From contig OZ246001.1 of assembly GCA_965230295.1 (NCBI GenBank), positions 1,120,001 to 1,184,000 on the forward strand: a stretch of 64,000 nucleotides of DNA. Direction: 5' to 3'. The DNA is from Marinicella sp. (lineage in GTDB: Bacteria; Pseudomonadota; Gammaproteobacteria; Xanthomonadales; Marinicellaceae). The notes under the pieces were generated by a model. It ran no database searches. It was not told where the DNA came from and saw nothing but the letters and a program-made list of their open reading frames with translations. The position numbers and the translations under genes were made by a program. Positions 1 to 64,000 of the stretch are shown here, piece after piece. How positions within the stretch are numbered: position 1 is the first letter of the stretch; every line of letters starts with the position of its first letter.

Positions 1-108
1 TCCTTGAACAGTGATGTAATTTTGAACCTTGATAGGAATCACCACTTCTTCGCAAGCCAATAAGTCATAAGACATCATCAGCATCAGCTTGACCATTAAA
101 GTCCGCAT
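1..108 (-). CDS. 5' part of a probable exported protein running off the left edge (MRTLMVKLMLMMSYDLLACEEVVIPIKVQNYITVQG...)
   Basis: Open frame from ATG at 108 to the window edge, 25 bp after the sortase stop; signal-peptide-like N-terminus; only 36 codons visible. Confidence 0.4.
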   Translation of the reverse strand, partial: MRTLMVKLMLMMSYDLLACEEVVIPIKVQNYITVQG

Positions 109-133
109 AACTGCAATATTTGCCAAGGATTTT

Positions 134-787
134 TCACATTCGCTCTGCTGTCACCTGATAACGCAGCTTACCACCGGTTTGCAGGGCGTTGAATGGGTAG
201 CAGGTGGTGAGGATCAACTCATCTTCGGTGTTGATCCTCACCTGTTGTTTACTGGAGTCAACAACCTTCAAGTCAATGATGCGATAAACAAAATCACCAA
301 CTTGCGTATCGATATGGATCAGGTCATTGAGTTTGGCTTTGGCGAGAAACCCAAAATGTGAATCATTGTGCGCACTGATCAGGGTACTCAGTGCCTGACC
401 TGGCATGCCTGAGGTGATGGATCGTGCAGGACCGAAAGCCATGTTACGCCCACTGGCGCCCTCCAACACATAGCTGGTTTCATTCAATGACGGGAACGTG
501 AGTTTGGCCACCGGATGGGTGTCAGCCCAATCCCAAGGCTTGTGCGGCTGGCCATCTTTCAGCGTTTGCTCCCACGCATCGGCAATCAAGTATTGGGCCA
601 AATGGGCCTTGGCCAGCAGATAGACGGAGGAACCTACCTGCCAGCTGCCCACGGTTAACAATGCAGCGATGATGATCTTGATCCATGAGAACTTCTTGGA
701 CTTTTGACGGGCCCGGAAAGAAGCAGAGGTTTTGGATCCGAAGGTATAATCTTGAGAGTTAGAATTGATCATCATGTGCTCCATCAT
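134..787 (-). CDS. Class GN (marine proteobacterial) sortase
   Basis: N-terminal TM helix; AKAHLAQYLIADAW and KPWDWADTHPVAKL family motifs; catalytic His (SAHNDSHF), Cys (LTTCYPF) and Arg (LRY); next to its VIT/vWA target. Exact start uncertain. Confidence 0.93.
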   Translation of the reverse strand: MMEHMMINSNSQDYTFGSKTSASFRARQKSKKFSWIKIIIAALLTVGSWQVGSSVYLLAKAHLAQYLIADAWEQTLKDGQPHKPWDWADTHPVAKLTFPSLNETSYVLEGASGRNMAFGPARSITSGMPGQALSTLISAHNDSHFGFLAKAKLNDLIHIDTQVGDFVYRIIDLKVVDSSKQQVRINTEDELILTTCYPFNALQTGGKLRYQVTAERM

Positions 788-811
788 TCAGCGTTTCTAT
801 GACATGCCTGA

Positions 812-2911
812 TCAAGCGAACCGACGGCTCATGAACAAGGCCATACTCAGCAACAGCATGCCAATCAATAAGTTCCAGCGCCAACCCAATGATCCCTGAG
901 GATAGGGCACTTGTTGTGCCGCTTTCGCTCGGGCCATTCGGCTGGCATCCGGATTCCTGTCCACCGCCACCAAGGCTGTGAACTCAGTGATTAAATGGTG
1001 TTTCAATGCCAAAGCAATGATGCTGTCTTTCAGCAATCCATGATCACCACCCAACATCAAATCATCGGTCATTTCCTCAACTTTGTTGCGGGCCCACAAG
1101 CGGGCAATGCCAGTGGTGCGATCATCGTCTTTCAGCTTGAATTGTTCTGACCAGGCTTTTTGCTGGTTTCCACCTTCACTGAGACCACTGACCACGAAGG
1201 CAGGTGATCCCAATGCTTTGTTGATGGGCGTCTTGCTGGTAATCACCAAAGGTTGATCCATGTATAAATCAGGTATCACACTGGGGCTTTGTACCACATC
1301 AGAGGTGTTCCAAGTAACTGCCATATCGGTCAATGCAGGACGCGATAATTGGTCAAACAAGTGGCTCATCGATTCATTGACCTGATCCAATCCGGCGATG
1401 TGGGTGTATGTGCCCTTGCCAAACATCGCAGCTTTACTCATAAAGAAATTATTGGGTGCAGGTCCTATGGCTATGGTGAACAATCGAGCATCACCAATAT
1501 CCTGAGCGATCTGATCAAATATCATGGCTTCATTGCCAACCGAACCATCAGTCATGAAAATGATTTGGTTCAAGAATCCCGATTTGATGTTCTCTCTTTG
1601 CATGGCGATTTGTAATGCAGGTGCCATGTTGGTACCGCCGTCTGAACTGAACCCGTCAACAAAATCCAGTGCCATGTTGATGTTATCAGGCGTTCCTGGT
1701 CTGGAAGCCGGGAATAACGCTTTGGCGGTGGAATCAAAATCAATCACGTTGAAATAAGAGCCACTGTCCAAGGTAGACAAAGCATACAACAAGGCATCTT
1801 TGGACTGTTCCAGTGCCATGCCATGCATTGACCCGGAAGTGTCCATGACGTAGGTCATGTTCCTGGGCTGTTTTGATTTTTCTGTGACATTGGGAGGCAA
1901 CACCATCAGCAGCGAATATTCAAATCCATCTTTCTGCTCTGAAAAATAGGCTGCCTTGGGAGTTTTTTCCAATTGAGGATACCAACGCAAGACGAAGTCA
2001 TTGGTGTCATACAATTGTTGATCTTGCAAAGTGATGTTGTGCAAATCGAAATCCTGGTCGATGGCCACATTGTGATGCAATGAGCGCAATTCATCCAATT
2101 CAAAACCTGCGTCTAAATTGACTTTGATGCTGCGATACATTTCATCGCTTACGCCTTGAGTGACTGGCAAATTGGCATTCACTGCAGGTGGAATGTATCT
2201 GGGTTTGATGGCCATGGGTAAGCGCAACTCGTAATACTGTTGCAAATATTTCAAGGTCATTTGGTAGGTGATCTCGACACTGATCATTTCCTGTGGCCCA
2301 ATGTTGGCAATGTCTGAGGTGAATATATTGGGGCGGTATTGTTTCACCATGGTGGCCGTTAACCCTTCTGCTTTGGCTTGCCGGTAAATCCTTTCGGCTT
2401 GTTTTTTTTCGTGAATTTCACCTTCGATAACCCGCTCCCCAATGGTCATCTTCAATTGATAAACGGCTGACTTGTCGGCCATCGGAAACGCATAAACACC
2501 TTCAGTCACCCAATTGTCCTGATCGTTGTAAAAGGTTTGCTTGAGTTTGATGGTGGCGAGTAATCCAAACACATCAACATCATAATCAGTCTGCACCAAT
2601 TTCAAACTGTGGTATTCACCAGTGCTTTTATTGAATTCCATCATCATGCCACTGCTGATGTCATCGAAATTGACCACTTCACGAGCTGAATCAACTGGTA
2701 ACGTTTGGGCCTGAACGTTGATGTGGTACAAAGTGGTATAAAACATGGCCAAGGAAAAGATCACCACATCCTTCCAATTCAAACCCAGTTTCTGATACTT
2801 GCTGGGCGGCTTGGTGACTTCTGCTTGTTCACTGTCATCCTTTTGATTTTGTCTTTTTTGAGCCAATTGTTCCAATTCCCATCGGATTGATTTTCTGCTG
2901 GTTGATTTCAT
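812..2911 (-). CDS. Marine proteobacterial sortase target protein (VIT + vWA domains)
   Basis: VIT motif (QTFYN..EGVYAFP..SAV..MTIGERVIEGEIHEK); vWA MIDAS DTSGSM and MTDG; C-terminal PYPQGS + hydrophobic helix + RR. Confidence 0.92.
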   Translation of the reverse strand: MKSTSRKSIRWELEQLAQKRQNQKDDSEQAEVTKPPSKYQKLGLNWKDVVIFSLAMFYTTLYHINVQAQTLPVDSAREVVNFDDISSGMMMEFNKSTGEYHSLKLVQTDYDVDVFGLLATIKLKQTFYNDQDNWVTEGVYAFPMADKSAVYQLKMTIGERVIEGEIHEKKQAERIYRQAKAEGLTATMVKQYRPNIFTSDIANIGPQEMISVEITYQMTLKYLQQYYELRLPMAIKPRYIPPAVNANLPVTQGVSDEMYRSIKVNLDAGFELDELRSLHHNVAIDQDFDLHNITLQDQQLYDTNDFVLRWYPQLEKTPKAAYFSEQKDGFEYSLLMVLPPNVTEKSKQPRNMTYVMDTSGSMHGMALEQSKDALLYALSTLDSGSYFNVIDFDSTAKALFPASRPGTPDNINMALDFVDGFSSDGGTNMAPALQIAMQRENIKSGFLNQIIFMTDGSVGNEAMIFDQIAQDIGDARLFTIAIGPAPNNFFMSKAAMFGKGTYTHIAGLDQVNESMSHLFDQLSRPALTDMAVTWNTSDVVQSPSVIPDLYMDQPLVITSKTPINKALGSPAFVVSGLSEGGNQQKAWSEQFKLKDDDRTTGIARLWARNKVEEMTDDLMLGGDHGLLKDSIIALALKHHLITEFTALVAVDRNPDASRMARAKAAQQVPYPQGSLGWRWNLLIGMLLLSMALFMSRRFA

Positions 2912-3088
2912 GTCGTCCTCAAATGGTTAACTTGAAGGCCATTTAATCAAGCAAAAAGGTCCTTCAGCTGCCACGTAAATGATGATTTATGGCAAGTTCT
3001 GACCAAAAAATGCAGGACCCGTTCTGTCCATTGAAAAAAAAGCCGTTGCATTGCTGCAACGGCTTCTTTGTCTAGGCTCTGATTCCTG

Positions 3089-4372
3089 TCAGAAGGAAGG
3101 ACAGGTAGGTGGAATAACTGGACCTTCAAATCCAGTGGCGAAGATTAAATCTCCTTCAAAACCGGATTTGAAAATAATGGGACCTGCCGGGCCCCCTCCA
3201 CGATTCTGGGAACGCGGTATTGCGAAAGGCAAACTACTGCCATCACCAAATGGATAAGGATCAATGCTGTCAGGCAAAGTTGTGATGGTTCCATCACTGA
3301 CATTAATCCAGCGACCCGTGTTTTCACTGGCAAAAATGGCCACCAGTTTATTTTGTTCACTGAACATCAAACTGGTCAGAACACCGGTTGAACTGCCTGG
3401 ATCAGGGTAGTTGGTACAACTGGCTTGCATGGTATTTGAGTCCACTTCGATCAGCACATCAGTGGTATCAAATGACATGGTATCCAAAGCATAGTAATTA
3501 CCATTGACCGGACTGACGGCGAAATCATTGATGCCATAATCCAACATGCCCGTACTGCCCAAGCAATCTGTGACTGCCTGATCCGCGTTACCATTGGCAA
3601 TAAAATCCGCTACAACACATTGTGAAAAGGTGTTGGTGCGGTCTCTGAATTGATTCATCACAGCAGCACAAGTGGCATCTGTGGTGGTATCAGCTTCTGA
3701 CCATGCAGCAGGAATCACACCGCCGTTGGCTGCAGTCAAATCAGCACTGGTTACTTGCCCAATCATGATCCGGGGCACCTGGTATAACACCTCTCCAGTG
3801 CCCGCCATCACATCAGCACTGGATTGATAGTTGGTTTTATAACCCAATAAATACATGTTGCCTGATTGATCAAACGAAGAGGCCGTGTGTACGATTGGAA
3901 TGACTTGCTCATTGTCTGGAGGTAAAACAAGGTCTTCCGCTGGTGGTTGTATTGAACCAATGTTTTGGTAGCCACCATCATTGCCTATTCTAAACACATT
4001 GACATCATCAGCCACCATCATATCCCCAGGTTGACCTGGTGAAGGAAATGGCATGGTTAATTCCAGATGGGTGCCTATACCCATTGAATCAGTAGGCATC
4101 AAGCCATATAAGAACCGGTCACTTGGATTCAAGCCCAAACCATCAATGGGATTGGGTAAAGTGCCACAATTATTCAGTGTATTGACAAAAGTCTGATCTG
4201 ACATGTTGGTACACTGCCTGTACAATCGGCTGTTGCCAAATAAATCAGAACTGATGCTGAAAGCTTGATTGTCTGTATCCTGAAAGGAAGTGGTGATATC
4301 CGGAACACACAATGGACCACCCGCTTGCGCACCAGAGGCAACAAACAGACCCACACACAGTAATTTCTTCAT
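3089..4372 (-). CDS. Secreted beta-propeller-like protein (DUF6923-like) with two tandem IFxxGFE tags near the C-terminus
   Basis: Signal peptide (AQA); GLGLNPSDRFLYG, SFDQSGNMY and DFAVSPVNGNYYA blade-like motifs; tail IIFKSGFEGDLIFATGFE; RBS AGGGG. Confidence 0.75.
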   Translation of the reverse strand: MKKLLCVGLFVASGAQAGGPLCVPDITTSFQDTDNQAFSISSDLFGNSRLYRQCTNMSDQTFVNTLNNCGTLPNPIDGLGLNPSDRFLYGLMPTDSMGIGTHLELTMPFPSPGQPGDMMVADDVNVFRIGNDGGYQNIGSIQPPAEDLVLPPDNEQVIPIVHTASSFDQSGNMYLLGYKTNYQSSADVMAGTGEVLYQVPRIMIGQVTSADLTAANGGVIPAAWSEADTTTDATCAAVMNQFRDRTNTFSQCVVADFIANGNADQAVTDCLGSTGMLDYGINDFAVSPVNGNYYALDTMSFDTTDVLIEVDSNTMQASCTNYPDPGSSTGVLTSLMFSEQNKLVAIFASENTGRWINVSDGTITTLPDSIDPYPFGDGSSLPFAIPRSQNRGGGPAGPIIFKSGFEGDLIFATGFEGPVIPPTCPSF

Positions 4373-4563
4373 AGTACCCCTACTCGTTATTATTTGAATG
4401 AACCTGATTTATTATCGACGAAACGAAGCCAAAATGTTGAATTTATTACTTATTGTTCTAAAAAAATTAAAATATTTGCTGTCTTTCGCTGATAATGACA
4501 GATAATTTGGAGATGTGACAATCTTTGTTGATGTCACAGATTGTAAAATCACCTAACAACAAA

Positions 4564-4592
4564 TTGACGGCATGAAAATTGATTGCTATCCT
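4564..4592 (+). promoter_or_regulatory. Probable sigma70 promoter for the BON-LysM gene
   Basis: TTGACG-17bp-TATCCT with TGn extension, 34 bp before the ATG. Confidence 0.5.
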
Positions 4593-4626
4593 GTATACAA
4601 TTAAATACTAACAACGAGGCAATATT

Positions 4627-5133
4627 ATGGGATTTTTTGACTTTTTGGCAGATGCTGGATCTAAAGTATTTGGCAGTGATGAAGAAGAAAAGGATGTGAC
4701 ACTACCTATCATCAAGCACATTGAAAATGCGGGTGTAGACATCACCAACATGAAAACCAAATTTGCAACTGGCGTGGTGACCCTTTCTGGATATGTCCCC
4801 AATCAGGAACAAAAAGAAAAATCAGTATTGACTGCTGGAAACATTGCTGGTGTTGCCAGGGTTCAAGACAATTTAATCTTGGGCGCCCCTCCTGCAGATG
4901 TGGCTGAAGCTGAAAAAGCCGAAGCTGAAGTGGCAGCCGCCGAGGAAGGAAAAGCCGGTGAAGAAGCTTGGGAATCAAGAACTTATACGGTTCAATCTGG
5001 TGACACTTTAGGCAAAATTGCCAAAGAATTTTATGGCAATGCCATGGAATACCCCAAGATTTTTGAAGCCAACAAACCAATGCTGTCTGACCCCGACAAA
5101 ATTTACCCCGGTCAAGTATTAAGGATTCCTTAA
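4627..5133 (+). CDS. kbp: BON + LysM peptidoglycan/K+-binding protein (Kbp/YgaU family)
   Basis: MGFFDFLADAGSKVFG start; BON domain; LysM YTVQSGDTLGKIA..IFEANKPMLSDPDKIYPGQVLRIP. Confidence 0.9.
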   Translation: MGFFDFLADAGSKVFGSDEEEKDVTLPIIKHIENAGVDITNMKTKFATGVVTLSGYVPNQEQKEKSVLTAGNIAGVARVQDNLILGAPPADVAEAEKAEAEVAAAEEGKAGEEAWESRTYTVQSGDTLGKIAKEFYGNAMEYPKIFEANKPMLSDPDKIYPGQVLRIP

Positions 5134-5157
5134 AAAACTGTTTTATCAGGGTGTGGA

Positions 5158-5198
5158 ATGGCCGCTTGGTGCTGCATGCATCAAGTGGCTATTTTTTT
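5158..5198 (+). terminator. Intrinsic terminator after kbp
   Basis: Stem ATGGCCGCTTGGTGC/GCATCAAGTGGCTAT followed by a T-run. Confidence 0.7.
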
Positions 5199-5219
5199 GT
5201 CATGGGAAATATGAAAAAC

Positions 5220-5957
5220 TCAGAATTTGATCAGTTGTTTAATCACCACATCCGCAGCACGAATACCAAAGCTGCTGATCACCATGGGGCTGGTGCCGTA
5301 ACCCGAATCACAATCGAGCTTGAATGATTGTTGGTCAGCTGTATCACAAAATGGCAGGATCATTGCCTGGTCTGAATAAACGGCCTTGATTTTAAATTTC
5401 TTTTTGTCTTTCAGTCCATGGTGCTTGCGCAGTTCATAACGCACTTTTTTCAGCAAGCGATCACCCGCAGTTTGGGCCAAGTCAGCTTGTTGAATGCAGG
5501 CAGGATCAGTTTTGCCGCCCGCACCACCGCAAGTGACAACAGGTATTTTTTTCTTCAGACACTCAGCCAACAACAATACTTTGTGCTTTACTGAGTCAAT
5601 CGCATCAATCAAGTAATCAAACTCAAGTAACAATTCATCGGCATTGCTGGCCATAAAAAATGCTTCTTGTGCATGGACCTGACAAGCTGGATTGATGTCA
5701 TGTATCCGTTTGGCCATGGTGACAACTTTAGATTGGCCCACCGTACTGTCTAAAGCATGAATCTGGCGATTGATGTTGGTCACACACAATTCATCGGCAT
5801 CAATCAAAGTGATGGTGCCCACACCGACACGTGCCAACATTTCGGCCGCCCAACAACCCACACCACCGACACCCACAATGGCCACATGAGCTGATGCCAA
5901 CCGTTGTGCCTGGGCTGTACCAAATAACCGTTCTATACCACCAAATCGTTCTTTCAT
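5220..5957 (-). CDS. tcdA: tRNA threonylcarbamoyladenosine dehydratase (ThiF family)
   Basis: RFGGIERLFG, VGVGGVGCWAAE, TNINRQIHAL, GGAGGKTDP, LDCDSGYG. Confidence 0.9.
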   Translation of the reverse strand: MKERFGGIERLFGTAQAQRLASAHVAIVGVGGVGCWAAEMLARVGVGTITLIDADELCVTNINRQIHALDSTVGQSKVVTMAKRIHDINPACQVHAQEAFFMASNADELLLEFDYLIDAIDSVKHKVLLLAECLKKKIPVVTCGGAGGKTDPACIQQADLAQTAGDRLLKKVRYELRKHHGLKDKKKFKIKAVYSDQAMILPFCDTADQQSFKLDCDSGYGTSPMVISSFGIRAADVVIKQLIKF

Positions 5958-6718
5958 AAGTTGAATAATTTCTGGGTATTGGCCGCTGTTTGTTGCGCCA
6001 AAAACATGGGGCCAATGTCTTTGATGGCGGCCACTTCTTGATTTACACGCAGTAAATCAATGGGTAAATTGCGTTTACCATAACGGTCATGAAAGGGTTG
6101 ATCAGGTCCATCGGTTTCCAGCAAGATGCTGGTCACTGGAACAGCTTGGACCATAGACTGCAGTTTTTTGGCTTTGGGGTTACAGACGGCAGGCCCAAAA
6201 CCCAAACAGACACCTGCATCAGTGATTTGTTTGGCTTGTTCAACCGAACCATTGAAACTGTGCATCACTGCTTTGAAGTAATCATGTTTTTTCAACAACT
6301 GAAACACGTCATCAATGGCCCCCCTGACATGTAAAATTAAAGGCAGATTAAAATGCTTGGCCAAGACAAGTTGTGCTTCGAAGATTAGCTTCTGCTTATC
6401 TCTATCTAAATCCTTGAGATAATAATCAAGCCCACATTCACCCACAGCCACAGCACCAGAACCCTGCAATGAATTTGCCAGAAATTCCAAGTCAGTGGCA
6501 TTGTGCTCTTTGATGTAATATGGGTGTAAACCTAATGCATACAACACGGCATCATGTTCTTTGGCTAAATTTAAAACTGCAGGAAATTGATTAACAGTGA
6601 CAGCAGGGACAACAAATCGACTGACACCTGCCAATTGCGCCATTTTGATTAATTGATTTCGATCATAATCAAAACGCGCATCGTCCAAATGTATGTGTGA
6701 ATCTATCAGCTGAATCAA
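5954..6718 (-). CDS. TatD family hydrolase (YjjV-like)
   Basis: IDSHIHLD, GLHP, VGECGLDY, MHSF, LETDGP. Confidence 0.92.
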   Translation of the reverse strand: MIQLIDSHIHLDDARFDYDRNQLIKMAQLAGVSRFVVPAVTVNQFPAVLNLAKEHDAVLYALGLHPYYIKEHNATDLEFLANSLQGSGAVAVGECGLDYYLKDLDRDKQKLIFEAQLVLAKHFNLPLILHVRGAIDDVFQLLKKHDYFKAVMHSFNGSVEQAKQITDAGVCLGFGPAVCNPKAKKLQSMVQAVPVTSILLETDGPDQPFHDRYGKRNLPIDLLRVNQEVAAIKDIGPMFLAQQTAANTQKLFNL

Positions 6719-7635
6719 ATCACAGGTTCCAAAAACATGCGTGGCATGACATCACCCCAATGCACATAGTGATCAACCAACAGAAAGGCAAACAACAACA
6801 TCAAATACCAAATGGAATATTTAAATGTCTGCCAGGCCAACAGTGGTGATTGGGTGCGTTTGAGTTCAAAGGCCATCCACAAAAATTTACCGCCCAACAA
6901 CAAAGCACCGGTTAAATAAATCAATCCGCTCATGCCAGTCAGGAATGGAAAGATGGTCACTATCACCAAAATGACGGTGTATAGCAAAATGTGTAATTGG
7001 GTAAATTCAACACCATGAGTCACTGGCAACATGGGTATGGCTGCTTTGGCATAGTCTTCTTTGCGGTAGATGGCCAAGGCCCAAAAATGGGGCGGTGTCC
7101 AGGCAAAAATAATACCAAACAGGATCAAAGCGTCTGCCGTGACATGCCCAGTCATGGTTGACCAACCCAATACCGGGGGCGTGGCGCCAGCCGCTCCGCC
7201 AATGACAATGTTCTGTGGCGTTGCTCGCTTTAAAAAGAAGGTGTAAACGAAGGCATACCCAATCAACGACAAAAATGTCAGAACGGCGGTCAACACATTC
7301 ACGAAATACACCAATACGGCCATGCCAATGAGGGTCAGCACTGTGGCAAATAGCAACACCTTTCCGGCTTGTAATTCACCACTGGGCAAGGGTCGATGTT
7401 GCGTTCTGAGCATGATGGCGTCGGCTTTTTGGTCAGCCCAATGATTGATGGCTGCTGCGGCACCTGAGGACAGCCCAATACCTATCAGACCCCAAATGAC
7501 CAAAACCCATTCAGATTCAGGAAAATTGCGCATAGACAGCAACATTCCAACAAATGCGGTGAACAAAATCAGCAGCACCACTTTGGGTTTGGTCAACTCA
7601 AGGTATTGTTTAAAATGACTCATCTGTTTTATCAA
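6715..7635 (-). CDS. ctaB: Protoheme IX farnesyltransferase (heme o synthase)
   Basis: LTKPKVV, D..MLRTQHRPLPSG, LKRATPQNIVIGG, WTPPHFWALA; alternative ATG start at 7623. Confidence 0.95.
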   Translation of the reverse strand: MIKQMSHFKQYLELTKPKVVLLILFTAFVGMLLSMRNFPESEWVLVIWGLIGIGLSSGAAAAINHWADQKADAIMLRTQHRPLPSGELQAGKVLLFATVLTLIGMAVLVYFVNVLTAVLTFLSLIGYAFVYTFFLKRATPQNIVIGGAAGATPPVLGWSTMTGHVTADALILFGIIFAWTPPHFWALAIYRKEDYAKAAIPMLPVTHGVEFTQLHILLYTVILVIVTIFPFLTGMSGLIYLTGALLLGGKFLWMAFELKRTQSPLLAWQTFKYSIWYLMLLFAFLLVDHYVHWGDVMPRMFLEPVI

Positions 7636-8603
7636 TTCGATCTGGTTTTGTATAACAACAGTACGACGTTAACCAACAACAAAGCCGCCACGCCATTGTG
7701 CAAGGTGGCAACAACCAAGGGTAAAGAGTATGTCACATTGATGATGCCCAAAGCAATTTGAATCACCAACAACAGCAACAGGCTCAATCCCAAAGGCATC
7801 AATTCCCGGTTGCGGGTTAGCTTAAAGATCAACCAAGAAAAATAAATGGTCAAGACCACAAAACCAATCCGGTGGGCCATTTGAATGGCCATTCTGGCGG
7901 GGCCGTCTTTGACCCCAAACTCATAATTTGGGCCGTACTTCTTGAACAAATCAAAGCCTTGTACAAAATCCATTTCGGGGATCCATACACCGTTACACTG
8001 AGGGAAGCCGACACAAGCCAGTGCTGCATAGTTGGCACTGGTCCACCCCCCTAAGGCGATTTGAAAGACCAGTAATAAAAGGCCAACCACTACCATCCAT
8101 TGTTTGACATGACCGGCATACCGGTATGGCGTGATCCCAGGTGTTCTGGTACAGGCCAACCATGTCAATAATGCCAAGGTGGTTAAGCCACCAAGCAAAT
8201 GGCTCATGACAATACTGGGGTGTAATTTCAGTGTCACAGTCCACATCCCCAAAGCCGCTTGAAATAAAATCACAAAACAAATCACCAAGGGTAAGGCGTA
8301 AGATTCAATCTTGCGTCTGCGAAATGCCCAGATGAACAAAGCCAAAACCGTTAAGGACAAAATACCAGCAACGTATCGATGGGCCATTTCCTTCCAGGCT
8401 TTGCCCACTTCAACAGCCCGTTCTGTGAAAGTCTGGTTGGCTTTTTCAATTTCATGCGCCTCATTAGGCCAGGCCAAATGTCCATAACATCCTGGCCAAT
8501 CAGGACAACCCAGGCCGGCATCAGACAAACGCACATACGCACCTAATATCACCACAAATAAGGTTAACCCAACGGCAAACCAAGCCAAATGTCTGTATTT
8601 CAT
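7632..8603 (-). CDS. ctaA: Heme A synthase (CtaA/COX15)
   Basis: GLGCPDWPGCYG, EMAHR, HLLGG, QMAHR, TLHN. Confidence 0.93.
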   Translation of the reverse strand: MKYRHLAWFAVGLTLFVVILGAYVRLSDAGLGCPDWPGCYGHLAWPNEAHEIEKANQTFTERAVEVGKAWKEMAHRYVAGILSLTVLALFIWAFRRRKIESYALPLVICFVILFQAALGMWTVTLKLHPSIVMSHLLGGLTTLALLTWLACTRTPGITPYRYAGHVKQWMVVVGLLLLVFQIALGGWTSANYAALACVGFPQCNGVWIPEMDFVQGFDLFKKYGPNYEFGVKDGPARMAIQMAHRIGFVVLTIYFSWLIFKLTRNRELMPLGLSLLLLLVIQIALGIINVTYSLPLVVATLHNGVAALLLVNVVLLLYKTRSN

Positions 8604-8604
8604 A

Positions 8605-9171
8605 TCAATCGCCTTTTCTTTTAACCAATAAGGACAAATCCCTGATGATTTGTGTTGATGTGTTTTCCGGGGTAAAGGCCATCATCAAAAAACCTTCCGG
8701 TGCCACCACGTACAAGCCTTGTCCTTGTGTCAGTGACACTTCGGACAAGCCATCAAATACCGATCGCAAGGACTCATTGCCATTTATCGAGACTTTTTGA
8801 ACATGAGGGAATCGATCATTATCATAGTTTGAGTAATCATCTGCCATCAGCATTAAATTCATTTTTTCCGAGCGGTGACCTAAGCTTAACCGGTATTTGT
8901 GTAAATCATTTTCCAGTTCTAAGCACTGTTCATCACAAGTGATCGGTACACGACGAATCAAGGTCCAATGACCATCCAAGGCAGTGACCCACTGTGCGTC
9001 GCTGTAATCTGCCAATTTAACCAATGGAGAAACAAAATGTCCGTTGTTTTTGGTCTTATCCGGCTGGTAATCAATCAATCCTGAACTGAGTAAATAGGCC
9101 ACCACCACGGGTGCAACAAACAACAGGGCAGTGAAGATGATGGTTAATCTGTTTTTAGTTTTTGCTTGCAT
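8605..9171 (-). CDS. Membrane-anchored cytochrome oxidase assembly protein (SCO/thioredoxin-like fold)
   Basis: One N-terminal TM, NNGHFV, CDEQC, YVVAPEGFLMM..IIRDLSLL; position between SURF1 and ctaA; TTG start at 9186 also possible. Confidence 0.75.
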   Translation of the reverse strand: MQAKTKNRLTIIFTALLFVAPVVVAYLLSSGLIDYQPDKTKNNGHFVSPLVKLADYSDAQWVTALDGHWTLIRRVPITCDEQCLELENDLHKYRLSLGHRSEKMNLMLMADDYSNYDNDRFPHVQKVSINGNESLRSVFDGLSEVSLTQGQGLYVVAPEGFLMMAFTPENTSTQIIRDLSLLVKRKGD

Positions 9172-9883
9172 CTTTTTCTTTGGCAAAATGTTTTTTCATA
9201 AAGATCCCATAGACCAAGCACAACACCAATGACATGGTGAACCATTGAGCGGCATAGGCTTGGTGTTTGGCTACGGTCATTCTGGGAAGTTGCCATTCCC
9301 GTTTATAGCCATGAGGCATTCCCGGGTCCAGCTTCAATACCAAGGGGAGGATTATACAGCCAACACCCGTGTTTTGCTCACAAAGTCTTTGTTTTAAGGT
9401 CTTCAAGGTGGCCGTTTGGTCTAAATAGGTGACATGTTGGATGTCCTGATTCAGTATCAATTGCTCGCCCAATTTGACCCCTGGCCTTGGCCAATCAGCC
9501 ACCAGGCCCTCCAGTGAATCGAATTCATCGATCACATCAAAATCTGTTTGTTCCTGATCATGCCAACCACGATTAACCAACAGCCACAGACCGGCTGTGG
9601 TTTTGAATGTGGTATACACGAAAAAACCGACCTGCCCATCCATGATTTGGTTATCCAGTAAAAAATGTGTGTTGCTGTAATGTCCCGAGAACTTAACTCG
9701 CTCAAATGCCAGTTGAGCCATCCATTGTTGTTCAGTTTCAGGCTCTTGAACCTCACCCACAGATAAACGTTCATTGATGATTCTTTTTTCTTCAGCTCGA
9801 CCCAATTGCCAGAATCCAGCCCACAACATCACCAACAAAATCGTCAGCCACAAAGTGCTGAATATCCAGGGGAAGGTTTTCAT
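9155..9883 (-). CDS. SURF1 family protein
   Basis: GFWQLGRAEEK, LLDNQ..GQVG, LVNRGW, HQAYAAQWF. Confidence 0.92.
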   Translation of the reverse strand: MKTFPWIFSTLWLTILLVMLWAGFWQLGRAEEKRIINERLSVGEVQEPETEQQWMAQLAFERVKFSGHYSNTHFLLDNQIMDGQVGFFVYTTFKTTAGLWLLVNRGWHDQEQTDFDVIDEFDSLEGLVADWPRPGVKLGEQLILNQDIQHVTYLDQTATLKTLKQRLCEQNTGVGCIILPLVLKLDPGMPHGYKREWQLPRMTVAKHQAYAAQWFTMSLVLCLVYGIFMKKHFAKEKDASKN

Positions 9884-9886
9884 TGC

Positions 9887-10099
9887 TCAAGGTTTGAGAA
9901 ACACTGGCTGGTTGGGTTCAATCCAACCCATTTTTGCGGCCAAAATGATGAACAGAAACAACAAGACGCTCAAGGCCACTCGAACAGTTAAAAACCGCAC
10001 AGTATTTTGACTTTGACCCTTACCTTTCACCAAATAAAACATGGCAGAGCCGAGGCTGAACAGGATGAACAGTAGCATGACAACAATGAGGTATTTCAT
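9887..10099 (-). CDS. Twin transmembrane helix small protein (DUF2909/HIG1-like)
   Basis: ILFSLGSAMFYLVK..LTVRVALS..GWIEP; lies in the cox cluster. Confidence 0.85.
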   Translation of the reverse strand: MKYLIVVMLLFILFSLGSAMFYLVKGKGQSQNTVRFLTVRVALSVLLFLFIILAAKMGWIEPNQPVFLKP

Positions 10100-10148
10100 A
10101 AGTGGGTATCGCTTCGTTTAAGTGGCGTTATTTTAATGGATTAAACGT

Positions 10149-10175
10149 AAAAAACCCATCAAAGTGATGGGTTTT
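10149..10175 (-). terminator. Intrinsic terminator after coxC
   Basis: AAAACCCATC-N5-GATGGGTTTT hairpin with T6 on the minus strand. Confidence 0.75.
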
Positions 10176-10201
10176 CAACGTCAGAATTATGTTTTATCGA
10201 T

Positions 10202-11074
10202 TCAGATGATGTAGACAAATATAAACAGTCCCAACCAAACCACATCAACAAAGTGCCAGTACCATGCCACGGCTTCAAAACCGAAGTGACTTTCTGGACG
10301 GAAGTGACCTCGAATCACCCGAATGGTGATCACCGCGATCATGATGGCACCTAATGTCACATGCATGCCGTGGAAACCGGTCAACATAAAGAAGGTGGAT
10401 CCATAAATACCTGAAGATAGTTTCAAGTTCAGGTGTTTATAAGCTTCAACATACTCTTCTGCTTGATAGAACAAAAAGACGGCGCCCAAGATCACTGTCG
10501 CAATCAACCAAATGATCGTTTGGCTGCGGTTATTGGCCCTTAAAGCATGGTGTGCAATGGTGATGGTGACCGAACTGGCCAATAACAACAAGGTGTTGAT
10601 CAAGGGTAAATGATAAGGGTCGATCAGCTCAAATCGGCCATTCAATTCTCCAGGACCATTGGTTGGCCAGACCCCTTCATAACCTGGATAGAGGACTTCG
10701 TTGGTCGATAAACCAGTACCTTCACCACCCAACCAGGGCACTGAAAAGTTACGTGCATAAAACAAGGCGCCAAAGAAGCAGGCAAAAAACATCACTTCTG
10801 AAAAAATGAACCAAATCATACCCATGCGAAATGAGGTATCAACCTGGGTGTTGTACAGTTTGTCTTCGCTTTCTTTGATGACTTCACCAAACCAACCAAA
10901 CATCATCCATAAAATGATGGCAATTCCCAGATACAAAACCCAAGGCGTTCCCGGATTCTCACTGTTCAATTGATTGATGGCACCCAATACGGTTACGGTT
11001 AAACCAATGGAACCAACAATTGGCCATTTGGCCAGATGTGGCACGTAATATTGATCTTTACTAACTTCTGACAT
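10202..11074 (-). CDS. coxC: Cytochrome c oxidase subunit III
   Basis: WFIFSEVMFF, TFFMLTGFHGMHV, AWYWHFVDVVW. Confidence 0.96.
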   Translation of the reverse strand: MSEVSKDQYYVPHLAKWPIVGSIGLTVTVLGAINQLNSENPGTPWVLYLGIAIILWMMFGWFGEVIKESEDKLYNTQVDTSFRMGMIWFIFSEVMFFACFFGALFYARNFSVPWLGGEGTGLSTNEVLYPGYEGVWPTNGPGELNGRFELIDPYHLPLINTLLLLASSVTITIAHHALRANNRSQTIIWLIATVILGAVFLFYQAEEYVEAYKHLNLKLSSGIYGSTFFMLTGFHGMHVTLGAIMIAVITIRVIRGHFRPESHFGFEAVAWYWHFVDVVWLGLFIFVYII

Positions 11075-11092
11075 GCTAATTGCCCCTAATAT

Positions 11093-11662
11093 TTAAATTT
11101 TTTCATGTATGGCATCACCAGCAGCCTGTTGTTCTGCGGTCATGCGATTTTTGTTAAAAAAGGTGTATGACAAAGTCAACACCTCAATGTCTTTCGGTAT
11201 GTCCGAACTGACGATAAAAGTCACCGGCATATTTTTCTTTTCACCAGGTGTCAGCAACTGCTCGGTAAAACAAAAGCACTCTGTTTTACTGAAATAAAGA
11301 GATGCTTCGTTGGGTGCCACGCTGGGAACCGCTTGACCAGTGACATCGATTTCAGCAATGTTTTGTGCAATGTACTCTGTTGAGTACAGTTTACCAGGCA
11401 CCACTTCCATGGAAAATTGTTGTGGTTTGAATGACCAGGGCAAATCACTGTTGACCGTGCCATCAAACTGTACCGTCACGGTGTGGTTGGCAGTTTGGTT
11501 GGTCACGTCTTCAGTGGCAATGACCCCTGTTTTACCATTCAAACCAGTGACTTCACAAATCACGTCATACAAAGGCACCAATGCAAAACCGAAGCCAACC
11601 ATAATGGCGGACACCAACAGGCCTTTCCTCAATACCCGACTGTTCGCTTGATCACGTTGCAT
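11093..11662 (-). CDS. ctaG: Cytochrome c oxidase assembly protein CtaG/Cox11
   Basis: ALVPLYDVICEVTGLNG, KTECFCF, TLSYTFF. Confidence 0.95.
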   Translation of the reverse strand: MQRDQANSRVLRKGLLVSAIMVGFGFALVPLYDVICEVTGLNGKTGVIATEDVTNQTANHTVTVQFDGTVNSDLPWSFKPQQFSMEVVPGKLYSTEYIAQNIAEIDVTGQAVPSVAPNEASLYFSKTECFCFTEQLLTPGEKKNMPVTFIVSSDIPKDIEVLTLSYTFFNKNRMTAEQQAAGDAIHEKI

Positions 11663-11780
11663 GAGTCACCACTATATAGACTGCCCAAGAAAAGAACCCC
11701 AAAGCCACCACTGCCAATATCAAGGCTGTCTTTCTGGCGGCTTTGCGCTGTGCTTGGATTTGTTTATCGTCCTGGTTCAT
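11652..11780 (-). CDS. 42-aa single-TM small protein in the cox operon (absent from the ORF track)
   Basis: MNQDDKQIQAQRKAARKTALILAVVALGFFSWAVYIVVTHAT*; starts 7 bp after the coxA stop and overlaps the ctaG start. Confidence 0.75.
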   Translation of the reverse strand: MNQDDKQIQAQRKAARKTALILAVVALGFFSWAVYIVVTHAT

Positions 11781-11787
11781 CGTTCAA

Positions 11788-13407
11788 TCAGTGAACTTTA
11801 CCATGAGCCATCTTATCCAGGTCTACTGGACCAAATTCTTCGAACGTGTGGTATGGCGCTGGAGAAGGAACAGTCCACTCCAAACCTTTGGCACCTTCCC
11901 AAACTTCATCAGTCGCTTTTTCACCACCTTTAACGGTTTTCCACACAATGTAGATGAAGAAGACTTGTGCCAGACCAAAGGCAAACCCGCCGATCGATGA
12001 CCACATGTTGAATTCTGCAAATTGGGTGGAGTAATCCGGAATACGACGTGGCATACCTGCCAAGCCCAAGAAATGTTGTGGGAAGAACAAGACATTGACT
12101 GAAATGGTTGACCACCAGAAGTGAATTTTACCCAACCGTTCGTTGTACATGTGGCCAGACCATTTTGGCAACCAGTAGTAAGCGCCGGCAATGATGGCAT
12201 AAACGGCGCCTGTTACCAGTACATAATGGAAATGCGCCACAATGAAGTAAGTGTCATGGTATTGCAAATCAACTGGAGCCAAGGCCATCATCACACCAGA
12301 AAAACCACCAATGGTGAACAGAATCACAAACGCCAGTGAGAACAACATGGGCGTCTCAAAGGTCATTGAACCTTTCCACATGGTCGCCACCCAGTTGAAG
12401 ATTTTCACCCCTGTTGGCACCGCAATCATCATGGTGGCATACATGAAGTACAACTCACCACCCAACGGCATCCCGACTGAGAACATGTGATGCGCCCATA
12501 CGATGAATGACAAGAAGGCAATGGCAGCTGTGGCATAAACCATCGATACATAACCAAACAATGGCTTACGAGCGAAGGTAGGTATGATTTCAGATACCAC
12601 ACCAAAGGCCGGCAGAATCATGATGTAAACTTCAGGGTGTCCAAAGAACCAGAATATGTGTTGGAACAACACCGGATCACCCCCACCAGCGGCATTAAAG
12701 AAGCTGGTGTCAAAATAACGGTCAGTCAGTAACATGGTCACCGCTCCGGCCAACACAGGCATCACAGCAATCAACAGGAATGCAGTGATCAACCACGTCC
12801 AGACAAACAATGGCATGTTCAAGTAACCCACATTAGGGGCACGCATGTTCATGATGGTGGCAATCACATTGATCGCACCCATGATGGACGAGATACCCAT
12901 CAGATGCACTGCAAATACCAAGTATGCCACGTTGTGACCACCTTGAAGCACCAAAGGAGGATACATGGTCCAACCACCTGCTGGCGCACCACCTTCCATA
13001 AATAAGGTTGATGACAACAAAGTAAAAGCAAAAGGCAGGATCCAAAATGACCAGTTATTCATTCTTGGCAAGGCCATATCAGGCGCACCAATCATCATTG
13101 GAATCATCCAGTTGGCCAAACCTACAAAAGCTGGCATGACCGCACCAAATACCATGATCAAGGCATGCATGGTGGTCATTTGGTTAAAGAAGTCAGGTTC
13201 TACAAATTGCAGACCTGGTTGAAACAATTCCAATCGAATGATCATCGCCATGGCGCCACCCAAAATAAACATGGCAAAAGCAAAGATCAAATACAAAGTA
13301 CCAATGTCTTTGTGGTTGGTGGTCATCAACCATCTTTTCACAAAGCCTTTGGGTTTGTGGTCATGGTGGTCGTGAGATACTTCATCATGTGTGATATCGT
13401 GACTCAT
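11788..13407 (-). CDS. coxA: Cytochrome c oxidase subunit I (A1 type)
   Basis: TTNHKDIGTLY, WFFGHPEVY, VWAHHM, HFHY, GMPRR. Confidence 0.98.
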   Translation of the reverse strand: MSHDITHDEVSHDHHDHKPKGFVKRWLMTTNHKDIGTLYLIFAFAMFILGGAMAMIIRLELFQPGLQFVEPDFFNQMTTMHALIMVFGAVMPAFVGLANWMIPMMIGAPDMALPRMNNWSFWILPFAFTLLSSTLFMEGGAPAGGWTMYPPLVLQGGHNVAYLVFAVHLMGISSIMGAINVIATIMNMRAPNVGYLNMPLFVWTWLITAFLLIAVMPVLAGAVTMLLTDRYFDTSFFNAAGGGDPVLFQHIFWFFGHPEVYIMILPAFGVVSEIIPTFARKPLFGYVSMVYATAAIAFLSFIVWAHHMFSVGMPLGGELYFMYATMMIAVPTGVKIFNWVATMWKGSMTFETPMLFSLAFVILFTIGGFSGVMMALAPVDLQYHDTYFIVAHFHYVLVTGAVYAIIAGAYYWLPKWSGHMYNERLGKIHFWWSTISVNVLFFPQHFLGLAGMPRRIPDYSTQFAEFNMWSSIGGFAFGLAQVFFIYIVWKTVKGGEKATDEVWEGAKGLEWTVPSPAPYHTFEEFGPVDLDKMAHGKVH

Positions 13408-13422
13408 AATAAATCCCCTAAA

Positions 13423-14577
13423 TTATTGTTTCATGCTTTTGACAGTGGCTGGCTGAACAACGTCGCCGACTGAATTGCCAAAAGAATTTCGTGTGTAAGT
13501 AATGGCTGCAGCGATGTCAGTTTCTGACAACAAACCACCAAAAGCTTGCATGGCAGTTCCTGGCTTACCATTCAAAACCAATTCGATTTGATCAGCAGCA
13601 GGTCCGACCACCAGTTCACTGCCAGCCAGAGCCGGAAAGGCCGGAGCCATGCCAGATCCATTGGCTTGGTGACAAACTGCACATTGGCTGTTGTAAACTT
13701 CTTCACCTTTGGCCATCAATTGGTCCATGGTCCATTCAGTTTCAACCAGTTCAGCCTCTTCGGCTTGCTCGCCTTTTTGATCAGCAACCCATTGGGCATA
13801 ATCTTCTTTGCTCAAGACTTCAACCACAATCGGCATGAACCCATGGTCTTTGCCGCATAACTCAGCACATTGACCGCGGTAGGTACCAGGGGTTTTCACA
13901 TTGGTCCAGGCTTCGTTAACATACCCAGGTATGGCATCTCTTTTCCAACCAAAGTCAGGAACCCACCAGGCATGAATCACATCATCAGCCGTTAACAAAA
14001 AGCGGATGTTGGTGTCTACTGGAATCACCAATGGGTTGTCTACATCCAACAGGTAGTTTTCGACGGTGTTGGGATCAACGCCTGAGCCTTTTTGTCTGGC
14101 CAGGTTACTGTCTTTAGACAGGGTACTTAAAAAGCTGATGCCTTCTTCCATGTAGTCGTATTTCCACTTCCACTGGTAGCCGGTGATTTTAACCGTCATG
14201 TCAAACTGCATGCGCTTGCCATCATCATCGGTTGGGTTTTCCATTTGGATCAAGGCGCGGGTTGCTGGAATCGCAATCACCACCAAAATCAAAATCGGAA
14301 TGATGGTCCAGATCACTTCAGCTGTGGTGCTGTGGCTGAATTGTTCTGGCTTGTACCCTTTGGATTTTCGGTGGGTAAAGATTGAAACAATCATTGCCCC
14401 GAACACCACGATACCAATCACGATACAAATCCACAGTGTGAATGTATGCATCCCATAGGCGGTTTCACTGAATTCCGTGACGCCTTTTCTTAAATTCAAT
14501 CCATATTCTGCTGCTGACATGGACGAAACCAACAATCCAGCAATCAGCATCATGAATTTCATTTGTGCTTTTTTCAT
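13423..14577 (-). CDS. coxB: Cytochrome c oxidase subunit II with fused C-terminal cytochrome c
   Basis: CuA motifs DVIHAW and CAELCGKDHGFM; heme motif CAVCH; start placed at MKKAQ, which begins a signal-peptide-like segment. Confidence 0.95.
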   Translation of the reverse strand: MKKAQMKFMMLIAGLLVSSMSAAEYGLNLRKGVTEFSETAYGMHTFTLWICIVIGIVVFGAMIVSIFTHRKSKGYKPEQFSHSTTAEVIWTIIPILILVVIAIPATRALIQMENPTDDDGKRMQFDMTVKITGYQWKWKYDYMEEGISFLSTLSKDSNLARQKGSGVDPNTVENYLLDVDNPLVIPVDTNIRFLLTADDVIHAWWVPDFGWKRDAIPGYVNEAWTNVKTPGTYRGQCAELCGKDHGFMPIVVEVLSKEDYAQWVADQKGEQAEEAELVETEWTMDQLMAKGEEVYNSQCAVCHQANGSGMAPAFPALAGSELVVGPAADQIELVLNGKPGTAMQAFGGLLSETDIAAAITYTRNSFGNSVGDVVQPATVKSMKQ

Positions 14578-14740
14578 AAATTTTACCCTAATGAATTTTT
14601 GAAAACCAAGACCTTGAACGTGTGGCAATGATTATTGTTCGATGCATGCCACACATAACACCTCACAAAAGCTCGTCATTTCTATGACTCAGGCCAATCA
14701 TAAACCCATGTTTTCATTGAAAGTTTAAATGTTCAATGGA

Positions 14741-14757
14741 TGCGACTAAATGTCGCA
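14741..14757. promoter_or_regulatory. RegA/PrrA/RoxR-type palindrome upstream of the cox operon
   Basis: TGCGAC-TAAAT-GTCGCA perfect inverted repeat matching GCGnC..GnCGC. Confidence 0.55.
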
Positions 14758-15004
14758 CAGGTCAGACGCGGCAATTCTACCATGTGATATGCCAAATATC
14801 TGCAACTAGTGTTATTTTTTTGTTAGCAATGGACCCAATAATCTTGAATTAGGCAATGAATTGATGCCACCCGTCCTTTGCCCAATGGTTCAGTTCCGAA
14901 AAAAATAAAAAAAGTTGTGTTGTTTTACACAGCTCAATCATCTCAATAACGAAGCACCAGATATTTGACGGTGCTTTGTGAACATTTATATGAGGAAACA
15001 GACC

Positions 15005-16096
15005 ATGAAAAATGACTACTTACTAACGATTTTATTATTATTGATTTCGCTACCGATTTTCGCGGCAGAATTTTGTGTCACAAGCAGTGCTGGATTACAA
15101 GCGGCCTTGAATTCGGCTGCAAACAACAACCAACACGATTTGATTAAAATTGCAGAAGGCTCTTACACCACCCCAGGTAGTGAGTTCAGCTACACTGAAA
15201 GTGTCGGCTGGGATCTAGAAATTTCAGGTGGCTGGACTGAGTTTTTTGGCAATCCATGTGGTCAACAACTTTCTGGCAACCCATTCAATACAGTTTTGGA
15301 CGGTGACAGCAGCAACCGGATCATGAACATCCGTTCAGGCGGCTCTTCAGACATCACCATCAGCAGTTTGGCCTTCATTAACGGTGGGACTTCAAACCTA
15401 TCAAATGGCGGAGGTTTGCGATTCTGGCCAACCAACACGAACAATCACACCGGGAAAGTGGTTATTGAAAGATCTGCATTCATCAACAATACGGCTGAAG
15501 AAGCCAGTGCAATTTCCTTTCTCAGTGCAGGGTTACGGAATCACATACGCAACAATATATTCGTTGTAAACAGCACAACCAACGGTTCAAATACTGTCGT
15601 CATCAACCAGGACTTGTCAGCAGGCATTTACTTCACCAACAACACCATGGTTACCAATTCCGGAGATGCGGCCAACAACCGCGGTGGTTTAAGAATTTTC
15701 ACCACCTCGACATCAAATGCTTACGTGGGAAATAACGTGCTGTATGACAACGGCAGTGAGGATTTTAGAGTCACCGGCTCAGGACAGGTATACTTGCATT
15801 ATAACAATGTTGACCTGGTTTTCGGCGCAAGCTCAAGCAGCCTCATAGGTAATTTTTCTGCAGATCCCGAGTTCAATCCAGGCATATTAAACTACACACC
15901 TTCATATGGATCACCCTTGGTTAACCAAGGGTATGACCCTCCCAATATTGTTCCATTTCCAACACCTTTTAATCTGGCATGGTTTGAAGGCACAGTAGAT
16001 ATCTTTGGCAACCCCAGAAAACAAGATGGGAAAGTCGACATTGGAGCGGTTGAGACTGAGCCAGAACCGCCTATATTCGCAAATGGGTTTGAATAA
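15005..16096 (+). CDS. Secreted right-handed beta-helix-like protein with choice-of-anchor Q-like region and terminal IFANGFE tag
   Basis: RBS GAGG; signal peptide; Asn/Gly-rich repeats (GGGL, FINN, FTNNT..N); SPLVNQG..DIFGNPR..VDIGAVE; ends PPIFANGFE. Confidence 0.8.
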   Translation: MKNDYLLTILLLLISLPIFAAEFCVTSSAGLQAALNSAANNNQHDLIKIAEGSYTTPGSEFSYTESVGWDLEISGGWTEFFGNPCGQQLSGNPFNTVLDGDSSNRIMNIRSGGSSDITISSLAFINGGTSNLSNGGGLRFWPTNTNNHTGKVVIERSAFINNTAEEASAISFLSAGLRNHIRNNIFVVNSTTNGSNTVVINQDLSAGIYFTNNTMVTNSGDAANNRGGLRIFTTSTSNAYVGNNVLYDNGSEDFRVTGSGQVYLHYNNVDLVFGASSSSLIGNFSADPEFNPGILNYTPSYGSPLVNQGYDPPNIVPFPTPFNLAWFEGTVDIFGNPRKQDGKVDIGAVETEPEPPIFANGFE

Positions 16097-16102
16097 GTTC
16101 CC

Positions 16103-18685
16103 TTAATCTAGCAGGTGCTCTTGGCCATCAATGGCTTCGAGCATCTGTTGCAGCTTGGTTTCAGCTCTTGCGACTTCTGCATGATCCTGGCCCAAAAAAT
16201 CAATTTGCGCTTGAATCAATGCTTTTTGCGCCAAAACCGCAGATTGATCTTGACCAGCCTGAATCAGGCCATCAACCTGATGACCTTTAACCAAAATGAA
16301 ATACGGGTTGTTGCGTCCAAATTGGGCGACCAACCCAGCCAATGCGTTTTCCCAGACTGGCAACCCCAATGTCACTTGATTCAAACCCATGTGGCTGACT
16401 GCAATGTTGTCTTGCAACAACAAGGTGATTAAATGCCGCTCACCCAAACCCTCCAGTGCAACGGGAAGGCTTTCATCGCTGATTAAAAGGGATTCTTCGT
16501 ATCGACTGGTGTTGTTCAACAATTCACCCAGGTTATAGGCCAGTTTCAAGGTTTCAATGTGGTCATTGCCCATCTTTTCGTTTGCATTCTGGTAAGCTGT
16601 TCTCATCAGATCCTCACCTTCAATCATTCGCCCCAATGAAACGTAAGTATTGGCTAAATTGATATGGGTTTTTATCGCATCTTCACTTTCAGCACCCTCT
16701 AACTGAGTAACCAATTCAGCAGCACGCTCTTGATAAACCAAAGCCTCATCAAGCTTTCCTTGACGTTGTAAGTTCCCGCCTAAGTTAATCAACATAATCA
16801 AATAACCATGATTATCCTTGCCAAAATATTGCTCTGCCAGCTGCATAGACTGTACCAGGATTTCCTCAGCATCTGACCACCGTCCCAAGTGATTCAGCAC
16901 CAATGCCAAATTGTTATTCGCAGCCAGAACATTGGTGGGTTTGGGACTGTCTGTAGAACCCAGTGTGGCCAGAGCTGCACGCGCAACTTGTTCGGCTTCA
17001 TGAAACTTGGTTTGTTCGATATGGGTAACTGTCAATGCCATCAAGGCCAAGAATTTTGTGTTTTGATATTTCGTCTGCCGGGGTATTTGATCCAATAATT
17101 GATTCAACATCACTTCTGCTTTGTTGTATGCCCCTGATCGCCTTTCAGCATCAGCTGCATCCACTTTCGCATGCAAATTCAAATCCATGAATTGTGGCTC
17201 GGGGTCTGTGACATCAATGATTTGTTGTAATAATTTTTGACCGGCTTCATTGCGGCCTAATATCTTTTCGGTCCTTGCCACTTGTAATTTCATTCGCAAC
17301 ACATCTCTTAAATTGGCATCAGGATCATTTTCAAGAAGTGACAATCCTTTTTTGAATTGTTGGTTACTTTGGACCATTAATTTCAGGTTTTGGTATGACT
17401 TGCCGATGGCCTCACTGATGGCTGCCAGCGCCAGAGGCTGAGCAGCAAAACGGTCTGTAGAATTCTTGGCTGCCAAATCCAGCATATCAGCAACCCTGAC
17501 CTCTCGACCTTTGCCAACATCAAAGGTTGAACCCAAAATCTCTTGCAAGAATTCATTGACTGCTTCTGCTTTTTGCTGTTCCTGAACAGCTTTCTGCCGT
17601 TCAACATTGGCAAAATACAAACCCGAACTGGCCAACACCAGGCCGAACAACAATGAGCCTATGATGCCCATCACCATGCGCCGTTTTTTTCGCTGCACCG
17701 GCTCTTCCCTAACCAACTCAAGCGCCTTAATGATCACACTGGCTGTTGGCCTGGATTGTGGATGCGGGTTGATCATGGCCTGAATCAACCTCAGCATTGA
17801 TGTTGGCATATCTGGCCTGAAGCTTCGCAGTGATAAATAAGCTGAATTCTGGTGTGCCTGGGCAATGTCGAGTATATTTTCACCTTTGACCGGATATTGA
17901 CCACTGGCCATTTTAAACAGCAAACAACCCATGGCATAAATGTCACTGGCTGGACTTTTGGGCGAATCAGCAAACAATTCTGGTGCCATCAGCATGGGGG
18001 AACCTACTGAGTGATTACTGGGGTGATTGGAACCACTTTCCAAACCTGCACCAAAATCCATCAACACATATTGATCATTCTGATCCAACATCACATTGGC
18101 TGCTTTGACATCACCATGAACCAAACCTGCCTCGTGAACAGCCTTTAAAGCTTGGCTCAATGCGACACCTGCACTCAATAATTCTTCTAATTCGACACGG
18201 GTGTGACCCTCTAAAGTTTTTCCTAAAATCAAATCAGACCAGAAACCCACCTGCCCATCATGTACGCCAGCACCATGAATCGCCAGCACATGCCGGTTTC
18301 GAACTTGGGCGATGCGTTGGGCTTCTTCAATAAACAGTTTACTGTGAAAGCCAGCCAGTTGATCAGGTTTTAACAGTTTCAGTGCCACATCCCTGTTTAA
18401 CACCGGATCAAATGCCCGGTAGACATCTCCATACCCACCTTCGCCCAATTGTTCAATGACCTGGAGGTGACCCCATTCAAACAGGGCCACCACAGCATTT
18501 TGTGATGGCTGCTGATAAACCTGATGATGAGACGCAAACACTTGCTGGATGTCATGGATGCGCTTCAGCTGCTGCAAGATTTCATTTTCAGACTCGTTAT
18601 GAATGTCTTGTGTGTCCCAATCGACCGGCTCATCTGAAGCCATTTGATTCAGCAATGCCTGCCATTTGTCACCGGGGTCATTCAC
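16103..18685 (-). CDS. Membrane Ser/Thr (Hanks) kinase with C-terminal TPR array
   Basis: LGEGGYGDV, VALKLL, HGDVKAANV, DFG, MAPE, DIYAMG; one TM; TPR repeats such as NNLALVLNHLGRWSDAE. Confidence 0.92.
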   Translation of the reverse strand: MNDPGDKWQALLNQMASDEPVDWDTQDIHNESENEILQQLKRIHDIQQVFASHHQVYQQPSQNAVVALFEWGHLQVIEQLGEGGYGDVYRAFDPVLNRDVALKLLKPDQLAGFHSKLFIEEAQRIAQVRNRHVLAIHGAGVHDGQVGFWSDLILGKTLEGHTRVELEELLSAGVALSQALKAVHEAGLVHGDVKAANVMLDQNDQYVLMDFGAGLESGSNHPSNHSVGSPMLMAPELFADSPKSPASDIYAMGCLLFKMASGQYPVKGENILDIAQAHQNSAYLSLRSFRPDMPTSMLRLIQAMINPHPQSRPTASVIIKALELVREEPVQRKKRRMVMGIIGSLLFGLVLASSGLYFANVERQKAVQEQQKAEAVNEFLQEILGSTFDVGKGREVRVADMLDLAAKNSTDRFAAQPLALAAISEAIGKSYQNLKLMVQSNQQFKKGLSLLENDPDANLRDVLRMKLQVARTEKILGRNEAGQKLLQQIIDVTDPEPQFMDLNLHAKVDAADAERRSGAYNKAEVMLNQLLDQIPRQTKYQNTKFLALMALTVTHIEQTKFHEAEQVARAALATLGSTDSPKPTNVLAANNNLALVLNHLGRWSDAEEILVQSMQLAEQYFGKDNHGYLIMLINLGGNLQRQGKLDEALVYQERAAELVTQLEGAESEDAIKTHINLANTYVSLGRMIEGEDLMRTAYQNANEKMGNDHIETLKLAYNLGELLNNTSRYEESLLISDESLPVALEGLGERHLITLLLQDNIAVSHMGLNQVTLGLPVWENALAGLVAQFGRNNPYFILVKGHQVDGLIQAGQDQSAVLAQKALIQAQIDFLGQDHAEVARAETKLQQMLEAIDGQEHLLD

Positions 18686-19248
18686 TTCATGTTCTCTGCA
18701 AGTTTATACAAGGATCGTGCCACAATCATTCTGGCTGCATTGGCTGAAGAACATTCAATAGCAGCAGCAATTTCAGGGTATGAATAGCCCAATTCAACAC
18801 GCAATATCACCGCTTCCCTTGCTTGCTCGGAAATCTTCATCAACGCATTCTCATATTTTTCAATCACTTCAGACCCGATCGCTTTTTCTAAAGCAGAAGT
18901 GGCTGTGAGGTCATCACTTTCTTGATGTTGTTGTTTGAGCAAGTCCCTTTGGTTGCTGAATCGACGGATTTCCATGCGGATGTTATTCAGCAGAATTTTT
19001 CTTAAATAGGCCAGGAAAGCCCCTTCTCTGATCGAACTGAATGAGTCCAATTTGTTCATTGCTTTGATCAATGTATTTTGTACCATGTCATCGGTCTCAG
19101 CCAAATCACGGGCATAAGCCGGTAGTCGACCATGCGCCCAACGCCTCAGCATGGGCAAATAAGTGTTGCACAATTGTTCACGGGCCAAATCATCGCCTTT
19201 TTTAACTCTGGCCAACAAGGTAGCCGTTGATTCAAGTTTTGCCCGCAT
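18682..19248 (-). CDS. ECF sigma-70 factor, kinase-associated type
   Basis: STATLLARVKKGD..A; ETDDMVQ in region 2.2; region 4 ILRVELGYSYPEIA; 4-bp overlap with the kinase gene. Confidence 0.9.
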   Translation of the reverse strand: MRAKLESTATLLARVKKGDDLAREQLCNTYLPMLRRWAHGRLPAYARDLAETDDMVQNTLIKAMNKLDSFSSIREGAFLAYLRKILLNNIRMEIRRFSNQRDLLKQQHQESDDLTATSALEKAIGSEVIEKYENALMKISEQAREAVILRVELGYSYPEIAAAIECSSANAARMIVARSLYKLAENMK

Positions 19249-19338
19249 ATTCAGTTCATAGTAAATCTAATACCATTATATAGCATCCTTAATGCCTCTT
19301 ATGCTTTGCAATAATTTAATTAAAAACTTGCAAACTAA

Positions 19339-19470
19339 CTAAGCTCGCCAAGCCGGTTGGTGAGCTTAGCGAATCAGAGGCGAAGTGTGCGAAATAATAA
19401 GCCATGTTCGCAGCGGCCGCTTTCACTTTTTTCGGAGATAAAAGTGAATGAAGTCCCAAGAACATTCCTT
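19339..19470 (+). repeat. Structured dispersed intergenic element, copy A
   Basis: Several hairpins; its 3' 29 nt match the reverse complement of 51983-52011 at 28/29; its 5' block matches 52102-52123 at 16/22. Confidence 0.7.
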
Positions 19471-19512
19471 TATAATCCACGCAGCCTTAATAATTTTGTT
19501 GGAACCTCGATC

Positions 19513-22500
19513 ATGACACATCAAGCCTTACCATTCTCAGCGCACTACTTAATGGACGAAGAAGCATGGGTGAATCAACTGCTGGATTTTGCTAATCCAG
19601 GTGCCGGGAAACGACAAGAAATAAAACAATTGGCCACACAATTGGTGAAAAATGTTCGGGCACAAATTGATGACATGGATGGTGTCGATGCCTTCATGAA
19701 AGAATATGACTTGTCTTCTAAAGAAGGCATCCTGTTGATGTGCCTGGCAGAGGCCCTGTTACGCATTCCAGACAAATCCACAGCCGATAAATTAATCAAG
19801 GACAAAATCCTCGAAGCTGACTGGAAATCTCATCTAGGTAACAGTGAATCTCTGTTCGTCAATGCCTCCACTTGGGGCCTGATGCTAACCGGTAAGATCA
19901 TCGACATCGATGAAAGCAAAGGTGGCATGGCTCGAGCGCTTGACAAGTTCATCAATAAAACGGGGGAACCGGTGATCAGAAAAGGCATCCACCGTGCCAT
20001 GCAGGTGATGGGCAAACAATTCGTGATGGGCCGCAACATCAAAGAAGCCATCAAGCGTTCTGGCAAAAAAGGTTTCAGAGATTACCGTTATTCCTATGAC
20101 ATGTTGGGTGAAGCTGCGTTGACTCAAGACGATGCCGAACGTTATTTCATGGCATACATGAATTCGATTGCCAGTATTGCCGATGCCAATAAAAAACGCC
20201 ACATCAATGATGCTTCAAGTATCTCGATCAAACTATCTGCCTTACACCCAAGATACGAAGTGGGCAATGTCAACCGAGTGATCAAAGAATTGGCGCCTAA
20301 AGTATTGGAAATTGCCAACCATGCCAAACAACTCAATGTGGCTGTCACCATCGATGCTGAAGAAGCCGACCGCCTGGAAATATCACTGAAAATTTTCGAG
20401 GCAGTTTATCAGCACTTAGAGGACTACCAAGGATTTGGGTTGGTGGTTCAGGCCTATCAAAAAAGGGCTTTGAAGGTGTTGGAGTGGCTGGCTGATCAAT
20501 ATGACCAACACAAACGCCTGATCCCCATTCGCTTGGTAAAAGGCGCTTACTGGGACACCGAAATCAAGCGTGCACAAGAACAAGGGCTAGACAATTACCC
20601 TGTGTTTACCCGTAAAGTCAACACCGATGTGTCATACCTGGCTTGTGCCAGATTTCTGCTGAACAACCGTTCCAGGTTTTATCCGCAGTTTGCCACCCAC
20701 AATGCCAACACGGTAGCGGCCATTAAAGTATTGGCCGGTGAAACAGGTGGGTATGAATTTCAAAGGTTGCATGGCATGGGCCAGGCCTTACACGCCCAAA
20801 CCATCAGCCCAGAAGGATTGAACCGCCCATGTAGAATTTATGCACCAGTGGGTTCACACGAAGACCTGCTTCCTTACTTGGTCAGGCGCTTGCTGGAAAA
20901 TGGTGCCAACACCTCTTTTGTTAACCGCTTGACTGACCTGACCCTGGACATTGATGCCATCACCCAAGATCCCATTGAAAAGGTACGTAAACACACTGTA
21001 CACAAGCACCCCATGTTGCCTTTACCCAGAGACATTTATGGCACCAGTCGCATCAATTCGGCTGGTTTCAATTTAGGCGATTTAAAATGTATCGAAGATT
21101 TACAAAAACATGTCAAAGCAGAATCCGCTTTAAAACATCACGCAACCAGTCTGGTACCTGGTACCGAAGCCATTGGTGAGTTGGTTGAGGTACATTCACC
21201 GGCCAATCTGGATGTGATGATCGGTAGTTACAACCGAGCACAACCCGATGACATCGATTCGGCTGTGAAGAACGCCAGTGCTGCTTTCCCGCAATGGCGT
21301 GACACCGCTGTTGCAACCAAAGCTGAATGTCTATTGAAATTGGCTGATTTAATGGAAAGGAACAGCCATGCCTTGATTAACTTGTTACAAAATGAGGCCG
21401 GAAAAACCATGGGTGATTGTATCGCGGAATTGCGCGAAGCCGTGGATTTTTGCCGTTATTACGCAGACCAAGCCATCCAGTTGTGTGGACAAGGTGAAAA
21501 AATGCCTGGGCCCACCGGTGAAAGCAACTACTTGTATCACCAAGGCAAAGGCGTGTTTGTTTGTATCAGCCCATGGAACTTTCCGTTAGCCATCTATACC
21601 GGGCAGATTGTTGCCGCATTGGTGACAGGTAACTGTGTGATTGCGAAACCGGCTGAACAAACCAGTTTGATTGGCCATTTCACAGCCCAATTGATGCACC
21701 AGGCAGGCATTCCAGAACAAGTGTTCCAGCTGGTTTTGGGTTCAGGCAGTCAAATAGGCAACCAACTGTGCCAATACAATGAAATTGCTGGCGTGGTGTT
21801 CACAGGCTCAACCCAAACTGCTCAAATCATCAACCTCAATTTAGCCAACCGCAAAAACGCTTCCATTGCCACTTTGATTGCGGAAACCGGTGGGCAAAAT
21901 TGTATGATTGCCGACTCTTCATGCTTACCAGAGCAACTGGTTAAGGATGTGATCAATTCAGCCTTTCTCAGCGCCGGACAACGTTGTTCTGCATTACGTG
22001 TGTTGTACATACAAGCTGATGTGGCTGATAAAGTCATCCATATGTTGAAAGGGGCCATGGATGAATTGTCCATTGGCAATCCACAGCTGTTCTCCACCGA
22101 TTTGGGACCGGTGATTGATCAAAAAGCATTGAGCCTATTACAAAATCACAGAACCCGCATGCAACAAGAAGGCACGCCCCTCAAAACACTCGGTGTTCCT
22201 GAAATCAATGGGCATTATTTTGCACCTCAGGCCGTCGAAATCAGCGACATAGGTGTACTGGAGCAAGAAATCTTCGGTCCATTCTTGCATGTCATCAGAT
22301 ACCAAGCCAATGAACTGGACCAGGTCATTGACGCCATCAATGGTACCGGTTATGGACTGACCACAGGCATCCATTCACGCATCGATGACACCATTGAATA
22401 TGTGGTTTCAAGAATTCAGGCAGGTAACTGTTATATCAACCGCAACATGATTGGCGCCGTGGTAGGGGTTCAACCTTTCGGAGGCATGGGCTTATCTGGC

Positions 22501-22623
22501 ACCGGACCAAAAGCAGGCGGACCCGGTTACCTCCGGCAGTTCCTCACTGAAAAAACCATCACCAACAACATTTCAGCTGTCGGAGGCAATGCCGACTTGT
22601 TGGAGTTGTCTGATGACGAATAG
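19513..22623 (+). CDS. putA: Bifunctional proline dehydrogenase / P5C dehydrogenase (no N-terminal RHH domain)
   Basis: LMCLAEALLRIPD, SYDMLGEAA, RLVKGAYWDTEIK, FQRLHGMG, VRRLLENGAN, AETGGQN, GQRCSALR; start placed at ATG 19513. Confidence 0.96.
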   Translation: MTHQALPFSAHYLMDEEAWVNQLLDFANPGAGKRQEIKQLATQLVKNVRAQIDDMDGVDAFMKEYDLSSKEGILLMCLAEALLRIPDKSTADKLIKDKILEADWKSHLGNSESLFVNASTWGLMLTGKIIDIDESKGGMARALDKFINKTGEPVIRKGIHRAMQVMGKQFVMGRNIKEAIKRSGKKGFRDYRYSYDMLGEAALTQDDAERYFMAYMNSIASIADANKKRHINDASSISIKLSALHPRYEVGNVNRVIKELAPKVLEIANHAKQLNVAVTIDAEEADRLEISLKIFEAVYQHLEDYQGFGLVVQAYQKRALKVLEWLADQYDQHKRLIPIRLVKGAYWDTEIKRAQEQGLDNYPVFTRKVNTDVSYLACARFLLNNRSRFYPQFATHNANTVAAIKVLAGETGGYEFQRLHGMGQALHAQTISPEGLNRPCRIYAPVGSHEDLLPYLVRRLLENGANTSFVNRLTDLTLDIDAITQDPIEKVRKHTVHKHPMLPLPRDIYGTSRINSAGFNLGDLKCIEDLQKHVKAESALKHHATSLVPGTEAIGELVEVHSPANLDVMIGSYNRAQPDDIDSAVKNASAAFPQWRDTAVATKAECLLKLADLMERNSHALINLLQNEAGKTMGDCIAELREAVDFCRYYADQAIQLCGQGEKMPGPTGESNYLYHQGKGVFVCISPWNFPLAIYTGQIVAALVTGNCVIAKPAEQTSLIGHFTAQLMHQAGIPEQVFQLVLGSGSQIGNQLCQYNEIAGVVFTGSTQTAQIINLNLANRKNASIATLIAETGGQNCMIADSSCLPEQLVKDVINSAFLSAGQRCSALRVLYIQADVADKVIHMLKGAMDELSIGNPQLFSTDLGPVIDQKALSLLQNHRTRMQQEGTPLKTLGVPEINGHYFAPQAVEISDIGVLEQEIFGPFLHVIRYQANELDQVIDAINGTGYGLTTGIHSRIDDTIEYVVSRIQAGNCYINRNMIGAVVGVQPFGGMGLSGTGPKAGGPGYLRQFLTEKTITNNISAVGGNADLLELSDDE

Positions 22624-22625
22624 AA

Positions 22626-22839
22626 TGAAGCGTCGCTTCCCTTCTTTGGCATCAATGCCAAAACCGGCTTCGCACGCAAGATATTTAAGAGTTTTCTCTG
22701 ACAAGCTTCGCTTGCCAACTGAAAACATGTATTGAAGCGTCGCTTCCCTTCTTTGGCATCAATGCCAAAACCGGCTTCGCACGCAAGATATTTAAGAGTT
22801 TTCTCTGACAAGTTTCGCTTGCCAACTGAAAACATGTAA
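22626..22839. repeat. Two tandem 107-bp hairpin-rich units
   Basis: Units start at 22626 and 22733 (TGAAGCGTCGCTTCCC...) and differ at 2 positions; located between convergent putA and the GNAT gene. Confidence 0.95.
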
Positions 22840-22846
22840 TGAATTG

Positions 22847-23365
22847 TTAATTTCTTAACCAAGCCATAGGGATATCGGCTTCATAACTGCCGTCTTTATT
22901 TTTTATCCGCGTGTTTAATTGGCCTTCTTTTTCGAAACCAAGGGATTGGTAAAAGGCAATGGCTTTGTGGTTTGATTCTCGAACGATTAATTCAACCCTA
23001 AGCACATGTGGCATGTTCATCTCAATTTCCTGGAGCAGTTTTTCAAAAAGCAATCGACCCACCCCTTGACCTTGGCAGCGAGGATCGACCGCGATGGTTA
23101 AGTCTGACATGACATGAGAAAAGCAACCTGGCTCAGGGGCATAAGCATGCACTTCACCCACAATTCGATAATTCAACACAGCCACCAAGCCCATGCCTCG
23201 ATCGATCGTATGTTTGATAAATTGGCTTACATACCCTTCAGTGACTTCATGTGCTTGCCTCGCGATGCCTCCGGTTAATGCGGCCACACCTTGATAGAGT
23301 TTTAACACACCGCTTATATGTTCTTTTTTCAGCTTACTGACCACAACTGGTAAAGAATCATTCAT
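22847..23365 (-). CDS. GNAT family N-acetyltransferase
   Basis: AVDPRCQGQGVG, ESNHKAIAFYQSLGF. Confidence 0.9.
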   Translation of the reverse strand: MNDSLPVVVSKLKKEHISGVLKLYQGVAALTGGIARQAHEVTEGYVSQFIKHTIDRGMGLVAVLNYRIVGEVHAYAPEPGCFSHVMSDLTIAVDPRCQGQGVGRLLFEKLLQEIEMNMPHVLRVELIVRESNHKAIAFYQSLGFEKEGQLNTRIKNKDGSYEADIPMAWLRN

Positions 23366-24504
23366 GATTTCTTGGCTTTTTTGTTTTGGTACATGGCCAT
23401 ATCAGCCGCTTGAATGATCGCCTCTGCTGACGGGTAAGAGTCATCGGCATGAATGACACCGATTGATACCCCGATACCAGCGCGTTGTCCATCAGGCAAT
23501 TCCAGAGGTTGAGAAATTTGATGCTTGATTCTTTCTGACAATTTTTTCACCGTTTCGTCTCGGTTGATATTGTGTTCAATGGCGGTTAAAACAATGAATT
23601 CATCACCACCTATTCTGGCCACCATTTGGTCTTTAGCTAAAACCTCTTTAAGCAACCGGGCCACATGTTGTAACACCCAATCACCATTGGCATGGCCCCT
23701 TTCATCGTTGATTTTCTTGAAACCGTCCAAATCAAGAAACAACACGGCAAATGCGGTGTATTGTTGATTGAGCAAAGCTGCCAATCGCTCCAACAAATAC
23801 TTGCGGTTAGGTAATCCGGTGAGAAAATCATGGTTGACCATATGATCTAATTTTTGTTGGGTCTTTTTGTGATTTGAAATTTCAGTTTTGAGCTTTTCGT
23901 TGATGACCAGTGCTTTGATGGCGGTTTTTGAAACCATACGTGACTTGTTAATCAATATCCCCCAAACAATCATCATGCTGAATGACAAACCCAGATAAAA
24001 GGGTGTGGCTTGAAACAACAAGAACAACAGCATCGGAAAAATAGTGACCAGGCTGATTAACAAGGTATAACTGGGCATCACGGCAAATCCAGTGGCACAC
24101 AAAGACACAATGGTGATCAGGATCAACACCAGATACATCACATAGTGGGCCTCAGCATCCTTTGGAAGCAGGAAAACAGCCAGACCAAACATCAGAGAAA
24201 TCAAACTGCCTCCGACCATTCGAACCAACAACCACTTTTCAGCATTGTCAGGGTTGAGATCTTCTTCATCAAATTTCACTTCAATCATCAACACCACCCC
24301 AACAAACACCAGCACCAATGCCAACCAAATCAATAAAGCCGCCCACCCCACTTCAGCAACCAACAGGATGAAAGCAACCACAACAGCAGTGATTATGGCA
24401 ACGGCAGCATTACCCGCCGAATTGCCAAAAAACAACTCCACACGTTTGAGTACCACTTGTTCAGTTAAAAATTCTGGATCAGATCCAAATATGAAACCAC
24501 CCAT
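23362..24504 (-). CDS. Membrane diguanylate cyclase
   Basis: Multiple TM helices; DFLTGLPNR, DLDGFKKIND..GH, RIGGDEF, ADMAMY; no RxxD I-site. Confidence 0.92.
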   Translation of the reverse strand: MGGFIFGSDPEFLTEQVVLKRVELFFGNSAGNAAVAIITAVVVAFILLVAEVGWAALLIWLALVLVFVGVVLMIEVKFDEEDLNPDNAEKWLLVRMVGGSLISLMFGLAVFLLPKDAEAHYVMYLVLILITIVSLCATGFAVMPSYTLLISLVTIFPMLLFLLFQATPFYLGLSFSMMIVWGILINKSRMVSKTAIKALVINEKLKTEISNHKKTQQKLDHMVNHDFLTGLPNRKYLLERLAALLNQQYTAFAVLFLDLDGFKKINDERGHANGDWVLQHVARLLKEVLAKDQMVARIGGDEFIVLTAIEHNINRDETVKKLSERIKHQISQPLELPDGQRAGIGVSIGVIHADDSYPSAEAIIQAADMAMYQNKKAKKS

Positions 24505-24582
24505 TTCCCAGTCAGCATCTTGTTGAATAGCGCCTATGATACCACCGCTGTAAAGGCCATTGCTTAATTCAATACCATTGAG

Positions 24583-24612
24583 AAATTAAATAAAAGCCCA
24601 AAGGCATTCCTT
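24583..24612 (+). repeat. Degenerate remnant of the dispersed element end block
   Basis: 22/30 identity to 19441-19470, ending in CATTCCTT. Confidence 0.4.
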
Positions 24613-24685
24613 AATAAGGGTTTTGTATCCCTGGTCAAAGGCGATTACAATTGAACCTTTTTTCACTCAATGTGCCTGATAGCCC

Positions 24686-26209
24686 ATGTATTTAGAGTAT
24701 TTTGAATTACAACAAGCACCCTTCTCGATCACCCCAGATCCGGAGTTTGTGTACTTGAGTGAAAAACACCAGGAATCATTGGCACACCTGATATATGGGG
24801 TCACCAGAGGTGGAGGAGCGGGCTTTGTACAACTCACAGGTGAAGTGGGAACCGGTAAAACCACCATCAGTCGGCTGTTCTTGCAGAAACTGCCTGAAGA
24901 CACACAAGCGGCCTTGATCCTGAATCCCAACATCACACCACTTGAACTGCTAGAAAATATCTTCAAAGAGTTTAAAATTTCAACCCGTGGTATGAAAGGC
25001 AAACTCAATACCATGGTGGAAAAGCTCAATGAACAATTGTTGCAGTGGTGGTCTGAAGGCAAAAACAATCTGGTTATCATCGATGAGGCACAGAACATCC
25101 CTCGTGATACCCTGGAACAATTGCGCCTGTTAACCAACCTAGAAACCGACCAACAAAAACTATTACAGATCATCTTGATCGGACAGCCTGAGTTAAAACA
25201 ACTGATGCAACGCAAAGACCTGCGGCAGTTGGCTCAGAGAATCACTTCAAGGTTTCACTTACAACCCTTGTCAAGAGCCGAAACCAAACACTATATCAAG
25301 CACCGCATAGCCGTCAGTTGTGGTGCGGAAGACTTGTTCTCCAACAACGCCATCAATCGCATTTACCAACAAACCAAAGGTGTGCCAAGAGTCATCAATG
25401 TGCTGTGTGATCGGGCTTTACTGGTCGCTTTCGCAGCCGAGGAAAAGTCGGTCAAATTGAAACACGTCAAACAAGCCATTGCTGAAGTGTATCCTGATCA
25501 AAATAAAGCCAACCATAAATATTGGATTGCCGCCATTGTACCTATTGTCTTAATGGGCTTACTCTGGTGGCAATGGCCTAACGATGAACCAACCAACAAC
25601 GCTTCTTCTCTACCCATCCCTGCCGAAACAACATTGAACAGTCTCCAAGCACCCACGGAACTTTTACAGTTACCCAGCACGGCTGTCAGTTGGCAACAAC
25701 TGTTGGCATTGTGGGGGGAAGACAGCAGCGCGGTTTGGAATCAAGCAACCTGTCCGGACATTTCACTGATTGGTATGGCCTGTTTACGCAAACAGGGAAA
25801 CATCAATCAAATCAAACAACACAATGTACCTGTCCTGCTGGCACTGAACAATGGCGAACTGGCTTTGCTCAAACAAATTTCCGCTGAACAATTGATCATT
25901 TCCACCACCCAAGGCGAACAAGCCATCAGTGAACAAGACATCAATCAACGCTGGTTTGGCAGTTATTTCATTTTATGGCCCATGGCTGTTGAGTTGATTA
26001 ATGATACAATCGGCGATGCCACCAATGCGTGGGCACTGAACATGGCCCAGGTGATAGATAACAACCCCAATATTCAAGCCACTGAATTAACAAATTGGGT
26101 CACTGATTTTCAGCGAAATAATGGCTTATTGGCTGACGGAATCATTGGTAAAGAAACACAAATGGCGTTATCAATACACGCTTATCATGGACCTAAATTA
26201 ATTGAGTAA
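24686..26209 (+). CDS. exeA: ExeA/GspA AAA ATPase with peptidoglycan-binding domain
   Basis: PFSITPDP, GEVGTGKT, IIDEAQ, LRLLTNLET..KLLQ; TM; C-terminal FQRNNGLLADGIIG. Confidence 0.92.
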   Translation: MYLEYFELQQAPFSITPDPEFVYLSEKHQESLAHLIYGVTRGGGAGFVQLTGEVGTGKTTISRLFLQKLPEDTQAALILNPNITPLELLENIFKEFKISTRGMKGKLNTMVEKLNEQLLQWWSEGKNNLVIIDEAQNIPRDTLEQLRLLTNLETDQQKLLQIILIGQPELKQLMQRKDLRQLAQRITSRFHLQPLSRAETKHYIKHRIAVSCGAEDLFSNNAINRIYQQTKGVPRVINVLCDRALLVAFAAEEKSVKLKHVKQAIAEVYPDQNKANHKYWIAAIVPIVLMGLLWWQWPNDEPTNNASSLPIPAETTLNSLQAPTELLQLPSTAVSWQQLLALWGEDSSAVWNQATCPDISLIGMACLRKQGNINQIKQHNVPVLLALNNGELALLKQISAEQLIISTTQGEQAISEQDINQRWFGSYFILWPMAVELINDTIGDATNAWALNMAQVIDNNPNIQATELTNWVTDFQRNNGLLADGIIGKETQMALSIHAYHGPKLIE

Positions 26210-26226
26210 CCAAAAACACTAATACT

Positions 26227-27030
26227 ATGTCTTCAATCATTGATGCACTGAAAAAATCTGACAAAAACCGCACCACAACTTCTGGCGCCAATGTCAATCA
26301 AATCAAATTCAACAATGAACCGCCTGCCAAGAGTCGCAAAGGATTCTGGTTGTTGGTGGTCTTTTTATTGTTGATTGCAGCCGCTGTGTTTGCCTGGCAA
26401 AGAGGTTGGCATCACAGTGTCATCGCCAAAGCCAAACATTGGCTGGGAGATGGATCCAACAGTGAATTGACAGACACTTCTCATGAAAATAATCAAACAG
26501 TCAATACGCAACCCAAACAACAAGCCAACCCAAAGGCTACCAACAAAAAGCCAAACAACAAGTTAACGCCACCAAAAGCCAATGAAGTTAAGGCCAAATC
26601 TGTCAGCAAAGCCGAAGATAAAAAACAAACTTTGACAGCGAATCAACCACCCACGAAAGATCAGGCTGCCACCAAAGAAACCACAGACAATCAAAAAGAC
26701 TCCATCACGCTCATTTCAGACAACCAGGCGATCCCAGATAAGAAAAAGGCTGAAATGAAAAAAATAGAAGATCGCAAATCATTGGAACCCAAGCTGAAAC
26801 AAGATTACTTGTTGATTCACCAGATTGACTTTGAGATCCGCAAGAACATCCCTCCTGTCAAGCTGAACATCCACATATTCGACCCGGATCCAAATAACCG
26901 CATGGTCATCATGAACGGCATAAAATTTGTGACTGGTGATGTGATCGAAGAAATTGTTAAGGTGAAAGAGATTGTTGAAGAAGGCGTGGTACTTGAGTTT
27001 GAAAACATCCGATTTTTAGTGCCTAAGTGA
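26227..27030 (+). CDS. exeB: ExeB/GspB type II secretion accessory protein
   Basis: MSSIIDALKKS start; TM; low-complexity linker; C-terminal HIFDPDP..R.VIMNG..GD. Confidence 0.85.
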   Translation: MSSIIDALKKSDKNRTTTSGANVNQIKFNNEPPAKSRKGFWLLVVFLLLIAAAVFAWQRGWHHSVIAKAKHWLGDGSNSELTDTSHENNQTVNTQPKQQANPKATNKKPNNKLTPPKANEVKAKSVSKAEDKKQTLTANQPPTKDQAATKETTDNQKDSITLISDNQAIPDKKKAEMKKIEDRKSLEPKLKQDYLLIHQIDFEIRKNIPPVKLNIHIFDPDPNNRMVIMNGIKFVTGDVIEEIVKVKEIVEEGVVLEFENIRFLVPK

Positions 27031-27659
27031 TCAATTTTTCAAATTTAAAGCCCAACCACTTTCCCTATGTTTCATTGGTGTTCTCATTGGTCTTTCTGTT
27101 TTTTTTGGTTTTGTCAGAATACAGCCAATTTCAGAATCAATTGATGGATCAATACGCCATCAAGACCAAAGAATATTGGAACCTCATCCAACACCAACCC
27201 ACTGAAGTCTTTCGCTTAATCACCGCCCAGTTTTTACATGGAAACATCTTGCATTGGGTGATCAACAATTCCGTATTCCTGTTATTGTCATTTGCCATTG
27301 AACGCGTTATCGGTTGGCAAAAGTTTTTATTGGTGTTTTTATTCTCGGGTATTGTAGGCAATGTATTTGCCAGTTATTTCATGCAAGATCAGGACAATTT
27401 ATTGATCGGGGCCAGTGGTGCAGTTTCTGGCTTAATCGGTTTGTGGCTGGTGATGTTTCCAGATAAAAAAATCAATTTCATCTTGCCCATAGGTTTATAC
27501 TTTCAAAAAACATCCATGCCCATCGCAGTGGTCATTATTCTGTGGCTGATCGTTCAAATCATCCTACAATTCCAACCCAACCCCTCATATGACATCGCAT
27601 GGATCAGTCACATCATGGGTTTTACAACTGGTTTTTTACTGGCTTGGTTTGTAAAATAA
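27027..27659 (+). CDS. Rhomboid family intramembrane serine protease
   Basis: RLITAQFLHGNILH, catalytic GASG and SHIMG; GTGA overlap with the exeB stop. Confidence 0.9.
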   Translation: MINFSNLKPNHFPYVSLVFSLVFLFFLVLSEYSQFQNQLMDQYAIKTKEYWNLIQHQPTEVFRLITAQFLHGNILHWVINNSVFLLLSFAIERVIGWQKFLLVFLFSGIVGNVFASYFMQDQDNLLIGASGAVSGLIGLWLVMFPDKKINFILPIGLYFQKTSMPIAVVIILWLIVQIILQFQPNPSYDIAWISHIMGFTTGFLLAWFVK

Positions 27660-27686
27660 CAACAATGCACCCATTTTCAGCAGGAC

Positions 27687-28010
27687 ATGAAGAGCAAAAC
27701 CTTATACCGCATCAATTACATCACCAACAGTGAAGTGTATGAATTGTATGCCAAAGCCATCAACAGCAATGAACTGCTCGGTTTCATCTCCCTGTCTGAC
27801 TTGGTTTTTGAAGTCAATTCAGGCGTGGTCATTGACCCCGTTGAAGAGCGGTTAAAAACCGAGTTCAACGACGTCAAATCTTTACATATCCCAATTCAAA
27901 ATGTTTTAAAGATTGAAGAGGTTGAACAGAAAAAATCGTGTAAAATCAAAGCATTGAAAACACATGCCCAGACTGCAAAGTTGCCGCAACAACCAGGATC
28001 CATTAAATGA
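27687..28010 (+). CDS. DUF1820 family protein
   Basis: YELYAK..GFI..VIDPVEERLKTEF..IEEVE pattern; RBS AGGA. Confidence 0.8.
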   Translation: MKSKTLYRINYITNSEVYELYAKAINSNELLGFISLSDLVFEVNSGVVIDPVEERLKTEFNDVKSLHIPIQNVLKIEEVEQKKSCKIKALKTHAQTAKLPQQPGSIK

Positions 28011-29338
28011 GCCAAACACATATATTAATCGTTGATGATGAACCGGACATCCGCAACTTGATTTCTGAAATTTTGACCGATGAAGGCTATCAGGTCTCCA
28101 CTGCAGATGGTGGCCAGGCAGCCAATCAACAATTACAGCAAATTTCTCCAGATCTGGTGTTGTTAGACATATGGATGCCTGACATTGACGGCATCAGTTT
28201 ATTAAAAACCTGGAATCAAAACCAGAACATGCCATTTTCAGTGGTGATGATGTCAGGTCACGGTACCATTGAAACAGCCATTGAAGCCACTAAAATGGGA
28301 GCCAGAGACTTTGTTGAAAAACCCATCTCATTGGCCAAATTATTACAAACCATTGAACAAACATTGTCATCCAGTCATACAGATCAAGGCCTGAATGACA
28401 TCAAGCAAGAATGGCAAGTACTGGAACCCATTGGCAGCTCAGCTGCGGCCAATGAAATGCGCAGCTGCATAGAAAAATTAAGTAAAACCACCACCAACAC
28501 CTTATTCGTAGGCGACAGCGGCACGGGCAAATTAACAATGGCTTTGTTGTTGCATCACCACCGCCATCACGATAACCAGGCGGTTGTGATCATCGACAGC
28601 CTGACTTTAACCGATGCCAACATCGATGAGTTGCTGGAACAACACCACCAATTGCTCATCAAACACCACCAAACCGGTTCAATCATATTGACCAACATTG
28701 ATTGTTTGACCGCTTCTTTACAAACCAAATTACTGATTCACATCAAACAATGGCAATTGCCACACCAGAATAACCCGGTACAATTGTTATCGACCACTCA
28801 ACAAGACATCAAGCTGATGGTCAGCAATGACGAATTTGATCGTGAACTGTATGAGTTTGTGGCTGAATTCACTGTTCCGGTTTGTGCCTTGAGCGAGCGT
28901 GCAGAAGATGTCCCGGAGTTGCTAAACTTTTACATTAATTTTTTACCAGACCAAGAACAAACACCCTATCGGAAAATGTCATTTGCCGCCCAAAACCATT
29001 TGCGCAACTACAATTGGCCGGGTAATTTACGTGAATTGAAAAATCTGGTCAGGCAATTACAACTGCAACCGGGTGAGGCTGAGATTCAACTGGAGGAAGT
29101 GGCTGAACTGATGCGTCAAGCACAACAAGAGGAAAGCAACTCTTCACAAAGCACCCGTTATGATTTAGAACTCAGGGAAGCCAGAGAAGAGTTTGAACGC
29201 GATTACCTGCTGTATCATTTACGTAAAGTGGATGGCAAAGTGGGTGACTTGGCCAAAATTTCAGGCATGGAACGCACCAATTTGTACCGCAAACTTCGCG
29301 CCCTTAACATCAACCCCAAGAACGCGGATCAATCATGA
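28007..29338 (+). CDS. ntrX: NtrX-like response regulator (REC, degenerate AAA+, Fis HTH)
   Basis: ILIVDDEPDIR, LLDIWMPDIDG, MMSGHGTIETA, GDSGTGK, WPGNLREL, GMERTNLYRKL; no GAFTGA; directly upstream of trkA. Confidence 0.8.
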   Translation: MSQTHILIVDDEPDIRNLISEILTDEGYQVSTADGGQAANQQLQQISPDLVLLDIWMPDIDGISLLKTWNQNQNMPFSVVMMSGHGTIETAIEATKMGARDFVEKPISLAKLLQTIEQTLSSSHTDQGLNDIKQEWQVLEPIGSSAAANEMRSCIEKLSKTTTNTLFVGDSGTGKLTMALLLHHHRHHDNQAVVIIDSLTLTDANIDELLEQHHQLLIKHHQTGSIILTNIDCLTASLQTKLLIHIKQWQLPHQNNPVQLLSTTQQDIKLMVSNDEFDRELYEFVAEFTVPVCALSERAEDVPELLNFYINFLPDQEQTPYRKMSFAAQNHLRNYNWPGNLRELKNLVRQLQLQPGEAEIQLEEVAELMRQAQQEESNSSQSTRYDLELREAREEFERDYLLYHLRKVDGKVGDLAKISGMERTNLYRKLRALNINPKNADQS

Positions 29339-30711
29339 AAATCATTATCCTCGGTGCAGGACAAGTGGGGGCATCAATCGCTGAACACTTGTCACATGAA
29401 AACAATGATGTGACGGTGGTAGATACCGATTCAGAACGTTTGAGTGACATGCAAAACAAGTTCGACATCAGAACGGTTCATGGCTATGCTTCTCACCCAT
29501 CGGTATTGATCAGGGCCGGTGCCAACGATGCTGACATGGTCGTGGCACTGACCAATTCCGACGAGGTCAACATGGTTGCTTGTCAGGTTTGTTACAGCAT
29601 CTTTAACACCCCAACGAAGATCGCTCGCATCCGTGAAGCCGAATATGCGTCACACCCTGAAATGTTTGAGCATGAGCATGTACCCATCGATTTTCACATC
29701 TCACCAGAACAGTTGGTCACCCGTCATATTCAAGGCTTGATTGAATATGCAGGCGCCCTTCAAGTGATGGATTTTGCCCAAGGGCTGGCCCAGTTGGTCA
29801 CCATAAAAGTCAGAAAAGATGGACCATTGGTTGATCAACAACTGCGAGAGTTTGATCACCTGTTACCTGAAGGGGTTGATGCCCGAGTGGCAGCGATTTT
29901 CAGAGACAACAAGTCAGTTTTCCCGGACGGTGATGCGGTACTCAAGACCGGTGACGTGGTGTTTTTATTGGCAGCTCGCAAACACATCAACAAAATCATG
30001 GAAGCCTGGCACAAAAGTGATAAAAGCAGTTATAAAATCATTTTGGCCGGTGGCGGTAACATTGGCTTTAATTTGGCAAAAGCACTGGAACGCCAACACT
30101 CAGTCAAAATCATTGAGTACAACAAGACCCGGTCCAGGTTCATTGCTGAAGAGTTAACCAAAGCATTGGTGATTCGAGGTGACTGTACGTCAGAAGAATT
30201 GTTGAATGAAGAAAACATCAACCATACCGACATTTTCTGCGCCCTGACCAATGACGATCAAGCCAACTTGTTATCTGCATTGATGGCCAAAAAAATGGGT
30301 GCTAAAAAAGTATTGACCCTGATCAACAAACAAAATTACGCCCAATTGATCGAAAAAGACACCATTGACATCGCCATCTCACCTCAACACATCACCATGG
30401 GTGGTATTTTGGCTCATGTTCGCGGTGACTACACCGCCAGGGTACATACCTTACGCTCAGGAGAGGCTGAAGCCATCGAAGTTGAAGTCACAGGTGACAG
30501 CACCTCTTCAAAAGTGGTCGGCAAAATGATTCAGGACATCAACCTGCCTCCCGGTTGTAACATTGGTGGCATCATCCGCCAGGAGAAAGTGATGATGGCA
30601 CACCGCAATGTGGTCATTGAAAGCAAAGACCACTTGATCATGTTTGTGACTGACAAACGCAACATCAACGATCTGAAGCGTTTGTTTGAAGTGGACGCCT
30701 CGTTCCTGTGA
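29335..30711 (+). CDS. trkA: Trk K+ uptake NAD-binding subunit
   Basis: MKIIILGAGQVG, second RCK domain GGGNIG, AEAIE. Confidence 0.96.
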   Translation: MKIIILGAGQVGASIAEHLSHENNDVTVVDTDSERLSDMQNKFDIRTVHGYASHPSVLIRAGANDADMVVALTNSDEVNMVACQVCYSIFNTPTKIARIREAEYASHPEMFEHEHVPIDFHISPEQLVTRHIQGLIEYAGALQVMDFAQGLAQLVTIKVRKDGPLVDQQLREFDHLLPEGVDARVAAIFRDNKSVFPDGDAVLKTGDVVFLLAARKHINKIMEAWHKSDKSSYKIILAGGGNIGFNLAKALERQHSVKIIEYNKTRSRFIAEELTKALVIRGDCTSEELLNEENINHTDIFCALTNDDQANLLSALMAKKMGAKKVLTLINKQNYAQLIEKDTIDIAISPQHITMGGILAHVRGDYTARVHTLRSGEAEAIEVEVTGDSTSSKVVGKMIQDINLPPGCNIGGIIRQEKVMMAHRNVVIESKDHLIMFVTDKRNINDLKRLFEVDASFL

Positions 30712-30729
30712 TGTCATGAATACACTGTT

Positions 30730-32181
30730 ATGAATCCTCGCCTGATCGCAAAAATTATTGGTTTGTTGTTACTGGTGTCCAGTTTCATGATGCTGCCACC
30801 TGCATTGGTGGGTTTCATCTATCAGGATGGTGACATCTTGCCGTTTATTGAAGGCTTTGCCACATTGGCATTGATAGGCGCCATCCCATTCTTCATGTAC
30901 CGGAAGATTGACGCTGAATTGAAAATTCGCAGCGGATTTTTGGTGGTTGGGGCTTCCTGGTTGATTGTTGGATTGGCCGGCGCTTTACCACTGTTTCTGT
31001 CAAACCACATGAACTTGTCGGTGACTGATGCCATTTTTGAATCCATATCAGGTTTGACCACCACCGGGGCCACGATTTTAACCAACATCGATGAATTGCC
31101 ACACTCCATAAAATACTATCGCCAGCAATTACAATGGTTCGGTGGAATGGGCATCATTGTATTGGCAGTGGCTGTTCTGCCCATGCTGCGCATTGGTGGT
31201 ATGCAGATCTTTCGGGCCGAAACACCCGGCCCCATGAAAGACCAAAAACTCACCCCGCGCATCACCGAAACGGCCAAAGCATTGTGGTACATTTACCTCG
31301 GTATCACAGTCATGTGTACCATGAGTTATTACATGGCAGGGATGAACATGTTTGATGCCATTTGCCATGCATTTTCCACGATTTCAATCGGCGGCTTCTC
31401 AACCTACAATGATTCCATGGGTCATTTCAGCAATTCTTTGATTGAAGTGATCGCAGTGATTTTCATGGTCATTGCAGGCATCAACTTTGCCTCCCATTTC
31501 CTGGCTTGGAAATCAGCTTCAATCCGAACTTACTTGATCGATACTGAAGTGCGTGTGTTTCTTGGCTTTCTGGCGGTGGCCTCTGCCATCACCTCTTTTC
31601 AATTGTATGTTTCAGGAACCTCGGATTCATTGTATGAGTCCATCCGTCAAGGTACTTTCCAGGCAGTGTCAGTCGGTACCACTACGGGCTTCACCACTGA
31701 ATCATTTCATTTGTGGCCAGGTGCTCTGCCATTGTTACTGATTCTGTTCAGCACCATAGGTGGTTGCGCTGGTTCCACCGCTGGTGGTTTCAAGGTCATC
31801 CGCATGATTTTACTGTTTAAAATGAGCATGCGCGAGTTACATCGCTTGATTCACCCTCATGGCAAGTACCTGGTTAAAATCAATGGTAAAACAGTCAATT
31901 ACCGGGTGTTGGATTCAGTCTCGGCATTCTTTGTTCAGTTCTTGTTCTTGTGGTGTGTATTCACCTTATTGCTGGCTGGTTTTGGTGAAAACATCACTAC
32001 GGCCTTTTCAACCACACTGGCCTGCCTGACCAACCTGGGCCCTGCTTTGGGTGATGCCGGCGCCAATTATGCCAACATCTCTGACGGTGGTAAATCCATA
32101 TTAACTGTAGCCATGATATTTGGTCGTTTGGAGCTCTTCACCTTGTTTATCTTGTTGATACCTGCGTATTGGGAATATTGA
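30730..32181 (+). CDS. trkH: Trk K+ uptake membrane subunit
   Basis: FESISGLTTTGAT, QWFGGMGIIV, STISIGGF, GGCAGSTAGGFK, GRLE. Confidence 0.96.
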   Translation: MNPRLIAKIIGLLLLVSSFMMLPPALVGFIYQDGDILPFIEGFATLALIGAIPFFMYRKIDAELKIRSGFLVVGASWLIVGLAGALPLFLSNHMNLSVTDAIFESISGLTTTGATILTNIDELPHSIKYYRQQLQWFGGMGIIVLAVAVLPMLRIGGMQIFRAETPGPMKDQKLTPRITETAKALWYIYLGITVMCTMSYYMAGMNMFDAICHAFSTISIGGFSTYNDSMGHFSNSLIEVIAVIFMVIAGINFASHFLAWKSASIRTYLIDTEVRVFLGFLAVASAITSFQLYVSGTSDSLYESIRQGTFQAVSVGTTTGFTTESFHLWPGALPLLLILFSTIGGCAGSTAGGFKVIRMILLFKMSMRELHRLIHPHGKYLVKINGKTVNYRVLDSVSAFFVQFLFLWCVFTLLLAGFGENITTAFSTTLACLTNLGPALGDAGANYANISDGGKSILTVAMIFGRLELFTLFILLIPAYWEY

Positions 32182-32183
32182 TT

Positions 32184-32834
32184 CTAGATTCCAGCTGAAC
32201 GGGCAAACACCACAGCAATCACTTCTTCAACACCAGCCCTTTTTAAACAGCTGGCCACTGAACGCATGGTTTGACCCGTGGTCATCACATCATCCAACAC
32301 CATCACCACAGGTGCGTCAATCGGTTGATTAACTTTAAAAGCCGCCCTGACATTGGCGCTGCGTTGCTTTTCATGCAACTCAGCTTGCATGGCTGTGTGT
32401 TTGGTTCTGATCAAATGACGGTCTAAAATTCGTCGGCCTTGGTTTGCGGCCATGATTTTTGCCACTTCATAGGCTTGGTTGTATCCACGCGAGAGCAATC
32501 GCTTTTTGTGTAGCGGAACAGGTAAGATGGGTACCGAAGGCTCGATCCCATTCAAGTGATTGCACAAAGCTTCTGCCATGATTCTGGCACGATCCAACCG
32601 ACCACCAAATTTAAGTTGCTGGACCCAGACACTGACAGGTGGTTGGTATATGGCAGCACAAATGGTTTGACTGAAAGCCGGTTCATCATTGCGACATTCT
32701 CCGCAAACATGGTCCGTTTGAAGGAGTGGTTTGGCACAAATTTGGCAGGGGTTCTCAGGGACTTGAACCAGTGTCTGACAACCTTCACACAAACTGTTTT
32801 TTGTATGTACTTGGCACAGGGCACACCGTTGCAT
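32184..32834 (-). CDS. comF: ComF family protein (double zinc ribbon + PRTase)
   Basis: CxxC motifs, PVPLH..RGYNQA, VLDDVMTTG. Confidence 0.9.
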   Translation of the reverse strand: MQRCALCQVHTKNSLCEGCQTLVQVPENPCQICAKPLLQTDHVCGECRNDEPAFSQTICAAIYQPPVSVWVQQLKFGGRLDRARIMAEALCNHLNGIEPSVPILPVPLHKKRLLSRGYNQAYEVAKIMAANQGRRILDRHLIRTKHTAMQAELHEKQRSANVRAAFKVNQPIDAPVVMVLDDVMTTGQTMRSVASCLKRAGVEEVIAVVFARSAGI

Positions 32835-32846
32835 TTTGTGTGATGC

Positions 32847-35800
32847 TTACTCGTTGGCCATCTGAGCTGCTTCAGCCAGATCCACACTCACCAACCGGGA
32901 TACCCCGGGCTCTCGCATGGTGACCCCCATCAACTGATGGGCAATTTCCATCGTCACTTTGTTGTGCGACACGAATAAGAACTGAACTTTCTCAGACATT
33001 TCCGCCACCATCTTGGAAAACCGACCCACATTGGCATCATCCAGAGGTGCATCTACTTCGTCCAACATACAAAATGGAGCTGGGTTCAAATTAAAGATGG
33101 CAAACACCAATGACACCGCTGTTAACGCTTTTTCACCGCCAGAGAGTAGTTGAATGCTGGACACACGTTTACCTGGTGGTCTGGCCATGATGGAAACGCC
33201 AGTGGTCAACAAATCATTACCGGTTAATTCTAAATAGGCATGGCCACCACCAAATAACCGTGGGAACAGTTGTTTGATGTTGGTGTTCACTGCTTCAAAG
33301 GTTTCCTTGAACAAGGTTCTGGTGTCCTTGTCGATGCGGGCGATGGCTTGCTCTAAAGTCTCTAGCGCCTGTTCCAGATCGTCATTTTGCTCATCCAGAT
33401 ACTGCTTGCGTTTAGACTCTTCTTCAAACTCCTCAATGGCAGCCAGGTTAACCGGCTCCAAACGAACAATGCTGCGATGCAAACGTTCAGTTTGATCTTC
33501 TTTGCGGTCAATCAAGTCAGGCAAGGTTTGTTCACTCAAATCACCCAAAGTGGCCAAAAGCTGTTCTGCATCATGCCCTTGATCAGTCAGTTGCTCAGCA
33601 AATCCATTGGCCCTTAACTCATTTGACTGGAAAGCCAATTTAGCGGATTCCAAAGCATTTCTGGCTTCATCAATTTGTTGTTGGTGCTGGTGCCTCAAAC
33701 GTTCCAACTCATCCAATTTTGATTGCGAACTGCTGACTTCCTGGCGCATGGCATCACGCTGTTTCTCTGTTTCCAGGCGTTGGCTGATCAAATCATTCAA
33801 AGCCTGTTTGTGTCCTTCGATGGGATCCAGGTCTACACTCAACTGTTGCAACAATTCATCTTTTCTGGCGACCAGTATCTGGACTGCTTCTTGCGTTCTC
33901 TCGATGTTGTTCTGTAGAGACTCAATTTTATTCATGGTCCCAGACAGGCCCATTTTGTGCTGATAAAACTGATTGGAAATGTCGTTAAGCTGGGCTTTGG
34001 TTTGGTGGTATTGTTGCTGAAATGATTGTTGTTGGTCCATCAACTCAATTTTCTTCTGCTCAAATTTTGCCAGTTCATTCATGGCCGTTTCAAGAGCAGC
34101 ACGCGACGTCTTGATTTGAGTTTCATCGTCTGCCATTTGTGCCCTGATCTGCTCAGTCTCTACCGCTTTTTCCTGACTTTGTTGTTGTTCTCTGTCGATC
34201 AGCTGTTGTTTGTTCATGGTCAGGCCATTCAACTCAGACAACTTACGATGTGACATGTTGACATCTAACTGCAACTGTTCTACACCTGTATTCAAGGTCA
34301 ACCGCGCTGCTTTAGTCTCTTCCAGTTCTGTTTGTAAAGTCTCCAGCTTGGTTTCATCAACTTCGATATGTTGTTCCAGAGATTTAAGTTCTTTTTGGCG
34401 CAACAAAAATCCTTCAGTTTGTTCGCCTCGGTTGATGTGCACCCAGTTTTGTCCAAACCATTCACCACTTTGGGTCACCACGGATTCACCACCTGCCAAA
34501 TTTCTCGCCACATTTTTCGCTGCAGCCACATCTGCACAAACCTTGATTTGGTTGAACCACTCAATGACCGCATCCGGACCTTTGACACATTCTGCCAACG
34601 TACCGGCTTGGGCTTTGATGCCTCCTTGGTTGGCATGTACCGTGGTCATGCCACCGAAAGTCCAACCTTCTGTGACACTGTATAAGTCTTGGTTATTGGA
34701 TACCCAGGCTTGAAGGCGTTCTTGTAACACGGTTTCAACCGCTTGCTCCCAACCTGCTTCAACTTCTAACATTTCTGCCAGACGTTGTTGATTGAGTTGA
34801 CTGTTGTTACTGATCCACTTTTTCAACTCAGCTTTGTCTTTTGATTGGGCAGCTTGTTGTAACGCCAATAAGGAACCACGTCGGCCTTTGGCTTGATGCA
34901 GTTGTTGTTGAACCTGATCAATTTGGTGGCGCAATTGCTGACTGCGTTCGGCATTGATGTTGACCTGTTCTTTTTGCCCAGCCAATGATTGCTCGAAAGT
35001 TTCATGTTTGGTTTGCTGGGTTTCAACCTGTTTTTGCAAACCAAGCAACTCCTCCTGGAGCTTGTTAACCAATTCATTGTTATCACTGGGCTCAACAGAT
35101 TTCAACCGCTCTGCTTGACGCATCATGTGCGATTCAAGTGAGGTGATCCGGGTTTTTTCCACATCGACTGTGCGCATGTGGTCAGCAATACTGTGGTTAT
35201 TGTCATCCCACTGGCTGCGCCATTTTTCTTGCTGTTCTTCGCTGTGCTGATTCAGTTCCTGCGCTTGTTCTAACTGTAAAGCCAATTCTTCTTCTTTGGG
35301 CTTCCCTTGTTTATAGAGGTTTTGTTGTTCAGTCAGTTGCTGTTCATCACTGGTTAGCCGAGCTTGTGAATTTTTCAGGTTTTCTTCGGTGTTGGCCAGG
35401 TCTTTCTGATGACGTTCTGAGAGTGATTTTGAATGGGCAATGGCTTGTTCGATTTTACCGATTTCAGCATTGACCTTATACAATTGCTCCTGCAATTTGT
35501 TGTTCTCATCCGTCAAGGTTTGGTGTGCCACCCTATGCTGTTCAATGTTCTTTTCACCATCAGTCTGACCAGACTTGGCTTTTTCTACAGCGGTTTTTAG
35601 TTGTGTGACCTGACCTTTACCTTGCTCAGCCTGGCTGTGCCATTGCTGCCAACGCAGCGCCAACACTTCGGCTTTGATCAGTTTAAACTGGTCCTTCAAC
35701 TGGGTGTATTTTTCTGCATTCTTGGCTTGCCTTTGCAGGTGCTGGATGTGTTTACCCACCTCAGTTCGCAAATCATCCAAGCGTTCCAGGTTTTCTTTGG

Positions 35801-36359
35801 TGCGTTTGATGCGGCGCTCAGTTTCACGACGACGTTCACGGTATTTTGATACCCCGGCTGCTTCTTCAATATAGCCTCGAAGGTCTTCAGGTTTGGACTC
35901 CACAATGTTAGAAATCATGCCCTGTTCAATGATTGAGTAACTCCGGGGACCCAATCCGGTACCCAAAAACAAATCCACTATGTCTTTCTTGCGGCATTTA
36001 CTGCCATTCAAGAAGTACATCGACTGGGCATCTCGATTGACTTGACGTTTGACAGAAATTTCATTGTAGCTGGCATATTCACCTTTGAGCAATCCGTCGG
36101 AATTGTCGAATATCAATTCAACCGTAGCTAAGCTCACTGGCTTTCGGGTAGATGAACCGGAAAAAATCACATCAGTCATGGAAGCACCACGCAGCATTTT
36201 CGCTGACGTTTCACCCATCACCCAACGCACCGCATCGATGATGTTTGATTTACCACAGCCGTTGGGTCCAACCACACCGATCAGATTACTGGGCATCAGC
36301 ACTTCAGTTGGATCCACAAATGACTTGAATCCAGCAATTTTTATCTTCGATAACTTCAT
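32847..36359 (-). CDS. smc: Chromosome segregation protein SMC
   Basis: GFKSF, GPNGCGKSN, long coiled coils with hinge, LSGGEK, LDEVDAPLD. Confidence 0.97.
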   Translation of the reverse strand: MKLSKIKIAGFKSFVDPTEVLMPSNLIGVVGPNGCGKSNIIDAVRWVMGETSAKMLRGASMTDVIFSGSSTRKPVSLATVELIFDNSDGLLKGEYASYNEISVKRQVNRDAQSMYFLNGSKCRKKDIVDLFLGTGLGPRSYSIIEQGMISNIVESKPEDLRGYIEEAAGVSKYRERRRETERRIKRTKENLERLDDLRTEVGKHIQHLQRQAKNAEKYTQLKDQFKLIKAEVLALRWQQWHSQAEQGKGQVTQLKTAVEKAKSGQTDGEKNIEQHRVAHQTLTDENNKLQEQLYKVNAEIGKIEQAIAHSKSLSERHQKDLANTEENLKNSQARLTSDEQQLTEQQNLYKQGKPKEEELALQLEQAQELNQHSEEQQEKWRSQWDDNNHSIADHMRTVDVEKTRITSLESHMMRQAERLKSVEPSDNNELVNKLQEELLGLQKQVETQQTKHETFEQSLAGQKEQVNINAERSQQLRHQIDQVQQQLHQAKGRRGSLLALQQAAQSKDKAELKKWISNNSQLNQQRLAEMLEVEAGWEQAVETVLQERLQAWVSNNQDLYSVTEGWTFGGMTTVHANQGGIKAQAGTLAECVKGPDAVIEWFNQIKVCADVAAAKNVARNLAGGESVVTQSGEWFGQNWVHINRGEQTEGFLLRQKELKSLEQHIEVDETKLETLQTELEETKAARLTLNTGVEQLQLDVNMSHRKLSELNGLTMNKQQLIDREQQQSQEKAVETEQIRAQMADDETQIKTSRAALETAMNELAKFEQKKIELMDQQQSFQQQYHQTKAQLNDISNQFYQHKMGLSGTMNKIESLQNNIERTQEAVQILVARKDELLQQLSVDLDPIEGHKQALNDLISQRLETEKQRDAMRQEVSSSQSKLDELERLRHQHQQQIDEARNALESAKLAFQSNELRANGFAEQLTDQGHDAEQLLATLGDLSEQTLPDLIDRKEDQTERLHRSIVRLEPVNLAAIEEFEEESKRKQYLDEQNDDLEQALETLEQAIARIDKDTRTLFKETFEAVNTNIKQLFPRLFGGGHAYLELTGNDLLTTGVSIMARPPGKRVSSIQLLSGGEKALTAVSLVFAIFNLNPAPFCMLDEVDAPLDDANVGRFSKMVAEMSEKVQFLFVSHNKVTMEIAHQLMGVTMREPGVSRLVSVDLAEAAQMANE

Positions 36360-36434
36360 CTATAGTGTATTTTGCTTGATAAATATCCCTTTTTTGGGTA
36401 TTGTTCCGCCCCAGATAATTACAGAGAATATAAC

Positions 36435-36788
36435 ATGTCTACTCACCCTACAAAAGAGCTCGAAACATTTGTTAACCCCAATCAGGAACGGGATTATACC
36501 ATCATTATCGACATTCCTGAATTCACTTGTTTGTGCCCAAAAACAGGACAACCAGATTTTGCCACCATCAAGCTGGAATACCAACCTGATGAAAAGTGTG
36601 TAGAGCTGAAAGCATTGAAACTTTATATGTGGACTTTCCGCGAACGCGGCGCCTTCCATGAAGCCGTCACCAATGAAATTTTGGATGATTTGGTGGCTGC
36701 TGTTGATCCCAAATGGATGAAAATCACCATGAAGTTTAATGTCCGTGGTGGCATCTATACCGATGTGGTGATTGAGCACAAGAAGTAA
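36435..36788 (+). CDS. queF: PreQ0 reductase, short unimodular type
   Basis: [35 protein letters not shown]; start placed at ATG 36435. Confidence 0.93.
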
Positions 36789-36806
36789 TTGCAGATTCAG
36801 AATCAC

Positions 36807-36837
36807 AAAAAAAAGGCTCCTGATGGAGCCTTTTTTT
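36807..36837. terminator. Bidirectional intrinsic terminator between queF and bfd
   Basis: A8-GGCTCC-TGAT-GGAGCC-T7. Confidence 0.9.
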
Positions 36838-36858
36838 GAGCAATTCAAAATTCAATTC

Positions 36859-37083
36859 TTATGCTGGAACTTGACAATCAACCGATGGTTGTAAAATTTT
36901 CAAAAAATCAGGGGTTACTTTTTGATTTTGGGCTTGTAACACCTCTAATGCTGAATCAGCACAGGTACCACAACCCGTGGCACAACCCGTCATTTGCTTG
37001 ATGTCTTGCATACTACTGGCGCCTGCTTTGGCGGCTTTTTGAATGTCTTTTTCAGTCACACCGTGACAAATACAAACGTACAT
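36859..37083 (-). CDS. bfd: Bacterioferritin-associated [2Fe-2S] ferredoxin
   Basis: MYVCICHGVTE..CATGCGTC. Confidence 0.9.
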   Translation of the reverse strand: MYVCICHGVTEKDIQKAAKAGASSMQDIKQMTGCATGCGTCADSALEVLQAQNQKVTPDFLKILQPSVDCQVPA

Positions 37084-37110
37084 AATAGATTTTTCTCATT
37101 GCTTGGCTCA

Positions 37111-37140
37111 ATTATAATTGCTAATGAGAATGATTGTCAA
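37111..37140 (-). promoter_or_regulatory. Sigma70 promoter with overlapping Fur box upstream of bfd
   Basis: Minus strand TTGACA-18bp-TATAAT; GCTAATGAGAATGATTGTC (37120-37138) matches the Fur consensus at 15/19. Confidence 0.8.
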
Positions 37141-37201
37141 TACCGTTATTGTTGTTATTCTAAAAAATCCTGCCATTCCCAAAATTCATCAAGGAACTGT
37201 C

Positions 37202-39949
37202 CTACTGTGTTTTCAACTGTGAAATTTCCTCGGCCAAGGCAATCTCTGACTGGTATCGGTTTTTCAATTCCGGTACATCCAAAATGTCCAACACATCAGC
37301 AGCTTGTTGAGTAGCCACCAATGAATTTCCTGTTGCGGCATTCAACTGTGCCCAGCGCAGTTTAGCCACTGCAGTACGCTTTGAGCCCAGCCCATAGGTA
37401 TCAACCATCAACTGATGTGCTTTTGCAATGATTGACTCAGCTTCATCATATTCACCCACTTCGATCAACAAAGGTACATACATGATTTGGAATCGAGCAA
37501 ACATAGGATGGTTTACACCCATTTCATGCTTTATACCATCCAGGGCCATTTCAAAGAACCTTTTGGATGCTTCATATTTTTTCAATGCCAACAATGATCG
37601 GGCCATTCCCACATCTGTAGATGCTTCATAAAACGGAATTCTTGGCTCCAAAGCAGGCCATAAACTTTGCGCCTTTTTAAAGTTCTCGATGGCTTTTTCA
37701 TGTTCGTTCAAAGCACGGTAAGACATGCCCATGTTCAAATAAGCTGCTGGCATTTGATGCCCTTTGATTTCTGTACCATATAGGTTGTCAATGATTTGTT
37801 GGTTGATCCTGATCCCTTCTCTCATGTCTCCCAATGAAGCCACTGATACAGCCAAACGACCTAAGTTGTCGATAGTCTCAGGATGGTTCTTACCAAATTT
37901 TTCACTGAAATAAGCAACCAACTCCCGATCAATTTCAATCGCTTTCAGTGCTTCCCCACTGTTGAAGAATGCATCGGATTCTATCCCTAAAATTTGAGGG
38001 TATAACAGGGGTTCATCAGTCACTTGTAGGGCATGTGATTTCGCCACAGCTATGTCATCCAATGCTTGCTTGAAATCAGGTTCAACCAAGGCCAGTTTGC
38101 CTTTCAAAGCATAGAGTGACGCCAGCAACGAATGGGCAGAAAACAACTTGGCTATGTCAGGTTCATATGAGCTTAAAGTGAGCATGATTTGTGCAGCCTC
38201 TGCTGTTTGATTCAAACGAATTAAGCTGTTCATAAGAGACATGGCTGCCCTCGCTGATTGTTCGTTAACATCATCTGTCAATGGTGCCAATTCCATCGCC
38301 TGCCTGAAATGATGAACAGCCCCTTCCAAATTATCCTGTGCTTCCATGTTATTACCCGCATGGATGTGAGCAGCTGCTAATCTATGTGTCTCTTTGGGTT
38401 GTTGATTCAATAATTTTATTTGTTCATTGGTGAGTTGTTCGGCAGACTTCACTTGACCTAAACGATACTGGATTTGGCTTAACAGCCCCAATGTTTCGGT
38501 TTTTAATAACACATCACCCTTTTCTGCCAAAATCTTCTCAGCTGCCAACCCAGTTAATTCATTGACACTGATGGGTTGTTGCTGATTCTTAACCGGATCT
38601 GCCGCTGTGAAAATACTGAGTAAAAATTGATTCGACCAATTGGCTTTTTCGGCCTCTTGCTCAGCAATGGCCGCTTGGTTAAAAGCAAACACCGCAGAGG
38701 CAACTATGCCAAACACAGCTGCAGATGAAATGGTGATTGGTATTTTATTTTTTTGCCATGTTTTACTGAATCTGTACCAAAAATGATTGGCGTGATTGGG
38801 AACCGCCGAACCTGCTAAGAACAGCTGTAAATCATTATTCAATTCAGTGGTATTTTTATACCGGGCACTGACATCCACTTGTAAACCTTTATCGATGATG
38901 GTGCCCAACTCTTTTGACAAAGCCCTGTCTATAACTTTCGGATCCAGGCCATTCATCAGAGCTATGCCATGACCACTTTTGCATTGTGCTTTGAAACGCT
39001 GATAGACTTTTTCAATTGGATTGTTCAGTTGTTGGTGATAATCAACCAAAGTGGTTATTGATTCACTTTTCCTGGGCACAGATCCTGTACACAGCTCATA
39101 CAAAACAGCACACAATCCAAATACATCACTGGCTGTGCTGAGCAAATCACCTTTGGTTTGCTCCGGAGATGAATAGCCAGGAGTGAACTGCGGTAAATAA
39201 ATGTCAGCAGAACTGACATGTAAGGGGCGGGCTACACCAAAATCCACCAATTTAATCTGTCCCGCTTCATTGACCAAGATATTGGCAGGTTTGATGTCTC
39301 CATGAATAACCAAATTCTGGTGGGCATACCCAACTGCATTGATGGTTTGTTGCACAAGTTTGATGCGTTCATGCAATGACAATTTATGTTTTTCAGCATA
39401 GGTACAAATTGGGCTTCCAGCCACCAACTCCATAACAAAGTATGAAATGTCATCATCATTGGTTCCACCATCAATCAAACGAGCAATGTTGGGGTGCTCG
39501 AATTGAGCCAAAGTTCGCATTTCTTCTGTGAACTTTTGTTTGCTGAGTTCTGAAAACTGGCCAGACTTGATGATCTTTAACGCCACTTCCTTTTCATATT
39601 CACCATCAGCCCTGCGCGCGATAAACACTTGCCCCATGCCGCCACTTGCCAAGGGTTTGGTCACTTTCCATGCCCCGAATTTTCGACCAACTATGTCACT
39701 CGGATTGCTGTGATTCAGCACCTGTTCTCCCAACAGTGACTCCACCAATGGATCGATCGAAGTATTCAAAATGTTGGTGCCAGATTCGTTTGCCAACATT
39801 TTTTGTAAGACCAACCGAGCTTCATCTGACAAATCTGCCTCTGCCATCTGCGTTTCTTGTGCCTCCTGCGGTAAATCACACAAAACATCAAATAGATTCA
39901 GAACCTGGGTCCACACCACTGGAGATAATTTTTTTAACAACTCATTCAT
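37202..39949 (-). CDS. Membrane Ser/Thr kinase with C-terminal TPR array
   Basis: W..V..LFD N-terminal helix; LASGGMGQV, VALKII, HPNIARLIDGG, HGDIKPANI, DFG, FTPGYSSPEQ; TM; TPRs. Confidence 0.92.
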   Translation of the reverse strand: MNELLKKLSPVVWTQVLNLFDVLCDLPQEAQETQMAEADLSDEARLVLQKMLANESGTNILNTSIDPLVESLLGEQVLNHSNPSDIVGRKFGAWKVTKPLASGGMGQVFIARRADGEYEKEVALKIIKSGQFSELSKQKFTEEMRTLAQFEHPNIARLIDGGTNDDDISYFVMELVAGSPICTYAEKHKLSLHERIKLVQQTINAVGYAHQNLVIHGDIKPANILVNEAGQIKLVDFGVARPLHVSSADIYLPQFTPGYSSPEQTKGDLLSTASDVFGLCAVLYELCTGSVPRKSESITTLVDYHQQLNNPIEKVYQRFKAQCKSGHGIALMNGLDPKVIDRALSKELGTIIDKGLQVDVSARYKNTTELNNDLQLFLAGSAVPNHANHFWYRFSKTWQKNKIPITISSAAVFGIVASAVFAFNQAAIAEQEAEKANWSNQFLLSIFTAADPVKNQQQPISVNELTGLAAEKILAEKGDVLLKTETLGLLSQIQYRLGQVKSAEQLTNEQIKLLNQQPKETHRLAAAHIHAGNNMEAQDNLEGAVHHFRQAMELAPLTDDVNEQSARAAMSLMNSLIRLNQTAEAAQIMLTLSSYEPDIAKLFSAHSLLASLYALKGKLALVEPDFKQALDDIAVAKSHALQVTDEPLLYPQILGIESDAFFNSGEALKAIEIDRELVAYFSEKFGKNHPETIDNLGRLAVSVASLGDMREGIRINQQIIDNLYGTEIKGHQMPAAYLNMGMSYRALNEHEKAIENFKKAQSLWPALEPRIPFYEASTDVGMARSLLALKKYEASKRFFEMALDGIKHEMGVNHPMFARFQIMYVPLLIEVGEYDEAESIIAKAHQLMVDTYGLGSKRTAVAKLRWAQLNAATGNSLVATQQAADVLDILDVPELKNRYQSEIALAEEISQLKTQ

Positions 39950-40526
39950 CGATCAACGCCGCCAATATGGCTTTGGCTTTTTGCCATGTTCGATCAAGTG
40001 TCCTTTTTGAGACCCCCAAAATTTCTGCGGTCTCACTGACTGTCATCCCCACAAAATACCGCAAATGCACCACTTCGACCAAATTAGGATCCACATCTTT
40101 CAGTTGTTCCAAAGCTTCGTTCAAGGCCACCACTTGAAAACAATCCTGGGCTGTTTTTGTGGATTGTTCCTCATAAGTTACCTGTTGGTTTGCTGCCCCC
40201 CTCTTGTCAGACATTTGGCGCCTGGCCATATCAACCAATATGTGCCGCATTGACAAAGCTGCCGTTGAATAAAAGTGCCTGCGGTTACTCCATTTTTTTT
40301 CGTCCGAATTGACACTGAGTTTAAGGTAAGCTTCGTGCACCAAAGATGTGGTATCCAGGTCTTTGTTATTGACATGCTTTCTGAGTTTGGCATGGGCAAT
40401 GATTTTGAGTTCCTGATACAACAAGGCCTGCAACTTTTTATCTTGTAATGCGGCTTGTAAAGATTCATTGTTCAATACATTGGTGACAGAACCCATCATC
40501 AATCTCAGGGGTTGGTGTTCAATCAT
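39942..40526 (-). CDS. ECF sigma factor, TIGR02999/ECF43-like (EcfK/EcfP type)
   Basis: YQELKIIAH, LDTTSLVHEAYLKL, W.NRRHFY..AA.SMRHILVD.AR..KRG, LRYFVG..E.AE.LGVS.RT..R.W; start uncertain (40526 or 40499). Confidence 0.9.
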   Translation of the reverse strand: MIEHQPLRLMMGSVTNVLNNESLQAALQDKKLQALLYQELKIIAHAKLRKHVNNKDLDTTSLVHEAYLKLSVNSDEKKWSNRRHFYSTAALSMRHILVDMARRQMSDKRGAANQQVTYEEQSTKTAQDCFQVVALNEALEQLKDVDPNLVEVVHLRYFVGMTVSETAEILGVSKRTLDRTWQKAKAILAALIDE

Positions 40527-40598
40527 ATTACCACAGCCCTTGAGTTGCTCACAATGCCGATTAATTTTTAATCCAACCATCATTCTGAGATCTGTTGA

Positions 40599-42554
40599 TT
40601 ACTCAAAATCATCACTAAAAATGAGGTCATCTGACTCGAAAACCGCTCTTATCGTGTGGCTTGATTGCACATTGGTTAAACATTCATCGTCCTGGTTCAC
40701 CAAGGGACAGTTCAACCAACCGATGAAATCACTGCCTGACAATGGCGTGGCAATTAAGGTCACGATGGTGCCATTGAAATACACTTCTGAGCAGTCAACT
40801 CCACATGAGATACCACCCGGAATACTGACCACTGCCCCTTCACCAGAGCCTTCTTTTTGTATGGTCAATAAAAACTCATCTTCACCAATGCTGTCATACA
40901 CTTCGTCAAAACCAGCATCATACAAACCACCAGGATCACCAGGTAAGCCTTGTGGATTGGTGTTCTCATTGACCGGTGCATCTTGATTTTCAATATCGAC
41001 TTCAGTTGTCCAACTGAATGAATCTTGCAAACACATATCCACGCCAGGAGAACTGGCCAGTTGTCTGGCATCTCCAGCAGCTGGGTTGATCAGTTGAGGC
41101 GTGCCCATGTCGTAAATCCCGGTAGGCCAAGCATGGCTGTTGTCAATCAGGTTACATTGGCCGGTGATGATGGCCGAACCGCCAGATCGGTCATCAAAAC
41201 CCGATGAATCAGTGAGCACTGAGTTTTGAATGTCTATGAACCCCGTCAGCAAGACCGATACGTAAGAACCGGTATTTGAATCTGGTATGTGGTTATCAGC
41301 CATGGTCATGTGACTGACTTCAAATTCATCGTTGTTGTTATCAGAGCGCAACATCGCATTGGCGCTGTTTCTGATCATTCCAACCCGATTCATTCTGACC
41401 CTGGATCCACCGTTACTGGTGATCATGCCAACAGCCACTGGGGTGGGAGCGATGTATTCGCTTTGTTCAATGACAGTTCTGTTTAATTGAACCATCGAAT
41501 CATTCACATTAACCACGGAACGTTCATAACGCGCACCCTGAACCTCTGAACAACGGAACAGCAAATTGCAATCGTTGGTTTGGTCCATGATTAATTGGGG
41601 CGTTGCCGTGCCGCCTCCATTGGCGTAAATGGCTGCACCCTGATCGGCTTGTGGCGCATTGATGTGGGTGTTTTGTAACAGTACAAAACCGCTACCATTG
41701 ATGTAAATGGCGCCACCATTTTCTGCCACGTTGCCATCAAAAATGACCCGGTTGGCTCGGCCATCTGCGAACACTTCGCCGCCATTATCAACATATAAAC
41801 CGGCGCCTTCTTCTGCATCCATACCTGACAAGGTGCCCCGGCCTTCTATCCTGACTCCATCTTTAATTTCTAAGTAACAACCACTTCTGATGTGCAAATT
41901 ACCTCCCTTTAATCCCTGATTGCGATGTAATCTTCCACGTAAAATCACGGTCGAATTATTCCCGGTGCAATAAATGCCTCCACCCAGGATATTGTTGGTG
42001 TTGCCATTGAACTGAATCAATGAATTGGATAAGACATCCAAGTAGCTGCCACCTGAAACCACTATGCCTGATTGGTTGCTGCTCACTAAAACATTGTCCA
42101 AGGTGACCACAGCACCACCATTCAATACCAAGGCACGGGTGGCACTGGTCAAGGACATTTGAATGTTCCTGAAAGTCACCACAGAACTGCTTTCGTTCAA
42201 AGTATTGACCTCAAAAATTTCATTGTTGGTGTCACCGATGGTTGTTCTGCCGCTGACCGCTCCAAAACAATCCGGATAACCACCGACCAAGGTCAATTCA
42301 CCAGCACCTGATGAAGACCAGTCCTGCAGCACGTAACTGCCATTGCTGTTGCCTGTATAATTGACGGTGTTGGTCAATCGAATCTCATCTTGCGAATCAC
42401 CGTTCAAGGCCGCCACAAGCAGTGCTTGGTCTAATGTGCCAAAGACATTGCCCCCGTTGCAGTTGACTGAATTGCCAACCCAATAAAGACCTGACCAAGC
42501 TGAAGTGCTGAAAATAACCGTCAATGATAAAATAAATATTTTAGTTGTTTTCAT
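40599..42554 (-). CDS. Secreted beta-helix/Pmp-like protein with choice-of-anchor Q-like region, InlB-B-like domain and terminal IFSDDFE tag
   Basis: RBS GAGGG; signal peptide; GGGI/GGAI repeats; SPGVD..DAGFDE; GSGEGAV.S.PGGI.CG.DC..VTL.A.P..GS.F.GW; ends DDLIFSDDFE. Confidence 0.8.
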   Translation of the reverse strand: MKTTKIFILSLTVIFSTSAWSGLYWVGNSVNCNGGNVFGTLDQALLVAALNGDSQDEIRLTNTVNYTGNSNGSYVLQDWSSSGAGELTLVGGYPDCFGAVSGRTTIGDTNNEIFEVNTLNESSSVVTFRNIQMSLTSATRALVLNGGAVVTLDNVLVSSNQSGIVVSGGSYLDVLSNSLIQFNGNTNNILGGGIYCTGNNSTVILRGRLHRNQGLKGGNLHIRSGCYLEIKDGVRIEGRGTLSGMDAEEGAGLYVDNGGEVFADGRANRVIFDGNVAENGGAIYINGSGFVLLQNTHINAPQADQGAAIYANGGGTATPQLIMDQTNDCNLLFRCSEVQGARYERSVVNVNDSMVQLNRTVIEQSEYIAPTPVAVGMITSNGGSRVRMNRVGMIRNSANAMLRSDNNNDEFEVSHMTMADNHIPDSNTGSYVSVLLTGFIDIQNSVLTDSSGFDDRSGGSAIITGQCNLIDNSHAWPTGIYDMGTPQLINPAAGDARQLASSPGVDMCLQDSFSWTTEVDIENQDAPVNENTNPQGLPGDPGGLYDAGFDEVYDSIGEDEFLLTIQKEGSGEGAVVSIPGGISCGVDCSEVYFNGTIVTLIATPLSGSDFIGWLNCPLVNQDDECLTNVQSSHTIRAVFESDDLIFSDDFE

Positions 42555-42640
42555 GGGTATACCCTCAATATTAATTACTGGGGCATACGCAGAAACAATG
42601 GACATTGCGCCAAATGAATTTGATTTTTTATTTTGGACAT

Positions 42641-42666
42641 AAAAAAAGGCTCCTTGGGAGCCTTTC
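42641..42666 (-). terminator. Intrinsic terminator after the DAACS transporter gene
   Basis: AAAGGCTCC-N3-GGAGCC followed by T7 on the minus strand. Confidence 0.85.
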
Positions 42667-42688
42667 AATTCATTTAAATCATACAGAC

Positions 42689-43948
42689 CTATTCCTTGAT
42701 CACCCCTGCTTTAGGATCATCAAAAACGGTTTGGTCTAGTTGGCCCTGGGATTTGGCCACAATACAAGTCACTGCAGAATCGCCTGTGATATTCACTGCA
42801 GTGCGGGTCATGTCTAATAAGCGATCGATACCTAATATGATGCCGATACCCTCAATGGGTAAGCCCACCTGTAACAACACGCCTTGTAACATCACCAAGC
42901 CAGCAGAAGGTACGCCTGCAGAACCAATTGAAGCCATGGTGGCCATCAACACCACCATCATGATTTGCGTGGTGGTGAGGTCTACACCATAAGCATTGGC
43001 AATGAATACGGTGGCCACACCTTGCATGATGGCGGTGCCATCCATGTTGATGGTGGCACCAAATGGGATGGTGAATGACGCCACTGATTTATCAACACCC
43101 AACCGTTCCGTGTTGGTTCTGAGTGTGACTGGAATGGTGGCATTGGAACTGGAAGTACCAAAGGCAAATGACACAGCCCCTTCCATTTTTTTCAAGAACG
43201 TCAGTGGATTCAAGCCAGACAACAGTTTTAGCAAGACTGGATAAATCACCAAGGCATGGAAGATCAATAAACCCAGTACGGTAAAGAAATAACCAGACAA
43301 GGTTTTGATCGCATCCAATCCAAGTTCGGCGAAGACTTTGGCCAAAATGGCAAACACGGCATAAGGTGCGAAATGCATGATCAACATCACCAGCTTCATG
43401 ATCACTTCATTGAACGCCTTGAAGAAATCAATCACTTGTTCACCGGCTTTGCCAGCCATAGTCGCGCTTAAGCCAAGTAAGATGGCAAACACAATGACGG
43501 CCAACAGATTACCTTCTGCCATGGCTTTGATGGGGTTATCAATGATGCTTAAGATGACTTGTATGAATGTTTTACTTTCCTTCGGAACATAATTGATGTC
43601 TGTGGGAATCTCTGCCCCACTGCCTACCCCTATCAACAAGGCAAAACCCAAAGCAATGCCCAATGCAATGGCAGTGGTCAATAAATAGAAGGCCAGCGTC
43701 CGACCACCTATTGAACCCAGCATGGCCGGATCGCGTAATGCTGTGGTGCCACAGAACAAGGACACAAACACCAAGGGCACCACCATCATCTTCAAGGACA
43801 AGATGAATAACTGGCCAATGGTATAAAACAATCCATTGATGAGGTATTTATCTATCGCCGCATGGGCACTTAAATCTGAGAGGTTGAGGACCAGGCCCAA
43901 AATGGCACCGGCCACCATAAAGATGATGATTTTTTTGGTTAAAGTCAT
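42689..43948 (-). CDS. Dicarboxylate/amino acid:cation symporter (DAACS, GltP-like)
   Basis: LKMMVVPLVF, AFGTSSSNATIP, GATINMDG, GIDRLLDMTRT..N..GD. Confidence 0.93.
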   Translation of the reverse strand: MTLTKKIIIFMVAGAILGLVLNLSDLSAHAAIDKYLINGLFYTIGQLFILSLKMMVVPLVFVSLFCGTTALRDPAMLGSIGGRTLAFYLLTTAIALGIALGFALLIGVGSGAEIPTDINYVPKESKTFIQVILSIIDNPIKAMAEGNLLAVIVFAILLGLSATMAGKAGEQVIDFFKAFNEVIMKLVMLIMHFAPYAVFAILAKVFAELGLDAIKTLSGYFFTVLGLLIFHALVIYPVLLKLLSGLNPLTFLKKMEGAVSFAFGTSSSNATIPVTLRTNTERLGVDKSVASFTIPFGATINMDGTAIMQGVATVFIANAYGVDLTTTQIMMVVLMATMASIGSAGVPSAGLVMLQGVLLQVGLPIEGIGIILGIDRLLDMTRTAVNITGDSAVTCIVAKSQGQLDQTVFDDPKAGVIKE

Positions 43949-44028
43949 GTTGTTCTGAAATTTTTGATGCCATGAATGATAGCTCATTCATGGCAAGATT
44001 GCACCTGTGGTTATTCAGCGGCTCTCAG

Positions 44029-45612
44029 TCACCATTGATCAGCTTCAGCCATCTGCCAATCTGCCGACCAAGAATCTGGCCTGTTTGAGTCATCCAACAA
44101 AGCCCCTTTGGCAATGGTCGGGAACATCTCTTCATACGATTTGATGATGGTCCCTTGTAAGCGATGCATGATGTGAGCCGGCTTTAATTCGCCTATTGAT
44201 TTGGCACCCGCCGCACCCAGTAACTCGGCCAAATTTTTCATCATTTGTCCATGATACCTGGCGACTCTTTGGCTTTTATCGCTGACCACCAAACCCACCA
44301 CCCTGGCAGGATCCTGGGTGGCAATGCCAGTCGGACAATGATCGGTGTTACAGGCACGGGACTGGATACAACCCAAGGCAAACATCATGCCACGAGCTGA
44401 ATTGACCGTATCAGCTCCCAAAGCCAAAGCCTTGATCAAATGGAAAGCTGAAAAGATTTTACCCGCAGCAATGACCCTGATTTCATCACGCAAGCCCACT
44501 CCAATGAGCGCATTGTTAACGGTGATCAATGCATCTTTAAGCGGTGTCCCCACTGAATTGGTGAATTCGATGGGTGCCGCACCAGTGCCGCCTTCACTGC
44601 CATCAATGGTGATGAAGTCAGGTTTGATACCGGTTTCCACCATGGCTTTACAAATGGCCAGAAACTCGCTGCGTTTACCCAAACACATTTTAAAACCAAT
44701 CGGTTTACCATCTGACAATTCACGCAATTGTTTAACAAATTGCATCAACCCGACCGGTGAATCAAAGGCCGAATGGTTGGGCGGTGAAAGCACGTCTTTG
44801 CCCATCGAAACATGCCTGATTTCAGCAATTTCTTCAGTCAATTTGACCGCAGGCAAGATGCCACCATGACCGGGCTTGGCACCTTGTGACAACTTAATTT
44901 CAATCATTTTGACTTGTTCCAAAGCGGCTTTTTCTTTGAACAAGTCCGGATCAAAGTTGCCATCTTTATCACGGCAGCCGAAATAACCAGTCCCGAATTG
45001 AAAGATCAGGTCACCGCCATGTTTCTTGTGATAAGGGCTGATACCACCTTCACCGGTGTTGTGAGCGAAACCACCTTTCTTGGCACCCAAATTCAAGGCT
45101 TCGATGGCATTTTTGCTTAAGGAACCATAACTCATGGCAGAGATGTTCATGGGCTTGGCCATATAGGGTTGTTGACATTCCGAGCCACCAAATTTCACAT
45201 GTAAATCATGTGCTTCAATGTGGGTGGGTGAGACGGAATGGTTGATCCATTCATAACCGTCTTGGTTGACATCCATGATGGTACCAAATGGACGCGTGTC
45301 TTTTTGCCCTTTGGCCCGTTGGTATACCAAGGATCGAAATTCCCTGGGTACCGGCGTACCATTCAAATCTGATTCGATGAAATACTGTTGAATTTCAACC
45401 CGAAACGATTCCAACAAATAACGAAAGTGTCCCAATATGGGATATAAGCGTAAAATGGCTCTTTTGGTCTGAAACATGTCATACAATCCCAATACAGCCA
45501 AAGGTCCAATCAACACGAAAAACCACCATGCCATGGGCCAATACTGGGCCCACAACACCACCAAAGCTGGCACCACAATCAATGCCAACACAAACTTTTG
45601 TCTCACTGTCAT
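44029..45612 (-). CDS. FMN-binding glutamate synthase family protein with N-terminal TM
   Basis: ISAMSYGSLS, NTGEGG, EIKLSQGAKPGHGG, DGSEGGTGA, GCIQSRACNTDHCPTG. Confidence 0.92.
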   Translation of the reverse strand: MTVRQKFVLALIVVPALVVLWAQYWPMAWWFFVLIGPLAVLGLYDMFQTKRAILRLYPILGHFRYLLESFRVEIQQYFIESDLNGTPVPREFRSLVYQRAKGQKDTRPFGTIMDVNQDGYEWINHSVSPTHIEAHDLHVKFGGSECQQPYMAKPMNISAMSYGSLSKNAIEALNLGAKKGGFAHNTGEGGISPYHKKHGGDLIFQFGTGYFGCRDKDGNFDPDLFKEKAALEQVKMIEIKLSQGAKPGHGGILPAVKLTEEIAEIRHVSMGKDVLSPPNHSAFDSPVGLMQFVKQLRELSDGKPIGFKMCLGKRSEFLAICKAMVETGIKPDFITIDGSEGGTGAAPIEFTNSVGTPLKDALITVNNALIGVGLRDEIRVIAAGKIFSAFHLIKALALGADTVNSARGMMFALGCIQSRACNTDHCPTGIATQDPARVVGLVVSDKSQRVARYHGQMMKNLAELLGAAGAKSIGELKPAHIMHRLQGTIIKSYEEMFPTIAKGALLDDSNRPDSWSADWQMAEADQW

Positions 45613-45617
45613 TTAAT

Positions 45618-45968
45618 TCAAAACTCCTTCAATACCCAACGCACTGGTTTCACACCTGAGTTGATCAAATCTTTACCTGAGCCTTTCAACTTATCGCGTT
45701 CTAATGGATCGATAAAATAAGGCACACCGTCATTAGGAATGACTTTGACCAAAACCAATTCGCCACGCTGGCGGTATTCTTCAATGGTTTGTTTTTTCTG
45801 CACAATGACTTTCACGCTGGTGGCATCTGCCGCAGGCTGGGTCAATTCGGCCAAAGTTTCAGCATCAGCGCCTGGCGGTGAATCATCATCTTGATTGACC
45901 GTTTCAGTTTGTGACCAAGAAACACCACAAAATACCAGTCCCAGGGCCATCCAAATACATCTTCTCAT
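45618..45968 (-). CDS. DUF2782 family exported protein
   Basis: RBS GAGGAG; signal peptide; IEEYRQRG.L..VKV.P..G.PY..D; C-terminal W.L..F. Confidence 0.75.
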   Translation of the reverse strand: MRRCIWMALGLVFCGVSWSQTETVNQDDDSPPGADAETLAELTQPAADATSVKVIVQKKQTIEEYRQRGELVLVKVIPNDGVPYFIDPLERDKLKGSGKDLINSGVKPVRWVLKEF

Positions 45969-46126
45969 CTGCCTCTCCTCTTTGAGTTGAACCAAAACCC
46001 TTTCCGAGCCTTTGGCTTTAAATACTGACCCCTACAAACTGTAAATTATGACAAATAAATGCCAGCACACTTTGTACCCTCTCTTACATGATATAATGAA
46101 TACCCACATTTTGAAATCTGTTTTTA

Positions 46127-46621
46127 ATGTTAAACACCATGCCAAAACCTCAAAGTTTAATTGCCTTCTTGATGCTTACATCGCTGCTTATCGGCTGTTC
46201 TAACGAACCACAGTTAGACAAAAAAACCAAGTTGATGAACACCCTCACTGCCATGGAAACGGCCATTGAAGCCAAAGGTGTTGATGAATTTTTCACTCAT
46301 GTCAGTGATGACTTTGTCAGTCAGAAACGCGGCTGGGGTAAAAAAGATGCCGAACGTATATTGCGCATCAGATTGATGAAGAACAAAACAGTGCATGTAC
46401 ACCAAATGGTCAAGCGAGTTGAATGGCTGAACAACGGCGACCAGCAAGCCGAAGTTGAAGTGGTGGCGGCCATGGCTGGCACCGACATCAGCTTAAACGA
46501 CTTGCCTTCTTTCCGTGGTGACATGGTTAAATTCATCGTGACCTTTGAATTGATTAACGACGATTACATCATCACCCAAACCGAATGGCAACGAGCCAAC
46601 CCGGCAGATTTTGTGTTTTGA
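46127..46621 (+). CDS. Lipoprotein, probably NTF2/SnoaL-like fold
   Basis: Lipobox LLIGC; AIE.K....F..VSDDF pattern. Confidence 0.65.
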   Translation: MLNTMPKPQSLIAFLMLTSLLIGCSNEPQLDKKTKLMNTLTAMETAIEAKGVDEFFTHVSDDFVSQKRGWGKKDAERILRIRLMKNKTVHVHQMVKRVEWLNNGDQQAEVEVVAAMAGTDISLNDLPSFRGDMVKFIVTFELINDDYIITQTEWQRANPADFVF

Positions 46622-46676
46622 TGAGCAGTTGTTAAAAAGAACAACTTAACCAATGTAACCAGAAATAACCAACCAC

Positions 46677-46710
46677 CGAATTCCCGGCGAAGGCCGGGAT
46701 CCAGTGTCTT
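46677..46710 (+). repeat. REP-like palindrome, family 1 copy 1
   Basis: TCCCGGC-GAAG-GCCGGGA hairpin followed by TCCAGTGTCTT; 28/34 identical to the reverse complement of 56761-56794. Confidence 0.75.
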
Positions 46711-46785
46711 TCTGAATCATCATTCAGCCATCATGATATTTGATTCTCGGAGGTAGAAGCAAATCATGAGGTGGCAACAGCAATT

Positions 46786-47505
46786 TTAAACGGATTCAAC
46801 TGCCTCACACATGGCCCCATCACTGGGGTTTGCGGCCACATGGATGTCGGTAAAGCCCAGCTCTTGGGCTGCTTCCTTGATTCGATCAGACGCTACCACC
46901 AATGGCAAATCCAAAATTTGGGCCGCATTTAGAGTGTCTATTTGACCCATAAAATGCTGCAAAATGCCAACACTGGTGGCAGTCAAAACCACAGCATCCA
47001 TGTTTTTTAACAAGGCATTCAGTGCTGAATTCTCCAGGGACAAAGGTACCCGTTCATAAGTATTGATTTGGCTGTAACTGATGCGCTGTTGCATGCAATA
47101 CTTTTTGATCAAATCCCGTCCACTGCTGGCAGTTAAAATCTTGATTGAATCAGGCTTTAACTGTTGTATCAACTCAATCACCCCTTCTGAATTCATTTGA
47201 GGGTGTGAAGCAATGGGGTGGTTAAAATGTTGTTGCCAGGCTTTTACTACGGCCGGTCCGACTGCAATCACTGGTGTGTTTGTTTCAGGCTGCCAATCTG
47301 GGGCTATCAACAACGCATGTTCGAGGGCATTCACACTGAGAATCACCCACACATCAGCGTGGCTTTGAAGCCATTTACCTTGCACCGATGGATTGGTTTG
47401 AATGGCAAAACATGGCGCCAAAAACACATCAAACCCTGCTTGTTGGTATACCGCAGCGGTTTGTTCAAGGCTGGTTTGGGGGCGTGTGAGGATGACTGTG
47501 GTCAT
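46786..47505 (-). CDS. hemD: Uroporphyrinogen-III synthase
   Basis: ILTRP, SVNA, AVGP, SEG, GRDL, YER, SDRI; follows hemC. Confidence 0.85.
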   Translation of the reverse strand: MTTVILTRPQTSLEQTAAVYQQAGFDVFLAPCFAIQTNPSVQGKWLQSHADVWVILSVNALEHALLIAPDWQPETNTPVIAVGPAVVKAWQQHFNHPIASHPQMNSEGVIELIQQLKPDSIKILTASSGRDLIKKYCMQQRISYSQINTYERVPLSLENSALNALLKNMDAVVLTATSVGILQHFMGQIDTLNAAQILDLPLVVASDRIKEAAQELGFTDIHVAANPSDGAMCEAVESV

Positions 47506-47511
47506 CTGGGC

Positions 47512-48426
47512 TCACTCTGCCAAAGCCAATATTTCTGCGGCCCCTTGGCTCAACAGTTCATCGGCCACATAATCACCCAGCTTTTGTGGATCATAGCCTT
47601 GTTGTTTGGCGGTCACAGCCTGGCTTCCATCGGGTGAAAAAACAGCAGCCTTCAGAGCTATGGTGTCATCAAGGTGGTAGGTGGCCAGTGCGCCTATGGC
47701 TACCGAACATGAACCATTCAGCTTTGAATTCAAAGCCCTTTCTGCCTGGACACATTGCCATGTTTGCTGGTCTGATAAAGCAGCCAGCACTTGTGCCAAT
47801 TCAGTGTTATTCGCCAGACACTCAATGCCCACCGCGCCTTGTGAAACCGCTGGCAACCAATCAGGTGCCGTCAATCGACTTTTGATGCGATCATCAAAAC
47901 CCAATCTGATTAAACCAGCTGAGGCCAAAATGATGGCATCGTATTGTCCATCATCCAATTTTTGCAGCCGGCTGTTTACATTGCCACGCAACGGTTGAAT
48001 GTCCAGATCAGGCCTTATTGACAACAACTGGGATTGGCGACGCAAACTTGAAGTGCCTACCACAGCACCAGATGGCAAGTCAGCCAGCTGTTGGTAATGG
48101 TTGGAAACAAAGGCATCACTTTCATCAGCCCTGGGAAACACCGCACATATCTGAAATTCTGCAGGCAGATCAGCGGGTACATCCTTCATGGAATGTACCG
48201 CAATGTCGGCTTGACCTGCCAACATGGCCTGTTCAAGTTCCTTTAAAAACAGGCCTTTGCCACCGATTTTATTTAAAGTCACTTCCAAACGTTGATCACC
48301 TTCTGTTGTCATCGGTAACAATTGGGTCTTGAACGGGGTTTTGGCTTCGATGATGGCAGCCACATATTTACTTTGCCACAAGGCCAAGGCCGATTCACGG
48401 GTAGCGATGGTGATGGTTTTTTTCAT
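47512..48426 (-). CDS. hemC: Hydroxymethylbilane synthase
   Basis: IATRESALALWQ, GGKGLFLKELE, AVHSMKDVP, GTSSLRR, RGNV. Confidence 0.97.
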   Translation of the reverse strand: MKKTITIATRESALALWQSKYVAAIIEAKTPFKTQLLPMTTEGDQRLEVTLNKIGGKGLFLKELEQAMLAGQADIAVHSMKDVPADLPAEFQICAVFPRADESDAFVSNHYQQLADLPSGAVVGTSSLRRQSQLLSIRPDLDIQPLRGNVNSRLQKLDDGQYDAIILASAGLIRLGFDDRIKSRLTAPDWLPAVSQGAVGIECLANNTELAQVLAALSDQQTWQCVQAERALNSKLNGSCSVAIGALATYHLDDTIALKAAVFSPDGSQAVTAKQQGYDPQKLGDYVADELLSQGAAEILALAE

Positions 48427-49106
48427 AATTCCTTGAGTAACTTCTTAACTGTGGGTAACTGCCGTCGGCTGATGACCGGTTGAATGCTGACATTTTCCAG
48501 CAATGCCATCGGTGACTGCCCAGAACTGAGGTGAATACCCTTCAAGTATTGGGTGTTGATCAAGGCATTGCGATGAATCCTAAGAAACATGGGATGTGAA
48601 TTTTCAATCTCTGCCAAACTCTGATCCAATAAAATGGTTTGGTCACTTAAATGAGCTGTCACGTATTTATCTTCAGCCATCAAACAAATGATGTCATTGA
48701 TACTCACCATGATCACATCGTTGCCACGTTTGACCCGTATTTTATCATGAGTACAACTGAAGCCAACTTTTTCTATCGCCTGTTTCAACCGATCCAATGA
48801 CAACGGTTTCAACAAATAATCGGCAGCGGACAGATCAAAGGCTTTCAAGGCAAATTCATCATGGGCTGTTGAAAACACGATTGGGATACTCGGGTGTTGT
48901 TGCTTGATGATGGCCGCGGCTTCAATGCCATCCAATTCCGGCATTTCAATGTCCATAAACACCAGGTCCGGCAAATGTTTACTGACCATGGCCACCCCTT
49001 CGGCCCCATGACTGGCCTCAATCACTTGATCAAACTCAAGGTGGTTGAGCATTGATTTTAAGCGCATCCTGGCCAATGGTTCATCATCGACTATCAATAT
49101 ATTCAT
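48423..49106 (-). CDS. algR: LytTR family response regulator (AlgR-like)
   Basis: IVDDEPLAR, DIEMP, AEDKYV, FLRIHRNAL, ISRR; algZ-algR-hemC-hemD synteny. Confidence 0.85.
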   Translation of the reverse strand: MNILIVDDEPLARMRLKSMLNHLEFDQVIEASHGAEGVAMVSKHLPDLVFMDIEMPELDGIEAAAIIKQQHPSIPIVFSTAHDEFALKAFDLSAADYLLKPLSLDRLKQAIEKVGFSCTHDKIRVKRGNDVIMVSINDIICLMAEDKYVTAHLSDQTILLDQSLAEIENSHPMFLRIHRNALINTQYLKGIHLSSGQSPMALLENVSIQPVISRRQLPTVKKLLKEL

Positions 49107-50134
49107 AGTTTTACCTCCCACTGGGCAGTGAACACATCTTCTGCCTTGACCTGCATGTTTGCTTTGTCACCATAAGTCAAAGCCAATCGTTGACGGATGC
49201 TGTCCAAACCTGTTTGTGATCCAGACTGAACGCGTTCCTCACGATAAGGATTGGTGACGGTTACTCGAAAACCTGGCTTGGTTTTTTCCACCTTCAAGTG
49301 AATCAATCCACCTTGTGTTAAATGCTGAATGCCATGAATCACAGCATTTTCAACCAGCGGTTGGATCGATAATAAGGGAACCTTTTGTTCAATCAAACCC
49401 TCTTCAACTTCAATTTCATAATCCAAACGATCCATCAACCGCAATTGTTCGATCGCCAAGTACTCACGGATCCACTCTAACTCCTTCTCAAGTGTGGTCA
49501 TGCTCTGATCTGGATTTGAGAAGGCTTTTCTGAACAGCCCGGATAAGTTCAGCACGGCTTTCTCAGCAGCGTGGTGATCAATGGGAATCAATGAAGCAAT
49601 TGAGTTCAGTGAATTGTATAAAAAGTGCGGCTTGATTCTGGCTTGCAGTGCATTCATCTGTGCTTTGGCCAAGGCTTCAACCTGACCTGACCATTGATCC
49701 TGCACATAAAAATAACGCAACAAGGCCAGCAAGGTCATACCGGTGGCCACGCTGATTTTTAAAGTTGTCAGTTTGTTGTTATCAATCAGATCAAATTGCA
49801 ATGCCTGATCAATCCAGCTCAACAACATAGTATAAGTTGCTGCCAGTAACAAGGTCATCAGTAACAATAAAATGACGCCTGGAAGCACTTTGAGCCGATT
49901 AAAAAACTGCCCCAATGCGGTTAACAGGATAATGACACTGATGGCGATCAACTGGGCCAACAAACTCAAAACAGCCAACCTATTGAGGTAATCAAACTCA
50001 AAGGTGAGGAAACTCAAAGAGTAAACAAGCACCATCATTTCAGCCACCACGATGATGGTAAAAATACGCATCGGATCGGAAAAGTCAGCCAGCCAGGGTC
50101 TGAAATTATGGTTATTTTGTGGATTCATGTGCAA
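49103..50134 (-). CDS. algZ: LytS-type sensor histidine kinase (AlgZ/FimS-like)
   Basis: TM helices; ALQARIKPHFLYNSLN, YLAIEQLRL, QPLVENAVIHG. Confidence 0.85.
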   Translation of the reverse strand: MHMNPQNNHNFRPWLADFSDPMRIFTIIVVAEMMVLVYSLSFLTFEFDYLNRLAVLSLLAQLIAISVIILLTALGQFFNRLKVLPGVILLLLMTLLLAATYTMLLSWIDQALQFDLIDNNKLTTLKISVATGMTLLALLRYFYVQDQWSGQVEALAKAQMNALQARIKPHFLYNSLNSIASLIPIDHHAAEKAVLNLSGLFRKAFSNPDQSMTTLEKELEWIREYLAIEQLRLMDRLDYEIEVEEGLIEQKVPLLSIQPLVENAVIHGIQHLTQGGLIHLKVEKTKPGFRVTVTNPYREERVQSGSQTGLDSIRQRLALTYGDKANMQVKAEDVFTAQWEVKL

Positions 50135-50236
50135 ATAATGCCTTGTTATTGGTTAATTATTCATCGTTTTAGTTGATTTATTGACCATTTTATAGAAAAA
50201 TCCTAAAAGTTCAGTACCCTATTTTATTAATTAATC

Positions 50237-50578
50237 ATGAAAGTTGGAATTTTCACAATCCTTTTGCTGTTATTAGGCGGCTTTGCCCAAGCTGGCGATG
50301 TTTCGTGCCAAGTTGATTTACTGAAGCCAAAAATCAATGCGGTTGTGATTGAAGAAGAAATCAACAAACCAGCGACCATGACCGTTGCCGAAGCCAGACT
50401 CAGGCTTCAAAACAGCCGAAATACCGAACAACCTGATGAGCAGCAAGAAGAAGGCGGTGAAGAAAATGACGAACCTGTTCAAACTGAAGACACTGAAGTG
50501 ACCGCAAAAAAAGAATCTCGCATGGGCGGCATTTTTGACATCCTGCTACCATCAAAACTCAGGAATCCTGTTAAGTAA
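50237..50578 (+). CDS. Exported hypothetical protein with acidic linker
   Basis: Signal peptide (AQA); EQQEEGGEENDE stretch; first gene of a co-directional run. Confidence 0.65.
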   Translation: MKVGIFTILLLLLGGFAQAGDVSCQVDLLKPKINAVVIEEEINKPATMTVAEARLRLQNSRNTEQPDEQQEEGGEENDEPVQTEDTEVTAKKESRMGGIFDILLPSKLRNPVK

Positions 50579-50590
50579 ATCTGACTTTAC

Positions 50591-51088
50591 TTGAACAACA
50601 TACCAATTACACCCAAATTTTTGGACTCCATTCACATGTCGCAGCTGCAACAATTCCAGGCATTTTTATATGCAAATATTCCCTTGGTCAGCCACATGCA
50701 AATGCAATTGCTTGATTTGGACAGTGACAGAATCCTGGCATCAGCACCCCTGTCACCCAACATCAATGACAAAGCCACTGTTTTTGGTGGCAGCAGCGCA
50801 GCCCTGATGACCATTTGTGGTTGGTCGTTGATCAAGATGAACCTGGAAGGCGTCCAGGTATCCAATGATGTGGTCATACACCATTCGAAATTGAATTGGC
50901 ACCAGGCACAAAGAGATGACATGAAAATCAAGGCCAGCCTCAGCGAGCCACTGGACTGGCTGGAAATCGCTGAAAACATTCAAAGTAAAAACCGTGCCAC
51001 CAAAATCAAGGTACACAGCCAGATCATGAATCAAGCCGGAGAACGATGCAGTGACATGCATGCCAGTTACGTCATCTTGAAACAATAA
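50591..51088 (+). CDS. YiiD C-terminal-like thioesterase (hotdog fold)
   Basis: IPL...M, APLSPNINDKATVFGGS..GW; start may be ATG 50636. Confidence 0.8.
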   Translation: MNNIPITPKFLDSIHMSQLQQFQAFLYANIPLVSHMQMQLLDLDSDRILASAPLSPNINDKATVFGGSSAALMTICGWSLIKMNLEGVQVSNDVVIHHSKLNWHQAQRDDMKIKASLSEPLDWLEIAENIQSKNRATKIKVHSQIMNQAGERCSDMHASYVILKQ

Positions 51089-51184
51089 CAGCTAAAAGAC
51101 CATAGCTTGATTATTTTAATTTTTTTTTAATGCCCGATATGTCATACTCTTAGTACCATTGTTTTCGTCAAATAGGATAGCAGC

Positions 51185-51592
51185 ATGAAAAAAATCACCA
51201 TCATCATTTTAGTCTGTGTCTTGTTGTCAGCTTGTGGCGGCAAGATGAGTAAAAAACAATCACTAGACCACACCTTATACCAATATGCCAAAGTGATGAG
51301 ATGGGCAGATTTTAATACGGCGATGACCTTCTTCAGCCCTGATATGGAAACAGCGAACAAACCTTCTAACACCGACATTGAACGGTTGAAACAATTTGGA
51401 GTCAGTTCCTATGTGGCCTCCCCCATCCTACCTGGCGATCATGAGAACCGCATCAATCAGGACGTACAGATTAAACTTTACAATGTACACACCAAAAGGG
51501 AAAAAGTGGTGATCGATCGACAAACCTGGGAATATGACGATGAAACCAAGCGTTGGTTGTTACTCAGCGGCTTACCCAAAATAGTCAACTGA
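51185..51592 (+). CDS. Lipoprotein, hypothetical
   Basis: Lipobox LLSAC; Y...MRW.DF..A and W.YD....W.L.SGLP patterns. Confidence 0.75.
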   Translation: MKKITIIILVCVLLSACGGKMSKKQSLDHTLYQYAKVMRWADFNTAMTFFSPDMETANKPSNTDIERLKQFGVSSYVASPILPGDHENRINQDVQIKLYNVHTKREKVVIDRQTWEYDDETKRWLLLSGLPKIVN

Positions 51593-51613
51593 CTCTCTGA
51601 GTCAACCACTCAC

Positions 51614-51970
51614 ATGCCAGACAAAATACTCATCAGGCAATTGCATGTGGATGCCATCATTGGCATCCATGATTGGGAAAAGGCTCAAAAGCAGCCGTTG
51701 TTTATTGACCTGGACTTGAAATATGATTGCTTGCTGGCATCAAAAACCGATGACATCAAAGACGCACTGGATTATTTCAAAGTCTGCGCAGAAGTCACTG
51801 AGTTTATCAGCAACAGTCGCTTTGAACTGATCGAAACTTTGGCCGAACAAATCACCCAATTGCTGTTTCAGAAGTTTCCGGTTAAAAAGGTGAAACTGAA
51901 TTTGTACAAACCCAATGCCGTGGAAAATGCCCAGACTGTAGGTCTGAGCATCACCAGAAAGCACCCTTAA
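51614..51970 (+). CDS. folB: Dihydroneopterin aldolase
   Basis: IGIHDWEK..Q, DDIKDALDY, LIETLAE, KPNAV..VG..I.R. Confidence 0.95.
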   Translation: MPDKILIRQLHVDAIIGIHDWEKAQKQPLFIDLDLKYDCLLASKTDDIKDALDYFKVCAEVTEFISNSRFELIETLAEQITQLLFQKFPVKKVKLNLYKPNAVENAQTVGLSITRKHP

Positions 51971-51982
51971 AGCCGTTTAATC

Positions 51983-52147
51983 AAGGAATGTTCTTGGGGC
52001 TTCATTCACTTCGTCAAACCACCATGATTCCATTCACGCGCTACAGCATTCTAGGTAGGCTTCTTCATCTTCGATAAAACCGCCAACCTTTCATCACCTG
52101 CGCTGCCTAATCGGCTCGGCGGGTCAAGCTGCTCAGCAGCTTTCCTT
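51983..52147 (-). repeat. Structured dispersed intergenic element, copy B
   Basis: Shares blocks with 19339-19470; bounded by short inverted ends AAGGAA...TTCCTT; contains the palindrome AAGCTGCTCAGCAGCTT. Confidence 0.7.
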
Positions 52148-53754
52148 TAAGGGTTGTAGTATGTGGCTGCACCCGGTCCAACAGGGAATCCAAGGACAAA
52201 CACCCACAGGTAGAACAACAAGGTCCAACCGACAAAGAAAATCATACTGTAGGGCAACATCGTGGCAATCAAGGTTCCTATGCCCAAGTTCCTTTTATAT
52301 TGTGTGGCCACCGCCAGAATCAAACCAAAATAACTCATCATCGGCGTGATGACATTGGTCACAGAATCACCAATGCGGTAAGCGGCCTGAATGGTTTCTG
52401 GTGCATAACCAATCAGCATCAACATCGGTACAAAAATCGGTGCAGTCACCGCCCACTGAGCTGAGGCACTGCCCAGGGACAAGTTCACCATGCCACAAAC
52501 CATGATGAAGAACACAAATATCATCGGACCATCCAAACCCATCATTTGAAGCATGGCTGCGCCTTTAACCGCCATCACAGTACCCAGATTGGTCCATTTG
52601 AAGAAGGCGACAAACTGAGAAGCAAAAAACACCAGCACAATATACATGCCCATACTGCTCATGCCTTTACTCATGGCATCAATCACATCGCGATCGTTTT
52701 TCATGGTGCCAGCCACCTTGCCATACACAAAACCCGGGATGGCAAAGGTGATAAAAATATAGACCACGATACCTTTGAGGAATGGTGAGTTCTTCACTGC
52801 ACCGGTTTCAGGATGGCGCAGTACACCCCATTCTGGCACCACAGTCAAAGCCAAAATCCCACAAATAATTAGGAACGTCAGGCCGGCCATACGCAAACCT
52901 TTCTTTTCAGCGGCAGTGACTTCATCAACCGACTGTTTGCCCAGTTCGATACTGGCCTCATCACTGTTGTAGGGACCCAGTCTGGGTTCAACGATCTTCT
53001 CGGTCACAAAAGCACCCATGATCACAATCAGAAATGTACTGACCATCATGAAATACCAATTAACCTCAGCACCCACCAGATAACTGGGATCCAGCATTTG
53101 TGCCGCTTCTTGGGTGATGCCCGACAACAACGGGTCAACTGTGCCAATCAATAAATTGGCACTGTAACCGGCAGACACACCCGCAAAGGCCGCAGCCAAA
53201 CCTGCCAATGGATGCCGACCCAAAGAGTGAAATATCAACGCAGCCATTGGGATCAGTACCACATAACCGAGTTCCGATGCAGTGTTTGATACCACACCAG
53301 CAAACACAATCATGACTGTCACCATGCGTTTCGATGCACCGATGACCAGCGAACGCATCAAGGCTGATAACATGCCAGAATGTTCTGCAACAGAAACACC
53401 GAGCAGCGCCACCAGCACTGTGCCCAACGGTGTGAAACCAGTGAAATTGGTAACCAGGTTTTGTACGATCCACCGCAAACCCTCGGCCGACATCAACGAA
53501 TTGACCTCAATCAGGCCATCAAGCTCACGCTTGGATGAACCTTCCGGACGTGGGTCCGGCACACTCATGCCCAACCATTCAGCAAAGCCACTGAATAACA
53601 CAATGAACAAACAAAACAAAGCAAACAATGTGATGGGATGCGGCAATAAATTGCCTAACCACTCTACGGTGGCAAGGAACTTGGCAAACCAGCCACTGGG
53701 TTGTTCTGATGATTGATTGGGGTTTTGCTTGGGAGGTTGGGCAGCTGTGGTCAA
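52147..53754 (-). CDS. abgT: AbgT family transporter
   Basis: VEWLGNLLPHP, NFTGFTPLG, GRHPLAGLAAAFAGVS.G.SAN, AYRIGDS.TN.ITP; TTG start with AGGAG RBS. Confidence 0.92.
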   Translation of the reverse strand: MTTAAQPPKQNPNQSSEQPSGWFAKFLATVEWLGNLLPHPITLFALFCLFIVLFSGFAEWLGMSVPDPRPEGSSKRELDGLIEVNSLMSAEGLRWIVQNLVTNFTGFTPLGTVLVALLGVSVAEHSGMLSALMRSLVIGASKRMVTVMIVFAGVVSNTASELGYVVLIPMAALIFHSLGRHPLAGLAAAFAGVSAGYSANLLIGTVDPLLSGITQEAAQMLDPSYLVGAEVNWYFMMVSTFLIVIMGAFVTEKIVEPRLGPYNSDEASIELGKQSVDEVTAAEKKGLRMAGLTFLIICGILALTVVPEWGVLRHPETGAVKNSPFLKGIVVYIFITFAIPGFVYGKVAGTMKNDRDVIDAMSKGMSSMGMYIVLVFFASQFVAFFKWTNLGTVMAVKGAAMLQMMGLDGPMIFVFFIMVCGMVNLSLGSASAQWAVTAPIFVPMLMLIGYAPETIQAAYRIGDSVTNVITPMMSYFGLILAVATQYKRNLGIGTLIATMLPYSMIFFVGWTLLFYLWVFVLGFPVGPGAATYYNP

Positions 53755-53972
53755 AATATTCTCCTATTAAGGATCACAAAAAACCCAACATTTTCACTCA
53801 AATGCGAACCATTTACAACTCACCACGGGATGTTCTTGGCTTTATGCGACCAAAATTAAAAAAATGAAATCAATTTGAACATATTTATATGTATAGAGTC
53901 TGAATCAAAAACCAGCATCGAAATAGAAATCATAAGTCGATGCCAATTAGCTGAAACAAAAAGAGAGGTCAC

Positions 53973-54743
53973 ATGATAAACAACAAAAAACTATGGCTCA
54001 GTACCATTTTGGTTTTGGGCACCACCCAGTCCATTGCCGCACAAAGCGACAACATTCAGAACAAAGCTGAACTGGAAAAATATGGGGCTGCCATCCAACA
54101 ATTGTCCAACCAAAAAATCAGTGTAAAAAGCGTTTCTGACAGTCCATTTAAAGACATCAAAGAGGTGGTGATCACGACGGGTTCACAACAACAGATTGTT
54201 TACTTGAGTGAAGATGGCCAATTCTTGTTTGAAGGCAACTTAATGGACATCAAAAACAAACAGAACCTGACTGAATTGACACGTTCCAGTTTGCGTCAAG
54301 AATTGATGAGCGAATTCAAAAAAAACCACACAAGCATTGATTTTTTGCCTGAACAAATGACTGATCAAATCACAGTTTTTACTGACATTGATTGTGGCGT
54401 ATGCAGAAAATTCCATGAAAATGTCAGCGCCTTCAATGACGCTGGAATCGGCGTGTCTTATTTGTTTTTCCCCAGAGCAGGCATTGGCTCAGCTTCACAC
54501 CAGAAAGCCGTTAATGTGTGGTGTGCAGATGACCAACAACAAGCCATAAGCCTGGCCAAAAGCGGCGTTGAGTTAAAACCGCTGATGTGCCCGAACCCTA
54601 TTGAAACCCAATACAAATTGGCACTGAGCGCGGGTGTCAATGGCACACCTTATATCGTGCTGGATGACGGCACATTGATCCGCGGATACCAAACCCCCAA
54701 TCAATTGAAACAGCGCCTTGAGCAGAACAAAAACAAACAATGA
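53973..54743 (+). CDS. dsbC: DsbC family thiol:disulfide isomerase
   Basis: Signal peptide; dimerization domain; VFTDIDCGVCRK.H, FPRAG, VWCA, GVNGTP. Confidence 0.9.
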   Translation: MINNKKLWLSTILVLGTTQSIAAQSDNIQNKAELEKYGAAIQQLSNQKISVKSVSDSPFKDIKEVVITTGSQQQIVYLSEDGQFLFEGNLMDIKNKQNLTELTRSSLRQELMSEFKKNHTSIDFLPEQMTDQITVFTDIDCGVCRKFHENVSAFNDAGIGVSYLFFPRAGIGSASHQKAVNVWCADDQQQAISLAKSGVELKPLMCPNPIETQYKLALSAGVNGTPYIVLDDGTLIRGYQTPNQLKQRLEQNKNKQ

Positions 54744-54963
54744 CATACCTGAGGCGTTTGTGAGGCAATAGACAAACTGCCATGAAAATACAGCGACTTT
54801 GATTAACGCATTTCCCGGTCGCTGTGTTTGGCATTTTGCACCCATGATCTCATCTGAGGCGATGCTGTTTCAGCATGGCATGTCCAAATAAAAACCACAA
54901 TTTTGCAGATTTTCATTACAGATTCGGCTACTATACGGCCCTTTAGATTTTTGACGATACAAT

Positions 54964-55149
54964 ATGTCAGCGGCCAACATGCAAGTAACAGAAGACCCCA
55001 ACATCAAATTTTTACAACAAACCATTGATGACATGGAGCATGAATTGTCTGAAGCCTCATTTGGTGGTGACCGCAGAAAAATCCCTACCCTGATGAAACA
55101 ACTCAAAGAAGCCCGCAAGATTTTGGCCAAGATGACTGGGGAGTATTGA
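54964..55149 (+). CDS. Small hypothetical helical-hairpin protein (61 aa)
   Basis: Amphipathic helix pattern; fills the gap and ends 7 bp from the convergent gene's stop. Confidence 0.55.
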   Translation: MSAANMQVTEDPNIKFLQQTIDDMEHELSEASFGGDRRKIPTLMKQLKEARKILAKMTGEY

Positions 55150-55156
55150 TTAATTT

Positions 55157-56383
55157 TTATTTGACCCCGATCTCAATGACATAGGCAGCACCCGACTCTT
55201 TTCCTTGCTCGTCATGACGGACAGCCCCGACCAGCATCGTGTGTTTATCCATCGCGACACTCCAACCAAACACATCTCCTGTCGCTCCGTCTGCTGCGGT
55301 TAATTTAGCCTGTTCATCCCAGGTTTCACCTTCATGAGTGTAAACATAGACAGCACCAGAATTTGGACCCATGTCATCCTGATGCATGGCACTGATCACT
55401 GCTTTGTCACCCCAAATAGCCACTCCACGACCAAACCGGTCATCTGTCGCACCATCCTTGGCAGTCAGCTTTGCTTGTTGTTTCCATTGAGTACCAAGAC
55501 GAGTAAAAATGTAAGCAGAGCCTGAATCCACTCCCATGCTGTCATCATCATCACGGCGAGCGGATATCAATGCCCAATCACCTGATAAAGCAACCCTTAC
55601 ACCAAAGATATCTGTTTCAGCCCCATCATCTGCCATGAGCTTGGCTTGCAGCTGCCATGCATTTCCATCACGGACAAAGACATAAGCAGCCCCTGCATCA
55701 GTCGCTTTTTCATCATGCAAATCTGCGCCAATCAAAAGGGTATCATCATCAAGTGCCACACTGATACCAAACACGTCACCTTGGGCACCATCCGGTGCCA
55801 CCAGTTTACTTTGCTGAACCCAAGAATGATCCGTCCGTTTAAAAATATATACGGCACCCGAGCTTGTTCCATGATCATCATCGTGAGGAGCCCCAATGGC
55901 TATGGTGTCGCCTGAAATTGCAATGCTTTGTCCAAAAGCGTCACCTGCACTGCCATCTTCAGCCATTAATTTGGCTTGTTCGTCCCACTTTAAACCTGAA
56001 CGCTTGAACACATAGACTGCGCCAGAATCCTCACCTTTTGCATCATGACCGATGGCTCCAATAACAGCCCTGTTTCCATGTATAGCTACTTTTCCACCAA
56101 AAGTATCGTCGGCCACACCATCACTGGCCATGAGTTTGGCTTGCTGGGCCCAACCTTGATTGGTGTGAGTAAAAACATAGGCTGAGCCCACATCTTTTCC
56201 AGCCTGGTGATCTGATTTAAATGAACCCACCAGAGCCGTGCCTTCATATAAAGCCACATCAAAACCGAAATAATCGCCTGCAGCACCACCTTCGGGTAAC
56301 AACTTACTTTGAACATATTGGGATTCAGCATAGCCGTTTACTATGGATACGATCACCAAGAAAGCTGCAAATAGTCGTTTCAT
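55157..56383 (-). CDS. Secreted FG-GAP repeat (integrin-alpha-like) beta-propeller protein
   Basis: Signal peptide; seven repeats of KL.A.DG...D.FG..VA..GD...IGA..D...SGA.YVF. Confidence 0.9.
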   Translation of the reverse strand: MKRLFAAFLVIVSIVNGYAESQYVQSKLLPEGGAAGDYFGFDVALYEGTALVGSFKSDHQAGKDVGSAYVFTHTNQGWAQQAKLMASDGVADDTFGGKVAIHGNRAVIGAIGHDAKGEDSGAVYVFKRSGLKWDEQAKLMAEDGSAGDAFGQSIAISGDTIAIGAPHDDDHGTSSGAVYIFKRTDHSWVQQSKLVAPDGAQGDVFGISVALDDDTLLIGADLHDEKATDAGAAYVFVRDGNAWQLQAKLMADDGAETDIFGVRVALSGDWALISARRDDDDSMGVDSGSAYIFTRLGTQWKQQAKLTAKDGATDDRFGRGVAIWGDKAVISAMHQDDMGPNSGAVYVYTHEGETWDEQAKLTAADGATGDVFGWSVAMDKHTMLVGAVRHDEQGKESGAAYVIEIGVK

Positions 56384-56614
56384 GAATTTCAAATTTTGGC
56401 TGTATTGATAAACTTACCTTATAAAACAACAGCAATATCTGGTCAAGCACAGTCAGATAGAATGGCCATTGATCACGACGAACAGAAAGCCAGCTTCTGA
56501 AATAAGTGCCTCTGGATTAGAAGTTAGTCATCAGCCAGGTTTCATGGTTGGCCCATGGTTGGACATTGTCTGAAATCAACGCTCCAAATGTTAATACCCA
56601 ACTTAATAAACTTT

Positions 56615-56732
56615 TGGGTGGTCGACTTCAGTCGACCCTTTTTCACACATCATTTTTAAAGGCTGCACATCAATCACATCGTTGACACAATAACTACAAT
56701 TCATACATACGTTGGCTGAAGTCAATGACCCA
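56615..56732. repeat. Inverted pair of REP-like palindromes (family 2, GACTTCAGTC core)
   Basis: TGGGTGGTCGACTTCAGTCGAC (56615-56636) and an inverted degenerate copy (56711-56732), 17/22 identical. Confidence 0.6.
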
Positions 56733-56760
56733 ATGCATTTTGATCTTTAAGCACGTCACG

Positions 56761-56794
56761 AAGACACTGGATACCGGCCTGCGCCGGTATGACG
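56761..56794 (-). repeat. REP-like palindrome, family 1 copy 2
   Basis: Minus strand CGTCATACCGGCGCAGGCCGGTATCCAGTGTCTT. Confidence 0.8.
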
Positions 56795-56857
56795 GATATT
56801 GATTGATAGGCAATGCATCATGTTAATTTTCTTCATTCCTTTTGGCGATCCTATGCA

Positions 56858-58132
56858 TCACAACAACATCGAAAACAGTTCAGGTTGGTTGTTGAGGTAG
56901 TCATTGTAAAAGCCTCCGGATTTCATGCGGTTGAGTAAAGGATCGAAATCTTCGTTGCGTTTCAATTCGATGCCCACCACGGCCGGGCCGTGTTCGCGAT
57001 TGTGTTTCTTTTGGTATTGAAAATAAGTGATGTCATCGGCCGGACCCAGTACATCAGCAACAAACTCCTTAAGCGCGCCTGCCCGTTGTGGAAAGCACAC
57101 CAAGAAATAATGTTTTAGACCATTGAACAGCAATGCCCGCTCTCTGATTTCTTCGATCCGGGTGATGTCGTTGTTGCTGCCACTGAGTACACAAACCACC
57201 CGTTTGCCTCGAATTTTTTCTTGATAACTGTGCAAACCGGCCAATGACAGGGCACCAGCTGGTTCCACCACAATGGCGTCTTTGTTGTACAGATTCAGAA
57301 TGGTTTGACAGATCAAGCCATCAGGCACACTGATCACATCATCCAGCAAATCACGACAAATCTCAAAGGTGTGCTGACCCACTTGTTGTACCGCAGCGCC
57401 ATCAACAAAACGATCGATGTGGGTTAACTTGGTGTTATGGCCCACTTTCATGGCCGCAGCCATGGATGCTGCACCCGCTGGTTCAACGCCAATAACACGG
57501 GTGTCGGGAGACTGCTGTTTGAACACTGTCAACAAACCTGAGGCCAATCCACCACCACCAATCGGTACAAACACATAGTCAATAGGCGCCTCCGATTGTT
57601 CAATGATTTCACTGCCTATGGTGGCTTGACCGGCAATGATTTCAGGGTCATCAAAAGGGTGAATGAATGGGTAGTTTTGTTGCTCACTGAATGCATAAGC
57701 CTGTTGTTGGGCTTCATCAAATGTATCACCCACCAGTACCAAGTCAACCTGTTGCCCACCAAACATCTTGACTTGTTCAATTTTCTGCTGTGGTGTGGTC
57801 ACCGGCATATAAACCGCTGCTTTAACCCCCAGCTGGCGACAGGTGTAAGCCACCCCTTGGGCATGGTTTCCCGCACTGGCACAAACCACATGATTCAAAC
57901 CGGGGCGCTGTTCCAACAAAGCTGCTATCTTGTTGTAAGCACCCCGGATTTTATAGGACCTGACGGCCTGCAAGTCTTCGCGTTTCAACAGCACTTCAGC
58001 ACCCATAGACTGACTGTAAGTGAGGTTGGGCAGCAAGGGGGTTTGATTCACCACACCTTGGAGGCGATGTAAGGCCGCTGCCACATCTACTGGTGGTAAG
58101 TCTTCAAAGTTTTTTGCAGCAGCAGTCATCAT
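56858..58132 (-). CDS. ilvA: Threonine dehydratase, short form with one regulatory domain
   Basis: KREDLQAVRSYKIRGA, CASAGNHAQG, PIGGGGL, FPQRAGAL. Confidence 0.95.
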   Translation of the reverse strand: MMTAAAKNFEDLPPVDVAAALHRLQGVVNQTPLLPNLTYSQSMGAEVLLKREDLQAVRSYKIRGAYNKIAALLEQRPGLNHVVCASAGNHAQGVAYTCRQLGVKAAVYMPVTTPQQKIEQVKMFGGQQVDLVLVGDTFDEAQQQAYAFSEQQNYPFIHPFDDPEIIAGQATIGSEIIEQSEAPIDYVFVPIGGGGLASGLLTVFKQQSPDTRVIGVEPAGAASMAAAMKVGHNTKLTHIDRFVDGAAVQQVGQHTFEICRDLLDDVISVPDGLICQTILNLYNKDAIVVEPAGALSLAGLHSYQEKIRGKRVVCVLSGSNNDITRIEEIRERALLFNGLKHYFLVCFPQRAGALKEFVADVLGPADDITYFQYQKKHNREHGPAVVGIELKRNEDFDPLLNRMKSGGFYNDYLNNQPELFSMLL

Positions 58133-58144
58133 CTATCCTAAAAT

Positions 58145-59191
58145 TCAACCATTCTCTGGTCTGAGTTTTCTGACTTGCTGGCCAGTTTGCCACAATTCAG
58201 AATTGCGCAAAGCTTCCAACTCCAGATCCAGTTTTTCCCGGTAATCGGCCTTTTGGTTGGCCTCGATCACCACCCTGGCTTCTTCCCCGCTGGAAACACT
58301 GTTGTACAGTTCTTCAAACAAGGGCGTATTGGCATCACGGAACTTGTGGCGCCAATCCAAAGCACCCCGTTGTGCCGTGGTCGAAGTGTTGGCATACATC
58401 CAATCCATGCCATTATCAGCCACCAAAGGCATCAAAGATTGGGTCAACTCTTCCACCGTCTCATTGAAGGCTTCAGACGGTGAATGACCGTGTTTTCTCA
58501 GCACGTTGTACTGCGCTTCAAATAACCCTGCAATGGCACCCATCAAGATTCCACGTTCACCGGTGAGGTCTGAGTACACTTCTTTTTTGAAATCGGTTTC
58601 AAACAGGTAGCCGGATCCCACGCCTATGCCCAGTGCCGTGGCCGTTTCTTTGGCCTGGCCGGTCACATCCTGGAAAATGGCATAACTTGAATTCAAACCT
58701 TTGCCTTGTTGGAACAAGGTGCGCAAAGAACGGCCAGAACCTTTTGGAGCAACCAGCACCACATCCACATCATCAGGAGGCACAATGCCGGTTTGTTCAT
58801 TGAAGGTGACACCGAAGCCATGAGAAAAGTACAAAGTGTCACCGGCATTGAGGTTGTCTTTGACCGATGGCCAGGCGGCAATCTGTCCCGCGTCTGACAA
58901 CAGGTACATCACCACGTCAGCTTGTTGGGTGGCAGCATCCAGTTCGAACAGATTCTCGCCTTCAACCCAACCGTCGGCCAATGCTTTGTCCCATGAGCCT
59001 GAACCTTTGCGCTGACCCACAATGACGTTGAAACCATTGTCACGCAGATTCAAGGCCTGGCCCGGCCCTTGGACACCATACCCGAGAACCGCAATGGTTT
59101 TGTCTTGTAAATAAGATTGTGCCTGTTCCAATGGATACTCATCACGAGTCACCACTTCTTCCCAGGTTCCACCAAAATTTAATTTAGCCAT
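58145..59191 (-). CDS. ilvC: Ketol-acid reductoisomerase (Bacteroidota/fungal-like type)
   Basis: LGYGVQGPGQ, FSHGF, VAPKG, SDLTGERG.LMG, STTAQRGALDW. Confidence 0.95.
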   Translation of the reverse strand: MAKLNFGGTWEEVVTRDEYPLEQAQSYLQDKTIAVLGYGVQGPGQALNLRDNGFNVIVGQRKGSGSWDKALADGWVEGENLFELDAATQQADVVMYLLSDAGQIAAWPSVKDNLNAGDTLYFSHGFGVTFNEQTGIVPPDDVDVVLVAPKGSGRSLRTLFQQGKGLNSSYAIFQDVTGQAKETATALGIGVGSGYLFETDFKKEVYSDLTGERGILMGAIAGLFEAQYNVLRKHGHSPSEAFNETVEELTQSLMPLVADNGMDWMYANTSTTAQRGALDWRHKFRDANTPLFEELYNSVSSGEEARVVIEANQKADYREKLDLELEALRNSELWQTGQQVRKLRPENG

Positions 59192-59221
59192 AATATTTCC
59201 TCTTAGTTTTCGTTTTTTAAA

Positions 59222-59797
59222 TTAATCATTGAGTGACACCTGTGTGCCGCTTTCGGCGTCACAAGTGGCGTGTTGTTTAAAGACTGACATGTCAGCTGCT
59301 GCTGCGCTGGCCGTCATGGGTTTGCTGATGCTGACCGGACCTGAACGGACAAATTCCAAAATCCCAACCACCGATAAATCATCAAACAAGGCTTGACTCT
59401 CGGGGCGACTGCCGGTTTTTTCTATCACGGTGTATTCGCTGTTCATGCTCAATACCCGAGCATGGTGACGGTGAATGATCTGCTCAGTCAGGGTTTGTTC
59501 CAGCATGGATTTTGAAGCGATCTTGTACAAAGCCACTTCTTGTTGAATCATGTCATCCTCAGGGCGGTACTCAGCCCTGACCACTTCAATCTGTCGTTCC
59601 AACTGCTTGCTCAAACGGGCGGCTGTCTTGTGATCGCAGCGCACCTGTACACTGTGTCTGAAGATGCCCGGTTCTGCTGATTCACAAACTGACAAGGCAT
59701 CGATGTTGAGGTTGACTCTGGAGAACACCGCTGTGATGCGGTTCAATATCCCTGCCTGATCGTTGGAATAGATGGCAAAGTCATAGGTTTTAATCAT
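59222..59797 (-). CDS. ilvN: Acetolactate synthase small (regulatory) subunit
   Basis: GILNRI..VFSR..LNI..L, KQLERQIEV, EVALYK, EKTG, EFVRSG; start placed at ATG 59797. Confidence 0.9.
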   Translation of the reverse strand: MIKTYDFAIYSNDQAGILNRITAVFSRVNLNIDALSVCESAEPGIFRHSVQVRCDHKTAARLSKQLERQIEVVRAEYRPEDDMIQQEVALYKIASKSMLEQTLTEQIIHRHHARVLSMNSEYTVIEKTGSRPESQALFDDLSVVGILEFVRSGPVSISKPMTASAAAADMSVFKQHATCDAESGTQVSLND

Positions 59798-61580
59798 CCG
59801 CCGGCCCTCCTGTCGTTTCAGATTGATCCTCGCCCAAACACATGTCTGCCACTGATGCGCCAGGGGTGATGATGGGAAACACATTGTCTTGTTGAGCCAC
59901 CCGCACCTCTAAGACATAGGCACCCGGATGCGCCATCATGGTTTTGATGGCTGCAGGTAATTCGCCGCGCGCCGTCACACATTGGTTGGCTATGCCATAA
60001 CCATCGGCCAACACCCCAAAATCAGGGTTGGCCAGTTCTGTCGAAGCATAGCGTTTGTCAAAATACAATTCCTGCCACTGCCTGACCATGCCCAAAAATT
60101 GATTGTTGAGGATGATCACTTTCACTGGCAATTGATGTTGCATCATCACGCCCAATTCCTGGATGGTCATTTGCACACCGCCATCACCCACAATACCCAC
60201 CACTTGGCGTTCAGGACAAGCGAACTTGGCACCTATGGCAGCCGGCAAACAAAAGCCCATAGTACCCAAGCCACCTGAAGTGATCAGGCTGCGGGTCTGC
60301 TTGAAGTTGGTATATCGACAGGCCACCATCTGGTGTTGGCCGACATCAGTAACGATGATGGGATCTTCTGTTTGTTGGTTCAAACAGTCAACCACTTCAG
60401 CCATGTTGATTTCTTCACCCGCGGGCTGCAAATCTTTATCAATAATCAAACGTTGTTCAACTTGATGCAATTTGCTGAATTCGGCCAGCCAGGCACTGTG
60501 CTGGTTGTGTTGCAAATGTTTCATCAAAGCTGGCAATGTTTGTTTCACATCACCCAACACCGCCACGCTGGCAGGTACGTTTTTATTGATTTCACTGGGA
60601 TCGATTTCAAAATGGACCACTTGCGCCTGTTTGGCATAATGCTCCAGATTGCTGGTGACCCGGTCATCAAAACGCATACCTACAGCAATCAACACATCGC
60701 ATTCATTGGTTAATTTGTTGGCGGCATAATTACCATGCATACCCAACATGCCCACGTATTGAGGATGGTCTGATGGGATGGCTGACAAACCAAGCACAGT
60801 CGATGCCAAAGGCGCGCCACTTCGTTCAGCAAAGGCCAAGAACTCCTGTTCAGCCTGACCCAGAATCACCCCTTGACCAAACAAAACCAACGGTTTCTTG
60901 GCTCCATTGATCAAACTGGCAGCCTGAGCCAAAGCCAGCTGGTTAGGTGTTGGATTCGGGTCATAGCTGCTCAGCTGTTCACAGGCCTGATAAATGAAAT
61001 CCAAAGAATCTACCTGGGCATTTTTGGTGATGTCGATCAGCACCGGTCCGGGTCGGCCACTGCGGGCCACATAAAAAGCTTTGGCCAAAGCAACTGGTAT
61101 TTCAGCAGCTTCAGTCACTTTGTAATTCCATTTGGTCACGGGCATGGAGATGTCCAGGATGTCGATCTCTTGAAATGCATCGGTTCCCAATAAATGCGCA
61201 AATACCTGTCCGGTGATACACACCAAAGGTGTTGAGTCCAAATAAGCGTCAGCTATCCCGGTGATCAAGTTGGTGGCACCCGGTCCTGAGGTGGCGATAC
61301 AAACGCCCACATCACCTGAAGCTCGGGCATAACCCTGAGCGGCGTGCACCGCACCTTGTTCGTGTCGCACCAGAATATGTTCCAACCGGGTTTCAAAATC
61401 CATCAAAGCATCATAAGTGGGCATGATGGCACCACCCGGATAACCAAACACTTTACTCACGCCCTCAGCCAGTAAACTCATGATGATGGCTTCTGAGCCA
61501 GTGACCCTTTGGCTGTTCGATGCAGCAGTCGGTTGTTGATCAACGGTCAAAGTTTCTGAAATCATTGAGGCGGTTTTCAT
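59790..61580 (-). CDS. ilvB: Acetolactate synthase large subunit
   Basis: [49 protein letters not shown]. Confidence 0.96.
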
Positions 61581-63379
61581 GAAGTCGCTCCTTTGGCTTG
61601 AAAATTGGCAGCCACATCTTCCGCAATCAGGTTCATTTCAATGCGATTGACTGGTTGTTCTGCTGTGTGATTTAAGCGGGATCCTGTCTCCGATCTTTCT
61701 GGCGGCAGATCAGTCAAACAGCCGGTAGAAGCGGATGAAACTGTGCGGGCATATTTACCCAAAGTGCCCCTACTGTGCTTGAGTGCTGGTGCTTGCCATT
61801 GCACCCTTCTGGCAGTCAGGTCAGCTTCACTGACATGTAATTTCATCAGGTTATTTTGGGCATCAATGGTGATCAAGTCACCATCCTTAACCAATGCCAA
61901 ATTACCACCCACCTGGGCTTCCGGAGTGACATGTCCAACCACAAAACCATGGGTGCCACCAGAAAACCGGCCATCGGTGATCAAGGCCACCGAATTACCC
62001 AAACCGGCACCAATGATGGCAGAGGTGGGCTTCAGCATTTCTGGCATTCCCGGACCCCCTTTGGGGCCCACATAGCGGATCACCACCACATCACCTGCTT
62101 TCACTTGACCTTGAGCAATGCCTTCGTTGACCGCTTGTTCACTGTCGAAAGTAACCGCAGGCCCTTGAAAATACTCACCTTCTTTGCCGGTGATCTTAGC
62201 CACTGAACCTTGCTCCGCCAGATTCCCCTTGAGAATTTGGATGTGTCCTGTGGTTTTGATCGGCTGGTCTTGCATGCGCAGCACATCTTGACTGGCATCC
62301 AAGGCTTTGATGTTTTCCAAATTTTCCGACAGGGTTTTTCCAGTGACTGTCATGCAGCTGCCATCCAACCAGCCCAGCTCCAGCATGTATTTCATCACCG
62401 CCGGAACCCCTCCGACGCGATGCAAATCTTCCATCAGGTATCGGCCACTTGGCTTGAGGTCAGCCAAAAAGGGGGTGGCATCGCTGATGGACTGAAAATC
62501 ATCCAAGCCCATATCGATACCGGCGGCATCGGCTATGGCCAGAAAATGCAGCACCGCATTGGTCGAACCACCCAATACAGTAACCAGCTTGAATGCATTG
62601 CTCAGTGATGATTTGGTGACGATGTCTCGGGGCTTCAGGTCATTTTGGATCAAACCATGCATGGCTTCAGCCACTTGCGCCATTTCATCCAATTTGTCTT
62701 GGCTGATGGCGGGATTGGAAGAAGAATATGGCAAACTCATGCCCATGGCTTCAATGGCCGATGCCATGGTGTTGGCCGTGTACATGCCGCCACAGGCGCC
62801 GGCCCCCGGACAGGCTTTTTGAATCACCTGCTGATAATCATCTTCTTCAATCTGACCGCTGACTTTTTCTCCCCAGGCTTCAAAAGCAGACACCACATCA
62901 AGTTTTTTACCGGCATGACAACCGGCTGCAATGGTGCCACCATAAACCAACAGTGCCGGCCGATTCAGCCGCAACATCGCCATCATGGCACCGGGCATGT
63001 TCTTATCACACCCCACCACAGTCACCACAGCATCGTAGTGCATACCGGCAACCACAGTTTCCATGGAGTCAGCGATCAAATCACGGGATGGCAAAGAATA
63101 ATGCATGCCACTGGTACCCATGGAGATGCCATCGGAGATACCAATGGTATTGAAAATCAAGCCATTCAACGGATAGGCACTGATGGCCTGTTTGATGTTC
63201 TTGGCCAAATCATTGAGGTGCATGTTACAAGGGTTGCCCTCATAACCCGTTGAAGCTATTCCCACGAAGGGCTGATTCAATTGCTCAGCAGTCAGACCAA
63301 TGGCATGCAACATGGCTTTGGCAGCCGGTTGTGAATCATCCTGGGTCACTGCTTTTGAATAGGGGTTCAATGCTTTCAT
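61577..63379 (-). CDS. ilvD: Dihydroxy-acid dehydratase
   Basis: [44 protein letters not shown]. Confidence 0.96.
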
Positions 63380-64000
63380 CAGGCTGCCTTTACTTTTTTG
63401 AAATTAACTTTTTGCGCTCGTACTTTTTGGTGGAACTGTTGTTGCAACAGGGCACCGAAGGTGTCTTCCCAAGGCAAGCTGAATGATTGTTTGTTGACCG
63501 AACCAATGGCTTGCACTTCAACGGCTGTACCTGTCAGGAAGGCCCCTTCTGCACCGAAAATGGCATCCGGTTTGAACAGTTTTTCCTGGACTTCGATGCC
63601 ATTGGCTGCAGCCAATTCCATCACGATTGAGCGGGTGATGCCTGGCAAAATGTTGCCTTTGGGCGGCGTGAATAACACACCATCCTTTTGCAGAAAGAAA
63701 TTGGCACCACTGGCTTCAGCCACAAATCCGTGCTGATCCAACAACAAACCATCGTCATATCCATGCAACTGGGCATCTTTCATGGCCAAGATTGAATTCA
63801 CATAATGTCCAGAAACCTTGGCATCCACATGACAGGATCTGGGATCTGGTCGACAATATGGCGAAACCTTCATGTTTAATTGACCGGCGGCAAAGTACTG
63901 ACTCCAGTCCCAAGCACACAAGAACACATTCGACCGGCTTTCAGCCTGTAAACCCAGTTTCTCATCGGTGTAAATCAGTGGCCTGATGTAGGCATCTTGC
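63379..64000 (-). CDS. ilvE: Branched-chain amino acid aminotransferase; 5' end lies outside the window
   Basis: Frame open to the window edge with AYIRPL; [32 protein letters not shown]. Confidence 0.92.

Follow-up and report, generated by a model that had tools for sequence, protein, structure and literature searches.

A short terminal peptide on unrelated signal-peptide proteins of Marinicella: scale, distribution and a possible tie to an NpdA-type S-layer module

Introduction

Several bacterial systems place one short signature on dozens to hundreds of unrelated signal-peptide proteins per genome: LPXTG/sortase, PEP-CTERM/exosortase, GlyGly-CTERM/rhombosortase, IPTL-CTERM and MYXO-CTERM. 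Tripartite C-terminal sorting signals are lineage-restricted, occupy a slot behind the body of the protein, and consist of a motif, then a transmembrane (TM) helix, then a basic cluster. A second point of reference is the S-layer/nanopod system of Delftia and Paracidovorax (PMC3110197, PMC10765051). Its S-layer protein NpdA is described, in the available parts of PMC10765051, as a ~52 kDa protein with a signal peptide and without conserved domains, encoded downstream of 12 gsp genes and having orthologues in Wenzhouxiangella, Rudaea, Dokdonella, Chiayiivirga and a Lysobacter; those parts of the two papers describe no tag or docking signal.

The subject of this account is a short peptide, here called the tag, that was noticed on three proteins encoded in a 64,000-nucleotide stretch of DNA (the window) from a 4.0 Mb Marinicella genome (G000).

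Three tagged proteins in the window

Protein 1 (3089..4372, minus strand; 427 aa, with a Sec signal peptide) ends ...IIFKSGFEGDLIFATGFEGPVIPPTCPSF and has no family in Pfam or NCBIfam searches. Its C-terminus holds two copies of the tag: IFKSGFE at residues 400-406 (3155..3175, minus strand, counted from the ORF start) and IFATGFE at residues 410-416 (3125..3145, minus strand), the latter preceded by GDL and followed by GPVIPP, the beginning of the 11 closing residues GPVIPPTCPSF. A similar continuation, [AG]PV..P, follows three internal or mature-N-terminal tags in other proteins of the genome. Protein 2 (15005..16096, alternative start 14978, plus strand; 363 aa from MKNDYLL, ending ...EPEPPIFANGFE-stop) is a right-handed beta-helix protein in which a choice-of-anchor Q-like end (VDIGAVE), a linker (TEPEPP) and the tag IFANGFE (16073..16093, plus strand) come in that order, with the stop codon directly after. 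Protein 3 (40599..42554, alternative start 42668, minus strand; 651 aa from MKTTKIF, ending ...ESDDLIFSDDFE-stop) has a divergent InlB B-repeat (Flg_new_2) domain immediately upstream of its tail, where the tag IFSDDFE (40602..40622, minus strand), preceded by DDL, again directly adjoins the stop codon.

All three N-termini are of the Sec type (MKKLLCVGLFVASGAQA; MKNDYLLTILLLLISLPIFAA; MKTTKIFILSLTVIFSTSAWS), and in none of the three proteins does a TM helix or a basic tail follow the motif. The preliminary description of three signal-peptide ORFs sharing a motif unlike LPXTG, PEP-CTERM and GlyGly-CTERM signals is thereby borne out. Its placing of a choice-of-anchor Q segment in two of the proteins is not: the model NF041518 matches protein 2 alone, at 20 bits (E 6e-4) and so below its cut-off of 25 bits, and does not match proteins 1 and 3 at E<=0.1. 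A homologue of protein 2 (P0040) carries the NCBI name choice-of-anchor Q.

Two of the tagged genes adjoin regulatory genes. Next to protein 2, on the minus strand (16103..19248), lie a Ser/Thr kinase with a TM segment and a TPR region (16103-18685) and an ECF sigma factor (18682-19248); next to protein 3, and on its own minus strand (37202..40583), lie a second Ser/Thr kinase with a TPR region (37202-39949) and a TIGR02999 ECF sigma factor (39942-40583).

Scale, cargo and position of the tag

Across the Marinicella genome the consensus D-[LV]-I-F-x-[DNS]-[GD]-F-[ED] (in its general form, hydrophobic-F-x-D-x-F-E) ends 114 ORFs that fall into 64 unrelated similarity groups, 52 of them singletons. 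The count comes from a relaxed motif search of ORFs of at least 100 aa, which gave 118 matches, four of them (genome starts 1133546, 1353073, 2648108 and 3458592) discarded as obvious chance. The tag is the exact C-terminus of 67 of the 114 and is followed by 1-12 mostly polar residues in the other 47, which is not the layout of PEP-CTERM, LPXTG or GlyGly-CTERM signals.

There are 78 matches to the strict motif IF..[GD]F[ED] in the 3412-gene set, 45 of them forming the exact C-terminus and 72 lying within 12 aa of the end; its reversal occurs once and never near an end, and 20 within-protein shuffles give 0-7 matches in total, with 0-1 near an end. Because both controls are near zero, chance is excluded at the level of the genome, and the varying codons of the tag rule out a DNA repeat as its origin. 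Three short and eight long tails match no Pfam or NCBIfam family at E<=10 (with search filters that remove most matches above ~0.1), the curated NCBIfam sorting-signal models included, and a literature search found no description of the tag. It is previously undescribed and extends far beyond the three proteins first noticed; its scale, its variants, its occasional N-terminal placement, its long form and a candidate partner system are new relative to the preliminary description.

Tagged proteins are strongly biased toward export: a signal-peptide heuristic is positive for 87 of 114 tagged and 834 of 3146 untagged ORFs (odds ratio 8.9, Fisher p 2.7e-27), and the motif is not equally common in non-exported proteins. 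The bodies are unrelated, as the preliminary description had noted for its three cases. Among 27 tagged proteins scanned against Pfam they include Beta_helix, FG-GAP, DUF285, Peptidase_M14, CotH, Arylsulfotrans, Laminin_G_3 and Calx-beta, and 9 of the 27 have no family.

The notion that the tag occupies a slot behind the body likewise holds up: among homologues of protein 2, down to 30% identity, the tag follows a linker of 3-10 residues in 50 of 52, and it is the exact end of 34. Elsewhere it opens the mature protein, as is the case for DUF1800-like orthologues from two other genomes and for one Marinicella protein. Since the linker varies in length and mature-N-terminal placement occurs, the tag does not form the final strand of a domain common to these proteins; both this and an equal frequency in non-exported proteins had been named in the preliminary description as grounds for refutation, and neither applies. 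Judged by the homologues that keep linker and tag, together with the N-terminal cases, it appears to be selected as a separate unit.

Lineage variants and the long form

The tag exists in lineage variants, IFxDGFE, LFxDRFE and LFADSFE. Arginine stands at tag position 4 in 43 of 50 sites of one genome (G030, counted by eye) and in none of the 114 of Marinicella; two others (G029 and G040) have mostly [LVM]FAD[SG]FE, the 16 sites of G029 dividing into seven with S, six with G and three with other residues. Such concerted change within lineages points to a single common reader of the tag.

A long form of ~20 residues (LFADGFESGDTSAWSATVP-stop) is expanded in some Acidobacteriota. In a sample of 121 genomes of that phylum the tag is expanded in three (84, 95 and 51 sites).

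Co-distribution with an NpdA-like gene cluster

The candidate partner system is an S-layer cluster with an NpdA-like gene beside Xps type II secretion genes. All 55 genomes with an excess of tags carry an NpdA-like gene: 39 from families f1 and f3-f12 and 16 from f2, a large sister family of which 120 genomes in 58 genera were scored. In f1 and f3-f12 every one of the 39 genomes has a member of the NpdA-like family, and all 39 have more tags than the reversed-pattern control (the weakest, G031, with 2+3 against 0). In f2, 17 genomes have an NpdA-like gene, and all 16 genomes with 12-88 tag sites are among them; the exception, G553, lacks tags, and its NpdA-like copies lie outside the canonical Xps/Wzm context. 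The 103 NpdA-like-negative genomes of f2 all have nine or fewer tag sites and no excess. In a class sample of 150 other families, four genomes have an NpdA-like gene and none of the 150 has a tag excess.

A quick tree of XpsD places four tag-free f2 genomes in one clade (SH-aLRT 100), on a long stem (1.06), with five tag-positive f2 genomes as its sister group. A single shared loss would therefore be enough for the tag-free f2 genomes, and every other gene that disappeared at this node would have an identical profile. Very few independent events may underlie the co-distribution, which is to be taken as a lead, not as proof. The Acidobacteriota replicate it weakly: a distant protein that shares only the N-terminal part of the NpdA-like protein occurs in two of the three tag-expanded genomes and in nine of the 118 others, and the query used found no such relative in tag-rich G676.

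In Marinicella the candidate gene (genome positions 855496-856917) encodes 473 aa with the signal peptide MKKNKLTMAVVAGIAGVAGMANA. It fits the description of the NpdA family in its size of ~50-60 kDa, its Sec signal peptide, its lack of conserved domains and its location immediately behind a gsp type II secretion cluster; searches of Pfam and NCBIfam gave no family for it, and a search of the PDB gave no relative by sequence. Its AlphaFold model is confident (pLDDT 86.9) and mostly beta, and the best match among solved structures, 1nc7_A (Z 6.0, rmsd 3.2 over 108 residues), is not a clear relative. The gene order is XpsE-F-G-H-I-(J)-K-L-M-N-D, a lipoprotein, and the NpdA-like gene; the same order of Xps genes, lipoprotein and NpdA-like gene recurs in the loci inspected from the order's other families and in five tag-positive f2 genomes, with the lipoprotein (140 aa, conserved) directly after the secretin gene. 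All tag-positive loci inspected share a block of Wzm/Wzt, glycosyltransferase and methyltransferase genes in conserved synteny with the cluster. The S-layer module so delimited comprises genes for the S-layer protein, the small lipoprotein, a fast-evolving secreted protein with a Cys motif, a parvulin-like protein and the Wzm/Wzt glycan exporter. Records of the NpdA-like family extend to Betaproteobacteria, Casimicrobiaceae and Chiayiivirga.

In Marinicella a tagged gene directly flanks four of eight NpdA-like loci (binomial p 0.001). Among 22 NpdA-like paralogue loci of 12 other genomes none directly flanks a tagged ORF and one lies at distance 2, so that this adjacency is not reproduced.

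What the tag may do

The tag probably serves to keep proteins at the cell surface or to direct them there. The reading that we favour, tentatively, has it act as a signal for surface docking or retention that is linked with the NpdA-type S-layer module. The tag would be a terminal recognition peptide carried by Sec-exported enzymes, adhesin-like repeat proteins and beta-helix proteins, more than 100 in a genome, and read by one common trans-acting partner that co-evolves with it. Sec would take tagged proteins through the inner membrane and type II secretion through the outer one; some component of the S-layer module would then capture the free peptide at the protein's end, plausibly by beta-strand addition, and hydrolases and adhesins would be kept on the surface or on S-layer protrusions instead of being lost to sea water. 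That such a partner exists is suggested by the concerted variants, that it belongs to the S-layer module by the co-distribution. The use of type II secretion and of strand addition is likewise what we infer, and the outer-membrane export or docking machine that the preliminary description proposed as a reader by strand addition stays hypothetical. NpdA-like genes do occur without the tag (in G172, G126, G056 and G553), so the S-layer protein itself does not need it.

Two other readings are unlikely. According to one, the tag is an export or routing signal, read before or during passage of the outer membrane by a secretion component (the Xps system, the lipoprotein beside its secretin, or another outer-membrane protein) that selects cargo for export or vesicle loading, not for retention. 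The strong bias toward signal-peptide cargo, a companion cluster that opens with a full Xps gene set followed by the conserved lipoprotein, and the long XpsD stem of the tag-free f2 clade would all suit this. However, that stem may reflect paralogy, and XpsD-like secretins are present in four of five tag-free f2 genomes tested, so that type II secretion by itself is no sufficient explanation of the tag; the lipoprotein, too, occurs in the tag-free clusters of G126 and G056, where it is weakly matched. Linear signals, moreover, are not known for type II substrates.

According to the other, which we also consider improbable, the tag is a self-sufficient anchor or has its partner outside the S-layer cluster: an acidic-aromatic peptide would bind an envelope component, for example cation-bridged lipopolysaccharide or the glycan exported by Wzm/Wzt, or another protein, and its link with the NpdA-like gene would be one of shared ancestry only. 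A single joint loss would account for the phylogenetic pattern, tag-free genomes with NpdA-like genes exist, G676 is rich in tags with no NpdA N-domain relative found, and the Wzm/Wzt-glycosyltransferase-methyltransferase block keeps its synteny wherever tag-positive loci were inspected. Against this, the concerted replacement of Gly by Arg at position 4 in one lineage suggests that a protein reads the tag, more than a generic contact with lipid or cations, and the neighbourhoods of tagged genes yield no alternative candidate: across genomes only kinase and ECF genes of the type seen in the window recur, and such regulators are present in tag-free genomes too.

A third reading is very improbable: that the tag is recognised in the periplasm by a chaperone or a protease, such as a PDZ-domain protease of the type that reads C-terminal peptides, and is then removed on maturation or marks unsecreted protein for degradation. 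The tag is short, exposed and terminal, with an aromatic-acidic end, and the neighbouring kinases with their periplasmic TPR regions, paired with ECF sigma factors, recall the logic of DegS, in which envelope stress is sensed through C-terminal peptides. But the 47 tags with extra residues and the N-terminal ones mean that a free carboxylate directly after the tag is not required, TIGR02999 ECF genes are equally present in tag-free genomes, and no specific protease is tied to the tag. That it is no signal, only a structural capping strand of the bodies or an artefact of chance or composition, is scarcely credible: the hydrophobic residues that often precede it in the tag logo are consistent with a preceding beta-strand, but 64 unrelated groups with many different Pfam folds, a variable linker, N-terminal placement and near-zero controls contradict it.

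Significance

About 3% of the genes of this Marinicella genome encode the conserved terminal peptide, which annotation models all miss, and many Xanthomonadales and some Acidobacteriota have dozens of tagged genes each. If the tag proves to be a targeting signal, it defines what these proteolytic and in part predatory bacteria of sea and soil export or display on their surface, adds to the catalogue of bacterial sorting signals a type without a membrane anchor, and provides a first candidate role for the recently described NpdA S-layers, that of a scaffold on which secreted proteins are held. Docking on S-layers or nanopods, if it occurs, would give diderm bacteria a catalytic surface decorated in the manner of a cellulosome. 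For practical use the tag offers a simple sequence marker by which secreted proteins can be predicted and, if transferable, a very small handle for surface display; owing to its lineage variants and its patchy occurrence within one family, the question lends itself to direct genetic tests in culturable species.

Comparison with known systems

The most specific form of the favoured proposal is a rather doubtful one: a new class of targeting signal, a linear terminal peptide (7-9 residues; ~20 in Acidobacteriota) without a membrane anchor, that would dock more than 100 type-II-secreted enzymes and adhesins on an NpdA-type S-layer or nanopods, peptide and reader co-evolving as the position 4 variants suggest. 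With the tripartite sorting signals the tag shares its presence on many unrelated signal-peptide proteins of one genome, its restriction to lineages and its slot behind the body (in protein 2, behind the choice-of-anchor-Q-like end); unlike them it has neither helix nor basic tail, may be the last residues of the protein or stand at the mature N-terminus, and implicates no sortase-like enzyme. The C-terminal domain of type IX secretion in Bacteroidota is also a C-terminal element of many secreted Gram-negative proteins and is coupled to surface attachment, but it is a folded domain of ~70-100 residues from another phylum, whereas the tag is a short peptide (long form included) after a flexible linker; no NCBIfam or Pfam model of that domain matches the three window proteins or the tails. 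SLH, CWB2 and cohesin-dockerin systems resemble the proposed logic, in which many enzymes with one small module dock to a common surface scaffold; theirs, however, are folded domains of 40-70+ residues in Gram-positive envelopes, and the tag is a linear peptide of diderms with a putative partner.

The NpdA-like family fits the published description of NpdA (PMC3110197, PMC10765051, in their available parts) and is a putative relative of the NpdA studied in Delftia Cs1-4 and P. citrulli. Both are ~50 kDa with a signal peptide and without known domains, in one to several copies per genome directly downstream of gsp/Xps genes, and both occur in Wenzhouxiangella, Rudaea, Dokdonella and Chiayiivirga (PMC10765051); a difference is that NpdA-like-positive genomes of other orders are without the tag. 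Finally, the C-terminal signature of outer-membrane proteins read by DegS/BAM, the C-termini of chaperone-usher subunits and PDZ ligands are each recognised by a partner through a few aromatic-rich terminal residues. They have an aromatic end with a free carboxylate and belong to one structural class of protein, whereas the tag is acidic-ended, tolerates extra residues and sits on unrelated soluble proteins; as strand-addition peptides they nonetheless provide the precedent for the mode of binding suggested here.

A terminal peptide shared by unrelated exported proteins

Three exported proteins encoded in the window, at 3089-4372 (minus strand; protein 1, 427 aa), 15005-16096 (plus strand; protein 2) and 40599-42554 (minus strand; protein 3), have the C-terminal ends ...IIFKSGFEGDLIFATGFEGPVIPPTCPSF, ...VDIGAVETEPEPPIFANGFE-stop and ...ESDDLIFSDDFE-stop, respectively; the shared D-[LV]-I-F-x-[DNS]-[GD]-F-[ED] peptide is referred to here as the tag. 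The preliminary description had proposed the three open reading frames as unrelated proteins with Sec-type signal peptides, and their existence, the N-terminal signal peptide of each and the unrelatedness of their bodies are confirmed. Its assignment of a choice-of-anchor Q-like segment to two of them must be cut back to one protein at most: protein 2, a beta-helix protein, matches that domain at 20 bits, below the cut-off of 25. A divergent InlB B-repeat lies directly before the tail of protein 3, and a search for a family match to protein 1 found none. The nearest named relative of protein 2 comes from M. litoralis (67% identity), and protein names assign the window's genome to Marinicella.

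The tag is genuine: a linear motif at the termini of exported proteins, under strong selection. This genome (designated G000) is a single contig of 4,008,074 bp with 44% G+C. A six-frame search of stop-to-stop segments no shorter than 60 aa yields 82 instances of the strict motif IF..[GD]F[ED], most of them at the end of the segment. A set of 3412 non-overlapping genes contains 78, of which 72 lie no more than 12 residues from the end, and one copy of the reversed motif, which is not near an end; 20 within-protein shuffles generate 0-7 motifs in total, with 0-1 near an end. A relaxed motif lying at most 12 residues from the stop codon of ORFs of at least 100 aa gives 118 matches, and removal of four obvious chance matches leaves 114. 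The logo of these 114 tags reads D (91/114), [LVPI], I (98), F (114), x, [DNS], [GD], F (112), [ED] (106); the last residue of the tag is also the end of the ORF in 67, with 1-12 more residues in the rest. The codons specifying the tag vary between genes, so it is the peptide that is under selection, and the tag is no DNA repeat.

Export of the tagged proteins is indicated by a signal-peptide heuristic that scores 87 of the 114 tagged ORFs as positive. Among the untagged ORFs (100 aa or longer) it scores 834 of 3146 as positive, which gives an odds ratio of 8.9 (p 2.7e-27); an earlier, laxer heuristic had given no information. Signal peptides can be made out in several of the 27 tagged ORFs missed by the heuristic, and a twin-arginine leader in one. 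The preliminary description had suggested a test for enrichment of Sec signal peptides, and the bias contradicts the opposing possibility, that the motif is as frequent in cytoplasmic proteins. Tagged paralogues are densely clustered at 3.02-3.06 Mb and 3.79-3.86 Mb of G000; these arrays include seven consecutive DUF285 proteins and ~18 FG-GAP proteins, which often end in GF[DE]C[IN], with Cys directly after the tag.

The tag is separable from the fold

When the last 25 residues are removed, the 114 tagged proteins form 64 similarity groups, and 52 of these have a single member. The bodies of 27 tagged proteins were scanned against Pfam, with matches to Beta_helix, FG-GAP, DUF285, HpiC1-like, PKD, Peptidase_M14, CotH with LTD, arylsulfotransferase, Laminin_G_3, GEVED, Calx-beta and SdiA-regulated families; nine of the 27 matched no family. 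Homologues of protein 2 were compared to as little as 30% identity: 50 of 52 have a tag-like end past the last conserved motif of the body, separated from it by a linker of 3-10 residues, and 34 of them stop exactly at the tag. Placement is also not confined to the C-terminus. DUF1800-like orthologues from two high-GC genomes of another family carry the tag directly behind the signal peptide; in a 2340-aa protein of G000 (1551084-1558106, minus strand; locus L150), which matches SpvB, TcdB-middle, FG-GAP and RHS repeat models (Tc B/C-like), the tag occupies residues 39-47, placing it at the mature N-terminus; and three G000 proteins have an internal tag between domains. The unrelated bodies, the linker and the N-terminal and internal placements together contradict the notion, raised in the preliminary description, that the motif might be the last strand of one shared folded domain.

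Distribution and lineage variants

A DNA pattern specifying the strict tag followed by a stop codon, with the reversed pattern as control, gives 12-66 sites in each of the 24 further genomes belonging to the window's family and also matches most of the order's other families (control 0-2); across 400 class-wide genomes it gives noise only (0-3). Among the matches listed in a scan of all species are Marinicella species, Dokdonella, Rudaea, Pseudofulvimonas gallinarii, Rhodanobacteraceae, Wenzhouxiangellaceae, Lysobacterales assemblies and two Thermoanaerobaculia assemblies.

Two families of the order (f6 and f7) that appeared tag-free by the strict DNA pattern are not so: an orthologue search and a more general pattern reveal variants. 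In genome G030 an orthologue of protein 2 terminates in ...DGLFQDRFEP-stop, and the general pattern, hydrophobic-F-x-D-x-F-E, finds 50 sites in that genome, 43 of them (counted from the listing) with Arg at position 4, a residue found at this position in 0 of the 114 tags of G000. In genomes G029 and G040 the same pattern finds 16 sites each, mostly [LVM]FAD[SG]FE; in 150 families of the class it is at background level. A concerted change over dozens of unrelated proteins is as predicted by co-evolution with a single reader.

Outside the phylum, F-x-D-G-F-E occurs 84 and 54 times in two Thermoanaerobaculia assemblies (control 0-1). All 16 sites inspected there are C-terminal and lie within a longer motif, for example ...LFADGFESGDTSNW-stop or ...IIFADGFESGNSSAWSATVP-stop. 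The long form is also found in one G000 protein, so the short Xanthomonadales tag looks as if it were one part, the first half, of a C-terminal motif that is wider. Three of 121 sampled Acidobacteriota genomes (G439, loci L215-L220; G566; G676) have 51-95 copies of the long form (LFADGFESGDTSAWSATVP-stop), often on FG-GAP proteins, as in Marinicella.

Regulators beside tagged genes

The neighbourhoods of tagged genes were surveyed in G000 and at ~118 tag loci from other genomes, with a GC3 filter against spurious long ORFs at high GC. Regulatory genes predominate among the neighbours; those that recur encode Ser/Thr kinases that combine a TM segment with a TPR region, and TIGR02999 ECF sigma factors. 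Such kinase/ECF pairs lie beside protein 2 (16103-19248, minus strand) and beside protein 3 (37202-40583, minus strand) in the window, and adjoin tagged genes at 10 of the ~118 loci elsewhere; tagged genes may belong to the regulons of these pairs. TIGR02999 is present in 41 of 41 relatives, including genomes that lack the strict tag; as it also occurs in tag-free relatives, it cannot be the specific reader, and it was rejected as a tag-specific partner.

An NpdA-like protein and its gene cluster

The second recurrent neighbour is an unannotated family of secreted proteins of ~470 aa, a candidate S-layer protein, with 11 paralogues in G000 (gene starts at 233751, 494636, 495996, 855496, 1418106, 2432775, 2434169, 2435580, 2579249, 2682126 and 3720947). 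Other genomes of the genus have 2-13 paralogues, with tandem-fused forms of ~950 aa in metagenomes; in the other families the gene is mostly single-copy. The distribution of the family parallels that of the tag: it is present in all 39 genomes of f1 and f3-f12 (families of the order) and in neither of the two genomes of the large sister family f2 in that set, and a class sample has it in only 4 of 150 other families. Its gene lies in a conserved cluster arranged as XpsE-F-G-H-I-(J)-K-L-M-N-D (type II secretion), a 140-aa lipoprotein, the NpdA-like protein, a secreted Cys-motif protein, a parvulin-like protein, and then Wzm/Wzt, glycosyltransferase and methyltransferase genes.

PMC10765051 describes NpdA, which is the S-layer protein in Delftia and Paracidovorax, as having a mature mass of ~52 kDa, a signal peptide and no conserved domains, its gene being located downstream of 12 gsp genes, with orthologues in Wenzhouxiangella, Rudaea, Dokdonella, Chiayiivirga, Tahibacter and a Lysobacter. 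[quoted passage not shown] At the level of these descriptions, the family and its cluster match published NpdA. The homologues of a Chromatiales member extend to Betaproteobacteria and Chiayiivirga records, and the nearest protein atlas clusters bear the label 'cell surface protein family'. An AlphaFold model of the NpdA-like protein is confident (pLDDT 86.9, pTM 0.87) and mostly beta; fold searches with it found no clear solved relative.

A possible dependence of the tag on the S-layer module

The sister family f2 allows presence and absence to be compared. Of 120 scored genomes from 58 genera, 17 have the NpdA-like family, and the 16 genomes with 12-88 tag sites all lie within these 17; the 103 NpdA-like-negative genomes all have at most 9 tag sites (controls 0-6). 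The seventeenth genome (G553) has no tags, and its two NpdA-like genes are located outside an Xps/Wzm context. Overall, 55 genomes have a tag excess and 55 of the 55 have the NpdA-like family, while four genomes (G553, G172, G126 and G056) have the family and no tag. Such a pattern would arise if the tag depended on the module and not the reverse. The most likely reading, which we put forward tentatively, is that a component of the NpdA-type S-layer module recognises the tag as a signal for docking or retention at the cell surface.

The position of the Xps genes in the same cluster brings up the alternative of a signal that routes proteins into secretion. XpsD-like secretins are present in four of five tag-free f2 genomes tested, so type II secretion alone does not explain the tag, and we regard a secretion-routing role as unlikely. 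In a quick XpsD tree the four tag-free f2 genomes form one clade (support 100) beside five tag-positive f2 genomes; a single joint loss could therefore generate the whole f2 pattern, and any gene lost there would correlate equally. A single joint loss would also fit a further alternative, that the tag is a self-sufficient anchor or is read by a partner outside the S-layer module, which we regard as unlikely. The stem of the tag-free XpsD clade is very long (1.06 changes per site; loci L211-L214 compared with L186-L190), reflecting either a burst of change at the loss of tag and S-layer or a paralogous type II system. That the tag is a processing or quality-control signal is very unlikely.

Within the S-layer module, the NpdA-like protein and its neighbour both come into question as the reader. 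Four of eight NpdA-like loci adjoin tagged genes in G000 (p 0.001); in 12 other genomes, none of 22 loci shows this adjacency. A distant relative with only the N-terminal part of the NpdA-like protein occurs in two of three tag-rich Acidobacteriota genomes and in 9 of 118 others. An uncontrolled complex prediction with NpdA-like residues 29-473 and the last 46 residues of protein 2 gave no answer (ipSAE of zero in both values) and has no weight on either side as regards binding. A comparison of the Arg-variant lineage with its NpdA-like protein for covarying charges yields one candidate column, too little for evidence. The second candidate reader is the Cys-motif protein, a fast-evolving secreted protein of 300-480 aa with a C-terminal Cys-x(2-7)-Cys, encoded directly after the S-layer gene and before wzm. 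It is found in every tag-positive cluster inspected (loci L167-L178 and L186-L190); of the tag-free clusters, that of G126 is without it, and the protein at the same place in G056 ends in ...IIHNGFEPSAMAPIGQVP.

Relation to known sorting signals

The tag is undescribed in the libraries and papers searched. Neither short nor long tails match an NCBIfam (release 20.0) or Pfam model, even at E<=10; the preliminary description had proposed a search of InterPro and NCBIfam for an existing model. Full-text literature searches, motif strings included, found no description of the tag, and the words 'C-terminal' and 'sorting' are absent from the Wenzhouxiangella AB-CW3 genome and proteome paper.

Several genes of sorting and secretion type are found in the window and elsewhere in G000. 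A class GN sortase (TIGR03784, 192.9 bits) adjoins a marine proteobacterial sortase target protein (TIGR03788, 616 bits) at 134-2911 of the window (minus strand); sortase and target form a dedicated pair that is already known and has no relation to the tag. At 24686-27656 (plus strand), an ExeA/GspA-like ATPase, a GspB-like protein and a rhomboid or rhombosortase-like protein (45.9 bits, under the cut-off of 84) are encoded in a row. An exosortase H-associated membrane protein (NF041730, E 4.5e-48) is encoded at 868007-868615 of G000 (minus strand; locus L184, 5011-5616), just upstream of the Xps cluster. A crude regular-expression search of G000 found no family of IPTL, PEP or GlyGly-CTERM tails.

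Similar tails occur in related genomes. Lectin-like domains begin with a GFESG-type motif, and the ligands of PDZ class IV have an aromatic-acidic end. That the tag represents a new class of targeting signal is possible, if somewhat doubtful. It is like the known C-terminal sorting signals in its logic, but it fails their defining architecture.

Follow-up and report, generated by a model that had tools for sequence, protein, structure and literature searches.

The activation of ECF sigma factors by co-encoded Hanks-type kinases is established, and PMC7826278 names ECF43, 59-62, 217, 267 and 283 as kinase-associated groups. Two such systems serve as precedents for the locus described here. The kinase PknS of Xanthomonas citri (833 aa) consists of an 83-aa N-terminal extension, a kinase domain, a TM helix and periplasmic TPRs, and the signal sensed by its TPR domain is described as unknown (PMC13147305). 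In EcfP of Vibrio parahaemolyticus, the sigma2.2 motif reads STTA, and the second Thr is phosphorylated (PMC8999054). The output of PknS/EcfK is a type VI secretion cluster, and the PknT/EcfP regulon confers polymyxin resistance in Vibrio. In the lineage studied here, which is Xanthomonadales-related and as such shared with the PknS/EcfK host (PMC7691419), the setting is different in that the constant neighbor of the sigma-kinase pair is a beta-helix protein with a conserved C-terminal tail. The literature on kinase-linked ECF factors, choice-of-anchor domains and beta-helix proteins yielded no published description of this trio. The proximity, here and in related marine bacteria, of a receptor kinase, the sigma factor that it probably activates and this secreted protein suggests a three-part signaling unit with an undescribed third part.

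The window, meaning the whole analyzed stretch of 64,000 nucleotides from Marinicella sp. (GCA_965230295.1 OZ246001.1:1120001-1184000), contains a first trio, module 1. According to the ORF listing and translations, the ECF sigma factor gene (18682..19248, minus strand, 188 aa) overlaps the gene for a receptor Hanks-type Ser/Thr kinase-TPR protein (16103..18685, minus strand, 860 aa) by 4 bp (18682-18685). The kinase gene converges with the gene for the tagged beta-helix protein (15005..16096, plus strand; 363 aa in the public gene model P0011; start 14978/15005 in the ORF listing), and the two stops are separated by 6 bp (16097-16102). Profile searches identified the products of the flanking genes as CoxB (TIGR02866, 199 bits) and PutA (NF008869, 1532 bits). 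No anti-sigma gene was found, as no extra ORF fits among the three genes; the only other ORFs of at least 80 aa in the block (16115-16432 and 18502-18747, both plus strand) lie antisense inside the kinase gene. The genes for the ECF sigma factor and the membrane-bound receptor Ser/Thr kinase are coupled in translation, and no anti-sigma gene accompanies them, as in the kinase-associated ECF groups. The initial annotation had proposed a self-contained cassette of ECF factor, kinase-TPR and tagged protein devoid of an anti-sigma factor. ORFs and domains support this proposal, and the ORF listing, translations and profiles reproduce its coordinates, gene overlap, 6-bp stop gap and coxB/putA flanks.

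The module-1 kinase has the domain order of PknS: an N-terminal extension of ~70 aa is followed by the kinase domain (residues 75-320, Pkinase with 125.9 bits), a single TM helix and, in the periplasm, a TPR domain (TPR_12/TPR_10 repeats at ~470-860, Pfam). Adjacent sigma and kinase genes lacking an anti-sigma gene are a further likeness to PknS, and an ECF factor without anti-sigma next to a co-encoded Ser/Thr kinase is also what characterizes PknT/EcfP. The Hanks-type motif set (G-loop, VAIK Lys, alphaC Glu, HxD...N, DFG, APE) is complete, and K103, E121, H190-G-D192, N197, DFG 210-212 and APE are invariant in 15 kinase homologues. HGD takes the place of HRD in the catalytic loop. A hydrophobic stretch at ~336-358 follows RKKRR, and residues ~400-860 are modeled by AF2 as all helical (~22 helices, pLDDT ~90). 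The positive-inside TM helix of the kinase and the signal peptide of the tagged protein predict that the TPR sensor and the tagged protein reside in the same compartment.

The module-1 sigma factor contains only sigma2 and sigma4 domains (Sigma70_r2, 40.6 bits; Sigma70_r4_2, 33.8 bits) and is recognized as an ECF factor by TIGR02937 (sigma70-ECF, 67 bits, cutoff 42.9). Among the 25 of 77 matches listed, the best NCBIfam subfamily is TIGR02984, whose 82 bits fall short of the 183.75 cutoff, and TIGR02999 does not appear. PF07638 matches with 35.6 bits (cutoff 21.1). We take TIGR02999 / PF07638 to correspond to ECF43. By its motif, this sigma factor is not a typical ECF43 (EcfP/EcfK-type) protein, since the DAED position of sigma2.2 keeps acidic residues: it reads ETDD, with [DE]-T-D-D as the family pattern. 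Both this motif and the missed TIGR02984 cutoff set the protein apart from EcfK. In the alignment, the Thr that is phosphorylated in EcfP corresponds to an Asp, and the conserved Thr sits one position earlier. The initial annotation had cited EcfK and EcfP as precedents, and this part has to be corrected: because ETDD retains three acidic residues of DAED, the mechanism described for them, where a phosphate makes up for the missing charge, is not simply transferable. Judging from the motif, the module-1 sigma factor may engage core RNA polymerase in its unphosphorylated form, with the kinase acting elsewhere. The kinase-linked group to which it belongs keeps an acidic sigma2.2 together with a near-invariable Thr, so that the charge switch may not apply to this group. 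The tie between sigma factor and kinase itself has gained support. An alignment of 151 sequences (the module-1 sigma factor and its 150 best relatives) shows Thr52 of sigma2.2 in 148 of them, and five of the seven long sigma relatives that were scanned are fused to kinases (P0248, P0258, P0274, P0280, P0338). Such ECF-kinase polypeptides occur in both domain orders, and an ORF at locus L012 also combines sigma factor and kinase in one polypeptide. A conserved RRxS motif stands at the start of the linker.

The window holds two ECF-kinase pairs only, and each immediately adjoins a gene for a tail-bearing beta-helix protein. In module 2, all on the minus strand, the tagged gene (40599..42554; 651 aa from MKTTKIF, ending in DDLIFSDDFE-COOH) lies 15 bp upstream of the sigma gene (39942..40583), which overlaps the kinase-TPR gene (37202..39949; 915 aa, Pkinase 143.5 bits plus TPR families) by 8 bp. 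The module-2 sigma factor is of the TIGR02999 / PF07638 type (176.4 bits, cutoff 126.15, and 138 bits, respectively). Its sigma2.2 carries DTTS instead of the acidic DAED, which is the Ser/Thr replacement typical of ECF43; by its sequence, this is the ECF43-like one of the two sigma factors. It resembles EcfK in having Thr residues in place of DAED, and DTTS aligns with STTA of EcfP. The two modules are highly diverged: the sigma factors share 23% identity, the kinases 25%, confined to the kinase domain, and the tagged proteins show no detectable similarity (BLASTP E 0.14).

Similar arrangements recur elsewhere. In nine of 14 tagged-protein loci, an ECF and/or kinase-TPR gene adjoins the tagged gene. 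The layout is convergent in L001, L002 (the TPR part alone, at a contig end), L003, L004 and L012, divergent in L006, and co-directional with an ECF43-like sigma factor in L007, L008 and L010. The tagged genes of three loci (L009, L013, L014) have no sigma-kinase pair within 10 kb, a point against the three-gene unit. Flanking genes vary among the seven loci scanned for neighbors (L006-L010, L013, L014), where the pair is present at three, and on the tree the association is present in several deep branches. Regardless of gene order, sigma-kinase pairs of Marinicellaceae, Wenzhouxiangellaceae and related lineages are accompanied by a gene for a beta-helix protein with signal peptide and tail, which bears out the expectation of co-location beyond this locus. 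The second divergent trio, the nine loci and their varied orders and neighborhoods show that the link is not due to chance. Inherited synteny without a functional link would be consistent with the window, L001 and L002, since these close Marinicella relatives have the same convergent layout, and the window and L001 even share cox and putA-sized flanks. The three gene orders, two sigma groups, BLASTP-unrelated tagged proteins and differing flanks have already disfavored this explanation, and we consider it highly improbable. A beta-helix protein with a free aromatic-acidic tail, kept through deep divergence and reshuffling, is a candidate target or ligand of the pair, or both. The trio makes the question of what such kinase sensors respond to experimentally approachable.

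The upstream regions point to the tagged gene as a plausible output. A conserved promoter-like element, GTTGTGTTGTTT-N10-AATCATCT, lies before the module-1 tagged gene at 14914..14943 on the plus strand (GTTGTGTTGTTT at 14914-14925, a 10-nt spacer, AATCATCT at 14936-14943), with an A-rich tract in front of it. When seven upstream regions are aligned, the element stands out as an island of invariant columns. In 289,817 bases searched on both strands, all three exact matches of the GTTGTGTTGTTT 12-mer, and seven of ten matches with at most one mismatch, are found just upstream of P0001-family genes. The element is absent upstream of the sigma operon in the window and in L001, L003, L004 and L006. 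Since it occurs before tagged genes and not before the sigma operon, the tagged gene is plausibly the output of the ECF sigma factor, which may use the element as its target promoter. A sigma-70 scan reported no site at 14914..14943. The element lacks an AAC-type -35, which is typical of many ECF promoters, and it also precedes the tagged gene of L013, a locus that lacks a sigma-kinase pair within 10 kb; a different regulator could bind there instead. The sigma-kinase operon may have a housekeeping-type promoter, as a TATAAT box was read by eye at 19275..19280 on the minus strand, about 26 nt ahead of the start codon of the sigma gene. The corresponding sequences are TATAAT in L001 and L004, TATATT in L003 and TAAAAT in L006. 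The two-hexamer sigma-70 scan omits this box, and a -35 box is therefore not convincing.

These observations can be combined into a three-gene signaling unit in which a kinase-activated ECF sigma factor drives the tagged gene via the conserved element. The sigma-kinase operon would be made constitutively, and the kinase would become active in response to an event at its TPR domain in the periplasm. The kinase would then phosphorylate the sigma factor, with Thr52 or the conserved RRxS as candidate sites, and the sigma factor would read the GTTGTGTTGTTT-N10-AATCATCT element and initiate transcription of the tagged gene. From the sequences at hand, we give this proposal an even chance of being correct.

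The tagged protein could also be input as well as output. ECF pathways that respond to exported proteins are known: DegS/RseA/sigma-E senses the C-termini of outer-membrane proteins, FecA/FecR/FecI mediates cell-surface signaling, and both use anti-sigma proteolysis. The concept of a periplasmic sensor that reads the terminal peptide or domain of an exported protein would be the same here, with the difference that a kinase is the transducer and no anti-sigma factor is present. One version of this idea makes the tagged protein the input alone: the beta-helix would be a periplasmic or surface receptor, for example for polysaccharide, that signals to the TPR domain via the tail in analogy to FecA-FecR, and the regulon would lie elsewhere. 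Beta-helix folds commonly bind or cut polysaccharides, and PMC13147305 assigns no signal to the PknS-type TPR domains. In the co-directional modules (module 2 of the window, L007, L008 and L010), the tagged gene or genes come first with gaps of about 15-70 bp, as expected for signaling partners. The module-1 tagged gene by contrast is a separate convergent unit with its own promoter-like element, an arrangement more typical of a target, and we judge this version quite unlikely.

The tail itself is a well-defined feature. Behind its signal peptide, the module-1 tagged protein continues with AEFCVT, conserved Cys24 and Cys85 and an Asn ladder (translation and homologues), and it ends with a Pro/Glu-rich linker and the tail PPIFANGFE-COOH. 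We used the strict pattern [IL]F-x-[ND]-[GRD]-F-[ED] inside the last 16 residues. This pattern is present in 41 of 52 homologues of the protein, exactly terminal in 27 of these 41, and variants such as LIFWGIFE occur in eight further ones; it is also found in 22 of 27 homologues of the module-2 tagged protein. The AF2 model (pLDDT 93.3) predicts a right-handed beta-helix of short stacked strands with pLDDT blocks of at least 90 through most of the body versus 62-76 in the tail. By this model, we infer that the tail is a flexible, tethered short motif.

Among solved structures, the TPR domains of kinesin light chain (KLC; 5oj8_A and related chains, E 3.8e-18) come closest in sequence to the periplasmic part of the kinase. 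KLC1-TPR binds the C-terminus of JIP1, YTCPTEDIYLE, and the free carboxylate is essential for this interaction (PMC6214655; PDB 6FUZ, 6FV0). KLC uses Asn pairs to hold the peptide backbone, and the residues of the kinase TPR domain that are invariant among homologues include N634, N676, N679, N718, N724, N725 and N760. We surmise, as a weaker element of the proposal, that the exported protein might dock into the TPR groove with its flexible C-terminal tail. If so, the tagged protein would serve as product and reporter at once, within a loop of feedback or export monitoring. By analogy, the tail would be a short linear motif read by a periplasmic KLC-like TPR domain, through which the cell would monitor export, folding or release of beta-helix cargo and adjust sigma phosphorylation. 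This reading is unlikely by our estimate. KLC is an adaptor of a cytosolic motor in eukaryotes, and its likeness to the kinase domain may come from the TPR_12 repeat type alone. If true, the reading would provide a kinase-based counterpart to the sensing of outer-membrane-protein tails by DegS and would define, for the first time, a class of ligands for the TPR sensors of PknS and other ECF-linked Hanks kinases.

The distribution of the tail raises a different explanation. It might be a clade-wide sorting, secretion or anchoring signal served by machinery elsewhere and unrelated to the TPR domain, with the pair only controlling how much of a single cargo is made under some unconnected envelope or environmental signal. 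The tail occurs on unrelated proteins, some of them far from any sigma-kinase pair (window 3089-4372; L013 13616-14617; L014 3615-5597), which a general role in sorting would explain no less well than a role as private ligand. Its core is common to modules 1 and 2 and nearly identical in both, which argues against module-specific recognition. In the module-1 protein, a weak match to choice-of-anchor Q (residues 305-360, 20 bits, cutoff 25) is immediately followed by the tail; the name of this domain refers to the variety of C-terminal anchors that it precedes. On the other hand, the tail has only seven to eight residues with a free acidic carboxylate, and no hydrophobic helix or known sorting-domain architecture. 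The neighbors scanned at seven loci include no conserved candidate processing gene beside the modules. A sorting signal would also leave unexplained why sigma-kinase-TPR pairs keep such cargo as neighbors in three gene orders. We regard this explanation as possible but doubtful.

As to family assignment, the choice-of-anchor Q profile (NCBIfam choice_anch_Q, NF041518) was not accepted for the module-1 tagged protein, its score being below the cutoff; one distant homologue, P0050, carries this name at NCBI. A Pfam search with the module-1 protein returned no match, and PF13229 is precomputed on some of its homologues. A Foldseek comparison of the model with the PDB retrieved Rhombotarget A, pectate lyase and PL6 lyases (TM 0.36-0.50). 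The matches listed are overwhelmingly beta-helix proteins with TM of at most 0.5, in line with a predicted right-handed parallel, pectate-lyase-like fold.

We confirmed that the three genes of module 1 lie at the coordinates claimed in the initial annotation. The ORF list and the translations give a tagged-protein gene (15005–16096, +, 363 aa), a kinase-TPR gene (16103–18685, −, 860 aa) and an ECF sigma factor gene (18682–19248, −, 188 aa). The sigma gene shares 4 bp with the kinase gene, the convergent stops of the kinase and tagged genes are 6 bp apart, and Pfam/NCBIfam searches identify the flanks as coxB (TIGR02866) and putA (NF008869), all in agreement with the earlier description. The reported absence of an anti-sigma gene also holds: the ORF list leaves zero free coding space in the block, and a concealed anti-sigma factor can therefore be ruled out. 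Between the convergent stops (16097–16102) no terminator-like hairpin was found, and an Rfam search of 14000–20000 gave no match at E ≤ 0.1. The sigma factor matches Sigma70_r2, r4_2 and the general ECF profile (Pfam, NCBIfam). The N-terminus of the translated tagged protein is a typical signal peptide (MKNDYLLTILLLLISLPIFA/AEFCVT), and its C-terminus reads ...ETEPEPPIFANGFE-stop, which contains the tail, a short C-terminal motif of the form [IL]F-x-[ND]-[GRD]-F-[ED].

The existence of a conserved trio of sigma factor, kinase-TPR and tagged protein is well supported. A scan of species-representative genomes with an alignment of 17 tagged proteins returned 14 loci (L001–L014), the ORFs of which were all searched with the window kinase, TPR, sigma and tagged proteins. 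As to whether the block recurs in relatives, an ECF and/or kinase-TPR gene adjoins the tagged gene in 9 of the 14 loci. Since the loci were picked by their tagged gene, this count describes tagged genes with a pair beside them, not the reverse. In L001, L003, L004 and L012 the pair is convergent with the tagged gene as in module 1; L002 is also convergent, with the contig end falling inside the kinase gene, and in L006 the tagged gene is divergent from sigma. The Wenzhouxiangella-like loci L007, L008 and L010 carry two tail-bearing beta-helix genes in tandem (9926–13559, 5231–8934 and 8054–11688, respectively), followed on the same strand by one sigma-kinase pair of the module-2 type. The small gene of each tandem encodes about 370–400 aa and the large one about 830–900 aa (NosD/Beta_helix-like); in L007 the large gene is seemingly split into two ORFs. 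Contig ends cut L005 and L011 beside the tagged gene, and L009, L013 and L014 contain tagged genes with the pair absent within 10 kb. In L009 (Marinicella sp. W31), the tail-bearing family member without a pair (9938–11083) lies about 1.1 kb from the type II secretion genes gspN, gspM and gspL (12210–14644), with lgt between. The flanks of the unit vary by locus: cox/putA in the window, YCII/ADH in L006, dapD-glnD/AcrB in L007 and L010, and GGDEF/ArsC in L008. The tree of the 17 tagged proteins has long branches (median 1.06 changes per column) and places pair-bearing units on several separate deep branches, on a poorly resolved backbone with 7 of 14 inner branches open.

A Pfam scan of the 48 other ORFs in the window revealed only one further ECF-kinase-TPR pair. 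This module 2 consists of a sigma gene (39942–40583, −), a kinase-TPR gene (37202–39949, −) and, 15 bp upstream of sigma on the same strand, a gene for a 651-aa tagged protein (40599–42554, −) which ends with ...DDLIFSDDFE-stop and had no Pfam match at E ≤ 1e-5 in that scan. Judged by sequence, the two modules are very distant from each other: the sigma factors share 23% identity, the kinases share 25%, confined to the kinase domain, and similarity between the tagged proteins is undetectable by BLASTP (E 0.14). A tail scan of all stop-to-stop frames found three tail bearers in the window, two of which are direct neighbors of the two sigma-kinase pairs. By our rough estimate, the chance that both of two given genes adjoin pairs is <1% (about 55 genes, two pairs).

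The tail is widespread in both families. For the module-1 tagged protein, 52 relatives were identified, each about 360 aa long; they come from genomes of Marinicella, Wenzhouxiangella-like and other Xanthomonadales-like bacteria and from metagenomes. The pattern [ILVM]F..[GRDSL]F[EDQN] occurs within the last 16 residues of 41 of them (exactly terminal in 27), eight more have variant tails such as LIFWGIFE, and three, one of them a fragment, have none. The strict tail is present in 22 of 27 relatives of the module-2 tagged protein and is terminal in 19. The confident AlphaFold model of the module-1 tagged protein (pLDDT 93.3) folds as a right-handed beta-helix; after a Pro/Glu-rich linker, the final dozen residues of the protein are without secondary structure (pLDDT 62–76). 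As modeled, the tail would resemble a short linear motif on a tether.

Foldseek returned Rhombotarget A, the pectate lyase Pel9A and PL6 alginate lyases as structural neighbors, all with TM ≤ 0.5, so that only the fold is informative for this protein. Kinship with Rhombotarget A was rejected on the same grounds, as this top match is weak (TM 0.40–0.47) and has the fold alone in common; the sources retrieved in a literature search for "rhombotarget" yielded no function in the portions available. Look-alikes in the ESM Atlas belong to generic beta-helix clusters only. The window also contains GspA-like (AAA_22) and GspB-like genes followed by a rhomboid-family gene (24686–27659, +), for which the best NCBIfam model is rhombosortase, at 45.9 bits far short of the cutoff of 84. 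The presence of this rhomboid-family gene together with the likeness of the tagged protein to Rhombotarget A is probably a coincidence.

What may the tail be for? The module-1 kinase contains a protein kinase domain (residues 75–320) and TPR_12/TPR_10 repeats that span roughly 470–860 (Pfam, NCBIfam). Because the hydrophobic segment 336–358 is preceded by RKKRR, the TPR part is expected on the periplasmic side of the membrane. In the full-length model, residues 400–860 are confidently predicted and form about 22 helices, and seven Asn residues in the TPR region do not vary across 15 close homologues. The solved structures closest in sequence to this periplasmic part are kinesin light chain (KLC) TPR domains (E 3.8e-18), including 6FUZ and 6FV0. 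In these two structures, according to the sections available of their description, KLC1 holds C-terminal peptides of JIP1 (YTCPTEDIYLE) and TorsinA by means of an aromatic pocket, Asn pairs that contact the peptide backbone and a clamp that grips the terminal carboxylate, and amidation of the peptide abolishes binding (PMC6214655). Given a compartment common to tail and TPR domain, the flexibility of the tail and the precedent of KLC, we hypothesize that the tail could be read by the TPR domain of the kinase. A complex prediction with kinase residues 361–860 (alignment of 15 rows) and the mature tagged protein 21–363 (49 rows) gave scores of 0.00 and 0.01 against a mark of 0.32; run without controls, it speaks neither for nor against binding. 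The TPR part also resembles the "FxSxx-COOH system TPR protein" (NF040586), but its 123 bits fall short of the cutoff of 300, and we took this as general TPR_12 likeness rather than membership.

A serious rival to a private ligand role is that the tail is a general sorting signal. Its core is near-identical in modules 1 and 2, and tails also occur on proteins that do not adjoin sigma-kinase pairs; both observations count against a private ligand and keep this alternative serious. The third tail bearer of the window (3089–4372, −, 427 aa) has two tail copies shortly before its C-terminus, ends with IIFKSGFEGDLIFATGFEGPVIPPTCPSF and has zero Pfam or NCBIfam matches. Immediately downstream of it, on this strand, follow the gene 812–2911 (−) for a marine proteobacterial sortase target protein (TIGR03788, 616 bits) and the gene 134–787 (−) for a class GN sortase (TIGR03784, 193 bits). 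The tail is therefore not restricted to sigma-kinase modules. Another secreted protein (55157–56392, −), which consists nearly entirely of seven FG-GAP_2 repeats (423 bits), is without a tail.

The kinase itself contains every Hanks catalytic motif, all invariant in the 15 close homologues. The catalytic loop of both window kinases reads HGD where RD kinases have HRD (non-RD type); in other kinases, this type goes with activation that is independent of activation-loop phosphorylation. The overall architecture is the same as that of PknS from X. citri, the periplasmic signal of which is called unknown in the consulted part of the PknS paper (PMC13147305).

An HMMER search of 1.84 billion representatives returned 5208 relatives of the module-1 sigma factor at E ≤ 0.001, of which 197 reach E ≤ 1e-30. 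When the query is aligned with its 150 best relatives, region 2.2 reads [DE]-T-D-D-L-V-Q, with Thr52 in 148 and Asp54 in 150 of the 151 sequences. As far as the accessible text of PMC8999054 goes, ECF43 members such as EcfP are without the acidic DAED motif, and phosphorylation of the second Thr in the STTA motif of EcfP supplies the charge required for RNA polymerase binding; other kinase-linked ECF groups retain DAED-like residues, with Ser/Thr in or near the motif. Unlike EcfP, the module-1 sigma factor is of the kind that retains DAED-like residues together with Ser/Thr, whereas that of module 2 (DTTS; TIGR02999, 176 bits) is of the EcfP/ECF43 kind without the acidic motif. In a nine-sequence alignment the region 2.2 Thr of module 1 shares a column with the first Thr of the DTT motif, and all nine sequences have it; eight of the nine have a Ser within an RRxS sequence where the linker begins. 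EcfK is reported to be phosphorylated in the linker as well (PMC13147305, in part). In a domain scan of seven unusually long sigma relatives and two L012 ORFs, the relatives P0248, P0258, P0274, P0280 and P0338 and the L012 ORF 11531–14263 (−) each proved to carry an ECF domain joined to a kinase domain, with sigma first in some and the kinase first in others. The layouts are sigma-kinase(-TPR) or kinase-NTPase-TPR-sigma, with NB-ARC/AAA_22 domains. Some of these could be artefacts of gene calling, merged genes or frameshifts; even so, fusion in both orders supports a direct functional link between sigma and kinase. Together with the analogy to the known systems, these fusions make it likely that the kinase controls the sigma factor.

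In Marinicella-like loci, the region upstream of the tagged gene contains GTTGTGTTGTTT, ten variable bases and AATCATCT or a near variant, preceded by an A-rich tract. In a 12-mer search of 289,817 bases (window and loci, both strands), all three exact copies lie just upstream of genes of the module-1 tagged-protein family (window 14914, L001 9910, L013 9903); when one mismatch is allowed, there are 10 copies, 7 of them in such a position. By itself, the 8-mer TTGTGTTR shows no enrichment in the window, with 8 occurrences against 12.2 expected, and a promoter pattern with other spacing, which misses the tagged-gene site, gave 6 matches against a chance expectation of 7.0. Specificity is confined to the longer element considered together with its position. 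Upstream of the sigma genes this promoter-like element is absent, and these regions have, by eye, TATAAT-like boxes 26–50 nt before the start codon; a two-hexamer sigma-70 scan found zero sites in either the tagged-gene or the sigma upstream region. This pattern would fit, without proving, a sigma-kinase pair that is made constitutively and a tagged gene that depends on the sigma factor. The element could instead be bound by another regulator. It also occurs in L013 with no pair nearby, although control in trans would agree with this occurrence. It is plausible that the tagged gene is the output of the sigma-kinase pair.

The presumed 5′ leader of the module-1 tagged gene contains an inverted repeat, AAGCACC...GGTGCTT (14952–14976, +), with no obvious equivalent in the other loci. 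An element of about 30 nt, ATCTGCAACT(A/T)GTGTTATTTTTTTGTTAGC, is near-identical in three Marinicella loci (window 14798–14827, +; L001 from about 9708; L002 from about 1952). The window copy is located in the interval from coxB to the tagged gene, with the promoter-like element about 90 nt downstream of it, and may belong to the divergent coxB promoter region.

Follow-up and report, generated by a model that had tools for sequence, protein, structure and literature searches.

A predicted kinase-controlled ECF sigma factor circuit beside the gene of a tagged, secreted β-helix protein in Marinicella

A three-gene unit of a Marinicella sp., referred to here as module 2, is probably a phosphorylation-controlled ECF circuit of the ECF43, or PknS-EcfK, type, and its direct target would be the adjacent gene for a tagged β-helix protein. 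This proposal, made from DNA sequence, is built on gene content, domain layout, conserved synteny, promoter-like motifs and the covariation of these motifs with the sigma factor clade, all of which are seen in the stretch of 64,000 nucleotides that was analysed (the window) and in related loci of other genomes.

All three genes of module 2 are found on the minus strand in the co-directional run that had been predicted originally. The tagged gene (TAG2, 40599..42554) is followed by the gene of a TIGR02999-like ECF sigma factor (ECF2, 39942..40499) and then by that of a kinase (STK2, 37202..39949). The 5′ boundary of the module is an intrinsic terminator on the minus strand (42644..42666, read from 42666 to 42644), present ahead of the tagged gene as expected and made up of a 10-bp stem with 5 GC pairs and a T-run next to it. 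It belongs to the upstream gene, a sodium:dicarboxylate symporter (42689..43987, PF00375 on the ORF). TAG2 runs from an ATG at 42554 to a stop at 40599 and encodes 651 amino acids. The ECF2 and STK2 ORFs share positions 39942-39949, which is the 8-bp overlap described in the original prediction, and no terminator-like site was found among the three genes, which also agrees with it. The ECF2 ORF is open back to 40583; alignment of orthologues makes 40499 or 40496 (MMGS or MGS) the most likely start, not 40583, and from the MMGS start the protein has 185 amino acids. Because the start moves to 40499/40496, TAG2 and ECF2 are separated by a spacer of approximately 100 nt. The ORF list holds no additional ORF between or beside ECF2 and STK2, and an Rfam search of the whole 64-kb window gave 0 matches at the gathering threshold.

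ECF2 scores 176.4 bits against TIGR02999 (cutoff 126.15) and 138.1 bits against PF07638, so that the family named in the original prediction holds, and it has the sigma-2 plus sigma-4 architecture of this family. The correspondence of TIGR02999 to group ECF43 is our own inference and is not stated by the library. [quoted passage not shown] In sigma-2.2 of ECF2, DAED is replaced by D49-T50-T51-S52 ahead of LVHEAY, which places a Thr at the phospho-position and leaves one acidic residue (D49). The same stretch reads NTTA or NTTS in ECF2 orthologues and SATV in clade B. This retained D49 counts against the proposed circuit, as does the T51A mutant of EcfK, which is described in the same portion of the PknS paper as still functional, with further sites that matter (PMC13147305). 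A Hanks kinase gene adjoins ECF2 and no anti-sigma gene is present at the ECF2-STK2 pair, both of which are features of ECF43.

The 915-aa STK2 protein is made up of an N-terminal extension (residues 1-90), a Hanks kinase domain (96-367; Pkinase, 143.5 bits), one transmembrane helix (403-425) and a periplasmic TPR domain of about 490 residues (~426-915), within which TPR families score at ~530-890. The catalytic motifs are intact (VALK at 122, HGDIKPAN at 216, DFG at 236 and SPE at 261) and invariant in 15/15 aligned orthologues. The order of extension, kinase, single transmembrane helix and periplasmic TPRs is common to 17/17 kinases, and STK2 is PknS-like in both its motifs and its layout. 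Relatives of the periplasmic domain at 30% identity or more were found in only 15 proteins, which are Marinicella-like.

TAG2 begins with a Sec-type signal peptide, judged by eye (MKTTKIFILSLTVIFSTSAWS, residues 1-21). This is followed by a right-handed β-helix (~23-500), a linker, an InlB-B-repeat-like domain (560-641; PF18998, 25 bits) and a disordered tail. The AF2 model is an all-β coil with a mean pLDDT of 87.2, falling to 43-59 in the tail. A parallel β-helix fold for TAG2 and for its counterpart TAG1, described below, is supported by the AF2 models, by the presence of PF13229 on TAG2 relatives and by Foldseek matches of the two models, which include Pel9A, PL6 lyases and Rhombotarget A. 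The Foldseek search with TAG2 itself gave 0 matches at E <= 0.001 and no specific function, and the ESM Atlas returned generic β-helix clusters only. The secreted protein had originally been cast as an effector, a role that is not borne out by what is a generic right-handed β-helix. TAG2 is probably a carbohydrate-acting or carbohydrate-binding β-helix protein.

The window contains a second set of the same components, module 1, as had been claimed. TAG1 (15005..16096, plus strand) encodes a secreted β-helix protein of 363 aa that ends in PPIFANGFE and is modelled by AF2 as an all-β coil (pLDDT 93.1). STK1 (16103..18685, minus strand) encodes a Hanks kinase with one transmembrane helix (337-357) and periplasmic TPRs, and is convergent with TAG1, 6 nt lying between their stop codons. 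ECF1 (18682..19248, minus strand) overlaps STK1 by 4 nt and is preceded by an extended −10-like element, TGCTATATAAT. It belongs to a different ECF subfamily from ECF2, in keeping with the original prediction: its best match is TIGR02984 at 82 bits, below the cutoff of that model, and it retains an acidic sigma-2.2 stretch, AETDDMVQ. An ORF at 19357..22623 was also considered as the tagged gene of module 1 and rejected as PutA (1531.9 bits). TAG1 and TAG2 are distant homologues over their N-terminal ~120 residues (hhalign probability 96.9%). Against the choice-of-anchor Q model (NF041518, cutoff 25 bits), TAG1 gives 20.0 and 19.5 bits, both under the cutoff, and TAG2 gives no match. A relative, P0138, bears the NCBI name choice-of-anchor Q.

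The three-part unit recurs outside the window as well, with 16/23 assessable TAG2-family copies in other genomes adjoining an ECF-kinase pair, in either of two gene orders. The other seven copies (L006, L012, L013, L022, L024, L025 and L027) lie without such a pair, and adjacency is therefore not required. Within 507,742 nt of these loci, every one of the 18 Hanks kinase genes is paired with one of the 18 ECF genes and every pair has a tagged gene next to it, a finding that is biased because the loci were chosen as encoding TAG2 relatives. The clade-B unit is often found downstream of the same upstream gene, and locus L003 has the order GltS-SDF-TAG-ECF-STK-QueF-SMC, which is the order in the window. 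Vertical descent in a single family could account for much of this synteny.

The tagged gene is most likely the direct target of the sigma factor because of this synteny (16/23) together with an ECF-type promoter in which the −35 element tracks the sigma clade. For TAG2, the predicted promoter (42585..42612, minus strand) consists of a −35 of TGGCGC (42612..42607), a 16-nt spacer and a −10 of GCGTAT (42590..42585), with the −35 beginning 58 nt ahead of the ATG; it fits the predicted membership of TAG2 in the sigma regulon. TAG2-family genes of L002 (two copies), L003, L016 and L004 are preceded by the same motif, spaced identically at 28 nt. Every TAG2-family clade has an ECF-type promoter-like motif about 60 nt upstream of the start codon, with spacing fixed at 28 and 27 nt and, in most copies, a distance of 55-61 nt between the beginning of the −35 and the ATG. 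The −35 reads TGGCGC in module 2 and TGTCAT elsewhere, varying with the neighbouring sigma clade. A sub-variant, TGGCGGG (L002b and L016), follows one and the same subclade in the trees of TAG and ECF, and these trees and the −35 variant mutually agree. On both strands of the 507,742 nt, 6/9 matches to the clade-A expression TGGCG-N-[GA]CGT[AT]T fall directly upstream of TAG genes beside clade-A sigmas, and 10/11 matches to the clade-B expression TGTC[AG]T-N-CGTA fall upstream of TAG2-family genes (seven adjoin clade-B sigmas; those in L006 (two) and L013 have no adjacent pair), all of these counts being made in the loci from which the motifs were derived, with only L004, L006, L013 and the loci without an adjacent pair as hold-outs. 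The expressions are loose, with 11 and 9 matches where shuffled sequence gives 6.0 and 4.3, and the signal is thus one of position and spacing, not of match number.

Adjacency might also be non-regulatory, with the TAG2 promoter served by another sigma factor, the ECF2-STK2 pair controlling distant genes and the linkage reflecting shared ancestry. Such an arrangement would accommodate the seven of 23 assessable copies that retain an ECF-type promoter without an adjacent pair (TAG2 relatives of this kind have TGTC[AG]C-N16-[CG]CGA[AC]T in 8/8 loci examined) and the flanking genes that are shared between related species, as in L003, but we consider it unlikely, as it sits poorly with a −35 variant that covaries with the clade and subclade of the sigma factor next to it, with an association that is kept in two gene orders and with a third sigma subfamily (module 1), and with a sole clade-A-type promoter match in the 64-kb window that is ahead of TAG2.

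The spacer between TAG2 and ECF2 holds a further predicted promoter, an extended −10 of the sigma-70 type (40525..40535, minus strand; TGTGGTAATAT), whose columns T.TG.TA..AT are invariant in 6/6 co-directional loci. An inverted repeat, CTCAG...CTGAG, flanks this promoter in module 2, L003 and L002a, where folding is weakly better than in shuffles (z −1.6 to −1.9). The repeat is absent from L002b, L001 and L016, and the claim of a spacer hairpin was dropped.

In the circuit that we favour, STK2 would span the inner membrane, the TPR domain being periplasmic and the kinase domain cytoplasmic, and an envelope or external cue would activate it. The kinase would then phosphorylate ECF2 at a Thr of DTTS in sigma-2.2, and the phospho-Thr would provide a negative charge for core RNA polymerase binding that ECF2 is otherwise without. 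ECF2-bound RNA polymerase would initiate at TGGCGC-N16-GCGTAT upstream of TAG2, and the product would be exported by Sec. Basal expression of ECF2 and STK2 is predicted to come from the extended −10 promoter of the spacer, to which induced read-through past TAG2 could add positive feedback; this is possible in module 2 because no terminator follows TAG2. Within this scheme we infer the phosphorylation, the assignment of sigma factor to promoter, the read-through and the function of TAG2. Positive feedback by co-transcription, which the original prediction had raised, is possible where the genes are co-directional but not as a general feature. In module 1 and in 11 related loci the tagged gene and the kinase gene converge, an order that precludes read-through feedback as a general property, and the sigma-kinase pair has a predicted, conserved sigma-70-like promoter of its own.

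TAG2 ends in ...DDLIFSDDFE, of which the last eight residues, LIFSDDFE (644-651; 40602..40625, minus strand), make up its C-terminal tag. The consensus, [IL]-F-x-[DN]-G-F-E, is C-terminal and portable across several secreted protein families. The strict motif lies within the last 16 residues in 45/53 matches of the TAG2 search and is exactly terminal in 31. Counted over 838 ORFs of at least 100 aa, it is found at the C-terminus in 34 and elsewhere in 0. A six-frame scan of the 64-kb window yields exactly two ORFs of at least 100 aa that end in the motif, each adjoining one ECF-kinase pair. The tag is not specific to ECF-kinase modules: it is carried by 108 of the 150 best TAG1-family representatives (from a family of 1197 at E <= 0.001), it occurs on at least four unrelated protein types, including CBM96 and DUF285 proteins, and it is found in genomes without an adjacent pair. 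On the simplest view, the tag would be a tail shared generally within one class of exported proteins. Among the papers listed in literature searches on the tail motif, choice-of-anchor proteins and Marinicella sigma factors, none was seen to deal with the tail or the modules.

A more particular possibility, to which we give somewhat less than even weight, is that the tag serves a class of exported proteins of Marinicellaceae and related Lysobacterales as a general signal for sorting, secretion, anchoring or processing and has nothing to do with regulation, the modules simply happening to control proteins of this class. Its strictly C-terminal position, its spread over unrelated proteins and its frequency in the TAG1 family are what such a signal would predict. 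Proteins with choice-of-anchor domains usually carry a sorting signal directly after the domain, the place at which the tag of TAG1 follows its weak choice-of-anchor Q match, and structurally TAG1 comes closest to Rhombotarget A. Sortase-type C-terminal signals, such as PEP-CTERM and GlyGly-CTERM, are built of a signature motif, then a hydrophobic helix, then a basic cluster, whereas the tag is only 7-8 residues long, has no hydrophobic stretch or basic cluster and ends in an acidic residue. Furthermore, inspection of the flanks revealed no candidate for a processing enzyme, and NCBIfam, searched with four 40-residue tails, has no model for the tag. The FxSxx-COOH system was also considered and rejected, as the TPR regions score 59 and 123 bits against NF040586 (cutoff 300) and the last five residues misfit F-x-S-x-x.

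It is also conceivable, if very improbable, that the tag serves as an input, so that the periplasmic TPR domain reads the [IL]FxDGFE tail of its neighbour, or any such tail, and the module keeps watch on how much of its own product is exported or accumulates. Both partners would be periplasmic, the tail is disordered and exposed in the TAG2 and TAG1 models, and in the window each of the two kinases has one of the two tagged ORFs beside it. Peptide binding is common among TPR domains. Those of PknS are described in the available part of the PknS paper as protein-protein interaction modules (PMC13147305). The tags are nearly identical, however (LIFSDDFE, PIFANGFE and LIFSDGFE), despite very different TPR domains, and the tag alone therefore cannot give module specificity; its presence on unrelated families and in genomes without an adjacent kinase likewise argues against this reading. 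In many relatives 1-7 residues follow the tag (the protein ends 0-7 residues past the motif), so that no free carboxylate is kept at a fixed position, and conservation across the 17 periplasmic domains is confined to small or structural residues and a juxtamembrane motif. Co-folding of STK2 431-915 with the C-terminal domain and tag of TAG2 (560-651) gave a score of 0.00 against a mark of 0.32, which counts neither way on binding.

The favoured reading of module 2, a phosphorylation-controlled ECF circuit acting on TAG2, thus joins a kinase-sigma switch of a known type to a secreted protein with a tail whose function is not described in the libraries or in the literature found. Little is known of the signals and regulons of ECF43-type sigma/kinase pairs, and the role of the periplasmic TPR domain is treated as open in the accessible portion of the PknS paper (PMC13147305). 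The Marinicella modules are natural units, small and repeated, whose likely target gene and promoter can be read from the sequence. As the −35 changes with the sigma clade, cross-talk and specificity are directly testable and the modules offer candidate orthogonal sigma/promoter pairs. Being widespread and having neither a library model nor a paper that we could find, the tail lends itself to an inexpensive experiment on localisation or processing. If the TPRs did read the tag, the modules would be self-reporting export circuits, each pair driving and monitoring a tagged exported protein, and the tag would represent the first known class of ligands of the TPR sensors in ECF43-type kinases.

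Among known systems, Rhombotarget A (PDB 9cdv/9cdu) resembles the tagged proteins in structure. Foldseek ranks it first for TAG1 (E 3.1e-5, probability 1.0, TMq 0.43) and gives it as a weak match of TAG2 (E 8e-3). Rhombotarget A and the TAG proteins are alike as exported β-helices with a conserved C-terminal tail, at a sequence identity of 13-14%. The Rhombotarget A family is named for a C-terminal sorting tag, which we take to be the GlyGly-CTERM transmembrane signal. The tail of the TAG proteins is unlike it, being an 8-residue acidic motif without a helix.

In envelope stress sensing, DegS senses the C-termini of outer membrane proteins (YxF tails), and CpxP feeds back on CpxA. By analogy, module 2 may likewise set a periplasmic sensor domain beside proteins with an exposed, conserved C-terminal tail, with an ECF sigma factor as output. 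The sensor families differ, being a PDZ protease or CpxP in those systems and a TPR-kinase in module 2.

The prototype of ECF43, EcfP-PknT of Vibrio parahaemolyticus, resembles ECF2 in the absence of DAED, in a proposed Thr phosphorylation in sigma-2.2 (STTA compared with DTTS) and in a kinase gene nearby, as far as the available part of the review describes it. The same source has EcfP-PknT responding to polymyxin and controlling a resistance regulon, and its likeness to module 2 rests on the sigma motif and the nearby kinase. EcfK-PknS of Xanthomonas citri shares the kinase layout. In the accessible text of the PknS paper (PMC13147305), the kinase has an N-terminal extension of 83 aa (~90 in STK2), a kinase domain, one transmembrane helix and periplasmic TPRs, with an adjacent ECF sigma factor that has a TT motif in sigma-2.2 and no anti-sigma, a likeness that is one of published description and not of sequence. 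According to the available portion of the review, the X. citri pair is located within a type VI secretion cluster and controls it, whereas the neighbour and likely target of module 2 is a single gene for a secreted β-helix protein.

Module 2 holds up as a genuine three-gene unit that is well delimited and conserved, and its terminator, three ORFs, 8-nt overlap and lack of internal terminators stand as the original prediction had them. Upstream lies a symporter gene (PF00375; 42689..43987, -) with a clean terminator at 42666..42644 (-). The unit begins with TAG2 (42554 to 40599, -), a 651-aa tagged protein with a Sec-type signal peptide and the C-terminus DDLIFSDDFE. The sigma factor ORF, ECF2 (39942..40583, -), matches TIGR02999 at 176.4 bits (cutoff 126.15) and PF07638 at 138 bits; its orthologues start MGS(V/L)T, so its start is most likely at 40499 or 40496, which gives a TAG2-ECF2 spacer of about 100 nt. 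ECF2 overlaps by 8 nt with STK2 (37202..39949, -), a 915-aa Hanks kinase made up of a Pkinase domain (residues 96-367), a single hydrophobic helix (403-425) and matches to TPR families from about 530 to 890. A terminator scan of the three-gene stretch found no terminator-like site between the genes. In this Marinicella-like gammaproteobacterium, TAG2 shares 76% identity with a hypothetical protein from M. litoralis, whose locus (L003) has the order GltS-SDF-TAG-ECF-STK-QueF-SMC, as in the window. Directly downstream of STK2 is a gene for a 74-aa BFD-like [2Fe-2S] ferredoxin (PF04324, 52.6 bits; 36859-37140, -) with a perfect TTGACA-18-TATAAT promoter (37140..37111, -), and by eye the AT-rich sequence over this promoter resembles a Fur box. 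A bidirectional terminator near 36810-36840 is common to the ferredoxin gene and queF.

The same three components recur in the window as module 1, as first proposed: TAG1 (15005..16096, +; C-terminus PPIFANGFE), the Hanks kinase STK1 (16103..18685, -) and ECF1 (18682..19248, -). The two sigma factors do belong to different subfamilies, as the top match of ECF1 is TIGR02984 (82 bits, below that cutoff), and ECF2 belongs with TIGR02999. In a six-frame scan of the window for ORFs of 100 aa or more, only TAG1 and TAG2 end in the motif, and the only two Hanks kinases and only two ECF-like ORFs found there all adjoin one or the other. PutA (19357..22623), weighed as the tagged gene of module 1, is not part of that module. 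The region upstream of ECF1 carries TGCTATATAAT. A stretch of about 60 nt between ECF1 and putA (19340-19400, -) occurs once in the window, has no Rfam match in a search of the window, and is near-unchanged in another organism (L016 4236-4300), within an enlarged TAG-ECF spacer of 304 nt; a small mobile repeat and a conserved RNA are the candidate identities.

The synteny extends to relatives, in two gene orders. Scanning one genome per species gave 29 loci with TAG2 relatives and 31 gene copies, of which eight were dropped (L004 (two), L011, L021, L023, L026, L028 and L029) and 23 had the several kb of flank needed for assessment. An ECF-kinase pair adjoins 16 of these 23. The window's order, TAG>ECF>STK, is present in five copies (L001, L002 with two tandem units, L003 and L016), and in 11 the tagged gene is convergent with STK<ECF (L005, L007-L010, L014, L015, L017-L020). 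The remaining seven have no pair within their flanks (L006, L012, L013, L022, L024, L025, L027), four of them from Wenzhouxiangella or other Lysobacterales. On a tree of 26 TAG2-family proteins, neighbour type changes five times compared with 11.7 in shuffles (0/200 as low); as related rows have labels in common, this points to clustering rather than to independent events. The ECF tree contains the same clades as the TAG tree, including the pairing of L002b, one of the two tandem units of L002, with L016. The two full co-directional units of L002, a Marinicella MAG (10001-21932), are separated by one 498-aa ORF and have -35 elements of TGGCGCA in one and TGGCGGG in the other, making them a natural test case for cross-talk. 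The kinase of L016 (5105-7894) and the tagged genes of L007 (10001-11927) and L011 (9941-11905) each fall into two ORFs, through frameshifts or MAG assembly errors.

The main new evidence, as read from sequence, lies in the predicted promoters. ECF promoters usually form a two-block motif with a -10 containing CGT. Across 507,742 nt on both strands, TGGCG[CG]-N-GCGTAT precedes TAG genes next to clade-A sigmas, the module 2 type, in 6 of 9 matches (window 42612..42585, L002 twice, L003, L016 and the second copy of L004) and TGTC[AG]T-N-CGTA, the clade-B type, lies directly upstream of TAG2-family genes in 10 of 11, although these regexes are loose, with 4.3 (clade-A type) and 6.0 (clade-B type) matches in shuffles, and came from most of the very loci then counted. 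What counts, therefore, is where the motifs lie, their fixed spacing and how they covary with sigma clade. The spacing does not vary within either type (28 and 27 nt), and in most copies the -35 begins 55-61 nt 5' of the ATG. Seven of the 10 clade-B-type matches are next to clade-B sigmas; the other three (two in L006, one in L013) have no adjoining pair. Only L002b and L016, one subclade in both the TAG and ECF trees, have the -35 sub-variant TGGCGGG. For TAG2 relatives with no adjoining pair, TGTC[AG]C-N16-[CG]CGA[AC]T stands equally far upstream in 8/8 loci inspected. In the Wenzhouxiangella loci L022, L024, L026, L027 and L028, three to four tandem copies of the heptamer CCTGAAA (GAAACCG in L022) lie about 70-110 nt 5' of the TAG gene, just upstream of the ECF-type promoter, and L025 has CCTGACC copies there.

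In the TAG2-ECF2 spacer, the columns T.TG.TA..AT are invariant in 6/6 co-directional loci (window 40535..40525), a putative extended -10 of sigma-70 type that would supply basal expression of the sigma/kinase pair. In three close relatives (window 40500-40598, -; L003 12003-12043; L002 11950-12001) this candidate promoter is flanked by an inverted repeat, whose core is CTCAG/CTGAG and which ends just 5' of the sigma start codon; the bases around its core vary among the three yet stay complementary, and its folding z-scores are weak. Before clade-B sigma genes, TCAGTTAAAAT ends 6-9 nt 5' of the ATG (L005, L007, L008, L014, L015 and others), which suggests leaderless or near-leaderless mRNAs.

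The model of TAG2 shows a right-handed β-helix (about 23-500) joined by a linker to an InlB-B-repeat-like domain (560-641), with a disordered tail (pLDDT 43-59); that of TAG1 shows a compact β-helix (pLDDT 93.1) and a tail of lower confidence. Likeness between the two families is confined to the N-terminal ~120 residues (hhalign probability 96.9%, E 1.5e-10), and BLASTP between them gives no significant match. TAG2 has no structural match at E <= 0.001, and the top matches of TAG1 are Rhombotarget A (E 3.1e-5), Pel9A and PL6 lyases. These matches are generic, and a carbohydrate-acting or carbohydrate-binding role would be usual for the fold.

The tail, [IL]-F-x-[DN]-G-F-E, is an undescribed motif, for which no NCBIfam model was found. 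Of 53 TAG2 matches, 45 carry it (exactly terminal in 31), as do 45 of 69 TAG1 matches. Among the best 150 of 1197 TAG1 representatives at E <= 0.001, 108 have it, 48 exactly terminal and 60 followed by 1-7 further residues; another 15 show loose variants and 27 lack it. Among 838 ORFs of 100 aa or more in the fetched loci, 34 end in it, and it occurs at no other place in these ORFs; five of the 34 are not TAG2 relatives (one CBM96, one DUF285, three with no Pfam match). Sortase-type signals have a helix and a basic cluster, while this tail has neither. A reading in which the kinase TPR domain recognizes the tail is unlikely, and the tail alone cannot give module specificity because modules whose TPR domains differ greatly carry near-identical tails.

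From the observed architecture, conservation and promoter covariation of module 2, we infer every biochemical step of a circuit. A cue would act on the periplasmic TPR domain of STK2, which would phosphorylate ECF2 at or near T51; RNA polymerase carrying ECF2 would fire the predicted TAG2 promoter, and TAG2 would then be exported. In the TAG>ECF>STK order, read-through into ECF2-STK2 may amplify the response. It is useful that the likely target gene and promoters of the pair are legible from sequence. In convergent units the stop codons are 5-58 nt apart (6 nt in module 1), and the shortest gaps, 5-7 nt (window 16096-16103, L014 1673-1681, L015 1876-1882), leave no room for separate terminators, and the two transcripts should overlap there in antisense. 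For convergent units we speculate that transcripts of an induced tagged gene may extend, in antisense, into the neighbouring kinase gene.

The regulatory core of module 2 is a further member of the known ECF43/Hanks-kinase kind. As described in PMC13147305, X. citri PknS is an 833-aa receptor kinase whose N-terminal extension of 83 residues is followed by a kinase domain, a single TM helix and TPRs in the periplasm, and in ECF43 sigmas uncharged residues replace DxxD in sigma-2.2, where the consensus is QTTA and a Thr is phosphorylated; EcfP, according to a review (PMC8999054), has STTA and is missing DAED. The extension of STK2 is 90 residues compared with 83 in PknS, and its catalytic motifs are intact and invariant in 15/15 aligned sequences. 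A juxtamembrane motif, E..KA.....F.L..F...DP, lies just outside its TM helix (residues about 431-451; window about 38597-38659, -) and is kept in 15-17 of 17 kinases from clades A, B and module 1, although the periplasmic domains otherwise diverge. The sigma-2.2 of ECF2 reads D49-T50-T51-S52, with NTTA or NTTS in orthologues, and by these motifs the ECF2/STK2 pair fits the published ECF43 type. Clade-B sigmas score 116-123 bits against TIGR02999, slightly below the cutoff. In the ECF tree the branch leading to ECF1 is very long, and the sigma-2.2 stretch of ECF1 stays acidic (AETDDMVQ). The kinase-linked groups of Casas-Pastor et al. comprise ECF43, ECF59-62, ECF217, ECF267 and ECF283, and thus a non-ECF43 kinase-linked sigma like ECF1 is also within known territory.
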